64,000 bases of DNA from Catajapyx aquilonaris (lineage: Eukaryota): positions 124,001-188,000 of the forward strand of contig KZ538868.1 in assembly GCA_000934665.2 (NCBI GenBank), read 5' to 3'. Both the position numbers and the translations under genes were made by a program. This document shows, one piece after another, positions 1 through 64,000 of this stretch. The first letter of the stretch is position 1; the number at the start of each line of letters is the position of its first letter. The notes under the pieces were generated by a model, which had not been told where the DNA came from, searched no databases, and was given only the letters and a program-made list of their open reading frames with translations.

Positions 1-720
1 GCTTTAACCTCTTTTATGTACGTGTGTTCCTTGGTGTGGTGTGCGGAGTGGGTACAGAGTGTGTGGGAGGTGGGTGGTGTGGGTGGAGGCTCGCATTTCT
101 GTGTGGATGCTCCTGCTTAGGGATGCCAGAAATAGGGAGCAGCCATGTAGCCAAAAGACAGCAGTACTGTCATCTCTTGCACTACTTCTTCTTTCCTTCC
201 AAGCTGAGTTGAGTGCCAAAAGCAGGTCAACTTCTGCCATTTTACATGACCAGTTCTGCAATACTGTCATTGCATTTACCAGTTTTCTTGCATATTGATC
301 ATGTTTAGGAAGACCAGGTTGACACGAATTATTGTCAGTGACAAAACAAAGGCAGATATTATTTTCCTATGACTTCTAACGATGCATTGCCTCTCTTGCA
401 ATATTTTAGAGATCTGTTCCGGCTGCTGTTGCACACGGTTGCATTAAGAATTAACCATCTGCAATTATGGTTATAAATGATTCTTATATGAAAAGGCTAT
501 GTGAGTACATTTGTTTTCATGATAAGAGTGAAACTATGATCTTAAAATTTTTATGCTTGGTATTGGGAATAACTGCACAAGAAATTGTCAAGTTGAAAAA
601 GTCAGAATGTATAGCACAGTGCTTTCTCTGTGTGGCCTAAGAATGCAGAATATGTTGAGGATTTATAATTTATTATGTGAGGACAGGGTTAGATGTGGGT
701 TGAATGAAGTGGGGCCTTAC

Positions 721-2262
721 CCTCTGCCTCAGCTCTCTCTCGGCTTCAAGATCCTCCTGGAGCAGGCGGATCTTGTCCTGGTGGGAACAAAACATGAGAA
801 TTTATGCAATTAATTCAACTGCTTCATTGGTAAGCTGTTTTAGTCTAAATCATTCCTTTATCAGTGTAATATCTTTAAACATTGGCAGTGTACCTGTGCA
901 AGTACAATAATGCTATCATGCCTTGTAATAGGACTCGAGCCCGCTATGGCAAGATCGGCATTATATTTTTCTTTTCAAGTTGACAGCATTTCCATAATTC
1001 ATTAAAGATTTCTGTCTCAGCAAATGTTAGAAGATGGGAAATGTATTGAAATGCGGATGTGCAGGTCTTGATTTCAATTTCATATGATTTCTTCAGTTCA
1101 TGTCATTGAGTTATGTGACAAGTGCAAGCTGTCCCTTTTTGATACGACAATGCTTAATTACAATGAGTTTGACAATAATTTTTAAACTTTATTTGTTGCA
1201 ATATTTATACCCTGCTGAAATAGCCTTACAGGCCATATTTTTTGCACACTTTAACTAACAATGTGAAAGTCTGACCAATCGGAACTGTCACTGATGACAT
1301 ACCTGAATTTTATTATCGCATTTTCTCACCTACAGTAGTTACGAATTCAGCTCCACTTTGCAGCAAATTTCGTACTAAATTGGCAATTAAACATTACCTT
1401 ACGATATACCTTCTGAATAAGGACACTAGTTTATTCATGGTTCAGGTTTATAAGGGCAACACACCTGGGTGCAGAGGCCGCATTTGGAGGCACTGTTAGT
1501 AGGGCAGTAAGAAAGCGCGATGATGTAACGAAGGCAGAACAGGCGTAAAAGTGAGCCTCGTATTTATAGTTTTGTGCCCGCCGTATATACGGCACCAGTG
1601 TCGTGGCAAATCGGCATTGGCTGCTTTTCTCAGAGCGAAGGACAAGTCCTCCCATTGCTCTCCAGTTCTCCAGGCTAAGGAACGCACCCCAATGTCGACA
1701 TGCGCAACCCAATTCCAATCCTACATTATCCAATTAAAAATGAACAATACAGCTTGCACATCCATTGTTTTTGAAGTAATCACGCCTGCATCTATTCTTC
1801 CTTCCTTCCGTCCTGGCAGATATTCAGGGAAATGCTCGCTGAAGACTAAATTTAAAAACCCACTTCATACGCCAGGAATTTGTCCACCGTCAGCACTTCG
1901 AAGTGTGGTGGCTGTGGAGGCGCCTCGTGAGCCTTTTACTGCACACATTGGGCTCACTTCCAAAAAATTTCCGAGGCTCTGAACTTTGTTTCCCTATACA
2001 TACCGCGACTGCTGTGTCATAGCAGGAAGAGACACTGCTTTGGAGTCATTCAAGTTTGTGTCTCCCGCTCCAATAAATAAATAAATAAATAAATAAATAT
2101 TAAAGTTACGAGCACAGGTAAAGTTTGGTGACGTACCTCGAGACGAGAGAGGGCAGTAAGGTCGGTCGAATATTCGATGGTGACATCGGCATCTCCCCTG
2201 GTTCCGCCACCACTGGACTTGTACACGTAAGACCTGGACGTCTTCGTGGTAACCCCCGACAT
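721..2262 (-). CDS. Prm: Paramyosin, 5' partial (coding exons 2262-2137 and 777-721; gene continues beyond the left edge)
   Basis: Spliced translation [61 protein letters not shown] closely resembles the arthropod paramyosin N-terminus (Drosophila ...[37 protein letters not shown], from memory). GT/AG phase-0 junctions: GAG|gtacgt, cag|GAC, AGG|gtaagg. Confidence 0.92.
2072..2098 (+). repeat. (AAAT)n microsatellite in paramyosin intron
   Basis: Directly visible aataaataaataaataaataaataaat. Confidence 0.9.
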
Positions 2263-2983
2263 GGCTTCACTGACTCGTGTTCACCACCTGCATTGTAACC
2301 AAAACGAAATTCCAGTTGGCAAAAGTCGGTATGTTATCATGTTAGATGAAACATTGTCAACAACAATCGCCTGAAGGATTTTTCTTTCAAAGCATGGGTG
2401 TTAATGTGTTTGTCACTGAAATCCCCAGAAATCTAAACGAATTTGAGAGGTTGGCAGGACTTAGCCGGTACACACGTGCCCCAAGCACCCGGAAGACCTC
2501 AGTCATTGAAGATGACAGGCCTGGTACCCCCACGTTGACGCGTGTAATTAAGATGACCTGCCCCCAATTTTTTGGTCCATTTCCCAGTTCCAAACAAACG
2601 CGCACAAAACACACTCACACCCAACAGATCACTGTATAACTAATATCCAATGAGGCCGATTGAAAAAAAAGTGACCTCTGCGCACCGAAGGATGACCGCA
2701 CCGCGTTGGTCGGATGGTCGCCTGGAGCACGACTCTGAAGAAGTGAGACCCCGAGGCTGCAACCTCGCTGACTCGGAGATATTCTGGGCAAACACCCCCC
2801 CCTACCCCCTCACCCCCTTTTCCTAAAAATCCTAGCCGAACCTGCACCTTCCCCCCCATCTCATTTAGTTCACCCAACACCCCCTCTCTTAAAAAATCGC
2901 CTTCGAATTCCCCCACCAGAGCAGCCCGGCAGCAGCAGCCCGGCAGCATTTGCAGCTATCTCAGGTTACTATAGAGGCGCTGC

Positions 2984-2991
2984 CTTTTATA
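2984..2991 (-). promoter_or_regulatory. Candidate TATA box of paramyosin
   Basis: TATAAAAG on the - strand. A GTGAGT donor at 2618-2613 and a cag acceptor at 2290-2288 would give a non-coding first exon. Confidence 0.35.
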
Positions 2992-4020
2992 GCCATGGCC
3001 CACTGGGTTGTAGGCTGCTGCCGGAGGACCCAGGCCTGGAAACACCGACTATCGAACCCACTACGAAGGCCCATCCAAGGGTCATCTGGTCAGTTGGAGG
3101 TGGCATCACGGCTGATCGTAGATGATGGTCTGTTGATCGGGGATGGACAACATACCGTGATAAAGAATGAAGGCTGGTAGTGGCGGTCGACGGTGTTTCC
3201 AAGCTCAGAGAGGCGACTTGACGATGACTCAAGAGTGGCTGCCAGAGAGAGTCCGAGGACACCTATGGAATGCTTAGCTTCTTACTGACGATGGACGTCG
3301 GACCCCGTACTACTTATAAGCTGCGGAGTCTCCTTTCTGAGGACAAACTCAGAACCAAAAAGTCGCCCTGACTCACTCCTTTGGGGGTCACCTTAAGCGT
3401 GGGTGTCGCCCACGGGTACAGTCCAGCTCCGAGAGTGTCGCACTCTCCAAACCTCAATGACAACTTCGACATGATTTTGAATTTCTCTCATACCCTACGC
3501 CATTCACACTTACTCGGATAAGTGCTGGCTCGAGCATGTTGTCCGCATCAATTTCAAGATTTGGACATGTGTGTACAAGCTGGTAAACATAGTCCAAAAA
3601 GTGTTGAATACACCAGTTAGTGAACTTGCCAACTGCTCTATCGTGGGAAGCTGATTCACTCCTTCTCGTCATTCGATTGTTTCAATCTCTAAACATAGGA
3701 CGACTCTCTCATAAGTAGGCACTCTAGATGTTTCTATACAAACATCGAAAATAGCACGTCGTGTATCACATCTTGGACCGTCTCTTGCTTCACTAATTAC
3801 TACCGGGCGGGCAGGCGGGTCAAAAAAGGCATCATAATTAGTCAACTGCCACACCCAGTATTAATCATAAGTGACTGCCCCTGCCAGTTAGGCCACCGGG
3901 CGTACTCAGGTGTCGAACAAGTTGCGGCAACTCAGGATACTCCCAGGTTGAGTCACCTTTACCAATTCTCTTCCAACCGGAGTTCGTTTATTTGTTCTTA
4001 TTTTGCTCTTTGTTGGAGTA

Positions 4021-4042
4021 TGTGTGTGTGTGTGTGTGTGTG
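4021..4042 (+). repeat. (TG)11 microsatellite
   Basis: Directly visible. Confidence 0.9.
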
Positions 4043-4976
4043 GGGCACGCTTTACGTTTCCCCCTGCTTGGCTGTTGAGCGCATTTTTCACAGCTTGTTT
4101 TGTGCATCGGCCAGTTCTTGGCGGCTGTTGGCGTGTTTCCGAGGATAAGAGCTCGCAGATACGGAGGGAGAATGCGGAAGATGCTTGTCCTTCCCGTCCA
4201 ATTTCCAGTCGGGACTGATTGCTCCACATGTTATTGGTGCTGAAATGTACCGATCAAATTAAATGACGTGTGTCGACAGTGGGTATGTCCGCTCCGCCAA
4301 TGGGATCCAGCAACATTGTATGCTGTTTCTCAGGGCGGTCTATTTCCGGAGTTGCCCCGGATGAAAATAACCCGAGGGCTTTTCTTCCTGAGCTTCTTTC
4401 CATACCCGACCGCACACCATCTTCGGGAAGCTTTTCTTTGCACTCCTCTTTCTTCCAGCATAACAGTGGTTAGGGGCGGTGGTAAGCGGTGCTGCTATGG
4501 CAAGAACAACGCCCCCCGTTGATGGAGAAGAATGGGGCCTCATTAGTTCAAGTATATCTAATAGAATTTTCATGGAGCTTTTGCTTGAATACCAGTGAGT
4601 GACGTATGACATAACCAGGCTGGAACTATGCCGAAACCGTATATACATATAGTGGGTTCGTTGAATGGGAGGTATTAATTACCCCGGCTGGCACTTGGGG
4701 GTCAGCAACCAGATTTTTTTCTGGCCCATTACTGGCACTATTTTAACCATTAAGGACTGAAATAGAACGCAAGATGTAGCACCGGAATTTGTGCATACCA
4801 TTTGTGCGAAGAAGGACGTGAGCTGTCGGATGCCACCTTTTGCAGCCTTTTTATTCACCCTTATCTAACGCACAGCCAGGATACTGATGTTGGTTGTGGA
4901 TATCTTATCAATGACTGGTTGGAGATAAGCTAGCGTGTCTCTTGGAGCCTCATTGTTAAGGCTCAAACTTGACAAG

Positions 4977-6437
4977 ATGTCCGACAATAGCGCTTCTCTG
5001 GCTATCCACTCGGAAGACCGGCAGAACATGGACCGAGTGGTGAAGTTCCGGTACAAATGGTCGGTCAGGAGCTTCATCGGCCGTCGTGAGAAGACAGGCC
5101 ATAAGATGTCAGCGCCCGCCTTTCTGACTGAGCCCTTGGTCAGGGCGTCCTGGAGCCTTGACCTTTATCCTAGGGGCGACGGACAAGAGAGTCAAGATTA
5201 CCTGTCCATCCATCTGAGGCTGCTGGACGCGGACAACTTCGAGGCAGCCAGCGTTAAAGTGGCATTTTCCATCCTGGACTACCGTGGAGACACGCTGCTG
5301 ACCACATTGGCTGACAGGCTGGTGTCCAACGTCAGTATATATGAACATGTCGCAATTAATTGATACAAACTGACTGGGGTTTTGTTTCTGAAGGGACGAC
5401 CCGTGGGCTGGGGGTGGTCTCGGTTTGTCAGGCGCGACATGCTGATGAAGAAGGACTTGGGGCTGCTGGCCAAAGATGGGACGCTCAACCTGATGTGCGA
5501 AGTCTCGGTTGCCGAGGACCCCACCGCAGCCCCTTCCCAGCAGGTGCTCAGCCCCGGGCCTGCCCCTGGGAATCCCATGGAAGATCTGGGCAGCCTGCTA
5601 AACAGCCCTAGATTCAGCGACGTGGTCCTCGTGTCCAACGATGTCCGATTCAGAGCTCACAAGTGAGTTACAGGACCATCACGATGGTCACTAATATGGG
5701 GCATTAAGCCTGAAATTAAAGCAGAAGTTCGGGTAGAAGTTACTGTTATTACTTATCACGAATGTGTCTGTTATTGCAATCTCTGTGACTGGATATAGAT
5801 ATGATATACGCCCAAACTTCTGCTGTAATATTAGGATATATTCTCCATATAACCCTTTAACCTTGGAGGGCAATACTGGCGACTCGAAGCCCGTCTTTTG
5901 GCATAATATTCGAGTCGGATGCACTTAAGGACGAGACGAATGATGAGAAGAGAGATACGAAAGTGGTGGAGATACCTGATGTGACACCGGAAGTCCTGGA
6001 GCAGATGCTGCACTACATATACACAGGTGAGCGAGAGGGAGGAATGCAGATGACGTGCGATGTGCCCTCATTTCCTAATCGCGCTCTTAGGGAGGATTCC
6101 TCGTTTGGACAGCCTGGGCAGACAGCTTCTGGTGGCGGCCGAGAAGTACGGCCTGGACAAGATGAAGGAGGTTTGCGAGGGCAACCTGATGCGTGCCTTC
6201 ACCGTCAGCAATGCGGTGGACCTGCTGGACCTGGCGGACATGCACGATGCCGATATGCTCAAGGGTGCTGTCATAGAGTTCATTAACCGGAACGCGGCCG
6301 AAGTCATGGCCACTGAGGCCTGGAAGGCAATGATCGTGTCCCGTCCTCAGCTTCTGGCTGACCTCTTCAAGGCTCTGGCTGACCCTGACATTCCCAAAGC
6401 TCAGGACAAGTCAACTCCCGCCAACAATAGTGGCTGA
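4977..6437 (+). CDS. Speckle-type POZ protein-like (MATH-BTB-BACK Cullin-3 adaptor), ~375 aa; exons 4977-5330, 5394-5662, 5869-6026, 6091-6437
   Basis: MATH motifs (KFRYKWSVRSF, WSLDLYPRG, DYLSIHL, GWGWSRFVRRD, LNLMCEVSV), BTB motifs (FSDVVLV..FRAHKAILATRSP, VEIPDVTPEVLEQMLHYIYTG, LLVAAEKYGL) and BACK motifs (LADMHDADMLK..IEFIN). Phases join into a 1128-nt frame; ATTAAA at 6466-6471. Confidence 0.9.
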
Positions 6438-9400
6438 ATCTGGCTAAGATCTCATTCCACTGAGTATTAAATCGTCTTTTCTACTCGCATAAAGAGGCTA
6501 CTTTTATTGTGTTGCGTCATTTTCATGTAATACGTAGGCTATGAGTGATATGGATTGCCATATCACAGGAAAAATATTGTTCATAATCAGGTATTGTTTT
6601 ATTCCTTGCTATATGGTTTGATATACTCATATACTCCTCTGCAATCAAGTTTGGTGGATAGCCTATATGACACTGGGTGAGTAACTATGGCACAGATAAA
6701 GAGATTGTCCGATTTCGACTGTCAGTTGGAATGATTTTACTTTTGTAAAATTGGGGTATCTGACACCATTGATAACTATCGGGCCGATTAATAACATTTG
6801 CAGTACCTACTTCCGTGTATTTAATATTTCCTCTGAAATGAAACCTGCAAAATGGTCTGTGATAAGCCATCGAAAGAGAGGCATTCATACTTGTCCGAGT
6901 AAGAAGACCTTGACCTGGAAGAAGATGGCCAGGAGTATACACGTGACGTTGAATGAGTACTGCAGGCTACTTTGAATTTTCCCCATTCCTTGAGTTACGA
7001 CTGTATGTTAAAATATTTTCTAATTTGGTTCCTATTAGGAAGTTCTTGAATAGCTCTGAAGAGGACTCTTGCTGTTTGCCTGCCTTACGTTTAGGCGGCA
7101 CACACTGCTACTCCCAGTCGCCATCACGAGTCCCTCTTGTGACCGACTTGACAAACTTGACATTTAGAACTTTTCTGAGTGGTGCCAAAATCTACAGTAC
7201 ACACTGCGCAGTGTGTCAACCTCTGTAACTTCATGCTTGTACTGTGTGCACTGTTTGTCATTCATTCACAGGTTAAGTTGATTGCATGCAAGAAAATTAC
7301 ACTGTTTATGCTGAATGTCTAATTATTGTAATTTCCATGAGCGAGACCTTTGGGTAGCAGGGTCAGGAACACATACAGCATAATCGATCAATGAAGGATA
7401 TACGTGGTGGCAAGGTGATTGGGCATCGCCGAAATGCACAACAATTCTTTTAAAACTTGCGAATGGCGATGGAAAATATCGCATTCGTTTTTACAGTGCT
7501 ATAACTTGGCCTCCATACCTTAACTACCGTATCGCATTCTTTCTAGCTGCACACTGTGTCATTTCTAAAAACTGATCGGCAATTTTGACGGACTGAAGAA
7601 CACCTGCAGTGAAAAATTAATATCGCACACTTTTAGTAGCCTAAAATTATGAAGAATAACCAACAAATCCCTGAGAATAACTAATTACATTACTAGCAAA
7701 TGTTATTTTCATAATTTTTCGCTGCCCGGATTTCCTGCAGTTAAATTTGCACGGTTACAACAACGCAGCAAGCAATTAGTAATATTGGAAATCTCAATAG
7801 TAGGCCTACATACTTCCTGAAATGAACCGCGTGAAATGCAGCTGAATTGCACATAGTATGAGATAGCTATACGTAACTTCCATGCAATTCTCATGATCTC
7901 AAAACTCGTCAGATAACGTAGCGTCGCCTTTCCAAATTCGAGACCTGTCTTTAAAATATTACGAAGAATTTTTGTAAGTGGACTGTGTGACATGCTACAA
8001 TTTTCGAGTTAAAAATAGCAATGAAGAATTTGCTCGTAATTCCCAAGAAAATATATGAACCTCGTCGTAACAGTTGTTAAGGCCAATGTTTCATGCAGAG
8101 TTACACAGCAATATATTAATCGCAATTAATTACTTCCTTCGTGTGGATAGACACGGAAATTATTTTACAATTCAAGCACGTTGTGACCGTATTGTGTAGG
8201 CACTTAAATGTAATTCTGGCCTTTGTTAAACGCAGCTCTAATAGTTTTGGCAGATGGGCGGGGAATTCAAAGACAACCTTCAACCCAAAAACATTGGCCC
8301 TTGTGCAGAGTTTGAAATCCTCAATTAAACATTGCCAAGCCCTTCATTCCTTCTCGTCACCAAAATGACGAGGTAAACTCCTCCCACACCTAACCTTCCA
8401 GGAATAAACAGCACGTTTTTGGGTCTGGGTGGATATCAGGGTTGAAATGAGGTGAAGAAAGAAGACAAGGGGAAATATGAACGTGCCAGAGCTTCTTCCT
8501 CCTTCCCCTGTGCCACACTCTCCAGTTTAAAAAAAAAGCAAAAAAAAAACACGTTTTATCGATATAGAGCAGTATGAGAAATAATCGTGATTCACTGCAG
8601 TGCAGTGCTTTGGTAGGATACTGTCGCAGAGAATAACTTTCTGAAACCCAATGTCGACACCTATTCTCCACGATAATTGTTGCTGTAAATTATGGGGGGT
8701 AAAATGACACTATTTCAACTTGAACTGTTCCGATGCCCTTGGCGGTATGCCCCTAAGAACCTGGAACATTTTGGAAGAAGGGAGCCGATGGTCCTTGCAT
8801 TTGGAAGAGTCTTTTTGGCAGTTATTGCCAAGTATACGACCCGTGGAAAGTCCTCGCGCGGCCTTTACCCCCGAGGTGAAGAGAAGGAAAATAAAAGGGC
8901 CAATGGTAAAGTGCCAGTGTTTGTCTCTCTTGGCCACCGATGCCGCCTCACCCATGTTTATCCGGGACCCCAGCTTCCCAAAATACGTTACGTGGGCGAC
9001 TATCAACTGCAATAATACTGGAACCCAAAATTCACCTCCCAACCCTCATCCACCCTTCAAACACTGTTAGTTTTTCAACCACTCCCATTAATCAAAGGCA
9101 GTCAAATACATCCCCCAGTATTTTTTTGAGAAGGTGAAATCCTTGCGAACAAGAATGTGTGTTCGTCCCCCAGATGCATGGGCGCCTGTGCTGGCTGCCG
9201 AAAATAGGTGTGCTGAAGAGGAGGGGTATGGGTGGTGTGGGGATGCTGCCACCATGTGAAGCTGCCAAATCTCGAAGGCAGCAGCAGCACCACATACTGT
9301 ACATGCTGGTTGTGTGGTGGTGCTAGTGTGTGCTGGCTGCCGATGCCCTGGATGATGACGTGAGGAGGCGACCACGGGAGGCAAAGAACTGCATGGGCTT

Positions 9401-9471
9401 TGCCCCCGAGATGGATGACTCCTTCGCTCTTGTACTCTAATACTGCGGTACTACAATAGTGCAATTGCAGC

Positions 9472-12400
9472 ATGTCGTTCAGGACGGGTTATTCGGTGAG
9501 TGCGTGCATTGATTTGTGGTGGGGTTGAATTTCAACCTACTTTTGGTGGGAAAGGGGAATTGTGCTTGTCCATATTCTAATGGGGGATTTAACGCTCCGT
9601 TTGCATGATTGACGTGACATTGCAGTGCAATATTCGTGTGTCTAATCGTGATTGAGCGTAATTAATATCCATACAGAAACATTGAACCCTACTCGTGATT
9701 ACGATTTAACAGCATGTAGCTGGTGGTTGCTTGTAATGTAAATGAACACATCACATCCTTAACATGTAACACATAATATGTTGTATTTCTTAGTGGGAGG
9801 TATTGACCCAACAGTGTTTACGTTGCAAAAGCCGATCACCTGTGTGTATTAATGGCTGGGCTGAGTTTACGCACCTCCGATTTTACCAGATTATTCTTAG
9901 GTATAGGAAGTGGTGTCTTTGCAGCGCAAGCAGGTTTTAAAAATACATATTAGTTTTGAAATATTGTGTGAGGCAGGGGGATTTACTCCGCGGCTTTGGC
10001 CAAATAACCGAGACCAAGGCATTTGCTGACTCATGTTTTGTCTACTATTACGTGTTCAAAAGACTACAAAAGCCTTTGTTTTAAACTTTAACATATTGTG
10101 CCAGTAGCCTATATTTTCTTGCATTCGAAGAAGTGTAGTTTTTGATACATTTTTATCGTGAAACAAACTGCGCCCTCGAGACGTATGCTGGGAATGACTG
10201 ATGGGATACTTTTCTTCGAGGTGTGGAATCAGGGAACTCAGATGAGATGGTTCTATATATATATTCACAGCAGTGATGCCATTACTTCATGGTCCTTATA
10301 GTGGAACACAGTCTTTGATTTCGTAGTATTGCAATTGGTATAGGAACAGGTTTATGCAAATACTACTTTAGTGCTCACGATTTCGCTTCTCGCGTTGAAA
10401 TTTATTTTCTCAAGTTATGTCGGATTTACTGCTTAGAGTAGGCTAATTTAAGATCGTAAGGAACTTATCATTTCCCACCATGTATACTTTAGACACCGGA
10501 ACTTTCTCCTTAATCCATGTGGCCACAACTTAAGACTGAATTACACTAACGTATGATGCAAACGTGTTTTTAATCATCAGATCAATCGTGAGTTTGCAAC
10601 TTGTGCCTATGCAGAAGCATTGAAAGTCTTATAGTATGTACAGTGTACACAAAAACTCGGATGCATTGGGGTAGGGTGAGGGTTAGGTGTTGATACATCA
10701 ATACTTTGAAAACATGGTTATATAATAATTGTAGCTCTTGAATATAGGGAAGGGAATTCTGGCAGTACCGTAAGCTTTGTTTCCATAACTTGGTCAACAA
10801 TCACCTGATACCTCTTGGACCATAGACAGCGCACGACATTATTTGGTTGTTTTTCCTCTCTCACAAGTCAGTCGTGACTCCTTCACACACACTGGCATGT
10901 TCCGTGTACCTCTGGACTACTCCATGGCAGCGACCAACCTGCGCCTGGTTACCCCTAATGAATAACTAGTATCAGAAGATTCAATTGGCATCGATAAGTC
11001 GAAACTCATGAACGGATGAGTTCGAAGAAATGTTGTTTGGTCGTCAACCTCATGTTCTCCCCTTTACTTCCGCCGTTATTTCCGTCAGTGCAGAGGGAGA
11101 TGTGCCAACTCCCGGCCTCTTTCTATATAGCCCTCATCTCTATCCACAAGCCAACCGCCGACTCCCCAATTCGTCACCGAACTCCTGGTCCAATTGTCAT
11201 AGGTGCAGTCTCAACAAGTGGAGCAGTACACAGAAGCTGTTAACCCGGATTCCGTCCGACTCGCAGGAAGCTATGATGTTAACTTCTGAGGTCACAGCTG
11301 CATTTGTATACGTCACGTCCGTCGGCGACTATACAAAAACAAAGCACTTATTCTGCGGGGAAAAATAAACGAAAGGATGTCGATTGCGCGGGCAAATGGA
11401 CCGGGAGAGAACAAGCCTTTCCATTACTTCCGGACATATGTTTTTCCTGGAATTCGGCCCGAACTAAACACTAGCCAACTCATTTTGCCCTTGACATTGC
11501 CTTTTTTTTCAATCAGCCGATATGATACTGAGGAGAATTTTTCACGTGTGAATACACACCATTCAGACTGGCGCCTGCATTCAGACACGGGGATTCCAGG
11601 CGCTTTTGTCGCCATGCCGAGACAACGAGTCATCTTCAATTTGTCGTCCACAGAAAGACTCCTTTGTCCATCAGCAACTATCCTTTTCTTCCTGGCCCCA
11701 AGCTAATTCTGGGACAGCAGTACCTGCAGTCCTGCACTACACTTATACTTGCTGAGCTTTATTTTCGGAATAGCATTAAGACCTCGAATCACTTATTTGT
11801 CTTCCTGCTGCATCTTTTTTTATTATTGCACGGCCTACAATTGGACGACTAATCACCACAAATTTGACCGAAATTGATATTAATTATGATTAGGTGCAGT
11901 TTGGATCCGTTCCATGTTTGCCTCCAACTCCAGACGGGAGGTAAAATTAGCCCATACATGGCCTCCACATATTCTGCGCTTTTGCTCCACTTGGGAGCTG
12001 CCACATTTATTTACCACCATGCTAGTCTCGCCCACACGTAACATTTGGCCGCACCGTTGTAGCAGCAACAGAATAGAAAAGGTCACCAAAGGATGGATAG
12101 TTGGCGGAAGTTGGTCGGATTCGAGTCACTGAGCCTCTGTATATATCTTCCAGGACTGATTTGTATTTTTGGGGAGGGCAGGTGAGTGTCTGGGAAGAAA
12201 ACCGCCGGGGATATACATGGTTCCTGAAATAAGCACGTTGCAGCAGGCCTCGCAAGATAGTAATCAGATGTGAGGAAAAAGGGGGGGAAATATTTTCAAG
12301 AAAAGCGTGATTCCTCTTTCCGCGTCAGGATTTTGCCCAGAGGGGGACACCCCAGCAGATGCCTCTAAATGTGGGGGAAGGTCGTGTCTTCAACAAATGA

Positions 12401-15400
12401 GGCGGCAGACAGCACCCAAGTTTTTCTCATTGCTTATAGTTTGCGGAAGGTCTGACCACCGGAGAAGAAAATAACGAATGGGTGTCTGGGGAGGCCGTTT
12501 TATTCGCGATTCTTTCCATTCGGATCCAAGGACGGGCATGAAAATAATGTGATACCCATTATTTGTGGGTGACATCTGAAAGAAAGTTTTTTTTTCCCGA
12601 ACACCAATGTTGCGAAACTGTTTGCAACGCACATGCGGCGCATGGTTTATTTATCTTGGTTTGCGTAATGTTCGACCCTACTTAATCCCGGTTGTTTATG
12701 CCCGTAAGACACCAACCTTCAACAGTGTTACATACGGGTCATGCTACGCCTGTCGCACACAATATATGGCATGGTTTGTGCTATGATATCTGGAGTATAG
12801 TGTCAGCGGGTAAAGGGCATGCTCATTACCCTTGGTGATGTTGACGCCTTTGCCACGAGTTTGAGATAAAACGGTGCATGGGCGTTCTAATTTGGATGAC
12901 GGAAGTAGCATTGAAGGATCCTTCGTCTTCATTTTGGCTCATCACATTCCTAGGAGGACTCGTTGCTGTTCTTACGTAAAGATCCCAGCTTTTCGTTGCG
13001 CAACTATTTACTCTTCTCGTCTTACGTGCTGCACTATTAAGTAATATCTTCGACTCTTGCATCAGGAGTTATGGACTGTTCTTCTTCATTTTTCAGTCTC
13101 CCTGGAGCAGCACCAGTAGCTACTCAAGTTCCAGAAGCACTGGTAGCAGCTATTCCAGTACAAGGAGTGCCTCGAAGGTATTTTTTTTTATTAGTCATCG
13201 AACCGATTCTTCAAATATTTCCTAGGATATGACATGTATAGTTATCATGAGGGTGAATGATCGGCAAGTTCTGGAATTTTGTTTTCTTTGCATTCCCCAG
13301 CTCGTATTTCTGAAATTCGTTTGGCTGTTGCCAATTGTTGCGCCAGATTCTCCCCATAATTTTCCAGAGGCTGTGAAACTGCCACCAACCTTGGGTGTTG
13401 CGTAGCCGGAGTGGGTTGCAAGGGAGGGCGTATAGCCTAGACTGGTTTTATTCCCCGCTTCCTAATTATCCCGCAGGACATATGCCAGAAGCTAATTCAT
13501 TTAGCTTGCGCTTATAGTGCACGACCTTATTTGATAATTAACAGCAGGAGTGAGATTGATTGATGAAAATAGTTAAGTGCAAGCTGGAGCGTCATTTTAT
13601 ATTGTTTTATTACCGCAAAAGGAAATGTTCACACGGTCTTTTATGGCTTAATGAGAGAGTAGAAAAGTTGAGCGATAAGTTGATAATTGTAGCCTACAGG
13701 TTTTTCTGTGCACGATCTTTTGAGTCAAATATAACCAACATCACCATTTGATTTGGCAACAGGATGCGGGGTATTCGTCAAGTAGCCTTCTTCGAGGAGG
13801 GTCTTCTTCGTCGTGCGGAAGTAACTACCGTTCTTCCTACTCGGGAGGATCGTTAGCCGGCAGCAGCAGCCTGTTGGGAAGCTCCTCCTACAGGCCAACC
13901 TCCACTTATTCCTCTGGCAGCAGCTATGGATTGGGGGCCACTAAAGAGCGCTCTCTGTCTCGAGACCGACTGGGAACCAGCGGCTCCAGATATTCGTCTT
14001 CGGAGAAGATCTCAGGTATATACACGTGTTTAAGAATTGAGCTCACATCTCGATTGGTAAGAATCTCATTTCTGGATAGATTTGGAAAAAAGCCGTATCT
14101 GAAATATACGAGATGTGGCAAAGAGTCACATTGATCATTGGAAAGCCCATTGGATGAGCTTTCTAATATGCACATGTTTCCAAGCCACTCGTTCGCGAGA
14201 TTCTTAATTTCTTATCGATGCGGATGTGAGCACACAGTTTGTTGGACGTATACAGTGCGGGTGTTGCAATAATAGTTTCGGTTGGTGTAGCTTTGGGCGA
14301 GAAGGATAAGGACCATGCCAAGTCCAGCAATTCGTACCTGTCCAACTATACGCGTCACCTGTCACTGAAGGATACTGACAGGCTCTCGTCGCCTTCCACC
14401 TCCTCGTACGGGTCATCCTCGTCATACCGATTGTACGGGCGCGGTACCAGCAGCAGCCGCGCGCCAGTTGGCGACGAGCCCTCCTCGTCATCGACCACGT
14501 CATCTAGACCCAGCAGCATCTGTTACTCCAGGAGCAGTAGCCGAGACGTGAGCAAGCCCTCCGAGGCTGCTCCTGAGACTTCCTCTGCTTCGACAGCCAC
14601 CAGCAGCAGCACCGGAAGCTCTTACCTGCGCTACTCGTCCGCGTCCAAGAGTGAACCCTCATGTTCTTCGACGCTCAGGTCAAGCAGGCTCAGCACCTCG
14701 GCGTCTCGGAAGGCGGAACAGCAGGAGGAATCTGCTGGGAAGAAGGCAGGAGGCAAAGAAGACCAAGGGGACAATGAAGAGGAGGTGCGGGTTGTGAGCA
14801 GGGCCACCTCACCCCGCTGCCCAGCCCACTCCAATAAGGCCAGTGAGAACCTTCCTGAAGAAGTTGTCAAAAGGAATAAGGCTAACAAGCCATCGACGGC
14901 ACATAAGGAGGTGCAGGCAAGTCCAACGGACGAACCGGAAGGTCGGCAGTCGAGATACGGCAATTTTTACTCCACCAGGACTTCATCTTCGTACTTGGAC
15001 AGGTTAGTACAGTGCAGTTAATTTTTAATTAACAGGCAATAGTAAGCTAGTAATTAAATTAGACTTGTGTTTTGTGACAGATGTGAATTGTAATGCATTA
15101 TTCATCCTTAGAATTGTCATGAGGTAGCATAGTCTATTGCTAGTCACATTGCCAAAAGTCATTGTTGTCCATTGTGACGTTTCTCCCATTCACAAGGTTG
15201 AGTATATTGCACACGAAAATCTTATAGTGAAATACCTTGTGCATGACCTTCACATTCTTATTTGTGAAACAATATGAGTCAGAGTCCATTTCGCAACATC
15301 AGGGCATGTTTCCACTTGCCAAAAAAGAGTCACAGTACTTCTTTCCGCAAATATTTTGCCACGTGCATTTTCCCCTACGTTTAAAACCTACTTACAAAAA

Positions 15401-18400
15401 AAAAATTCTCTCGATTGTTAGGTACTCCTGCAGCCCCCTTAGCAGATACACTTCACGATATGGCAGTGGATCTTCCTCTTATTCGTCCAGCATAGGACGC
15501 AGTGACAGTAAATCCGAAGTAACCAAGAAGAAGGTTGAATCTCCAGAAGTTTCAACACCCACCACTCCCACGACCCCTGCTCCGACTACCACCACCACCA
15601 CCACCACACCTACTACCACTGCAACAACTACCACTAGCGTGCCTCAACCACCTTCTCCAACCCCCAGTAAAAAGACAAAATCTGCTACAGCCACCACCAC
15701 TTCTCCAACTACCACTACTACAACAACCACCACAACTACCGCCACTAACGGTCCAAGTCCTCTGGCCAAAAGCAAGACCACGACTTCAGGTATTCCTCCC
15801 GTGCCTACATCTCCAAAAGCAGCACCTGCCTCAGGAACTAAAAAATCGACCAAGAAGAAGAGTGCATCGGGCAAGTCCCTCTCGTCTAGCAGCGGTGACG
15901 AGTCGTCCTCCCGGTCTGCATCAAAGACTCAGACTTCGGGAAGTAAGAAGAACTCGATCCAGCCTCCACCTGAAACAACCCCTGCTGTTCCCGTCAGTGA
16001 AGTTACCAGCAAGAAGCCACCGAAGAAGCCTGGTATCTCTTCGGCCGTGTTGGGTATGGCCAACAAAGAGTTCCGGAAGAGTGTCCTGAACCTGGACTTG
16101 GGAGGGAAGGAGGCGGAGGAATTCAGAAGAAAACAGGAGGAACTGCGAGAGGCCCAGCTCAAAGCCAAGAAAGATAAGAAGTTTCGCAGTGCTTCTACCA
16201 ATCAAATACAAGACGTCATTAATGGCCTGAAGCCAGCCAAAAAGAAGACTCAGAATGAGAACAAATCAGACCTTCAGAACAGCTCTTCCGTGGGGAAGAT
16301 GACCAACAACAAGAATGCATTGACCAAAATTCCTACTCGAAGCAGCAGCAAAGCCTCGATGACCAATGGTGTTTCTAGGGTGTCCAGTGGGTCAGACCGA
16401 ACCCGAATGAGCTCCAGTCAGGACGACGAGTCTGAAAGCAGCTCACCCAGTAGTAGTTCCAGCAGCAGCAGCTCCAGCAGCGACGAAGATGAGGAAGTTG
16501 ACGAGGAAACACCTTCCCAGAAGGCACAACAGAGTCAGCAACAATCTCCTCAACGAAGCAAGCTGCCTAGGAGCCAGAATGGTTCCAGACGAAGCAGTGT
16601 CAAGTCCAGCAGGAGCAGTTGCTCTTCTCTGGACAAGGAAGAAACTGGACAACAGGAAACCTCTGGTGTTGCGTCTCCCAAACCGAAGCAGACATCCTTC
16701 TTGTCCAGAGCCATCCAGGCTGCCAGTGGAGTGTTATCTTGGCCACGAAGACAAGAATCGGGACAAAGAGAGTGGTGGCTTGCAAGCTGCGATGATGTGG
16801 CAGGCGCTGCTAAGAATCAGGTAGATATTATGGATTTATTTTTACCAATTTAAAAGTTACTGACGCCTACTTCTTCTAGAAGGCGTCTGACTCTCCTACT
16901 ACATCAAAGACCAAAAGTGGAAAGGATGCTGCAGATTCTTCCGAGTCCTCTTCTGAGGAGGTATTACAGCCCACCCTGAGTTATACTTCGAATGAAATAC
17001 ATTGTTGCATCACTTATTTCAGTCATCTTCTGAAGACGATGCTCCTGCCAGTCAGGCCCAAAAGAAACCGCTTCCAAAGGCCGTTCTGGGAACCAGGACT
17101 AGCCCTGACGGCCTAGAGAGTCCTCCAACTGAGGTGCCACCTGTGAGCCAAAGACCTCCTCCATCTGCCAAAAAGGACAACCAAGCAGGTTCAAAAGGTA
17201 CGAATTTAGGCTTCTACATGTAACCTGCATATTTCTGACCCATGTCTTGATATACTTTTGTAATAAGGGATGGAACCGGCCTCACCAACCGATCCGAAAG
17301 CATCCGTTGGCGGAGTGGTTGCATCTCCATCCCAGAAGCGCGTGGGTGGCGGCCGTCCCAGACGTCAGAAGAATCTCAACCTGTTCATTGGGAACATGAC
17401 CAACATCGATGATATTTTGGGCAGCGTGTCACCAGTTAATGCTTTCGAGGCCATGCTGTCAGATGACGATCGCAAGGACTCACGCAGGGGTAAGCAGATT
17501 TACTTGCTGCATACTAAATTATTGCTATCTGATTTTAGAGGAATTATTTTCGTCACTTATGAGCACGTAACTTTTCACTAGCATGTTCAGCCAATTGGAA
17601 GTGGATGAAAGTGTGTGCAATAGAGGACAGTCCTTTTGATTAATAGCAGGAGTGTGCCCACCCAACAGCTTCATTGCACTTCTTGTACAGTCCATCCTGC
17701 TCTTATTCTATTGCTGAACCACTGGGCTTTGACCTCTCTCCAGGCTAACTATGATAGATGGGAGTCTGACAGACTGGGTAATTTGGCCCGTGGACAATCA
17801 CGACTGTCATCCCCAACCCCCTGGGGTGAGACAGACTCGCACAGTCGGCAGTTCTAATTTTGCCCAACGATTTTATAACCGTCACATTCTAGATTTTATG
17901 GAGGTGATGAGGTCAGTGGTACCGAGCATATCTCTTGGTGGCAAGTCCCAGTGGTGGGATAGAAATAGTTATTGAAACAGGTTTCAGCATCTTTTGACAT
18001 ATAATTGGAAATTCATCGCAATTCAACACTAGAATTATTGATGATTCCCTTCAGCCTAACATTGGTAGATAATACTTTTGTTAGTCACTAAAAATAAGCG
18101 ACCTAGTGCAAAATCGTTAAAATGTTTCAATAGGAACACCCTGGTGCATATGTAATGGGGGATTTTCCATACAGCTCGCACTAAAAAAAGTGTTTCGACT
18201 TGCAAATTATGTCGCTTGCTTTGTACAAGTTCGTCGTAACATTAAAACTGAATTTCATTGCCTTAGTCATATTCCAAGTAAGATCCGGCTGAGGTTGTTC
18301 GGAAATAGATTCCGGCGTTTCTTTTGTGGGCGTAGGAAATCATTTGTTGGAATCTTGGAGCATAAGTGTGCGTAATTGTGACGTAAAACATGGCGTAGTG

Positions 18401-19178
18401 AGGGTGATTTTAAAAGATTTCGGTAGTTTTACATACAGCTATAAAATAACACCCGCTGGTCTGATTTTATGCAAAAATTCTAATTTTGAATTGTTAAAAT
18501 TATCTCATCCCATCATCAAGTGATATCTAAGTTAAGGAAAACAGCTCTCCATTGCAACTGTCACGCCTCGCTGACCTGCTATGTGAAATAATTTATTGTC
18601 CGTTTTATTGTACGAGCGAAATTGTTTTTGTGGAGTGTTACATTTATAAATGTGACTCCGAACGCAAAGAGCGAAGAGCTAGGCCATGGGGAACGTTCCA
18701 GGTGACACACCATGACTCACGTGTCAAGCTTAGTCTGTTCTGCTCGATGACGGAAAGACCTTGTTTCTGTAATGTGGCAACCAAAATATTGCACGCCTAA
18801 TTGACCAAACGATTTGTTTACTGCATTTCAGGAGGTCATTTCCTTAAATTCCATGAATATTTATTATGGTTGTCCATCTGATAATAATTGACTTGTGTTA
18901 TCATGGATAACAGTCCTTTTAGACTTTTAGTGCTTGTAGTGTGAGATTTTGAGCACGATTTAAGTTTGCATTATTAGTTGATTCTATCCGATTACCACGG
19001 CTTACATTTTTATCTAGGATCAAAAGCAAGTCAAGGATCCAGCTCAGGCTCCAGCTCAGCTGTAGAAGTGGATGCAGCTTCGGTGAAAATTCACGACAGC
19101 ACTGCCCAAAAGCCAGTTTTGCAGAGATTCAGCAAAGATGGCACAGTTTTCCCCGCCCGTAGAAAATCTGCAGGAAAG
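9472..19178 (+). CDS. Fhos: Alternative long N-terminal coding exons of the FHOD/Fhos formin (~1036 aa, Ser/Thr/Lys-rich low complexity): 9472-9495, 13097-13177, 13763-14015, 14291-15002, 15422-16820, 16880-16960, 17023-17197, 17268-17489, 19018-19178
   Basis: Nine GT-AG exons chain without a stop and end in phase 0 (…RRKSAGK|gtgagc), matching the phase-0 FHOD exon at 24812 ([15 protein letters not shown]). No terminal exon of their own was found. The first exon (MSFRTGYS|gtgagt) is the least certain. Confidence 0.7.
15550..15745 (+). repeat. Coding ACN-rich low-complexity tract (poly-Thr/Pro)
   Basis: acc/act/aca runs encode TPTTPTTPAPTTTTTTTTPTTTATTTT...SPTTTTTTTTTTTAT. Confidence 0.85.
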
Positions 19179-21169
19179 GTGAGCTTGCTAAATCCAGTAT
19201 GTGCTCTCTTTACATAGGCCTGTTCCTTATTAGATAATGCAGTAATGTCAAGCCTGTCATGTGACAACAAGATCCACTTGTTATAGTCAGATTATAATGA
19301 TTTATAAAGACACGTACAGTATACAGTGACAAGCTTGTGATATAGTGTATAAGGTTCATGGCAGGATGCAGGTACTGGGTACATCGAAAACATACGTAGA
19401 AATAATGTATTATAGGCACATATGTTAGGAAACTCGTGAAGGATATGACGCAACTGTGTGGCAGGGAAGCTTCCTGACTGCTGTCGCAGTCCTGTGAACA
19501 GTTTCCTTTGCAGCTAAGGAGCAGTAATTGATTCAAATGTGACAAGGGCTCTAATTCGTCCAGACCCAGAAGCTGAGATGCGAGGGGACGTTAAGAAAAA
19601 CCGTTTGAAATGATGATCTTTATACTGCACTACGTACTGTACTTAGCTGATAGTTGGGAATTTATCATGGCCAGACAACAGTGTTCAATTAAAAAATATA
19701 TAGTTTAAAAACATTTGTTATCAATAGGTTCCCCTTTGTGGTTTTAATCTGTAAATTGTAGACTAGTGATTCATGAGCTGACTAATCCGCAATCTGAATA
19801 CGAAACCTAGACATCCGCACTGCAGCCGGCAGCTTAAATTATACTAGATTAGGATACACGGAGGTTCACTTACGCACTTGACAAGCTTACATCGTCTTAC
19901 ACTGCGCTACAAAAATCTGTGCCGTAGATTTATAAAAATTTTATGCTTATACACGAGCAGTGTGACACAGCGACAGCTCATCTTATCCAGTACAACCTGA
20001 CCTCGACTAGGCACATGAAACATTAACAACCCCCCTTTTAAGTTGCTTTAGCGCCTTAAGTAATGAACCACACTTTAATGAAGATTAAATTACTCGCTGT
20101 TATCGTTTAGTAGAAATAACCAGTTGCCTTACCTGATGACCTTACCTGCGTGATTTAAGCAACAATAAGTGGTATAATTAAAAGTTATGGCACAAGCAAT
20201 GAGCAATGCAATGTAAACAATCGTGAGTTGCACATAGTTGTCCATAGGATGAACCCTGCAGCAAGGTCATTTGCCAGGAGCAAATCTACACACTATCTCT
20301 ACACGTATAAGCAATGAAGGCATACCATGCAGCTGTTCAAGATAAGATGGAAATGCTGCAGGCTACTGAGCCGTACATATATACATTTTTCTATTGGATG
20401 GTAAGGTCATTTTTTAATCTGGCTTTTATAGCCTATTGAATTACCAAAAGTAATATTAGTGTTGACGCATCGTCTGTCACTACGTCCTTTTTACGGCAAT
20501 TTGCGGCTGGTACTTTCAATCACGATTTATACTTTCTTTCGACTGAAATGACTGAAATTTGGGGGGGGAGTGAGCAGGGCCAAGACTTGCAATTGTGGAA
20601 TTTGAGGTTTTCGAGGCGTGTCACGCCGGCTTCAAGGCCCCTGAAGCCAAGTGCCATTCAGGTGGCGTCCCTTTCCTTTACGTCGCCGGATCATTCCAAA
20701 GCCCGTACACTCAGTCGTAAAGGTCTAACGTCCTTGTAGCTCTAAACAAAGATGTAATTTATTCTGAAAAAATCACACCAGGGACCACCACTGCTACACT
20801 CATGGCCAGTAATATATGGGAACTGAAGTAGGAACATGTCGCCAATACAAACAAACTACAAATAACCCACGAATTTGGGGGAATTCATCGGTCGTGTAAA
20901 CTTAGCCGGATAATATGTTGCTGGAAGATTTCCCGGATACTGTAGCCGGCTGGTAGTGTTGTTGAGGTTTTTCCCGGTTTCTCCCCTGTTTTTCCCTCCG
21001 GATAATAGAAGTGGGGCTGGAGTGGTTGGGGGTGTAGCGGGGTGGAGCAGACGGGGGTAAGCCGCGTGGGACAGGCTGTTGAGCAGTCAGTGTAGTCCAG
21101 CCCAGGCTGGCAGCAACACTGCCGGGTAGTGCCGGTCATTTGAGTGTGAGTGTACGGGCAGTATGCAAA

Positions 21170-24100
21170 ATGGATGTGTTGACATGTCGCGTTCAGTATC
21201 TGAACGACATGGATCCATTCGTGTGTTCCACCGTGTTTCCGGAACCCACCAGGCCGCCACTGTATTCATTCAGCCTGAGTCTGCCCCTCATCAATCAAGT
21301 AGCATCGGTACACCGTATTCTTCGAGCACCACATCGGGTGAGTCTTGGGCAACGTGGCTTGTTTCAAGGAGGATTCCAAACCCTCTCCTCCCTCACCTGG
21401 GCAACCTACCGACCAACCTACCTACCTACCTACTCCTACTCTTTTTTCTCCGGTCATCAACTCCCAAGATCAGCCCGTTTTCAAGGACGATCAGCGCAGG
21501 CCCCCCCTCTTCTTCTTAGACCATCCAAGAATTCCTGGACGATTATTCCGGGCCGATGGGGTTTCCATGTTCTGACAATCAGGTGTCATATTGGCACCCG
21601 GTGACACGGTGCTAATTTAGTTGACAGATGGCGGTGACATAATGTGCGCGGTGTCAATTAAGATTAGCGTCATAAGTGTCGTAGAGTTTGTACCATGGTC
21701 GTTCATGCCAATATCTGTGGCCAGCGACGATAAGGAAAAGATCAGTATGCGAACAGGAAAGATCTAATCAACGAGAAGTTGTTTTGATGTATGCCCACCT
21801 GGTAACAAATTTGGAGTAGGTCCCGGACAGGTGTGGGTGACAACGAGGAAACATTTCGTCGATTGAAATAAACCATTCTAATATGGTTACATAACCGTGA
21901 TGTCATTCGAAATGAGTGGTATTTAACCCTGAAAATTTGCGGGTGCCACGAACAATAGCCGTAATTTGTGCCAATTGATCAGATTAGTTTCGGGTTTCTT
22001 ACTGGATGCGGAAGATATTGGCAAGGCGTTGCATGATTGTGCAAAGGAAAAAAAAAAGTGCGAGAGGATCAGAGACCCTGCCTCAAGCCTGATTCTCTTG
22101 TCTGAAGAGATGCTTTGGGCGCGGGCTTTGACCTCCAACCCACTCGGCCCATGATTCTGCTTTGGGTCCCAGGTTGTTCTAACCGATAACCAAACAGCAT
22201 CCAGCTCTGGAGCTGGTGGTTTGGCCCAGGGCATTGCACCACGGGCACATGGCCCCCATTTACTCCTAATTTATTATTTCCCAGAGTGTCACTAGGAAAA
22301 CTCGGAAATAGTAACTCTCCGGTGAATATTTAAAACGGGGCCGTACATGTCGGTTGCATATTTTATGACTTCCCTAACTTCCCACCTCTCTTTGTAATTT
22401 TTATGCGTTGCCTGTGCTTATGCAATGCCGCCGCTTTTATTTGCATCGTTAGTCGCCGTACAGTACAGAAAGCATAAGACCAACAGGTACCATGACGGCA
22501 TTTCTAAGACTGATGAAGAACAATGAGCCGGTGGCTCCCTGGAGTGATTTCTTAAGAATTTTTTTTTGCGTGGCTGCTGGTCCAAAAAATTCTTTTTCTG
22601 TGTCTGGTGGTGGAGAAGAGCTTGGTTGACTTCATCTATTCGAGGCTCTCAAGGTTGTGCGAATAGGAACCCGCCCCGCCCCGAAATTGGTCCAGGACGC
22701 TGACTAAGCCCGGTTCTGATCCTGAGCCAAGTGTGGTCGCCAAACTTTTGCCAGAAGGTCCTCACCTCCTTCCTGTCTATTTCCGGGATGACATGCACAC
22801 CAATAAGCACAATGACATGTGACTCACTATAATGTTACACAGCTCCTGGAGACAATGGGGATTACACCCGTGCTCGACATGTTTGGACATGTAAGCAACG
22901 ATGCGATGAGGCAATCAATGACAATAGGAACATGCTTTCGTGACGTTGTATGTGTATGTGTAGGAAGGAGGCAGGGGCAGGGCGTGGTGGCAACTCAAGA
23001 TCACAAATCTGCTTCTATATCGTGCGGTGCAAAAGTATGGTCCGATGGACCAGTTTGATTTGCGCGACTCAGGCGTGCAGCTTTTTCTCATGGAGACTAG
23101 TCATGGGGGTGTGCATCTGCAATCATGCGCACGAATTTGTCCTACTCTGCTCAGATTGTGAAGTGTCACCTCTGGGGAAAATTAGTCTGGAGGTGCACAA
23201 TGGCTAATGTGTGTGTTTAAATGGTCGCCTTCTTCTGAACGAGTAAACATTACAAGCTAATAATAGAGTGGAGTCGGAGCGCTACAAAAGCTATTTTGCC
23301 GACTGCTTTTTTTCTGTTCTTAGGTCTACTCGTTACAACCGTTGGGGCGTCCCATTCTCTGCTTCATGTCCTTTTGCTAGAGTCAGTCATGCAGAATTGT
23401 GCGGTGTTTTCGGTCGCTTTTCCACTCCATTGTGGTCGCCAGATCCTTGCTCGAGTCAGTGATAAATGATTTACTGGATATGCATTGACATTTGACTTGA
23501 TCATAAATTTCCACGCCTTTTTTGAAGGCTACCGGTCCTTGTTTGCGGGCTTGGAAAAAAGTGGGTGATATCATCTTCATTGGATAAGATAAATATGGGA
23601 TGCCGAACTGTTTTTTATTAGAACTGGATATCGTATGATCGTGAATTCCTAGAACAGTATTATCTCCTGAAAGAGGATTTTCTAATTAGACGGCTTGGCT
23701 GTGTATAACCGGATTGTGAGTCATTTCTTATGCGATAACATAAATCTCGGTGGATATGACTTCAACAAAGGGGCACCGGGGTCATAGTTGATAGTCGGGG
23801 GTCAAAGGAGGCAGAACTCCGGTAATAACTTGCAAGTAACTCGCAGTATTGCGTACGACAGCCGCTCGGCAAATAATGTACAATACAATATCGTATCCAT
23901 ACGGACTTCCGCAATCTTATATGAGCAGTGAACCTGTTCAACTAGCTGTTGGCCCCTATTCGCATTGAAGGTCAATGTAAAAGACACTTTTTTTGCCCTC
24001 GATCTTGCGGAAAAGTGATCCTGCCTTGGAGTTGAATATGGTCATCGAGGTGCACCATACAATAATACGAATACTCAGAGTGTATACCAAAGGTATTTGC

Positions 24101-27100
24101 CATTGAACTGTCGAAGGTTCAAGTATTTGAAGTAGCAATCTAACGGACTGCATTGTTCTATAGTGTGCAGTGTCACTCGAGTATATGGGTTATAAAGTAA
24201 TAATAAATGTGCTGTAGCAGCATGTTACGATGCTTTATGCAAGCTATTATGCTACACACATGAGTGCATCATCCTTCATTTCTTTTCATTCATATCTGGC
24301 CATATACCTACAAAACAACCTGCGTATATCTCGGGAATGCTGTAAACAAGGAGATGAGGAACAGAAAGTTTGACGAAATGCGTGGAATGGGGAAAAACCA
24401 CTTCCGGCGAGCGAGGCCATGTGGTCTTTCGAAAGAAGGTCGTACACGGTAGTATTTGTAGAGCAAGTCCGTACCGGTGTAACTCGACATAACGAACGCC
24501 TTTTAGCTCCAGGGCATCGCAGTAGTCGATCAGGCGTCGGAAGAAGAGGTCACCAGAGCGACCTTTCCCAGGCCTTCTCATCCAGTTCCTAACTGTACTT
24601 AAACGTGCACAATTTCATGGAAATTGTCGTTTTATTAGATCACTGGTGTGGAAAACTGACGAGAGAGATCTAGGACGTGCAAGTTAGTGATTTCCATCGT
24701 GTGAATAGGCAAAAAAAAATCGCAGGCACGAGCGTGATTGTTGTTGTTACTTTTTAAGAAGCAGTGGGCGTGTACATGCATTGTTAACCCCCTTTTGTAT
24801 TTGCTCTGCAGCTGGATGACACAGCCCTTCAGCTGTACAAAGACGGAGACTACGGCACGTACTTGGACCTGGAGGCGTCGATTAGCGAGCAGCACGAAGA
24901 CTTCGAGGGCTTTCAGAACAAGTGAGTTAATCTCTTCAGCTTCTTGCATGAAATTTTCAGAGAGATAAATAGAAGCAATTAAGCCGTGAAGCACGTGTAG
25001 GCCCCGTTGCCAACTCCCATCCTTCCTTGTCATGGGGTCACCTGATGGAACCCATCATCCTGTTCCTGGCGCCATAAGTCATGTTAAACCAGAATTAAAC
25101 GTGTGCCAGTGTGTCAGTAAAGTGTTGTTTTTTTTCATTACAGCCGAAAGAATGCCATCGTGTTACGGACTCAACTATCGGTGCGGGTTCACACCATCAT
25201 CGGTGAGTTTGCGTGTCTGTTTTGCGCCCAGTTCCCAGAAGAGGAAGAGATGCTTCCCAACCAGAGTCTCGGGGAACCGGTCCAAACTTCTTGGGTCCTC
25301 CTCCACCCACCCAATCCTCCACCTTTCCTGATTCACCTGCTAAACAACAGATGCGGCCAATCAATTCATGAGGGAGGTAACTGCCGCCTCTAACACGGGG
25401 CTAAACGCAGTTCGTCTGCCGTACGTCTGGACGCGATGCTGATTGAGGACCTTGTAGGCGTCGCCTTTACCACCGAGGACCTTTGATTTATTAGTATGGG
25501 AGCAGGGTAGGGGACAAAGAATAGTTCAATGCGATGAGTCAGCAACCGAGGGGGATTTTGGGGCAGGACCACCCCTCTTTTGGGGGGGGGGGGGGGGGNC
25601 AATTTGATGACGTTGAGACAGTTGCGTGTCTTTTTGGGGGGAGAGACGATGAAATGTGCGTAGGTGGTGGGAGAACTGGAAGGCGTGAATCCCTGGAGCA
25701 TGGGAAATTAATTTCTCCTTGGAGTGTGGGAAAAGAATCCGCCTTGCACTGTCCCTTTTGGTACCCGTGGCAGGCCCGGGTGTCCCCCTCCACAACACCA
25801 CTCCCTTCCACCTGCCCAACACCCCCACCTTCTCAAGTCCACCTCAAGGTCTCAGTCCACCAAGCAGCTGTTCTTTACATGGGGGAAAGTGGATTTCACA
25901 TTTCTATGGGATGACAAATCAAAGGACGCTGAACCTATATGATGGGAAATCATTTGGGATATTTTCTTGTCATTTCAGAGAAGCTGCTCAATTCTGAAGG
26001 GAGGGACTTACGAAGGGCGCTCTTTTCTCTCAAGCAGATTTTCCAGGTATGTTGGGAGGAGTGATGTACAGGGTGCGTACTAAAGTCGTTTCAATTTTTT
26101 CAGGAGGACAAGGACTTGGTGCATGAGTTTGTGCAGAATGAGGGACTGGCGTGTCTTATGAAAGTGGGATCGGAGGCGGATCAAAATTATCAAAACTACA
26201 TATTGAGAGGCAAGTGTGTTGTCTTAGGTGGAGTATTGATGAGCAATGACAAGAAATCAGGGAAACAGATATATTGCATTTAATGTTATTTTTGATCAGT
26301 GAAGCACACCGAAAGTTATGTTTGACCTTGTGTAAATCCAGACTAACCTGCTTTTCAATGACATTATTTTCCTACTTTTAATGTATTATTTAGAAAGTGT
26401 GTGACTGGCCTTGATTATGCACATGTTCATCTCAACACCATGTGCAACTCATGTTTACTAACTAGTTTGTAACTCAAGGATTCTTCAAACTTTTCTCAAA
26501 CCAAAACAGTGGTTCTTTGCTGGGAATACCTCGTAACTCAATTTGGGCACCATAAATTTTGATATTGTTCGTCATGATTACACATTTTGATAGTGTTTAT
26601 TTGGTCCAGAAATGAACTTCCGATTTGGAGCTGTAACTTAGTCTTAGTGTGATAGTATGACGTAATGATATTGCATTTATCTATTTAGCTCTTCTTAAAA
26701 TTAAATAGGCAGTTACAGAGGGGTTACAAAATTGCTATCTCTGAAGAGACTCAGGGAAGATAGGTTTTGTCAGGGTTATATTGAGTTTTTAACACTGGAT
26801 AGTGTTACTCTGTATGCCTGGTTGGTTCTCTGTTTAGTACTGAAATGCACTGGGGAATACTGAAAGCACTGGAGTCAAATATGCATGAAAATGTGCACTG
26901 TAATTACTGCATAATGCATGGCATCTCCAAATGCAGATCTGGATACAATGAATATGAATAATTTCAGTCAATAAGGATACATCAGTTCCTACAACATAAT
27001 TATGATGATGAGACATGAATGTCAGGTAACAAAACATTGGCTGGCATGTGCGTATTACAAAATATCATAATACTGTATAGAGTATTGATAGTACCAAGAG

Positions 27101-30100
27101 TAAATAATCTTGATAGTACTTATCTAATGTACCAAGAAGACTATAAACTTGCAGTTTGACTCACTTTTCAGTAATGACAAGGCAATATTAGGACATTTGG
27201 CAAGTTTTACCAATGTGAAAGTCTGAATAATTATGTCTTATTCATTGCAGCTCTGGGTCAGGTAATGCTGTATGTCGATGGCATGAATGGGGTGATGGAA
27301 CACAATGAGACAGTCCAGTGGCTCTACTCCTTGGTAGCAAGCAAGTTCCGCCTAGTAGTCAAAACAGCTCTCAAGCTTTTGCTGGTGTTTGTGGAGTATG
27401 TGGAGTCCAACTGCATGCTTCTCATCCGTGCTGTTCATTCAGTGGATACTTCAAGAGGTGAGTGGAGAGTATTTTAATATGAGGTGTAAGACACAGCTTT
27501 AACATGAGTCTTATTCTGAGCAGGACTGTTGCCATGGCACAACGTCATGAGGTTACTGAAGGAGAACGACACCACTGACACTGAGCTCTTGGTGTTTGCT
27601 ATGACTCTGGTCAATAAGGTGCTGAATGCTACTAATGACCAGGACACCTACTATGACCAGGTGGACAAGATGGAAGAGCAGGGAATGGAGCAGATTATCC
27701 ATTGCTACATGTCCAAACCTGGTGTAGATTTGGACCTGCTATGTCAGTTCCAACTTTACGAGGCTGTGCTAAGGCATGAAGATGGTGAAGAAGAAAATGT
27801 TCCCATTAAACTTGATGATTCCACCAGGTAATAATCTAGAACCACACTAGAAGCATTAAGGGTACAAATTTTATTTGCTTGTTGTTTGTGAAATTAGTTT
27901 AAGGGGTTTGTTCCTGACATTCATTAAAACAACTGTTAGTGTGGTGACTCATTAATGTTATGCAATTTCAGGCAAAAGTTGAAGAGCCGCAAGTCAGTCC
28001 TAGATGTGGAATCAACAGAACGGCGCAAGTCCAGACGGCACTCAACCAATTCATATTCCTCTCCTAATAATAATAATTCTAGCGGACCAGTGCTAGTGAC
28101 CCCGCAGCAAAACCAGATCCGGAGAGTGTCCCGGGAGGAGTCAGGTTCTTCAAGTGAAACTTCCAGCAGTCACTCTGCATCCCCAGCCCCCAACGATCGC
28201 TCCATAGCCATCCACATGAATGGGTCATGCAATGACAGATCAGGTGAGTAATTTCTAGATGGAGTCATGGCGCTTGATGCAGCAGCTGCAATTCCCTCAG
28301 CTAGTCTTTATTTATTTTTATTTTTTGCTTCGAGCACCTTGCACATGCCTCTAACTTGGCAGACCACACTACAAAGTCAATAGCTGAAACCCTGGCCCAC
28401 ATTTAATATGTCAGCTATTTGGACACTTCCTCAGCTTATGTTATAAGTTACATTTATCTTATGATTACTGACGTAGCCAAAGATAATGTCATAATTTTTA
28501 GATTTTCATAAGCAAAATGTGTGCATTTTATTATACATTTCTGATTTTTGGGACACAATGGAATCATGAACATTAACATAAGTTGCCTGAAGATATTTCA
28601 TTGCAGTTAAGGGTAAAACTTTGTGGAGGTGTCACACTATGGCAACATCTGCCACTTAAGATTGGTTTAATGTAAGTGTGATGGAGAAAATTTCTTTCCA
28701 CAAGTCACCTCTGCAGTAGCGTATTTATAAGAGTAATGCAATATTACTGATGACATGTCCAATAGCAATCACATAACTTGCCTTTATGTGTACCAAAAAA
28801 ACCCACAAAAACACTTGTTTCAATTGGGCAACATTGTGGACTCCATTTCCAACAGCCACTCAATAAGCTATTTTTCAACTATTGAATTGCACTGTTGACC
28901 TTGCGAGCTAGTGTTGCAAGTGGTGTCCACCATAGAAAAGTAGGCAACCACAGTCAAAAGAGTGTGAAGCACCTCTGAATGGCTGCAGTCGAGCATCCGC
29001 CTATCTTGCCTCCATTGTTGGGGTTGGCGAAGCAAAGGGGAAGGTATGGGCTGACAGAGAGTGCCCCTCCCTCAGTGGGAGATGCTGGGGTGACGCCTGC
29101 ATTGCGTCGGAGGAGGGAGCGTGTCCAGAGGCAGAGGAGCTTTCTCAAGGAGCAGCAGGAGAGTGCCGCCTTCTTACGTTCCGCAGCCCAGAACTCAGGA
29201 GGTTCAGACCCTGAACCCGTCTCTGAAAGTTAGTGAGATGCTCCTCCGTGTCACCTGTTCCTCTGCCTTTATTTCTCTCTTTCTGTCTCTCTTACTGTGC
29301 TGCTGTGCTCTGCTTCTGTTGTGATTACTCATCCCTTTCTTTGTGTTAATAGTGGATCATGTTAAAATGTCCCCATGTATTGATACTTGCAAGTTGGCTT
29401 ACAAGGACTTCTACAAAGAATGTATCTAGGATGAATAATTGCTTGTACAGTACTCTTCATTGTGACAGTTGATCAAGTAAACAGGATTTAGCACAACTGG
29501 CAAAGAACATTGAAAGTTTCACAAAAGAGTTACCATAATTTTCTGGAATAGTTGTGAAAAAATACCAGTTATTTGTGGAAACTCCTTTTACGAAATCATC
29601 TGATTGATTTGTTATAAAAATTTTATGAACTTGGACATGTACTTTAGTTACATTTGATTTCATTCATAATGAAGAGTGAGATAAAATAATTAGTTGGAAT
29701 CATTCCTCAGGTATCACAATGCAGAAGGATATATTACCATGATTTGTTATTCAGTGTGATGGTGGTGAAAAGTGTACTGAGCCATAAATGAAATTTCAGG
29801 CATCACTAGGAGGCAGGTTTATGGCGATCATCAAGAAGAGAGAAAGGATGTGGGGCTATTGCTGAGAAGAACTGGCAAGAAGGAGATGAATGGAGTGCCA
29901 GAGAGCGTCCCACCTTTGCAGCTGCTCCGGCAGGGCAAGTCTTGGGCCAAGGAAAGTGAAGTTGGAGGCCTGTCTCCACCTGCTGAAGTCATCCAGCTGA
30001 CTCGTGAGAACACAGTCAAAGATCTCACCCAGAAGCTCTCAGCAGGCCAGAGCCCCCAGGGCACGGGACCTGAAGAGAAGGCAGCTCGCATTGGTGATTT

Positions 30101-33100
30101 GAGCGGAATCATATCTAAAGCCAAAGAGGGTCTTGCAAAATCCAAGTCACGGCCTGACCTTAAGGCTCCAACTTCCCCTCCAGCTTTAGATATAGGCAAA
30201 CCTGAGCCACCCAAAAAGTCAGAAAATGAGTTACAGTGGGAGAGCCTTGTGACCAACTTGACACGGCCACTGTTCTTGTGTGACCTGGACTTTAGTGACC
30301 TTAAATCAGAGGACGATGTGAGCGTGCTGGTTTCAGAAGCTGTTTCCAACGGTCTTCCCCCTCCCCCTCCCCCGCCCCCAGGGGTTGCACCTCCTCCTCC
30401 TCCACCTGCTAAGGTCCCTCCTGCACTTCCCTCTACACCTACAACACCTTCAAACTCGTCATTTGGTGTTAGTTTGAGGCACCACCAATTGTGTGGGTCG
30501 GGGCTGCGAAATGCCAACTCCCAGCCTCAGCCTCCAGCTCAGCCTCAGCCACCACCTCCACCAAAGAAGACCAAGAAGACTGTGAAGCTCTTTTGGAAGG
30601 AGGTACGTGATGACCCCTGTGCTGCAGTCAAGTTGCAGAAATCGGGACTCATCTGGGATGACATCACTCCTGTCCAACTTGACGTGCAGAGGCTGGAGCA
30701 CCTTTTTGAGAACCGGGCGAAGGATCTCCTCAGCAAGGTGGGATGTCGATGTGCATGTAATGCTAAGCTTCGATTTTGTGTCAAATGGTCATGATTTAAA
30801 TTTCAGAACATTCAAGGTGGGTGGTTGCTACTAAAAGAAACTAATTATGATGTAGATATTATTAACTATGCCTTTACATGTTTTGTAAATTGAACAGTAC
30901 TTCAAAGGTTTACATTTACAGGCCTCTTATTGTAATATCAATTTTTAAAGAAGAGGTAACTCCATACTATGCCATCTTATTTATGGCCAGGATACTGTAC
31001 AATAATGAGGTTGAGCTGTGCCTCTGTGAAACAAATGAGAGGGCTGTATTTGTCATAACTTCTTGTTCTAATCTCTTGTACTCTTTATTTTATTTTTTCA
31101 TGTGCAGTGCAGATTTTTTTCGGTTTCAACATTGTTTTATTTTATTTGCTAATCTCACACAATGGCTTCTGTGCAGCTAGATTAATCTGCTGGTAACTTT
31201 GGGTACTTGAGCAAGTAGTAGAAGCAGCCACCCACAACTTGGTTGGTTGGGCAGCTGACTTTTGTATGGATTGGCTGCTTGGCTGTTTCTCCTAATCGTC
31301 CCAATTCTTTCTCTTCCGCATCGATGTGGCTTCATAACATGTAGGAGGTGAGTAGCTACAGCTAGCTGGCAAATGGATGTATGGTGGTGGTTGTAGATTT
31401 TGGAAAGGGGCTTGGTTGAGATTCAAGAGGCAAAGAATGCATTTCAAAATAATTGTGTAAGCTGGGCTCTTCATTTCTAATTGCAATCATGATGGTAAAG
31501 CATTACATTCTAAGTGGCAAAAGGGAATACCACAACAAACTACACCTTTCACCTTCCATTAAACATCAAAACATGTTTAACTTGCAATGACAACTCATCA
31601 CAGACACTCTTTGCCATTTGTGAGCTTACCCAACTAACAGATGCTGACACGAGAACGGGTGCCCTTTGGGTTGCTCATTTTTCACACTTAACTCTAAGCT
31701 AGCGCTAAGTTAACGCTAAGGATGTTTAGACTGGGAGAGCTATTTGTAACCTCAAATCGTTTCTTCTTTATGGAAATTTTCTTTGTGTTTAGTCTGTAAA
31801 CACTGCCACTTCTCCATGCAGAAGCAGCAGGAGATGAACAAGGCCAAGGAAATTACGGTTCTGGATCCAAAGCGTTCCAACGCCATCAACATTGGTATGA
31901 CCAAGCTGCCGCCATCGAGGACCATCAAGGGCGCCATCATGAAGATGGACATCTCCATTATCAACAGAGAAGGGATTGAGGTGAGTACCTGGTTGATACC
32001 TATTTTTCACTACCATGAACCAAATTGAAGCAGGTCTTTGATTGCTGATATTTGTGCTGTGTGAATGTGTCATGTTGGCAGTGGAAATGTATGTAAAAAG
32101 CTGTTAGTAGTGCAAGGTACATCTTAAGAAGGGTATATATTTATTAGGATTCGACAATTATAACAAATCCGTTAGCAGAGGGTTAGCTCCATAGCTGGCC
32201 ATTCTAGTTAATCTACTGCATTAGACTTTGGCACTTCATTACAACCAACAAATAATGCTGAAACTGAGTCAATCGGGTGCTGACTCGATTTCTTCAATCA
32301 TAGTCCTGCATGCTTATAGAAGCCAGTCTTCCTTGATCAAATCAGCTGATTTTTCACCAATCATTACAGAGGCTGCATTGGTATTCCCACTGACTAATGT
32401 TGGCATAATAGAAGCATCTGCCACCCGGAGACTTGTGATACCCCTTACTCGGAGTCGCGAATCAAGTACCCCATATTCATCAGATTTAGGCCCCATCTTG
32501 CATGTTCCAGAATAGTGATAGAAAGTCAGTGTCATGTGTCGCAGGTGACATTCCCAGAACTCGTCAGAATCAAATTCATAGTTCTCGCAACCAGGGTAAG
32601 GCTTCTTCCAAATAGTGGTGTTAATACTATACAGCGGTTTCGTTTTGGAGAGTTCTAGAGCAATTTTTACTCCTTCAATGAGGACCTTCAAGTCTCTCTC
32701 GTCATCAAAGTAATTTGCAAAGATGATGGGATTGTCCTCAGGGTCAGTGCTTTTGAGTTGCAGGTGCCCTCTGCTCTGTGGACGCAACAAGGTAGGAAAT
32801 GCTATCCATGAAGGCTGGCCCATTGCCTCGGAGTAAACTGTGCGGAATGCTTCTTTTTCAATAGAGAATGGCGGATTGTCCATCAGTCCCGCGTTTGTCA
32901 GTGGTGATCTGCTCTCAGTAGTGATCTGAATATCGGGCCAATCTTGAGCCGGGTCACTGAATTTTGTGTTCACAAAGCCCGTCGTTTCAACTGATCCGGG
33001 GATGTTCAATGCACTGGGCATGTGATGTAACCAGTTCTGCGAACAATTAGAGATGAGCATTATAAGGCTGTATGATGGATGGAGTACCCTACCAATATCA

Positions 33101-36100
33101 ATTTAATATTTAACTTCTAGTTCCACAAGGTCTGTGTGAACTTGACTGATATGACACACATGTCTGATAACTTTTCTGGATAAGATATTGTGTCACTTAT
33201 GTGTTTCGATGGAGTTGTATAATCAACCACAGTACCATGACACTCTGTGGATGCAACACGTTTTCAGGACTAAAGTCTTCTCCCGTTTCTGCCAAGAACT
33301 GCAGGATAGTGGCCACATGGTCCTGTAGGTTTCGACCTACTCCTGGAAGGTGTTGCACCACAGGAACGCCCATATTTTCCAAGTGTCGCGTGGGACCTAT
33401 CCCAGACAGCAGGAGTAAATGTGGGGATCCAATGGATCCGGCACTCAAAACAATTTCTTTCTTAGCCTTCGCCATGAGTAATTTACCACCACTTTTGAAA
33501 ACCACTCCGGTGGCTGTTTTTGTTGCTTCTGCAAGAAAAAATAACATAGCCTTAGCGATTATTTCTCTTGAACCCAAATGTAACGTACCGTCGATGATTA
33601 TTTTGTGTACATGAGCGAATGTAGTGATATGAAGATTCCTCCTTCCGCGTACGGGATCCAGAAAGGCTTTGTCCGTACTGCAGCGTTCCCCGTTGACAGT
33701 AGTGCGCTGTGTTAACATAAACCCCGTTTGATTCCTTCCGTTGCAATCCCTTATCTGGTACCCCATCTCTTTGGCACCATCCAAGACCAGATCTGCCATC
33801 GGAGTTTGGAAGGCTTCAGCACCCTCCACGCTCAAGTACCCCCCTTTGCCGCGGTACTCCTCATCACCCGTGTACTCTCCACCTCCATGGAAGTCCTCGG
33901 ATTTCTTGAAGTAAGGCAGCACATCGTCGTAGCCCCAGCCTGGATTACCAAGGGACTCCCAGTGGTCGTAGTCTCGACGGTTTCCGCGCACGTACATCAT
34001 GAAGTTGACCACGCTGGATCCTCCGAGGACATTGCCTCGCCTCCACAGGGACGCCTTCTTGGTCAGAGAAAGGCACGTGCGGTCATCTGGTTCTGTGTAA
34101 ATGGCACGGTCCACATCTGTATTTTGGAGGAAGGGAGACAAAAATGGGACTCGAGCCATTCGGGGGGCCTCTCCACCAGCTTCCAACAGAAGGACTTGCC
34201 ATTCTGGAACCTCCGAGAGGCGGTTGGCCAGCACAGCACCTGATGAACCGGCACCCACCACGACAAAGTCATATTCACCGTACAATGTCGGATGTTCCGA
34301 TCTCGCCACAAGTGGTAACCGGAACGCTACTAGAACCGCGAAGAGTGTGGTTAACACCATCACCTTTGGAGAGAGACACTAAGTATTTAGATTAGGATGT
34401 GGAGATATGAGTAGTACGCGCTTTTGACCCTAAAGCACTGGTGGACTCTGAGAGAGACATTCGGGAAGTGATGGAGCAGTTTGTATCGCATTCTCCTTGG
34501 AGGCGCCAGTATCGTTATATATCTGACATGAACTCCTTTTGTGTCAACTTGTGATTTGAGATAAGGAAAAGGCAGTCCCTTACACGGCATTAGGTAAAGC
34601 AGGCCAAGTTGTGCATTTGAGCCCTATACTGTTCAGCCATGTCTCGTGCATATGTAGGATTAGGTTTGCATATTTTGTTCAAAGAATCTACAGTATTTGC
34701 ATTTGCATGCTTCTCTTGCATGCATTTCTTTTTATACTGTGCATCTCTGGCGGTGCAGATGTGTGAATTCATGTAAAGGAATAGTGCAACACGTAGTACC
34801 AGTCCTTTAAAAGAAAGCGTATGTAGGTCAACCCGAAGTCAGCGTATTCCTTGGGCCAAAACAAGTCGAAAATGTAGGGGTGAGGTAGATGACCAGAAAC
34901 ATTTGCCAGCGGATGCCGAAGGAGCAGGATATGGGCGTGAAAATCGTGACTGTTGGGATCTTTCACAGAAGTGATTATCACCACTGATATCCTGCACCTT
35001 CTGCAACCACCGGCCAATGTTTCTGGTCATCTACCTCGTTAACGGTTGGTCCCTCGACATTTCTCCCCCATACATCATTTTCGACTTGTTTCCACCCAAG
35101 GAATACATTGACTTCGGGTTGACCTACTAGTAAGAAACACCTTGTGTAACAGGGTGCCTGGATCGGAACTGCTTCGAGCTTTTAATTAACAGTGCCAAAT
35201 ACTTGGAACACCTTGTATATTAACACTTGATCGAGTTTGAGCATATTTTTTAAAAAAATACGAAGCAGTGCTATCAATTTATGAAGTGTTGTGTAATGGG
35301 AGTAATTGTGTTTTTAATGCCAGATGTGCATTACAAAGCTTCAGAACAAGTCGCACCACTTGTCTTACATGTGTTTAAAGGTTATTGCCGAGGCTGATTT
35401 AATGTGCCTAGCGACATTGCTCGCCTGCCACTGCCCTACATAAACCTTCAGTAATTTTCATTGATGTTTTATAGCATTGGTGTATGACAACTTATTATTC
35501 AGCCATATTGGGCACTAAAACTGACATTAATTAGCTTGATAATTACGCATTGAACCAATCAAAATGCCTGTCCTACACACAGATTACCTGTACTGCTCTT
35601 ACTGGGTGCCCCGTGAGACTTGTCCAGATTTAGGACATTTTCCTGGAATTATTTATGACGATGTGTACTGTACATATGGTTGGGGGGCTCATTTTTATCT
35701 GAATAAACCTTTTCTCTTGCAAGCATCAAAAATGAGCAGTTCAGTAAGTCTGACAGTAGCGACCATATAGGCTACTTATACATGCAGAATTCAAAATAAC
35801 CAATAATGACTTTCAGTAGCTTTATTAAATTCCGCATCTGTCCGCGGACAATTCACATTGAATAAAACAATTCCGTGAGTTGAATCGATACATCAGTTAG
35901 GCCAGCAGCGTTCAACCCCAGCTGAATCGCAAAAATGACCTGAAAAAGTGCGTTTCGCAAGAGGGTGGTGAGGGTCCAACTAGCTTCAACACATGGCTCA
36001 TTAGGGGAGTCGCATTGTCCCATTTCTTCTTTCCAATCTTCCTTGATCATATCCGACGCCTTTTCTGCAATCATGGTGGTCGGAGCGTTGGTGTTTCCGC

Positions 36101-39100
36101 TGGGCAGAGTGGGCATGACGGAAGCGTCCACTACCCTCAAGCCTTGAACCCCGTACAGGCTTAGTCTGGGGCTAACCACTGCTTCAGGATCTGAATCAGG
36201 TCCCATCTTGCACGTTCCCACTTGATGGTACAGTGTCAATGTGAAATGTCGTATGAAACAATCCCAGTATTGGTCCGAATTGAACGGGTATTTCTGGCAA
36301 GGTTCGGGCGCTGTCTCGACAACTCTTGCGTTGATTTTCTGAAGAGCCGGCATTTTGGTCAGGTTCACAAAGATCCTGCAGCCTTCCATCAGGACTTTCA
36401 TGTCCTCCGGATCGTAGAAGTAGTTGGGTGTCAGCTCTGGATGCTCCCAAATGTTGCCGCTTTTGATTCGAAGGCAGCCTCTACTTTTAGGATGCAGGAG
36501 GACAGGGGCTCCGATCATTCCTCGCTGCAGCGTGTAGTTCGCGTACAGTTTGCGGTATGTCGCGGTGTCGATAGAGAAAGGCGTATGCGTCAGGGATGTG
36601 GCGTCCATGAAGGTAGTCGTGCTTAGGGGAATTATTTGGATGTTAGGCGGGTCTTTGGAGATGTCGCTGGATGGGGTGTGGACGAAGCCGATCACTTCAC
36701 AAGCACCGGGGCAGTCCAATGGGGAAGGCTTCTTAAGGGTCCAGTTCTGTCCAAGTATAACCAAGCACAAAATGAATTCATAAGATGAGCAGGATCAATG
36801 AAATAACATTTGAATGCCTATAGAATGCAGAATACTGCGAGTAGAAGGCTAGAATCCATACCAAAACGCTGGTGGGTGAAAGAGCCGCAAGAGGATCTAG
36901 GTCGCCGTTGTGGTCAGCTAGGATGAAGAACGGAGCAGCCACATGGTCTTGTAAATTTTTTCCCACTGCAGCATTGGGGTGGACCAGAGTAACCCCGGCT
37001 TGTTCCAAGTCTTCCTTTGGCCCCACACCGGACACCATCAGCAGATGCGGAGATCCAATTGACCCAGCACACAGAATAACTTCCTTTCTGGCCTTTACCA
37101 CGTACCGCTTTCCGTCCTTTTTGAATACTACACCAGATGCTCGTTTATTCTCACCTGTATAGCATAAGCACATGACATTAGAGCGGTTACGTTACCAACG
37201 TTGTGACTAACAGGATCGAGTGATAATACTGCGGTAGACTATATAATATGCAGTTGTTAAAATATTGTAAAAGAATTATGTGAATTTCATAAACGAAACT
37301 GAAGTATGTTTAACTTTTATTGTACAAGGACGCAAACTTACCGATATTTTCGAAAAGTATTTTCTCTGCTCGAGCATAGCAAATAATATGCAGATTTTGC
37401 CTGTGTTTGACTGGTTCCAAGAAAGACTCGTAGGGACCGCATCTTCTGCCATCCCGTACAGTACTCTGCAGAAGCATGAATCCTGTCTGGTTGGCTCCGT
37501 TGCAGTCTCTTACGGGGTATCCCAGCTGCTGTCCAGCCTCCAACAGTCTCGGCGCCAGATCGCTCTCAAACCTGCACCTTCCCTGCACGGTCATGTATCC
37601 ACCTGTACCGTGATACTCTTTTTCTATGTAGTCGACCCCGTTGGGACGCATGTCCTCCGATTTGATGAAGTATTGTAGCACGTCGTCGTAGGCCCACCCT
37701 GTATTGCCAAGCGACGCCCATGAGTCGTAGTCGCGACGGTTGCCACGCACGTACTGCATGTAGTTGTGCTGACCAGAACCTCCTAGACACAGGCCTCGAG
37801 GCCAGTAACATGTCCCTTTGTACATGGATTTACAGTAGGTTCCGTCAGTCTCCGTATAATATGACCAGTCCATGGCCGTGTATTGAAGATAGATGGCCAA
37901 GTAGGGTATGTCGGCGACTATAGATGCGTGGCAACCTGCTTCCATCACCACTACGTCCCAGCCGGTAATTTCGGACAGGCGGTTAGCCACTACGGACCCT
38001 GCAGACCCTGCCCCTACGATCACAAAGTCTGTCTCACATTCGGACTCTGTCCCGCAATCTAAGCCTGCCTTGACCGGCAAAGACACGGCCGCCAAAGCTG
38101 CGGCGAGGAGAAGTGGCTTCATGGTGTGTCTTTTTATGTTATCCGACTTATTTTGTTATTTGGTGTTGTTATTCTATAAATATGGAGAGAGATATATATA
38201 GTAACTTAGTAAATCAATCGGAACTTAGTACAATAGTTGGTTGGCTCACCAGTAGTAGAATGGCATTCCGTTCGTGTCAAGATATCGAGATTGAATGGGA
38301 TACGGGAACTCGTCAGTGTTCTCGCAGCTGCCCTATCGTAGTTGAAATTCTGGGATTGTACAATGCAGTATCTGGCATTGGTATTGATTTTACAGATCTG
38401 AAATTAAATATATTCTGCAGCTGGTGATGGCCATATTTGAATAACAATAATGATCATGTTTTCTATTGTCTGCTGCAAGACTGAAACTTCTGTTCTCGCG
38501 GTGCTGATGGCCTGATTCTGCAGGGGGTCACGTCAATGTAAAGCATTACACCGTGGAAATATGCGCTGCATCTGTAATGAACCTGTAGCATTTGCAAAAA
38601 AAAAATGCAATACTCTTAAAGGCTTGCATGAATAATGCCTTTACCGACACTGGGCGAGAATTACATTATGTATTTGTGTTTTAACGTGGCACATTATGCA
38701 GTATTATTACAGCACATTATCCCATTAATGTGAAATTTTAATGGCAGTAGACTAATATGTAAAAGCCAACCCAAACTTCAGTGTTATTGCATGTGCTTAT
38801 TTTTATTGATTTTTTTTACAAGTGGCGTGCGAATTATCTAAAAGTAAAATGACAATTCAGAAGGGAAGTGATGGAGTCGGAGAGAAGACTTTACGAAGAA
38901 GAGGTGTTTGTTGGAAATATGTTTACGTTCGGGACGGAATGATTCAGTTTGTGTACCACTGCCTTAAGAAGTTCCTGGTGGCTTACTTTCTTGGTGCCAC
39001 GGGTTTATGAGGCCAGGAATCTTTGATGAGGTCGGATGCCTTCTCCCCGATCATGATAGCCCCAGCATTGGTGTTTGCGCTGACCAAGGTTGGCATGATG

Positions 39101-42100
39101 GCACAGTCGGCCACTCTCAGACCCCTGATTCCTCGGACTCTGAGAAGGGGGTCCAGGACAGCGCCCGGGTCACTGTCATGACCCATCTTGCATGTCCCCA
39201 CTGGGTGGTACACGGTCAGGGTTTTGTGTCGCAGCATGCATTCCCAGAAGTCGTCAGTGTGAGGCACGTGATTCTCGCAGCCTGGGAAAGGCTTCATCCA
39301 TATCTGCGAGTTGATTCCTTGAAGCGCTCTCGTTCGCGTCATTTGCTCCGCAATTTTGCAGCCCTCTATCAGAACTTTTATGTCCTTCTCGTGCGTGAAA
39401 TAGTTTGGGTATATCACTGGATGGACGTCTGGGTCTGAGCTCTTTAGTATGAGCTGCCCCCTGCTTTCTGGTCGTAGGAGGAGCGGAGCTAAGAGCCAGG
39501 CCTCCTTACCCATAATTTCGCCATAAACTGCACTGAATGCTTCTTTGCTCACTGCGAACGGTGGTCTGGCTGGAGCCGTAGGGTCACCCAATGGCGATGT
39601 ACTCAGAGTGATAAACTGAATGTCAGGCCAGTCTTCGGAAGGATTGCTGTACTTGGTGTGAACGAAACCCATCACCTCACCTCCACCGGGCGTGCTCAAG
39701 GGGCTGGGCATTTGAGCCAACCATGCCTGTGAATGATTTGAATGCATACGATAATATTTGGTCGGAACTCGGAAGTATACAATGTGCATTAATTACGTAC
39801 GAGGACGCTGAAAGGGTGAAGAGCGCTCAATGGTTCCAACGCGCCTCCTGTGTTGGCCAACACGTAAAGAAACGTGGCGACATGGTCTTGCAGGTTCTGC
39901 CCCACTCCTGGCAAGTCATGTATTACTTGAACACCTGCGTCTTGCAAATTCTTCTTGGGACCTATTCCCGACAGCATAAGGAGATGCGGAGATCCGATGG
40001 CACCAGCACAGAGGATGACTTCTTTACGGACAAGGGCGAGAAATATCTTCCCATCTTGCCTGAAAAACACTCCATGTGCTTGTTTCGTCCTTTCTGAAAT
40101 GAAAAGTGGAAAATTGCATCTACTCACTGCAATGGTGATATGAGGAATGTAAATCGCAATTGACGCGTGCTCATATGCAGCATGTGATGCTATTTTTCCA
40201 GACAACTCTTTAGGGTAGGCAATTTTTTTTGTATTGGTACCTGAAGACTGGCTTTAACTTACCGTCAATATGAATCTTAACCACTTGTGCAAAAGTAGCG
40301 ATGTGTAGATTTCGTCTTCCTTTGATGGGGTCCAGAAAGGCCCTGGCGGTGCTAGACCGCGCACCTCCCCTGGTGGTACGCTGCATAAACATGAATCCTG
40401 TCTGGTTCATCCCGTTGCAATCTCTCTTCGGGTATCCCATCTCCTTGCCTGCTTCAATCAGGATGTCCGCCAGTTTGGACTTGAACGGATCCGATCCCTG
40501 CACACCCAGGTAGCCTCCCTTTCCGTGGTACTCCATATTCACTCCGCATGTTTCTCCCTGGTAGTCTTCGGACTTCTTGAAGTATGGCAGCACATCATCG
40601 TAACCCCACCCTGGATTGCCCAAGGACCTCCACAGGTCGTAGTCATGCCTGTTGCCCCTGACATACTGCATGAAGTTAAGCACGCTAGTCCCTCCGAGCA
40701 CTTTGCCCCGGGGCCAGTAGGAGGTCTGGTTGTCCAGGGATAGGCAGGTCCGACCGTCTTTCTCCGGGTAATATCCCCAATCGATGGGTGTCCTCTGCGC
40801 CACCAGGGCCAAGTAGGGCACGTCTGTCATCCTGGGTGCTTCTCCACCCGCCTCGACCAAGAGCACCTTCCACTCGGGCACTTCCGAGAGCCGGTTGGCA
40901 ACCACCGCCCCCGCTGACCCAGCGCCCACCACGATGAAGTCGAACTCTCCGTAAGGACTGTATCCCTCCGCCATGTCACCAGACGCGGTCAAAGCAGTTA
41001 AGAATACCATCATCATCGCCATGCCGCTTTCCATGGCTGTGACTCCTTACCTACACAGAATCAAGGAAGAGCGTGAAAGATACAAGAATTTAGATTCTTA
41101 GGGTTGATTTGATAGCAGATAACCAACCATTTCTCTGTCTACCTCGTGTACGCAGAGAATTATTACACTTACAATATCTCAGTACTGCAGTATAGGAATT
41201 TCACTGGTATCTGACACTATAGCGGTTTCAACGCCCGCCTTTTCATATTTTAGCAGTGTAAGTAGAGGACTACCGGTATATTACTACCTTATTGAGGTTT
41301 TTGTCCTGTATGTAATCTTACATTAGTTACGACAATTCAACGTTACGGCACTCAGTAATCAGTGTCCTACGACTAACTATGCACGGTTGCAGTGCGAATA
41401 AAACGTTTAACTTTTAACACTATGGCCAGTGACAGTCCGAATAAACGACTCCAGACCTACCTGATGCTGTGATACGTGAAGTAGGTCTCTAACCGACTGA
41501 AATAAGGATTTTAAAAGCAACGAATTCACCGTATTTCTCAATTAGATTACAATAATTTGTCGCTCGCAACATTTTGTCCTTGCCATGCACATGCGAGGAA
41601 GAATGAGAGAACAAGGGGTTACGTGTTCACCTATTTGCATGACTTGACCACACGGGGGTCTTGTGACCCAAGCTTTCTGCTTAACGTCACATAAGTGGTG
41701 TCATACATTATGTTGTCCATTATTAAGGACATTCACATGTGGATGTAGACCGACCAGCATAATACAGTATTGCTTTGAATTAGCTTCTTCCTGCCTCCGC
41801 TGATTACTAGGTTTTATGAACATTTACCGCGTTACGAGTGTTTTTTTGCCATATTTTATGCAACCGAGAATTTCTGCATTATAGTTACGCAATAATTGCT
41901 CGTTGTATTTTTATCTGCTGTCGAGTAGGCAGGTCATTTATGATTAGGGTTAATAATGTTTGCATGTTTTTATGAGATTTTTTGTGCAAGTCAATTATTC
42001 CGATGCATATGTTTTGAAGAAATAGTTGTTGTTGTGATATGCAAAGTTAGTCCAAACTCTATAGGTCAGTCTCCCACCAGGGTACTCGTTGGCCGAAAAC

Positions 42101-45100
42101 AAGCCTATACTGGACGGTGCACACATATTAGCCCCCTCCCCCCAGAACACCCCGTAATTAGACAGTTAAACTATGGCATTGCATATGTACTTAATTTATT
42201 GACTGTTACAGGCCGACAGAAGTACATTAGTATGGGGATTTTAATAAGTGAACCGGTGGAGAGAGATGGGAGACAACTGTCAAAGACATTTGCTGTGTAT
42301 ATGTGGAGAATATACTGTGTTCAGACGGAGGGTTTTTAATATAGCTCTTTGAGGCCTACGTTACTTGTGTCACATGTTTATGAGGCCAGGAATCTTTGAT
42401 GAGGTCAGATGCCTTCTCCCCGATCATGATGGCCGGAGCATTGGTGTTTCCGCTGACCAATGTTGGCATGATGGCACAGTCGGCCACCCTCAGACCCCTG
42501 ATTCCTCTGACTCTGAGAAGGGGGTCCAGGACGGCGCCTGGGTCACTGTCATGACCCATCTTGCACGTCCCCACTGGGTGGTACACGGTCAGGGTGTGAT
42601 GTAGTAGCATGCATTCCCAGTAGCCGTCGGTGAAAGGCACGTGATTCTCGCAGCCTGGGAAAGGCTTCATCCACAGATCCGCCTTTATTGCTTGAAGAGC
42701 TCTCGTTCGCGTCATTTGTTCCGCAATTTTGCAGCCCTCTATTAGCACTTTCATGTCGTCCTCGTGCGTGAAATAGTTTGGGTATATCACTGGATGGACG
42801 TCGGGGTCTGAACTCTTCAGTAAGAGCTGACCCCTGCTTTTTGGTCGTAGGAGGACTGGAGCTGAGAGCCACGCTTCTCTCTCAAGTATATCCCCATAAA
42901 CTGCCATGAATGCTTTCTTGCTCAGTGCGAATGGTGGTCTCATTGGCGCCATAGGGTCACCCAAAGGCGATGTACTAATCGTGATGATCTGAATGTCAGG
43001 CCAGTCTTTATCAGGATTGCTGTACTTGGTGTGAACGAAACCCATCACTTCTGCTCCGCCTGGGGTGCTCAAGGCACTGGGAGCATGAGCCATCCAGGTC
43101 TACGAAGGAATGAATCAATTTTAATTTATGTGTGTATGTAATCGGATACATGAGGTTTTTTTAAGAACGACCCCGTGGTTACGGCATGCATCGCATTCGC
43201 TTTTCTTGTGTAAAAGTTAGACCGTATTAAGTTTCACATGCAATGTAGCATGACTGTAAAGATCCAGACCGTCATTATTTCTCAGTGCTACTATTTGAAG
43301 CTCGTCCAGTTAATTTTACTCTTTGCACATGTGTAACAGGTTAATATTTCAATGCCATACTAATTATGATTACGTACCAAGACACTGAAAGGGTGAAGAG
43401 CGCTCAATGGTTCCAACGCTCCTCCTGTGTTGGCCAACACGTAAAGAAACGTGGCGACATGGTCTTGCAGGTTCTGCCCAACTCCTGGCAGGTCATGTAT
43501 CGCTTGGACACCTGCGTCTTGCATATTCTTCTTGGGCCCTATTCCCGATAGCATAAGGAGATGCGGTGATCCGATGGCCCCAGCACAGAGGATGACTTCT
43601 TTACGGGCAAGGGCCAGGAACACCTTCCCATCATGCCTGAAAAACACTCCTTTTGCCTGTCTCGTCTTTTCTGAAATAAGAAGTGGCAGGTTGAATATGG
43701 AGACTTACTACCGTAGTGAATATTTACTACAGGTTGTGAGTAGCATGATTCCTCTAGGATTTAGATTTTTCTACCAATTTATATGACTGATTTGGCGATG
43801 TCAGCTCCATCACGGATATGCATTACTTTCACGTTATTTTTCACCTGGGTATACGTTTGGCCTAAACGTTTTTGACAGATCTAGCAGAGAAACATATGTG
43901 AACAATGATAAATGGCTACGACTGACCGTCAATATGAACCTTAAGCGCTTGTGCAAAAGTAGCAATATGGAGATTTCGTCTTCCTTTGATGGGGTCCAGA
44001 AAGGCCCTGGCGGTGCTACACCGCGCACCTCCCCTGGTGGTACGCTGCATGAGCATGAATCCTGTCTGGTTCATCCCGTTGCAATCTCTCTTCGGGTATC
44101 CCATCTCCTTGCCTGCTTCTATCAGGATGTCCGCCAGTTTGGACTTGAACGGATCCGATCCCTGCACACCCAGGTAGCCTCCCTTTCCGTGGTATTCCAT
44201 ATCCACTCCATCCATGTCACCGCTATAGTCTTCGGACTTTTTGAAGTATGGCAGCAAATCATCATAACCCCACCCTGGATTTCCCAGGGACCTCCACAGG
44301 TCGTAGTCGTGTCTGTTTCCCCTGACATACTGCATGTAGTTGAGCACGCTGCTTCCTCCGAGCACTTTGCCCCTGGCCCAGTAGGAGGTCTGGTTGTCCA
44401 AAGCGAGGCAGGTCCGACCGTCTTTCTCCGGGTAATATCCCCAATCGATGGGTGTCCTCTGCCCCAACAGGGCCAAGAAGGGCACGTCTGTCATCCTTGG
44501 TGCCTCTCCACCCGCCTCGATCAACAGCACCTTCCACTCGGGCACTTCGGAGAGCCGGTTGGCAACCACCGCCCCCGCTGACCCAGCGCCCACCACGATG
44601 AAGTCGAATTCGCCATAAGGGCTGGATCCCTCCGTCATGTCAACAGAAGCGGTCAAAGCAGTCAAGAGTACCATCATCATCATGCCTTTTTCCATGAGTG
44701 GGACTTCTCACCTACATAATGGCCAAGAAGTGACGAGAAAATGAGTTTGATTCATAGGGTTGATTATGAGGAAGGATTATGAGTCCTGATTACTCTCGGT
44801 ACAGTGATCACTGATCAGAACATGATTTCCACACTGCACAGTATAGCCTGGTAGTGTCGTAAATATCGACCATATAATTTTAGTGCTTTTACGCGCCTAT
44901 TCTAGGATGCTACGTAATGGACAGGTTTTGTGACAGGTTGTAATCTTATAGTTTGTCTTACCGACCACCTTCACTTCTTTCCATATAGAAATTTGGCATT
45001 ACTGATGCTGCTGACCAATGCGTGCTCCGACATTTACACACGGTTGCGGTGCGCGTAAAGTGATGTCTAACCCTAATAAGGCCGGCGAAAGTTGAAATGA

Positions 45101-48100
45101 AACTGCTCTAGATCTACCTGCTAGGATGCGTGATGCAGGTCCCCTACCGACTGAAATTGTCGAATTTAAAAGCAATGAGTTAACCATACTGCTTTAGTTA
45201 TATCATAGTAATTTTTCGCTCGCAATATTTGTCCTTGCCATGTGCATGCCAGGAAGAATAAACTAACAAGAGGTTACGTGTGCAATTATTTCGCATGACC
45301 TCAACGCGTGGGTGACTTGTGCTCCAAGCTATATGCTTAACGTCATTTAAATGTGTATCAATGTCACATTTTATGTTGATCACTCTTAAGGAAATTCACA
45401 CGTAGGTTTACACCGACCGGTATAATCGGCAATATTTCCTGTAGGTAGCTCTTTGATGTTTTGTCATCATGTATCTTATGTAACTTAGAATTGCTGCATT
45501 ATAGTTACGTAACCGCTGGGTTTATTTTTAGATGCGGGTGAGTAAGTTGTTTATGAGTGGGCGTTATTCGTTTTCTTTTTTTTTATAATAGAAAAAAAAC
45601 ATATTCAAGGTAATTCCGCTGGAAATGTTATGAAGGAATAATTGCTGCGATTATAGTATATACAGCTGGTGATAGAGATTCTATCCGGTTTTGTTCATAT
45701 ATTGTTTGTTGTTTATAAAGCAGTTGGTACGTACTTTCTGACAATTATCTTTAAGACTTAAAAAATAACCGATGTCTATATTATTGGAATTTACGCATCC
45801 TTTTAAATTACTGTGTAGGGGGGGGGGGCAAAAATTCATCAACTGCCCTTCATTTAACGTTTCATTCAACTAAAGTATATGAAGCTGACTGTCAGTATCA
45901 TTAGGATTTTTTAAGTAACTGGTGTCCAAAAAAAATGCTGCTCATAATTTGACGAGGTGTTAAGGGTATTTATTATTGTCAGTATGGAATCGATTTAATT
46001 CACAATAGCAAAACTTAAAATGTGTCAGAAATAGGCGAAGATGTACTCGCAGAATATGATCCGTTCAACTGCAAATTGTTTGATTCAGAGCTCGTCTTGC
46101 TGCCGTCTTTTCACTTCTGCTCCCCAATCTTCCTTGATGAGGTCAGCTCCCTTCTCTCCGATCATGATGGTTGGAGCATTGGTGTTTCCGCTGACCAAGG
46201 TTGGCATGATGGAAGCGTCTACCACCCGAAGGCCCTTAATTCCTCTTACTCTGAGTCGCGGGTCCAGGACAGCTTGGTCGTCAGTGTCTGGTCCCATCTT
46301 GCAAGTTCCGACGGGGTGATACGTGGTCATTGTTAAATGCCGAATGTGACACTCCCAAAAGTCATCAGAACCGAACTCATGGCCCTCGCAACCTGGGAAT
46401 GGTCGCTTCCAGATTTCAGATTTGATTCCTTGCAAAGGTTCTGTTCTCGCCAGTTCGGCCAGAAACTTGCAGCCCTCTACCATTGTCTTTACATCCTGTT
46501 CGTCAGAGTAATAATTGGGATACATAACTGGGTGTGACTCTGGGTCTAAGCTTTTCAGCTGAAGATATCCCCTACTTTTTGGCCGCATAAGAATAGGAAC
46601 AGCTGACCAGGCTTCCTTTCCCATTATGTCACCGAAATTCGATTGGAAAGCATCCTTCGCTATTGAATACGGTGGTCTCTCCATGGCGCTTGGGTCACCC
46701 AGAACAGATGTGCTCAGGGCAATAAACTGGACGTCTGGCCAGTCTTCAGAAGGGTTGCTGTACTTGGTGTGGAAGAAACCCATGACATCGATGGTGGCTG
46801 GAACGCTTAGGGGACTGGATCTATGACTTAACCACGACTGAAATGAACAGTGACAACGGGAATTGTTAGTGCATTATACGAAATCAAACGAGAGCATAGA
46901 GTATATCTATGTGTTACCAAGAGGTTGTGAGGATGTAGCGCTTTTGGTACGTCCATAATCCCCCCTGTTTCGCCCATGAATAGAAGTGCTGTGGTCACGT
47001 GGTCTTGCAAGTTTTGCCCCACTCCTGGAAGGTCCTGAACCACCAAAACACCGATGTCGTCCAAATGCTTCTTGGGTCCTACGCCTGACAAAAGAAGCAA
47101 CTGCGGCGATCCAATGGAGCCTGCAGAGAGCACGATTTCTTTCCTGGCTCTCGCGACGAAGAGTCTTCCATCTTTCTTGAACACCACGGCCTTCGCTTGC
47201 TTGGTCTCTGCTGTAATGGATTAAACTAATTACGTAAGATGCGAAGAACAAATATGTATGATTGTTACCGTCGATATGGATTCGGTGAACGTGGGAGAAT
47301 GTAGAGATGTGAAGATTCCGTCTTCCTCTGATCGGATCAATGAAAGCTTTGGCTGTACTACATCGTTCTCCGTCCCTTGTGGTCCGTTGTGACAACATGA
47401 ATCCCGTCTGAGTCTTCCCGTTGCAATCGCGAATTTCGTATCCCATCGCCTTGGCTCCCTCCAATAAAATGTCCGCCAATGGTGTCTTAAAAGTTCCTGT
47501 TCCCTGCACAGTCAAATACCCCCCTTTTCCGTGATAATCCATGTCTTCCGGGTGGTCCTTCTCGCCTTGGAAATCTTCAGACTTCTTGAAGTATGGCAGC
47601 ACATCATCGTAACCCCACTTAGGATTGCCCAGGGACTCCCACAGGTCGTAGTCACGTCTGTTGCCCCTCACGTATTGCATGTAGTTAAGCACGCTGCTTC
47701 CTCCGAGCACTTTGCCTCGGGGCCAGAAAGAGACCTCGTTGTCCAGGGACAGGCAGGTGCTGCCATCCTTTTCTGTGTAATAGCTCCAGTCGATGTCGGT
47801 CTTCTGTAGAATTGGAGCCAAGTAAGGCACTTGGGCTATCCTAGGTTCTTCACCTCCTGCTTCCACCAACAGCACTTTCCATTCTGGGACCTCCGAAAGG
47901 CGGTTGGCCAAAACAGCTCCTGCGGATCCCCCACCCACCACCACAAAGTCAAACTCTCCGTACGGTTCTGGATCATGGGCTGCTGCTCCTGACGCCAGGA
48001 GAGCTACCAAGGCGGAAAAGACGACAGCTGCCTTCATGGCGTCTTCAATAGTTCTGTCTTCTCCACAATGGGACTGGGGAATATATTTCAGTCATGGCAG

Positions 48101-51100
48101 AGTTAACCTTCTGATAAGTTCTTATCGTCCGACTGGGGGAGGAGTGAGATTTTCTAAAATGAGTGTATTTGAGAGACAAGATAGCGATAATACTTGAACT
48201 TCAGCTGCGACCTTTGATTAAGATAGTGTCAAGTACGTACTATACATGAAGCAGGGTGCTGGTACAAACTGCATTTGATCACTCGTACTGTACTACTAGG
48301 CTATATTTCAATTGGATTTTTTTTTGCATTACCCCATTGGGAGTTACATCTCCTTTAGGGGGGGTGGAATACCACCAGTACCAGGTGTGACAAGAACTTG
48401 AAGGTTGAAATAGACAGTTTCAAAGTGGTCGAATGCAATCTTTCATTTACATTGCAACGTGGTAGTACACGAAGACAAGAACGAACATTTATTGCAATAG
48501 TGTGAAATCCTTTAACAGTTGTAAAGTTCTGCAACGAAATAATTTTAGTCCTATTGGATTTTTTTTGCGTGAAGAGAAGCGCACTCACCGTGATACAATT
48601 AGTGGTGCAACTCAATTTAATACGATCCACTTGCCAGCTGATGGAGTATAGTATTGCAGGACTAAACGCGAACACGAGGTGCACCGTGTCCGGCAAGGAA
48701 AACGTTGTGTAATACCTGTAAGTAACCAATTAGCGCGTGGGAAAACTACATCCAGTCAGATACGGACATTTTTATACCCCATGTAGCATGTAATGTGTTT
48801 GAAGCAATCATGTAATTATGATAATTAAGCTGATGATATATATGCTGCAGGGAAGTTACTTCCTTGTTGACGATTGTGAAACGTTCTTCTCAGGGTGCGC
48901 GGTCTGTAGTATAGTGACGGAGACTACCGTATGAAGGAGGGAGAAATGCAACCAGGTAACCGACCACATTTCGTTGGTGCACACTGTGCTGAATTTAGCC
49001 TTCATATTAGAAGGATATCGTGCCTCTCAAAGTGCATGCTTTACGCTGAACAATCCGGTTGTGAGGGTTGAATCGATAATACGTACAAATAAAGATGAAC
49101 ATACTCGTCACGTAATGACCATGAACTACCGGTACTTAGAACGTGTTACTCAAGCTCGTGTGCAATTACAAGAAAAACAATATCATTAAACAAAACTAAA
49201 TTGAAACGTGCTGAAATTAAATACAGCTCTCCTGGTGATATTTTGCGCAAAGGTCAACTGGTCAACTAATCTGAGGCCTAATGACCACAAATTGTTTCTA
49301 AAGCCAATTGGGTTACTTTGGTTCTGGATTGAAGTCAGACTACTATGGGACATTTTTTCACTCGCCTAATGTTGTTGTGTGGGTTATCGAATGATTATTA
49401 TGTCAGCTGAGACTGAGGCTATATCTGATAATTATATATTATCCTTTGTTTGCGAAACTCTTGAACACGCCCTTGGGGCAATATAACATTGCACAGATGG
49501 ATCTACTGTATAACATTTTATTCCAGTGCAACTGAATTCAATGCGTATGATTATTGCACTGCTGTAAGGGAAAGAGAATCACAGAATATGCACATAAATT
49601 ATCATGCTAACTAATTGCAAAGTCTGTGTAGTCAATTCTTGTTGCAGTTCTTTGGTAGCCTATTATTATTATGACATTTGTATAGATTGTTTTCGAAATT
49701 AGGGAAGCCCTGGAATGATAGCGAAAATATCTAGCTTACTTTATATTTGCCGACGGCCTTGTGGGCTGCCTCTCTGCACAATATTTTAGGAGTATTAAAT
49801 TGACAGACAACAGAAGAACGGCTTGAATCTCAGCAGGTAGCGTCAAAGGCATGTTTCCCAACTCAGCTCTGCCAAGACGTGACTAGTTTTTCCATCAAAA
49901 CCAATTAGTCATTTATGGAGATATTTTTCTACCGGTCTTAGCCTTAGGCATACAGTAATTTGCCCAAATTTGTGTCAATGATTATTGAGTGTGTGTGACA
50001 GGCATATGCATATGGTGTTGCTAATCTTGTGGCCTCAAATAGCTAATATCTGTTACTATTTCTGCCTTTATAAAGTCTCCATCAAGTTCAGATAACATTA
50101 ATTACCTATGTGTGTTCTTATACCGGGAGTATACGTTGAAGTACCAGGTATATGATAAAAATTAACAATAAGCAACTCAAGGCAACACCTGATCACAACG
50201 GATAACAATTCATTTATTTCATTTGGAAGTCCAGAGAGTGTCAGAGTTCTTTATCTGCTTTCTTAGGAGAAGGCTGTTTCGGTTTGGGTTGTTGTCCCGC
50301 AGCCTTCCAGTCCTCCTTGATCATGTCTGCGGCCTTCTCTGCGATCATGATGGCCGGAGCGTTGGTGTTTCCACTGACCAATTCGGGCATGACGGAGGCG
50401 TCGACCACCCTGAGTCCCTCGACGCCCCTCACTCTTAGGCGGGGGTCCAGCACAGCCTCCTTGTCCGAATCCGGACCCATCTTGCAGGTGCCCACGGGGT
50501 GGTAGAGGGTCATGGTGAACTGCCTGACGTAGCACTCCCAGAAGGCGTCTGTTCCGGGCTTGTGCTTCTCGCATCCGGGGAAAGGCCCCGTCCAGAGGGT
50601 GGCGTTGAGGGAGGACAGGGCTGGGGCCTCTCCCACCTTGGTGGACAACTGGATGCCCCTCACCAAGGTGGCGACGTCATCCGGGTGCTGGAAGTAGTTG
50701 GTCTGGATGTCCGGGTAGGCCTCCGGATCGTTGCTGGACAGGCGGAGGTGACCGCGGCTCTTGGGACGCAGCAGAGTGGGAATGATCACCCAAGATTCGC
50801 GTCCAAAGTGTTGAGAGAATGACGCGTGGTAGACCTGCGGGTCAAGGCCGAATGGTGTCGGCTTTATCTCGCCCAGTGCCAAGAACGACGTGCTCTGGAA
50901 ATGGATCTGGATGTCGGGCCACTCTTTGTCTTTGTTCGCGTCGGTGTTGACGAAGGCGAGGACCTCCACACCTCCCGCTGAAGTTAGCAGGCCCTTTCCG
51001 TTCATCAGCCAGTTCTGTCGTGAGGGGAAAAAATGTGTCAAGTTGCAGATAGTGTGTATAGATGTTAATCGCATGGTGCCCTAGGTCCGTACTGTATATT

Positions 51101-54100
51101 GTAATATGAAGTTCCAAATCAGCAAACATGTTACTTGTGTAGTTCCAATTTAGTAATGACCTCGATGATGCCGTCCATTGTAACTTTAAACAGTCGCACT
51201 ATACCTACCCAAAAGCTGGGAATGGTGAGGGCGTTCTTGGGGCTGGAGTCAATTTCAATGTCTGTTAGATAGATCATGGGTGCGACAAGGTGATCCTGCA
51301 AGTTGGCACCCACCCCTGGAGAGTGGTGCACCAAAGGAACCCCCACATCTTCCAGGTGATCCTTAGGGCCAACTCCTGACAGCAGCAGCAGTTGGGGAGA
51401 TCCCACCGCTCCAGCTGACAGTATCACTTCCTTCCGGGCTCGAACAGTGCGAATGACCCCATCTTGCTTGTAGGAGACTCCGTACGCCTTCTTGTCCTTG
51501 GCTGAAATAAACCAAAGCATATTGTATTATACGTATCATCACCACAGCACCTGTTTGCCAAGTGTATCACAACTGACGGAACTTACGATTAATTAGGACT
51601 TTGTGAACCGTGGCAAAAGTAGCCACGTGCAGGTTGGGCCTCCGACTTCCCCGAATTGGGTTAAGGAAGGCCGTGTCGGTGTCGCATCTGCCTCCGTCCC
51701 TGGTGGTGGTCTGGGCAGGCATGAACCCGACCTGGTGCCGTCCGTTGAGGTCCCTTACAGCGTACCCCATCTCCTTTCCGGCCTGCAGGAACCTCCTGGC
51801 CATCTCCGACTTGTCTACCGTCTCCACGGTCAGAGGACCCACAGTCCCGTGGAAGTACTCGTGGTCGTCCTTCTCCAGCGGAGGGGAGTCGGCGGGGGGT
51901 CGTCGCCACCCCTCCGCCTTCTTGAAGTATCGCAGTGCCTCGGAGTATCCCCATCCGGTGTTGCCCAGGGACTCCCATCGGTCGTAGTCCCTGCGATTCC
52001 CCCTGACATACAGCATGTAGTTGAGCAGACTGGAGCCTCCCAGCCCCTTTCCTCTGGGCCAGAAGGAGCGTCGTCCGGCCATGGCCCCGCAGGTGTCCTC
52101 GGGACAGCGGGCGTAGTAGGCAAAGTCCAGCGGGCTGTGCTGGACCATGAAGGCGGTGTAGGGGATGCGACAGGAGAGCCAGGCGACAGGTCCTGCGCTC
52201 TGTGCGGGCCCGCCTGCGTCCAGCACCAGGACGGACCACTTGGAGTTCTCCGAGAGTCTCCTGGCCATGACGGCCCCTGCACTGCCCGCTCCCACCACCA
52301 CGAAGTCGTACTCGTCCATCACTGGGTCCCCGAATGTTCCCCCTGCCGAGAACCACCACCACCACATCCAGGCCGCCGACATGGCCACCGCCGTCGTCCT
52401 CCACCCCACCATGCTTCAGGCAATGATGGTGCTGCTGTTTGCTCTTTTCTGAATCAGCTGGAGGAAGGTCTGCTCTCACTATACAGTACTGAGCCAGAAA
52501 TGCAGTCTGACCAACCGAAGGGGGAAGAAACAAGAGATTAGTTATGCGATAAAATTCTGTTTCATAACGCTTCTCAAGGGCTCCCATTAATTATATAATT
52601 ATAAGAAATCCTAGGTGTCGCATTGCCACATGCGGTTGCCACCAAGGGGCAGGTGTATTGATGGATACCAATCAAACTTGGTCTGGATGCCGCAATCTCT
52701 GTCGTCAGTGATTTTATTGCAATTTTGTTAAATACGAGCCGTAAATATAGGGAAGCTTGTTGTATAAGATTATATGCAGTTCGATTCCGAGTTCTATGTA
52801 CGACGTATAATAGTAATAGAGGCATTGACGGATGCCCCGATATTTCCAGCAATATCTTTATGAGAACTTAATTATGAAATACGCGGGATATTTTTGAGTC
52901 ATGTAAATGCCTCGCTTATACAAGTATAGAGAGTGCATTACGGATCATTATCGTCCACATGGCCTATAGACTCACAAAGTATTGACACAGCATTTACAAT
53001 GGCATTCTTTTTTAAAAATCTGTTTTAAATTGCAAATGATAGATTGTGCTCTTTTGGGACATATTAGGTACATTAGGTTTGAAAGAGTCCTTAACAATGT
53101 ACGATATAATGAATGTTAGTTATGAATCTTATGATATAACCTACGAGTACAAGTAGATTCAAGGTACCTGTTTCATGTCGAATGTCACCTCTGTAAGGCC
53201 GTGTTGAGCCTAAGTACAGTATACAGCACATGTGCATAGTTGGCATAGGGTAGTATGATGCTTAGATGGTGATTGTTTGTGACTTTGTTTTATTATGCTT
53301 ATGACTCAGAAAGTTTGTTTTGATTATAGTGCTACAATCATGCCTTTGAATGTCGTCTACTTCCCAGTCATTTTTTATCATATAACTTATTTATTATCAT
53401 ATATTTGAGTTCTATTTCTACAACCGGTGAGGTTTACAGATAATGTTACGATCGTCTTTTATTAGTTTTTATGACAATTAATCAGTTTCCTAATCACTAG
53501 GTCATTTTAAGCATGCTTATTACTTTTGTAATAAGACCTGAAAGGCAAAACAACAACTCACAGTGGCATAATATTGATATGATAGGGTGTTTAAGTTTGC
53601 AGAAGACTTTATCCAACATTGGACCTCTCTTTTTCAAACATTATTCTAGATATCTCGATAATTATCTAGAACGTCATTTTCTACCAGAAAAACTGACTTG
53701 ATCGCCAGTATGCTATAGGCAGGCCAACCTTATTAATCTATGAGGTAGGCTACATGTCAAGGGCTACAGTAACATACAGTATTATGCAATGCCTAACACA
53801 AATTAAATCAAAATGTGAATCGAATAATAATTTTGTATCTCAGGTTTTCATTTTCCACATGATACAAATAATTCTGCGTGATGAGCTCTTTTTTTTGTAA
53901 TATGCGACAAAAATGCAACTGAAATCATTCACCTAATATATTGTCCAGTTTTCTGTGTACACACACACGATCAGGTATTTTCTTAATTTTATTATGTACC
54001 GACCTCATTTACTGAACTGAGCTATATTAACTTGAATCAGGTACATTGCGAAATGGGCTGTTTTTGAGGAATGCTAGAATTCATACGTAGAATTAGCCAA

Positions 54101-57100
54101 GCGAAACCAGAGTCTCACAACGTGACCCTCCATATGCCAATTTGGATGCCCTTTTTCACAAGCCTATATCAAATAGATTGCCACATTTCTCAGGTTGCAA
54201 GAGGTTGTTTTGTAAATTGCTCGCTGATAGTTATTTTTAGTAATGTCACTTACACAAGGTCGCTTGTAAGTGTGTGTGCGATGTACAAAACAATAACTGA
54301 TAAAAATCCATATTATCAATGCTTAACAGGTATAGGTGTGGGATAAGTGGATCAATCATACCTTCTAGAACGTGATATGCAAATAAGGACGCTCCACATT
54401 TATGTACGTTATTTGCATACCAATGGACGGCAATTGTTATAACACCTTGTATATAGTAATTAGTGAACAAACTTCATGTATTTATATTAAACCTGTAAGT
54501 ACGAGAGAGAGAGAGTACTTATTGGTTTAATATAAATACATGAAGTTTGTTCACTCATTACATTGTTGTAACACCGCAGCCAATATATTATCTCACTCGG
54601 AACCTGGCGGCAGTTGTTGCAATATTGCCAATATTGCAACAAGCTGCATCACTTTGCTCTAATATGTTGAGGAAACAAACGGTTTGTTTCCTCTACATAT
54701 TAGAGCAAAGTGATGCAGCGTAAATTTTCTGAATGTCATTATTTTGCCAAGCACGAACAAAGGCGGAAAAGAGATTCCAATTATGTTCAAACACCGCTGA
54801 GCATTTTTCCTCGTGCGATTTTTTAAATGAACAGAGCTTTGGGCTCGTCATCTAACTTCCATCCATTTTTGAGGCACGAAGTGTCACGTGTTCTCGATTA
54901 ATGTGTCCAGATCATGTCAGGATTACATGACAGTGCAGTAGTAACAATTCAAAATGCAGGTAAGTAGGTGGGGGCATCCGGCATGGAACCCTTATTTGCT
55001 TTGAAGCTGACTTTTTTCTGCAATGCTCAGGTAACGTTATAGTGTGGGAGGGGGGACATGGAGGAGAGGTACACGTGCCATGGCTTTTGGGTAGACATAA
55101 TGTGCATACAGTCGCATGGGTACACTAGCGGAAATTCTCTCTCAGACGAAACCTGAGATATTCTAATCCTAATGCGTCACGAACAGGAAGAGAAAAAGCC
55201 AGGACCGGGATCGAACCCACGACCTTTTTTTCTCTTCCTTAGCACGAACAAGACCGCAACCTAACGCTCAGTTACACACCTCTGTAAGTTTTTCAGACAA
55301 TAATTTACTCTGCATTTACCGTATTGAATACCACTTTAAGATCGAGCTGTTAAATTCTCAGTATTACTACAGTATTCTAGTGAATCCTGGTGTGTTGAGC
55401 AATGCCATATAAGTCATAGGTTACTCGGCTACTTGCTGGCCATACTCCACAGGGGAATCTTCAACCTGCGTAACGCTTGACCTTCTCTTTTCTCCCATCT
55501 CCCGCATAATAATTTTTTGCCTTCAGTTACACTGACAAGGTACAAGATTAATTTCACGTGATAAGCACACAAAGTAGGCGAATTACTTTCGTTTTTACTC
55601 AAAATGCACCTCCACTCTGGTTCATGTACTGCATGCAACTTCTGGAATTTATGCCAGGATGTCAATGCACAATGATGCACCGGCCGGATACTTTGTGTTA
55701 TGTTGGTCCGATGGTGTTCTATAAAACCTCGATAGCAATGTGCGTCAGTGCTCAAAATGGTCAGAACTAGTCCTTTGAATTATTCAGTCCACCTGACTCT
55801 GCAGGATGTCCTGCCTGCCTTGATAAAAATCGTTGGCCTCTAGTTGCGACAAGGTCATGCTACTGACCGCCGCATTGTATTCAAAATAATAATGCAATGC
55901 AATGGCACCTCTTTTTTCTCAAGTCCTTCTTTTCTGCGAATTTCACGAAGCGTAACACCCTCTCAGACCGGCAAGCCATAAAGCAACTTACTGTTAGTGA
56001 TTCCCCAACTTGTATGAAAATGTTTAGTAACTGACCTTAGGAGATAGTGGGCGATAGAAAAGCACTATCTGTTGCGCATACCCGGCCGAAGAGAGCACGC
56101 GCCCTCAAGTTTGGCCGGTCCAGCAGGTCTTCTTGGTGGTACTGAGAGAGTGATGGAAGATGGGAAGTGGTGGTGAAGCAGGCGAGGTTTGAGAAGTGGG
56201 AGCAAATGGCGCCCAGGGGCGGACTCGGCCTTGTTTTTGTTGTGACCTTGGGAAAAAAGCAGTCATCAATCCGTTATGCAAGGGCCTAGCCATCTACCGT
56301 TTACCACGAACGAGTCTTTATTGGCTAATACCCTGACCTTTCCGATGTAAATAATAACTTTTTCAGTCCCGATCCTTATAATAAGTCACTCACCTCCATC
56401 TGAATCATAGGTTGCGCATGGTTACCATTTATAGGATTGCATCTAATAAGCGATTACACATCCCGATCCGCTCACATGTAAAGCCTTGTTGATGACTTTC
56501 GCTTGTCTGAGGACCTGTCTTATAATGATGGTTTAGGGGCACAATTTGCGCAAGTGTATAACAATGTTGCCGACTTGGGCTGTTGTGGGTTTGGACCTAT
56601 AGCGATTTTCAATACTCGGAAATCCCCACTCAATTAGCGGATAGTGTGATACTTAAGCATATAATAATGAAATGACAATGTAGGTCACTTTGAACCAGAT
56701 TTTCTTATGCCTTTTGAAAATGTCTTTGCAGAAATTGCTGACGATGCTTCCGACAGAGGAGGAGCGATCCAAGATCCAAGAAGCCCAGCTGGCCAATCCG
56801 GACGTGCCTCTGGGAAGTGCTGAGCAGTTCTTAATCACGCTTGCTTCCGTCTCAGAGCTGCCTGCACGACTCAAACTCTGGGCCTTCAAATTGGATTACG
56901 AAAATATGGAAAAGGCGAGTGGATTTTTTAACAATGCAGATGGACATAATTAATGATGATGTGATGACTCAAATATGAAGGATACACTAAGTTATATTGA
57001 TTGTTCGTTATTTTAAAAATCTATTCATTTCTTCTTGCACCATCATACCAATATTCGGATTCTTCACAGGAAGTAGCAGAGCCGCTGATGGACCTAAAAC

Positions 57101-60006
57101 AGGGAATGGAAGCTCTGCAGAACAACAAGACATTCCGCCATATTCTTGCTGCCCTTCTCTCCATTGGAAATTTTCTTAATGGTGTTGAGGTATGTTGCTA
57201 TTTAAAATATTGAAAAGTCCATGTCATTAAAAATTGCTCGTTTCAGGCAAAGGGGTTCCAAATCGAGTACCTAGCCAAGGTTCCTGAAGTGAAGGACACT
57301 GTTCACAAGCACACTCTTCTTCACCACTTGTCTCACACAATTATGGAGAAATTCCCAGATTCCACAGACCTATATTCAGAAGTACGCTGCAATGCCTCAC
57401 CTCCCCCAAAGAGTTCTTATGATGGTTTGTTTTACGTTCTCGTTGTTTATTACAGGTTGGTGCTATCACAAGGGCATCGCGTGTGGATTTTGATGAGGTT
57501 GCAAGTAGCATCCAAAAAATGGAGACTGAGTGCAAGGCCTCATGGGATCACCTTAAGGTTATTGCAAAACATGATGGAAATGCTTCCACTATCAAAGTCA
57601 AGTATGTCTCGCACCTTTTGCCGAATCATTAACAGTTTCAAATAAATCATTCATTTACATATTTTGTTTCAGGATGTCTGATTTTCTGTCAGATTGTGCG
57701 GAGAGGATCATTGTGCTGGGCATTGTTCACAGAAGAGTCATGAACAGGTGAAGTTTTCTGTAGCTAAGATTTTTCAAGGATTTATCATATTGACCATTTT
57801 ATAAAAATTCGATTTTCTGAACTTTTGAGATCGCAATGAAAATGTGCAGCATCTTTATCTCAGAATTAATTATCTGGACTAATTATTATAGTGTTGCATT
57901 TTAACATGTCAGTTTTTACATTTTACAGGTTTTATAAATTCATGTTGTGGCTTGGAGTGCCTCTGCATCAAATTCCACACACCAAACCCAATGTCTTTAG
58001 CAAAATCATCTCTGAGTTTGCCCTAGAATATCGCACCACAAGAGACCGCGTCATCCAACAGATGGAGAAGAAGGCTAATCACCGTGAGAGAAATAAGACA
58101 AGAGGAAAGATGATTACTGAGGTAGGTGTGTCAATGGTATTCCATGTCACTGTCATCTCACACTTGTCTCTTTACCTCAGATGGCCAAATTTAAGACCAA
58201 GGAAGACAAGGCAGATGCAGAACTGAGGCAGCTACTGGGCAGCGATGTGTCTGATACCGAGAGTGTCAGAGGTACCTGGGGTAGCCTCCGACCCAAGAGA
58301 GACAGTGGTAAATGTCTACCCATGTGAATCATGTTATTTGCCCTTATGTTATTTTCTGAGTGTTTCCTGCCTTGTAGGTCGTGCATCCCTGAAGTACTAT
58401 GGAGGTAAGAAGGCGGAATGTGTTGGTGATCCAGACCGTGATGATGAAATCCTGGAGAGTTTGGTCAAGACTGCTACCAAGGCCCCTGACAGATCCACTC
58501 CTAGGGAACGCAAGCGCACCCGCAACACTGACCGCAAGTCATGTGAGTATAGCCTTTGCTCTCATTGCTGGTTTTTTCTTCTTCACACTGCTGTCTATCC
58601 TGTCTGTGTGGGTCTGGGTTTCTGGTTTGTGTACCATGTACTGTCTACACATGCACAGTTTCAAACTGCAGGCAGCACAGGACACAAGTATGTTGACACA
58701 GAACTCTTGCCATGTTTTCCTTTCTTCCTGCATCCTTGACACATCCTCAAAATCTACCTTTTGAGCCTACTATCCAATTAGATGGAAAACAGAAAGGTGA
58801 CCCTGTTGGTGTTGGTCTTTGTCCACCCTCTCAGTTCCATGGTGTGCGGAGTCGCGATGGTCTCAGGTCCAGCAGCAGTGACCTTTGCCTGTCGCCGCTC
58901 GGCCTCTCGCCTTCCTAAGGACTGCTACCTCACTTCACTTGTTGTCTCTCTCCTCACTCAGTGAAGAGGTCAAGGACACGGGAGAACAATGTGTTTCCAC
59001 TCCTGCAGGAGGCTAAGCGCTAAGGGGGAACCAAATATCCCCCTTGACGCTCGGCATCACCCCTGGTAGGTCCCAGAGTTCTCCTCCTGCAAACCAACCT
59101 GCCTACATAAAACACATAGTGGCTGTATAACAGATTGCTTGTTTTCTTCTCTCTTTGGGAGTGCTTCGTTTCATCTTCTATGAGCATGACAGACTTTCTA
59201 TCCTTTTGAAACACACACCACATCTTGGCGCACATTATTTATGCATGTTGCAGTGTTATCCAGCCAAGGGTTTGAACATCCATCTCTTAAACCCTAATTA
59301 TACTAATAATGCAATGGTGATGATGATAAAACACTCACTGATATTGCTTAACAATAATAACACTGCATAAATGATGACACATTGTTATTTTTTATGTGAT
59401 GTCAGGCTTTGTAAATTCTTGATATACAGTAGTGTGTGGCTGAAGCTCTTGCCTGATTGATTATGAAAGTGATTCCCAACAATATTCGTCCTACCAATGA
59501 GTGTGATTGAGAGGTCTTCCTATTATACCAGTATTGCTGCAATGTGGGAAGGATACGACACAAGTGTGGAATGACATGGAAGGAATATTTTACCACTGAG
59601 AAGGTTGGGAACCACTGGATAAATACTAGGGAGTGGTTTGTTTTGTCCCACCATTAATCTGCCAATAGTGTGCTTCCATACTGGAGAAGCCCAATAATGG
59701 AAGTGAACCACAAAAAGCATAGTAGTGGTGGGATGATAAACTGGCTCCAGGTATGTAGCTAACTGTAGATTTTTGGCAGATAAAGTTGGCCTTGGCTTAG
59801 TAGTGCAAAAATGACTCGCTTCCGTGTACTACGTGTAGGAACTGGTGCTCACTCGAGATGCATGTCTTTGAAGTGTCGACGATTTTTAATCACTTGAAAT
59901 GACTAATACTTTCTTAATTCCTGCCTTAGTGAGGCGCACACTTCGCAATGGCCTCTCAGAGGAGGAGCGTAAGCACCTGGCTGCGTTCATCTCTACCTGC
60001 TACTGA
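21170..60006 (+). CDS. Fhos: FH1/FH2 domain-containing formin FHOD/Fhos, short isoform ~1254 aa; exons 21170-21337, 24812-24921, 25144-25202, 25979-26046, 26104-26209, 27251-27457, 27524-27827, 27972-28243, 29076-29228, 29800-30737, 31822-31980, 56732-56914, 57070-57189, 57247-57381, 57456-57601, 57673-57747, 57929-58121, 58181-58307, 58378-58542, 59930-60006
   Basis: FHOD N-terminus ([20 protein letters not shown]), GBD/FH3 ([53 protein letters not shown]), poly-Pro FH1, FH2 ([61 protein letters not shown]) and DAD tail ([10 protein letters not shown]…RKSLRRTL). Exon phases sum to a 3765-nt open frame. Confidence 0.95.
32314..34360 (-). CDS. GMC oxidoreductase 1 (glucose dehydrogenase [FAD, quinone]-like), ~595 aa; exons 34360-33589, 33528-33236, 33036-32314
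   Basis: Hydrophobic leader, [15 protein letters not shown]-binding motif, [44 protein letters not shown] introns of phase 1 and 0. Confidence 0.93.
34823..35127. mobile_element. MITE-like foldback element
   Basis: Terminal inverted repeats gtaggtcaacccgaagtca..gtattccttggg..aaacaagtcgaaaatg / cattttcgacttgttt..cccaaggaatac..tgacttcgggttgacctac, plus inner inverted arms gaggtagatgaccagaaacatt / aatgtttctggtcatctacctc. No transposase-like ORF seen. Confidence 0.7.
35853..38122 (-). CDS. GMC oxidoreductase 2, ~655 aa, Cys-rich, with C-terminal hydrophobic extension; exons 38122-37342, 37154-36862, 36746-35853
   Basis: Signal-peptide-like [70 protein letters not shown]; same intron positions as its paralogues. 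Confidence 0.93.
38983..41034 (-). CDS. GMC oxidoreductase 3, ~602 aa; exons 41034-40263, 40093-39801, 39726-38983
   Basis: [53 protein letters not shown]; phases join in frame. Confidence 0.93.
42356..44695 (-). CDS. GMC oxidoreductase 4, ~601 aa (recent duplicate of GMC3); exons 44695-43927, 43670-43378, 43099-42356
   Basis: Same motifs as GMC3, with long stretches of nucleotide identity to it. Confidence 0.93.
46085..48037 (-). CDS. GMC oxidoreductase 5, ~604 aa, ends in QDEL; exons 48037-47269, 47210-46918, 46837-46085
   Basis: Leader [64 protein letters not shown]. Confidence 0.93.
50241..52412 (-). CDS. GMC oxidoreductase 6, ~630 aa, ends in DKEL; exons 52412-51587, 51501-51209, 51014-50241
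   Basis: [53 protein letters not shown]; phases join in frame. Confidence 0.93.
54456..54719. repeat. Cluster of three near-perfect palindromes (54456-54561, 54614-54642, 54643-54719)
   Basis: agtgaacaaacttcatgtatttatattaaacc / ggtttaatataaatacatgaagtttgttcact; ttgttgcaatattg / caatattgcaacaa; gctgcatcactttgctctaatatgt.gaggaaacaaac / gtttgtttcctc.acatattagagcaaagtgatgcagc. Confidence 0.85.
55197..55280 (-). mobile_element. tRNA-derived SINE head or pseudo-tRNA fragment
   Basis: The - strand reads ggtgtgtaactgagcgttagg (degenerate A box) ... ggtcgtgggttcgatcccggtc (B box GGTTCGATCCC with T-arm stem). No convincing anticodon arm or acceptor stem. Confidence 0.5.
58962..59023 (+). CDS. Fhos: Candidate alternative terminal exon of FHOD (…[24 protein letters not shown])
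   Basis: Strong pyrimidine tract cttgttgtctctctcctcactcag, phase 1 matching the donor after 58542, and a basic start resembling the canonical LRRTLR tail. Confidence 0.55.
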
Positions 60007-60430
60007 CCACTGCTACTGCTGCCACCTAAGTCATTATGAAAAGTTTTTGCGTGTGATAGGTATGTGTTTGTGTGAGTGTATTGTAAGAATGGTATCGTGA
60101 GAAGTTTTGGCAAGGCACATATAAAGTTATATAGGTGCAAAATGTCCCAGTGTATGTATGAAACATGTGATGTTGAGCGCTGCAAAATTAAACGCTGCGC
60201 TTTTGTAGCTAGCTTTAATATTTTTACTATGCGGAAAGTCTGTAAAATCTGCATGACTGAGGCATCACTTCAATGCATTACTTGTACAACCTGATGTTGC
60301 AGCATATAATTGCAGATTGACAAAGAAGGACATACCTTAGCCATATTTCTTTCTGCATTTTTTGACCCCCCCCCCCTGCCCCCAAAGAATTTGGTATTTG
60401 TGTTCTTTCTACCTTTCTCATGAACTGGAA

Positions 60431-60436
60431 AATAAA
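60431..60436 (+). terminator. Candidate polyadenylation signal of FHOD
   Basis: AATAAA ~425 nt after the stop codon at 60006. Confidence 0.35.
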
Positions 60437-60867
60437 AAAGTTCCCCAAGTTAACTGCTGGATTACTATTTTAAAGGCCTCACTGATAACATATCAGACAG
60501 TTAAACAGGTGAGTTGATATCATTTCACCTTCAAAAGATGTTGTGTGCTCAGGTAATAATTTGTTAATGTGATGCACTCTGGCTATTGCAGGCTACTTTT
60601 GCCATTTGAAAATACGTTGTAATTATATTCCTACCCATGGAAATAATAAGTGACAGATTTTCTGAGAGGCGACTAATGTGGCTAATTTTTTGAAATAAAT
60701 GCAGCAGGACATAATGTAATTTCATTAAGTCAAATAATTTACAACCATCAGTTACATATTTATGAACTAGCAATTTATTCTTAATGGTCTCTTGAATACA
60801 ATGTTCGAGTTCCAGTCTGTCTGAGTGGTTTTATGGTTGACTGGTTGAGCGGAGGACTCCCACACAT

Positions 60868-62176
60868 TATAGACTTCTTAAATCAAGCCAGAAGAAGCCA
60901 TGTTTCCTGTCACAATAGAAGGTGTATAGGTATTACCACTGACTAACATGGGCATGATGGATGATGCCTCTGCTAATCTCAAGCCTGTCGTCCAATGGGT
61001 CAATCTCTGTCAAATTATATGGACAAGCATTAAAAGGTATATTGATTATTATCAGCCTTATGAATGAAATTCACTTGAATGCCTGGCATGCTGAATGATC
61101 AGTCACAATAGAATGATTAGTAGAGTCCGAATATTTACTGTAGTTCCTTTACAGTTGGGATCGTTTTGTGAAGAGATTTATCCGTTTCATAAGTGCAGGA
61201 TGTGGAAAGTGTATGTTTTATAGTGCCTAAATGGCCTATTTCGTGGATTTGGGAACTATTTTGCCTATTCTGACTTTTTGCGACTTTTCATGCCTATATG
61301 TGGCCTTTTTTGAAATAGTTTTTGAACTTTTTGCAGTAATTTCGAGACTTTTTGGGCCTATTCCAGGCCTATTCCTTCCAAGACATGTTTAATTTTTTGA
61401 GGAGTATTTTTTGTGCTACGGAAAAAACCAAAATCGTTCAGAAGTAATACGAATCACGTTTCCGTGACACGATGCCAAATATTTTTCTAAATTTTCCTCT
61501 GATGGGAAAAATATTTGGCAACATATTGTGCAAGTCTGGTGCAAGTGTAAACTGGCTATAAGCGGTAGAGTCCAGAGCAAGTGGTACTTGCTTGCACTTT
61601 GTGTCTTTTGCCTAAGTTTTGTGATTTTCTGTCAGTTTATCATTGTTATTCGATGTTTGCTCTGGATTTTCGACCGTATATTTATACTTTAGGCCTGTAA
61701 AAGTATTATGGCTTTTTTATTATTTTGTAACATATTATCCTCCATATGCCCAAAAAAGTAAACTTTTTGTGCATATTTGAGTTTTTTCGTGCATATTTCG
61801 GGGGGGGGGGGGGTTTGGTGCCTAAAATTCCGGACACTAATGATTAGTGACGTACGGTTTGAAATTTGAAAATCCCTTGTGTACAATTTTTCACGATTAT
61901 CTCGAGCTGACTATAACTTGCTTGACCATAGGAAAATACACATCCTGGACTATATTACACAATGCCTAACTAAATTTTTAACAATGAGTCTGATAGTTCT
62001 CCCCTTAATTCTGCACATTTTCACTTGCTGAAGGAAGTTAGTCACCGTGTATATACAGGGAGCGACAGTGTAGGTTCAGTCAGTCTCCATGTAAAATGAC
62101 CATGTGTTGAATAGTGATAGTAAAATAGGAAATGTCAGTGGCTATAGATGCGTGGCAACCTGTTCCCAGAACCACT
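60868..62176 (-). pseudogene. Decayed GMC oxidoreductase pseudogene (GMC2-like 5' fragment 62176-62070; C-terminal fragment 60985-60868)
   Basis: 62176-62070 translates VVLGTGCHASIATDISYFTITIQH/frameshift/WSFYMETD*TY versus GMC2 [39 protein letters not shown]. 60985-60868 translates GLRLAEASSIMPMLVSGNTYTPSIVTGNMASSGLI*EVY versus the GMC consensus [20 protein letters not shown]...LIKEDW. Confidence 0.8.
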
Positions 62177-62761
62177 GCATTCTGGTCGTGCCTGTGCTTG
62201 GGAGAGGAATTGTTAATTGAGAGCTCCTTTTTGTACCGGTATATCAAAAGCGGTCCATTAGACGGAATTTTCTCTAGCGATCAGGAAAACATGGTTTTAT
62301 TTTACGGCCCCAGTTACATCAGAGGACCTACATCTACATGCCTTGGAGACCTCGAAAAATTACCTCTGGAAAGCCCATCTAAACGACATTGAGGAGGGCA
62401 TCTTCAAGCGGACGGGAATCTGCGTCCCCCAGACCCCAGCTAGATTTGCTTCGCTATCAGCACCGAGGTAAGCAACGTAGAAGTTGGTAACGACGTTGTT
62501 AAAGAATTAAATGTCATTGTTATTGGAGACATGCGATGCGAGTATCGTCAGAAAGGAATATGTACAACCGGCCGCACCGTTACCTTGACTAAATAATTAT
62601 GTCCCATACATAACGGATATGGAATTTACAGGATTTGTCCTAAGCATATTATGTTGATTTAGGTCTTTAAAAACTACTATGTTGTGTTAATTTTGAGTTA
62701 ACACCTAATGCCGACCAACAATAATTCATTTAGTCTATTTCATTTGGAAGTCCAGAGAGTG

Positions 62762-64000
62762 TCAGAGTTCTTTATCTGCTTTCTTAGGAGAAGGCTGTTT
62801 CGGTTTGGGTTGTTGACCCGCAGCCTTCCAGTCCTCCTTGATCATATCTGCGGCCTTCTCTGCGATCATGATGGCCGGAGCGTTGGTGTTTCCACTGACC
62901 ACCTCGGGCATGACGGAGGCGTCGACCACCCTGAGTCCCTCGACGCCCCTCACTCTTAGGCGGGGGTCCAGAACAGCCTCCTTGTCCGAATCCGGACCCA
63001 TCTTGCAGGTGCCCACGGGGTGGTAGAGGGTCATGGTGAACTGCCTGACGTAGCACTCCCAGAAGGAGTCTGTTCCGGGCTTGTGCTTCTCGCATCCGGG
63101 GAAAGGCCCCGTCCAGAGGGTGGCGTTGAGGGAGGACAGGGCTGGGGCCTCTCCCACCTTGGAGGACAACTGGATGCCCCTCAACAAGGTGGCGACGTCG
63201 TCCGGATGCTGGAGGTAGTTGGTCTGTATGTCAGGGTAGGCCTCCGGATCGTTGCTGGACAGACGGAGGTGACCGCGGCTCTTTGGATGCAGGAGTGCAG
63301 GAAAGACTATCCACGACTCGCGTCCAAAGTGTTGAGAGAATGACGACTGGTAGACCTGAGTGTCCAGACCGAATGGTGAGGGTCTTACCTCGCCCATCGC
63401 CAAGAACGACCCGCTCTGGAAATAGATCTGGATGTCTGGCCATTCCTTGTCCTTGTTCAGGTCCGTGCTGACGAAGGCAATGATCTCTACGCCTCCCGCT
63501 GAAGTCAGCAAGCCCTTGCCTCTCACCAGCCAGTTCTGAGAGGAACCACAATAGTGACGTCATTTGTGACTTATTAATCACACTACACCTACCCAAAAAC
63601 TTGAAATGGTGAGAGCATTCTTGGGGTTGGCGTCTATTTCAGCTTCGGTTAGGTAGATCATTGGTACCATAACGTGATCCTGCAAGTTGGCACCCACCCC
63701 TGGAGAGTGGTGCACCAAAGGAACCCCCACATCTTCCAGGTGATCCTTAGGGCCAACTCCTGACAGCAGCAGCAGTTGGGGAGATCCCACCGAGCCAGCA
63801 GACAGTATCACTTCCTTCCGGGCTCGAACAGTGCGAATGACCCCATCTTGTTTGTAGGAAACTCCGTACGCCTTCTTGTCCTTGGCTGAAATAAACCAAA
63901 GCGTTTTGTATTATAATTATCATCACCACAGCAGCTGTTTGCCAAGTGTATCACAATAACTGACGGCACTTACTATTGATCAGGACCTTGTGAACCGTGG
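62762..64000 (-). CDS. GMC oxidoreductase 7, 5'-truncated by window edge, near-twin of GMC6; exons >64000-63974, 63885-63593, 63535-62762
   Basis: [47 protein letters not shown], and a C-terminus identical to GMC6 (…PKKADKEL). Confidence 0.92.

Follow-up and report, generated by a model that had tools for sequence, protein, structure and literature searches.

The window, by which we mean the whole 64,000-nt stretch of Catajapyx aquilonaris DNA analysed here, carries a FHOD-type formin gene on the plus strand and an array of GMC oxidoreductase genes on the minus strand. Six intact members of this array lie within 31981-56731, a predicted intron of the formin gene.

The FHOD-type formin gene and the interval in its FH2 region

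The formin gene was traced over the following features of the window:

21170..21373, plus strand: FHOD N-terminal coding exon (ORF; tblastn with P0125, residues 1-68, and P0172, residues 3-67)
29988..30737, plus strand: FHOD exon coding for the proline-rich FH1 and the first part of FH2, ending ...DLLSK at the donor AAG/GTGGGA (ORF, tblastn, open frame)
31822..31980, plus strand: FH2 exon of 53 aa, ending INREGIE, Pfam FH2 positions 64-118, donor gag/GTGAGT (tblastn)
31981..56731, plus strand: predicted FHOD intron, GT..AG, phase 0, with GMC genes A to F inside (splice sites, orthologues, intron position common to other taxa)
56732..56914, plus strand: FH2 exon ending YENMEK, Pfam FH2 positions 116-176 (acceptor, RNA, tblastn), followed by a GC..AG intron
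57070..58542, plus strand: six further FHOD exons with the remaining FH2 and the tail (RNA joints; frame open throughout; introns of 57-181 nt)
59930..60006, plus strand: final FHOD coding exon with the conserved C-terminus, stop codon at 60004-60006 (tblastn with P0125, P0152, and P0199)

The gene has the FH1, the FH2, the N-terminal region, and the conserved C-terminal tail of the FHOD type. A poly-proline stretch precedes FH2 within the ORF at 29781-30794, and three exon pieces match the FH2 profile, one at 31.0 bits (below the 34.8-bit cut-off) and two above it (47.4 and 49.3 bits). Five FHOD3/Fhos orthologues align with the window in tblastn, reaching from the N-terminus to the final 21-23 residues, and over the 60-aa exon FH2 is 83-92% identical to arthropod FHOD3/Fhos proteins. 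Among the FHOD-family formins (FHOD1/FHOD3, Drosophila Fhos/knittrig, and Tribolium Fhos P0152), the host can be aligned lengthwise with the arthropod FHOD3/Fhos members. The protein search returned no FHOD protein of this species that spans the junction; its best matches, mostly insect FHOD3, were 88-92% identical.

Between the two FH2 exons lies an interval of 24,751 nt, with the donor at 31980/31981 and the acceptor ttgcag/AAATTG at 56731/56732. The FH2 profile is continuous over this interval, and all five FHOD orthologues (e.g., P0123) cross the junction without gain or loss of a residue in tblastn. Genomic ORF fragments from other taxa read through at this same intron position. The only N in the whole window lies near 25.6 kb, so the stretch from 31 to 57 kb is gap-free. 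The FHOD intron upstream of the 31822 exon measures 1084 nt and the seven downstream introns 155, 57, 74, 71, 181, 59, and 70 nt; the eighth downstream intron is 419 nt long if it leads to an alternative terminal exon, and 1387 nt long otherwise. An earlier note on this DNA had claimed that a 24,751-nt intron splits FH2 and that most neighbouring FH2 introns are about 50-200 nt long; the first claim is borne out by the exact splice sites, the profile continuity, and the five orthologues, and the second by the seven downstream introns.

RNA evidence came from one public run (X1), the contigs of which were placed on 39001-59000; as these contigs are spliced, the run was taken as RNA. The contigs, 100% identical to the window, cover GMC genes E and F completely, one intron of gene C, and the 3' end of gene D, and they also cover eight introns among the FHOD 3' exons; FHOD and GMC transcripts are thus both present in the run. 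No RNA joining 31980 to 56732 was seen among the listed pieces of these contigs. The end of a 1154-nt FHOD contig lies some 7 nt beyond 56732; a loose end there is not among the listed pieces. RNA support was thus obtained for E, F, parts of C and D, and the FHOD 3' exons, but not for the joint across the array, for which the earlier note had suggested spanning reads. From the contiguous orthologue alignments, the conserved intron position, and the splice signals, we infer that FHOD is spliced across the array.

The GMC genes within the interval and past the FHOD 3' end

The GMC features of the window are as follows:

32317..34360, minus strand: GMC gene A, 595 aa, exons 34360-33589, 33528-33236, and 33036-32317, stop TAA (Pfam, gene model)
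35856..38122, minus strand: GMC gene B, 655 aa, exons 38122-37342, 37154-36862, and 36746-35856 (Pfam, gene model)
38986..41034, minus strand: GMC gene C, 602 aa, exons 41034-40263, 40093-39801, and 39726-38986, intron 2 by the RNA joint 39725>39800
42359..44695, minus strand: GMC gene D, 601 aa, exons 44695-43927, 43670-43378, and 43099-42359, with a 431-nt RNA contig on 42234-42664
45956..48637, minus strand: GMC gene E, 604 aa, ending QDEL, coding exons 48037-47269, 47210-46918, and 46837-46088, 5' non-coding exon from 48589
50244..52412, minus strand: coding region of GMC gene F, 630 aa, ending DKEL, exons 52412-51587, 51501-51209, and 51014-50244
56036..56207, minus strand: 5' non-coding exon of gene F (RNA joint 52506>56036, 172 letters beyond the joint)
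60845..62181, minus strand: putative remnants of a decayed GMC copy, C-terminal part at 60845-60988, N-terminal part at 62053-62181 (weak tblastn matches)
62765..64000, minus strand: partial GMC gene G with its exons 2 and 3, exon 1 being beyond the window (Pfam, own-protein comparison)

Genes A to F are intact, without an internal stop, and all lie on the strand opposite to FHOD. Each has three coding exons, with GT..AG introns that occupy two shared positions; all of these coding exons, together with the 5' exons of E and F, fall within 31981-56731. Some 525 nt separate the 5' exon of F from the FHOD acceptor exon. Gene B is the most divergent copy and has a hydrophobic C-terminal extension, and gene D is 88% identical to gene C. 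Gene E is matched without mismatch by a 2029-nt spliced contig (joints 46837>46918, 47210>47269, and 48073>48589), as is gene F by a 2135-nt spliced contig (joints 51014>51209 and 51501>51587). No other gene was recognisable in the 24,751-nt interval, where none of the 10 other ORFs has a Pfam family above cut-off.

Gene G runs from 62765 past 63883 and off the window, downstream of FHOD and convergent with it; it is 90% identical to gene F in protein and 89-91% in DNA. The decayed copy was matched by the window's own GMC proteins in tblastn at E-values of 3.7e-4 to 4e-3, with no Pfam match. Both lie past the FHOD stop codon, so the array continues beyond the 3' end of its host, leaving the last FHOD exons as an island among at least 31 kb of GMC array. 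The complete frames and the N and C Pfam domains described below confirm the six intact, co-oriented, opposite-strand genes of the earlier note. Its picture of a six-gene array in the intron holds for the nested members, but the array is not confined there.

In genes A to F, the pieces from exons 1 and 2 match GMC_oxred_N (Pfam PF00732) at E-values of 4e-51 to 9e-14, and every match exceeds the 23-bit cut-off; GMC_oxred_C (PF05199) is complete in all seven genes (positions 1-139 of 139, E-values 1e-37 to 2e-43). The dinucleotide-binding motif GxGxxG reads GAGSSG, GAGSAG, or GGGSAG in the six N-termini. YH(P/Q/Y)xGTCKMG is kept in all seven proteins, and SGNTNA in six of them, with SANTNA in C; the first of these motifs in gene E lines up with HPVGTCRMG in 8rpg, an alcohol oxidase of solved structure. 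These C-terminal positions may be the catalytic His and the His/Asn pair of GMC enzymes. No arthropod GMC enzyme was found among the 41 matched solved structures, the nearest being alcohol and choline oxidases. On account of GxGxxG, the hydrophobic N-termini (judged by eye), and the retained HPVGTCKMG and SGNTNA, the products are predicted to be FAD enzymes destined for the secretory pathway, and they may be glucose-dehydrogenase-like, putatively sugar-oxidising flavoenzymes.

Origin and age of the GMC array

For the trees, 218 database GMC matches were reduced to 201 of 540-700 aa and then to 57 after sequences at least 75% identical to a retained one were dropped; the second and third trees omit three long-branch rows (P0063, P0248, and P0268). 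Against 54-94 outside database proteins, the clades of which carry no insect subfamily labels, the seven window GMC proteins formed one clade, with an SH-aLRT of 99 under LG+G4 (64 rows), an ultrafast bootstrap of 100 and an SH-aLRT of 99 under LG+C20+F+G4 (61 rows), and an SH-aLRT of 100 after 40 more representatives from an exhaustive search were added (101 rows). In all three trees they sit apart from every multi-species clade. The best outside identity is 46-54%, versus 46-90% within the array, where the B, F/G, and A-E lines are 46-50% identical to each other. Between the A/E, B, and F lines, synonymous substitutions have reached saturation, which indicates that the array is old, and Ks is 0.2-0.27 for the pairs C/D and F/G, which indicates that it is still growing. 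The young copies are under purifying selection (Ka/Ks about 0.25; 0.26 for C/D and 0.24 for F/G).

The earlier note had left two origins side by side, a convergent nesting or a relocated cluster. Since a relocated insect cluster would be expected to scatter among the multi-species clades, the single clade, with no more than 54% identity to outside proteins, favours an independent, lineage-specific tandem expansion over a flotillin-2 cluster that has moved.

The earlier note had also pointed to the synteny of the same FHOD intron in relatives. The 80 related FHOD loci are metagenome contigs, mostly short (23 of 80 are at least 5 kb), in which an intron of 25 kb could never show both exons; within that sample, both exons are present in 55 loci, separated by 0-1365 nt (median 213), no large intron was found at the homologous position, and a GMC gene was present there in 0 of 80. 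The collections searched yielded no close relative of this animal. Nor did any of the literature matches listed link FHOD or Fhos to GMC oxidoreductases, and neither of the two papers matched for GMC oxidoreductase gene clusters in crustaceans dealt with such an arrangement. The sole listed match that pairs 'GMC' with a FHOD-family term concerns the asymmetric division of Drosophila sensory organ precursors.

Known nested arrays and the explanations weighed

As the earlier note correctly states, the insect GMC cluster is nested in a large intron of flotillin-2, on the opposite strand (Iida et al., 2007; PMC1891103). In the fly it comprises about a dozen GMC genes in 81 kb, in an intron just after the first 16 codons, with identities of 27-69% inside the cluster (PMC1891103). 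The flotillin-2 cluster resembles the window array in enzyme family, in its tandem and mostly co-oriented layout opposite to the host, and in its single very large intron with hardly any other gene inside. In contrast, the host here is FHOD and the intron splits the coding region of a catalytic domain, FH2; the window holds six to seven genes in about 25-31 kb; and its members form one lineage-specific clade, whereas those of the flotillin-2 cluster belong to several anciently separated, conserved subfamilies in conserved order. The window array also spills past the 3' end of its host and is known from one genome. The TipE/Teh cluster, lying within CG18675's last intron and documented across 21 insect species (PMC3240667), is alike in placing homologous genes in one host intron, with the nesting acquired in one lineage and the homologous intron of an outgroup without it; it differs in gene family, in host, and in the number of genomes, the FHOD-GMC nesting being known from one. 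What is new here is FHOD as the host and the extent of the array past its 3' end; otherwise the locus is ordinary tandem growth and intron nesting.

We consider it likely that the window holds one FHOD gene with an intron enlarged by a lineage-specific, nested GMC array. The FH2 region of this single gene would be cut at an old phase-0 intron, which is 0-1365 nt long in the measurable relatives and would have grown here to 24.75 kb through housing six GMC genes that are transcribed independently from the opposite strand. Repeated local duplication within the lineage would have built the array, as the shared intron positions and the single clade suggest, and the nesting would most likely be a tolerated, presumably neutral by-product of duplication in a permissive intron rather than a regulatory device.

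Other explanations were weighed against this one. If the insect-type flotillin-2 cluster, or part of it, had moved into FHOD, its members would be orthologous to insect subfamilies; the enzyme family, the opposite-strand nesting of several co-oriented copies in a large intron, and the 46-50% identity between the array lines, which falls within the range of the fly cluster (Iida et al., 2007), would all suit such a move. Yet the seven proteins are not dispersed but form one strongly supported clade in three trees, every copy has the same two intron positions, and no outside protein exceeds 54% identity, which makes relocation very improbable. It is just as improbable, in our judgement, that the assembly is wrong here or that FHOD is truly two genes with no transcript crossing the array. 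The lack of spanning RNA in the pieces seen and the FHOD contig that stops within a few bases of 56732 speak for that reading; against it, no N occurs from 31 to 57 kb, both splice sites are canonical, and the two halves are ordered on one strand and complement each other to the residue at an intron position shared by other taxa. In RNA, moreover, the 56732 exon starts at the acceptor without run-on into the intron, and a cut at FH2 profile position 117 would presumably leave both halves non-functional.

That the nesting is functional, with the array kept by selection through transcriptional interference between GMC genes and FHOD or through shared enhancers, appears unlikely. The first exon of gene F does lie about 525 nt from a FHOD exon, gene G converges on the FHOD 3' end, the array is old yet still in place, and Iida et al. 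(2007) raise the same idea for flotillin-2, setting accident against shared regulation. However, FHOD and GMC transcripts occur together in run X1, and the host gene does not contain the whole array. For another nested insect cluster, expression of host and nested genes is reported to be poorly correlated (PMC3240667), and according to work cited there nested genes are easier to gain than to lose. We think it unlikely, too, that the FHOD-GMC nesting is a synteny block conserved in an arthropod lineage with poor sampling, and so a second independent, long-held GMC capture; if true, it would suggest that GMC arrays are kept in introns of cell-cortex genes (flotillin-2 and FHOD) for a regulatory reason. 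Such a block is compatible with how old the array is and with its members being intact and expressed.

As a second, independent antisense nesting of GMC genes in another host, the enlarged FHOD intron would offer a natural comparison for the question of Iida et al. (2007); if the two hosts share no expression or chromatin context, accident and the difficulty of leaving an intron would be the simpler answer. The locus would also be one at which the region coding for an essential domain tolerates a predicted 25-kb intron with six active promoters.

The FHOD host gene and its FH2 junction

The window has a G+C content of about 45%, is animal DNA, with protein searches pointing to an arthropod, and carries on its plus strand an FHOD-type formin gene that extends from 21.2 kb or earlier to 60.0 kb.

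Table. FHOD exons (coordinates, strand, description)
21170-21373, plus: N-terminal exon
ending at 30737, plus: exon with FH1 and the start of FH2
31822-31980, plus: FH2 exon before the interval 31981-56731
56732-56914, plus: FH2 exon after the interval
up to 58542, plus: six more exons
59930-60006, plus: last coding exon

The earlier note had described the interval 31981-56731 as a 24,751-nt intron splitting the FH2 domain of this gene. The interval is bounded by a donor (gag/GTGAGT) and an acceptor (ttgcag/AAATTG), and it separates a match to Pfam FH2 profile positions 64-118 from one to positions 116-176. FHOD3/Fhos orthologues from a cricket relative (P0123), a stick insect (P0125), Tribolium (P0152), the honey bee (P0172), and a springtail (P0199) were then aligned to the window. 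The 31980/56732 junction was contiguous in all five alignments; for example, P0123 aligned across the junction, to the left of which the window protein reads ...INREGIE. The nearby FHOD introns are short (1084 nt upstream; 155, 57, 74, 71, 181, 59, and 70 nt downstream). Taken together, the splice sites, FH2 positions, orthologue alignments, and short neighboring introns indicate that both the coordinates and the description of the host gene were correct.

Several other features of this region were recorded. The FHOD intron 56915-57069 (plus) is of the GC..AG type, starting with GCGAGT, and its splicing was confirmed by an RNA contig. At the 3' end, the gene apparently terminates in one of two ways (58543-60006, plus): an RNA joint leads from 58542 to an exon at 58962, yielding ...RKS-LKR-stop, and the orthologue alignment uses the exon at 59930 instead, yielding the conserved tail. 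The first three bases of the two exons are identical, consistent with a contig break 3 nt past 58542. Upstream of the FHOD start, long Ser/Thr/Pro-rich ORFs of up to 540 aa (13724-17581 and 19065-19211, plus), without a Pfam family, gave two weak tblastn matches to the N-terminal extension of the 1623-aa insect FHOD3 P0123 (residues 298-328 and 366-413); judging from these matches, a long isoform of FHOD may include them as exons. The sole N of the window (approximately 25590-25610) lies in an FHOD intron beside a proline-coding or C-rich stretch, distant from the GMC array. The upstream neighbor of FHOD (4929-6437, plus) is an SPOP-type MATH-BTB-BACK gene, with MATH_2, BTB, and BACK_BPM_SPOP matches on three exon pieces.

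GMC genes within and beyond the intron

Table. GMC oxidoreductase genes and remnants (coordinates, strand, description)
inside 31981-56731, minus: six genes, A to F
62765 to beyond 63883, minus: gene G, downstream of the FHOD stop codon, convergent with FHOD and running off the window
60845-60988, minus: GMC remnant, C-terminal part, weak
62053-62181, minus: GMC remnant, N-terminal part, weak (E-values of both remnants 3.7e-4 to 4e-3)

Genes A to F each carry GMC_oxred_N and a complete GMC_oxred_C, far over the Pfam cut-offs, and run antisense to the host. Their coding regions consist of three exons each, and both intron positions are common to all copies (phase 1 after ...ID; phase 0 before (N/A/T/S)W). 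All their introns are GT..AG, and the frames are free of stops, with products of 595, 655, 602, 601, 604, and 630 aa in order from A to F. A GxGxxG motif downstream of a hydrophobic N-terminus and the YHxxGTCKMG motif are present in all six, and SGNTNA is kept except in C (SANTNA). None of the other ORFs of the interval (n = 10, 78-131 aa) matched a Pfam family above cut-off. A 116-aa ORF (55429-55779, minus) between the F coding region and its 5' exon gave a weak Rieske_4 match (20.8 bits vs. a cut-off of 28.4), probably by chance.

The encoded C-termini are QDEL in E (46088-46099, minus) and DKEL in F (50244-50255, minus) and G (62765-62776, minus); we take QDEL to match the KDEL-type ER-retention pattern and DKEL not quite to do so. 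B has a C-terminal extension of approximately 55 residues that holds a hydrophobic stretch.

G is 91% identical to F in the DNA of exon 3 and 89.5% in exon 2 plus intron 1. The two remnants look like one decayed GMC copy. Since G and the remnants lie past the FHOD end, the last exons of FHOD form an island in a GMC array that spans 31 kb or more, and the youngest duplication, F/G, straddles these exons.

Transcripts of FHOD and the GMC genes

Of the words sampled from the FHOD 3' region, 39% were present in one public run of unrecorded type (X1). Seven X1 contigs were placed on 39001-59000, a stretch without genes A and B and the 5' half of FHOD. All seven were at least 99% alike to the window, without a listed difference, and spliced; X1 thus behaves as RNA. 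The model of E is reproduced exactly by a 2029-nt contig, which adds a 5' exon from 48589. A 2135-nt contig likewise agrees exactly with the model of F and adds a 5' exon (56036-56207) that lies just some 525 nt away from the FHOD exon at 56732. In C, intron 2 was confirmed by one RNA joint; in D, the 3' end was covered by a contig of 431 nt. X1 contigs also confirmed eight FHOD introns beyond 56732. None of the placed contigs carries 31980 joined to 56732, and no loose end was listed at 56732; by our own arithmetic, a 1154-nt FHOD contig ends approximately 7 nt beyond 56732.

Inside the intron, the GMC genes start from 5' exons of their own and hence from promoters of their own. Regulation of FHOD and the GMC genes could possibly be coupled via interference or shared enhancers; both kinds of transcript are present in X1, with no sign of mutual dependence.

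Origin of the array

Protein identity is 88% between C and D, 90% between F and G, 58-65% among A, C, D, and E, 46-51% between B and the others, and 46-50% between F or G and A to E. In database searches, no outside protein was more than 54% identical to any array copy: the best values were 53% for A exons 1-2, 54% for F exon 1, 46-51% for full GMC proteins against 218 outside matches, and, for B exon 1, no more than 53% among 1.84 billion representatives searched exhaustively. Filtering by length and by 75% identity left 57 of the 218 outside proteins for the trees. The seven window proteins formed one clade under LG+G4 (64 rows, SH-aLRT 99), under LG+C20+F+G4 with three long rows left out (61 rows, ultrafast bootstrap 100/SH-aLRT 99), and with 40 exhaustive-search representatives added (101 rows, SH-aLRT 100). 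Inside the clade, F+G branches first and B next, followed by A, E, and C+D. Between the main lines, synonymous changes have reached saturation; in the young pairs, Ks is 0.27 for C/D and 0.21 for F/G, and the Ka/Ks values of 0.26 and 0.24, respectively, indicate purifying selection on both members of each pair. Such a pattern is that of a lineage-specific tandem expansion that is long-lived and still active.

The closest parallel known is the GMC cluster of insect flotillin-2, whose subfamilies are conserved across insect orders according to Iida et al. (2007; PMC1891103). It is likewise a GMC array nested antisense in a very large intron; however, its host is flotillin-2, its subfamilies are conserved, and its conservation is documented. 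The earlier note had left the choice between an independent nesting and a relocated cluster. A moved flotillin-2 cluster would be expected to give a different pattern from the single clade of the seven window proteins, in trees whose outside clades carry no insect subfamily names. The recurrence of this clade in all trees favors independent nesting and speaks against relocation. Among the matches listed in literature searches for GMC oxidoreductase with formin, FHOD, Fhos, or knittrig, or with crustacean gene clusters, the arrangement was not described. We class the FHOD array as another intron-nested tandem enzyme array, a known kind, whose interest would rise if relatives share the nesting.

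A 60-aa FHOD exon was aligned with 19 short database fragments, several of which are genomic ORFs reading through the same acceptor (...Q/KLLTMLP); the intron position is therefore common to other taxa. Scanning metagenome contigs with this alignment yielded 80 loci (360,533 nt in total; 23 of at least 5 kb). Both exons were on the contig in 55 loci, separated by 0-1365 nt (median 213); the remaining 25 were uninformative because only 139-1362 nt lay upstream of the match. No GMC match was found in any of the 80 loci (360,533 nt), which need not come from close relatives and include contigs too short ever to show a 25-kb intron. On this comparison, the large GMC-bearing intron is derived, not universal; the metagenome loci are silent on the nearest relatives.

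In the simplest reading, a GMC gene would have entered an old FHOD intron on one occasion, or have been its neighbor, and local duplication would then have enlarged the array. The nesting may persist because genes are hard to remove from an intron without harm to the host, an argument made for nested genes in PMC3240667 and by Iida et al. (2007; PMC1891103).

The upstream regions of C and D (41382-41763 and 45039-45426) are 72% identical in DNA, indicating that the C/D duplication took in the 5' flank, possibly with a promoter or 5' exon.
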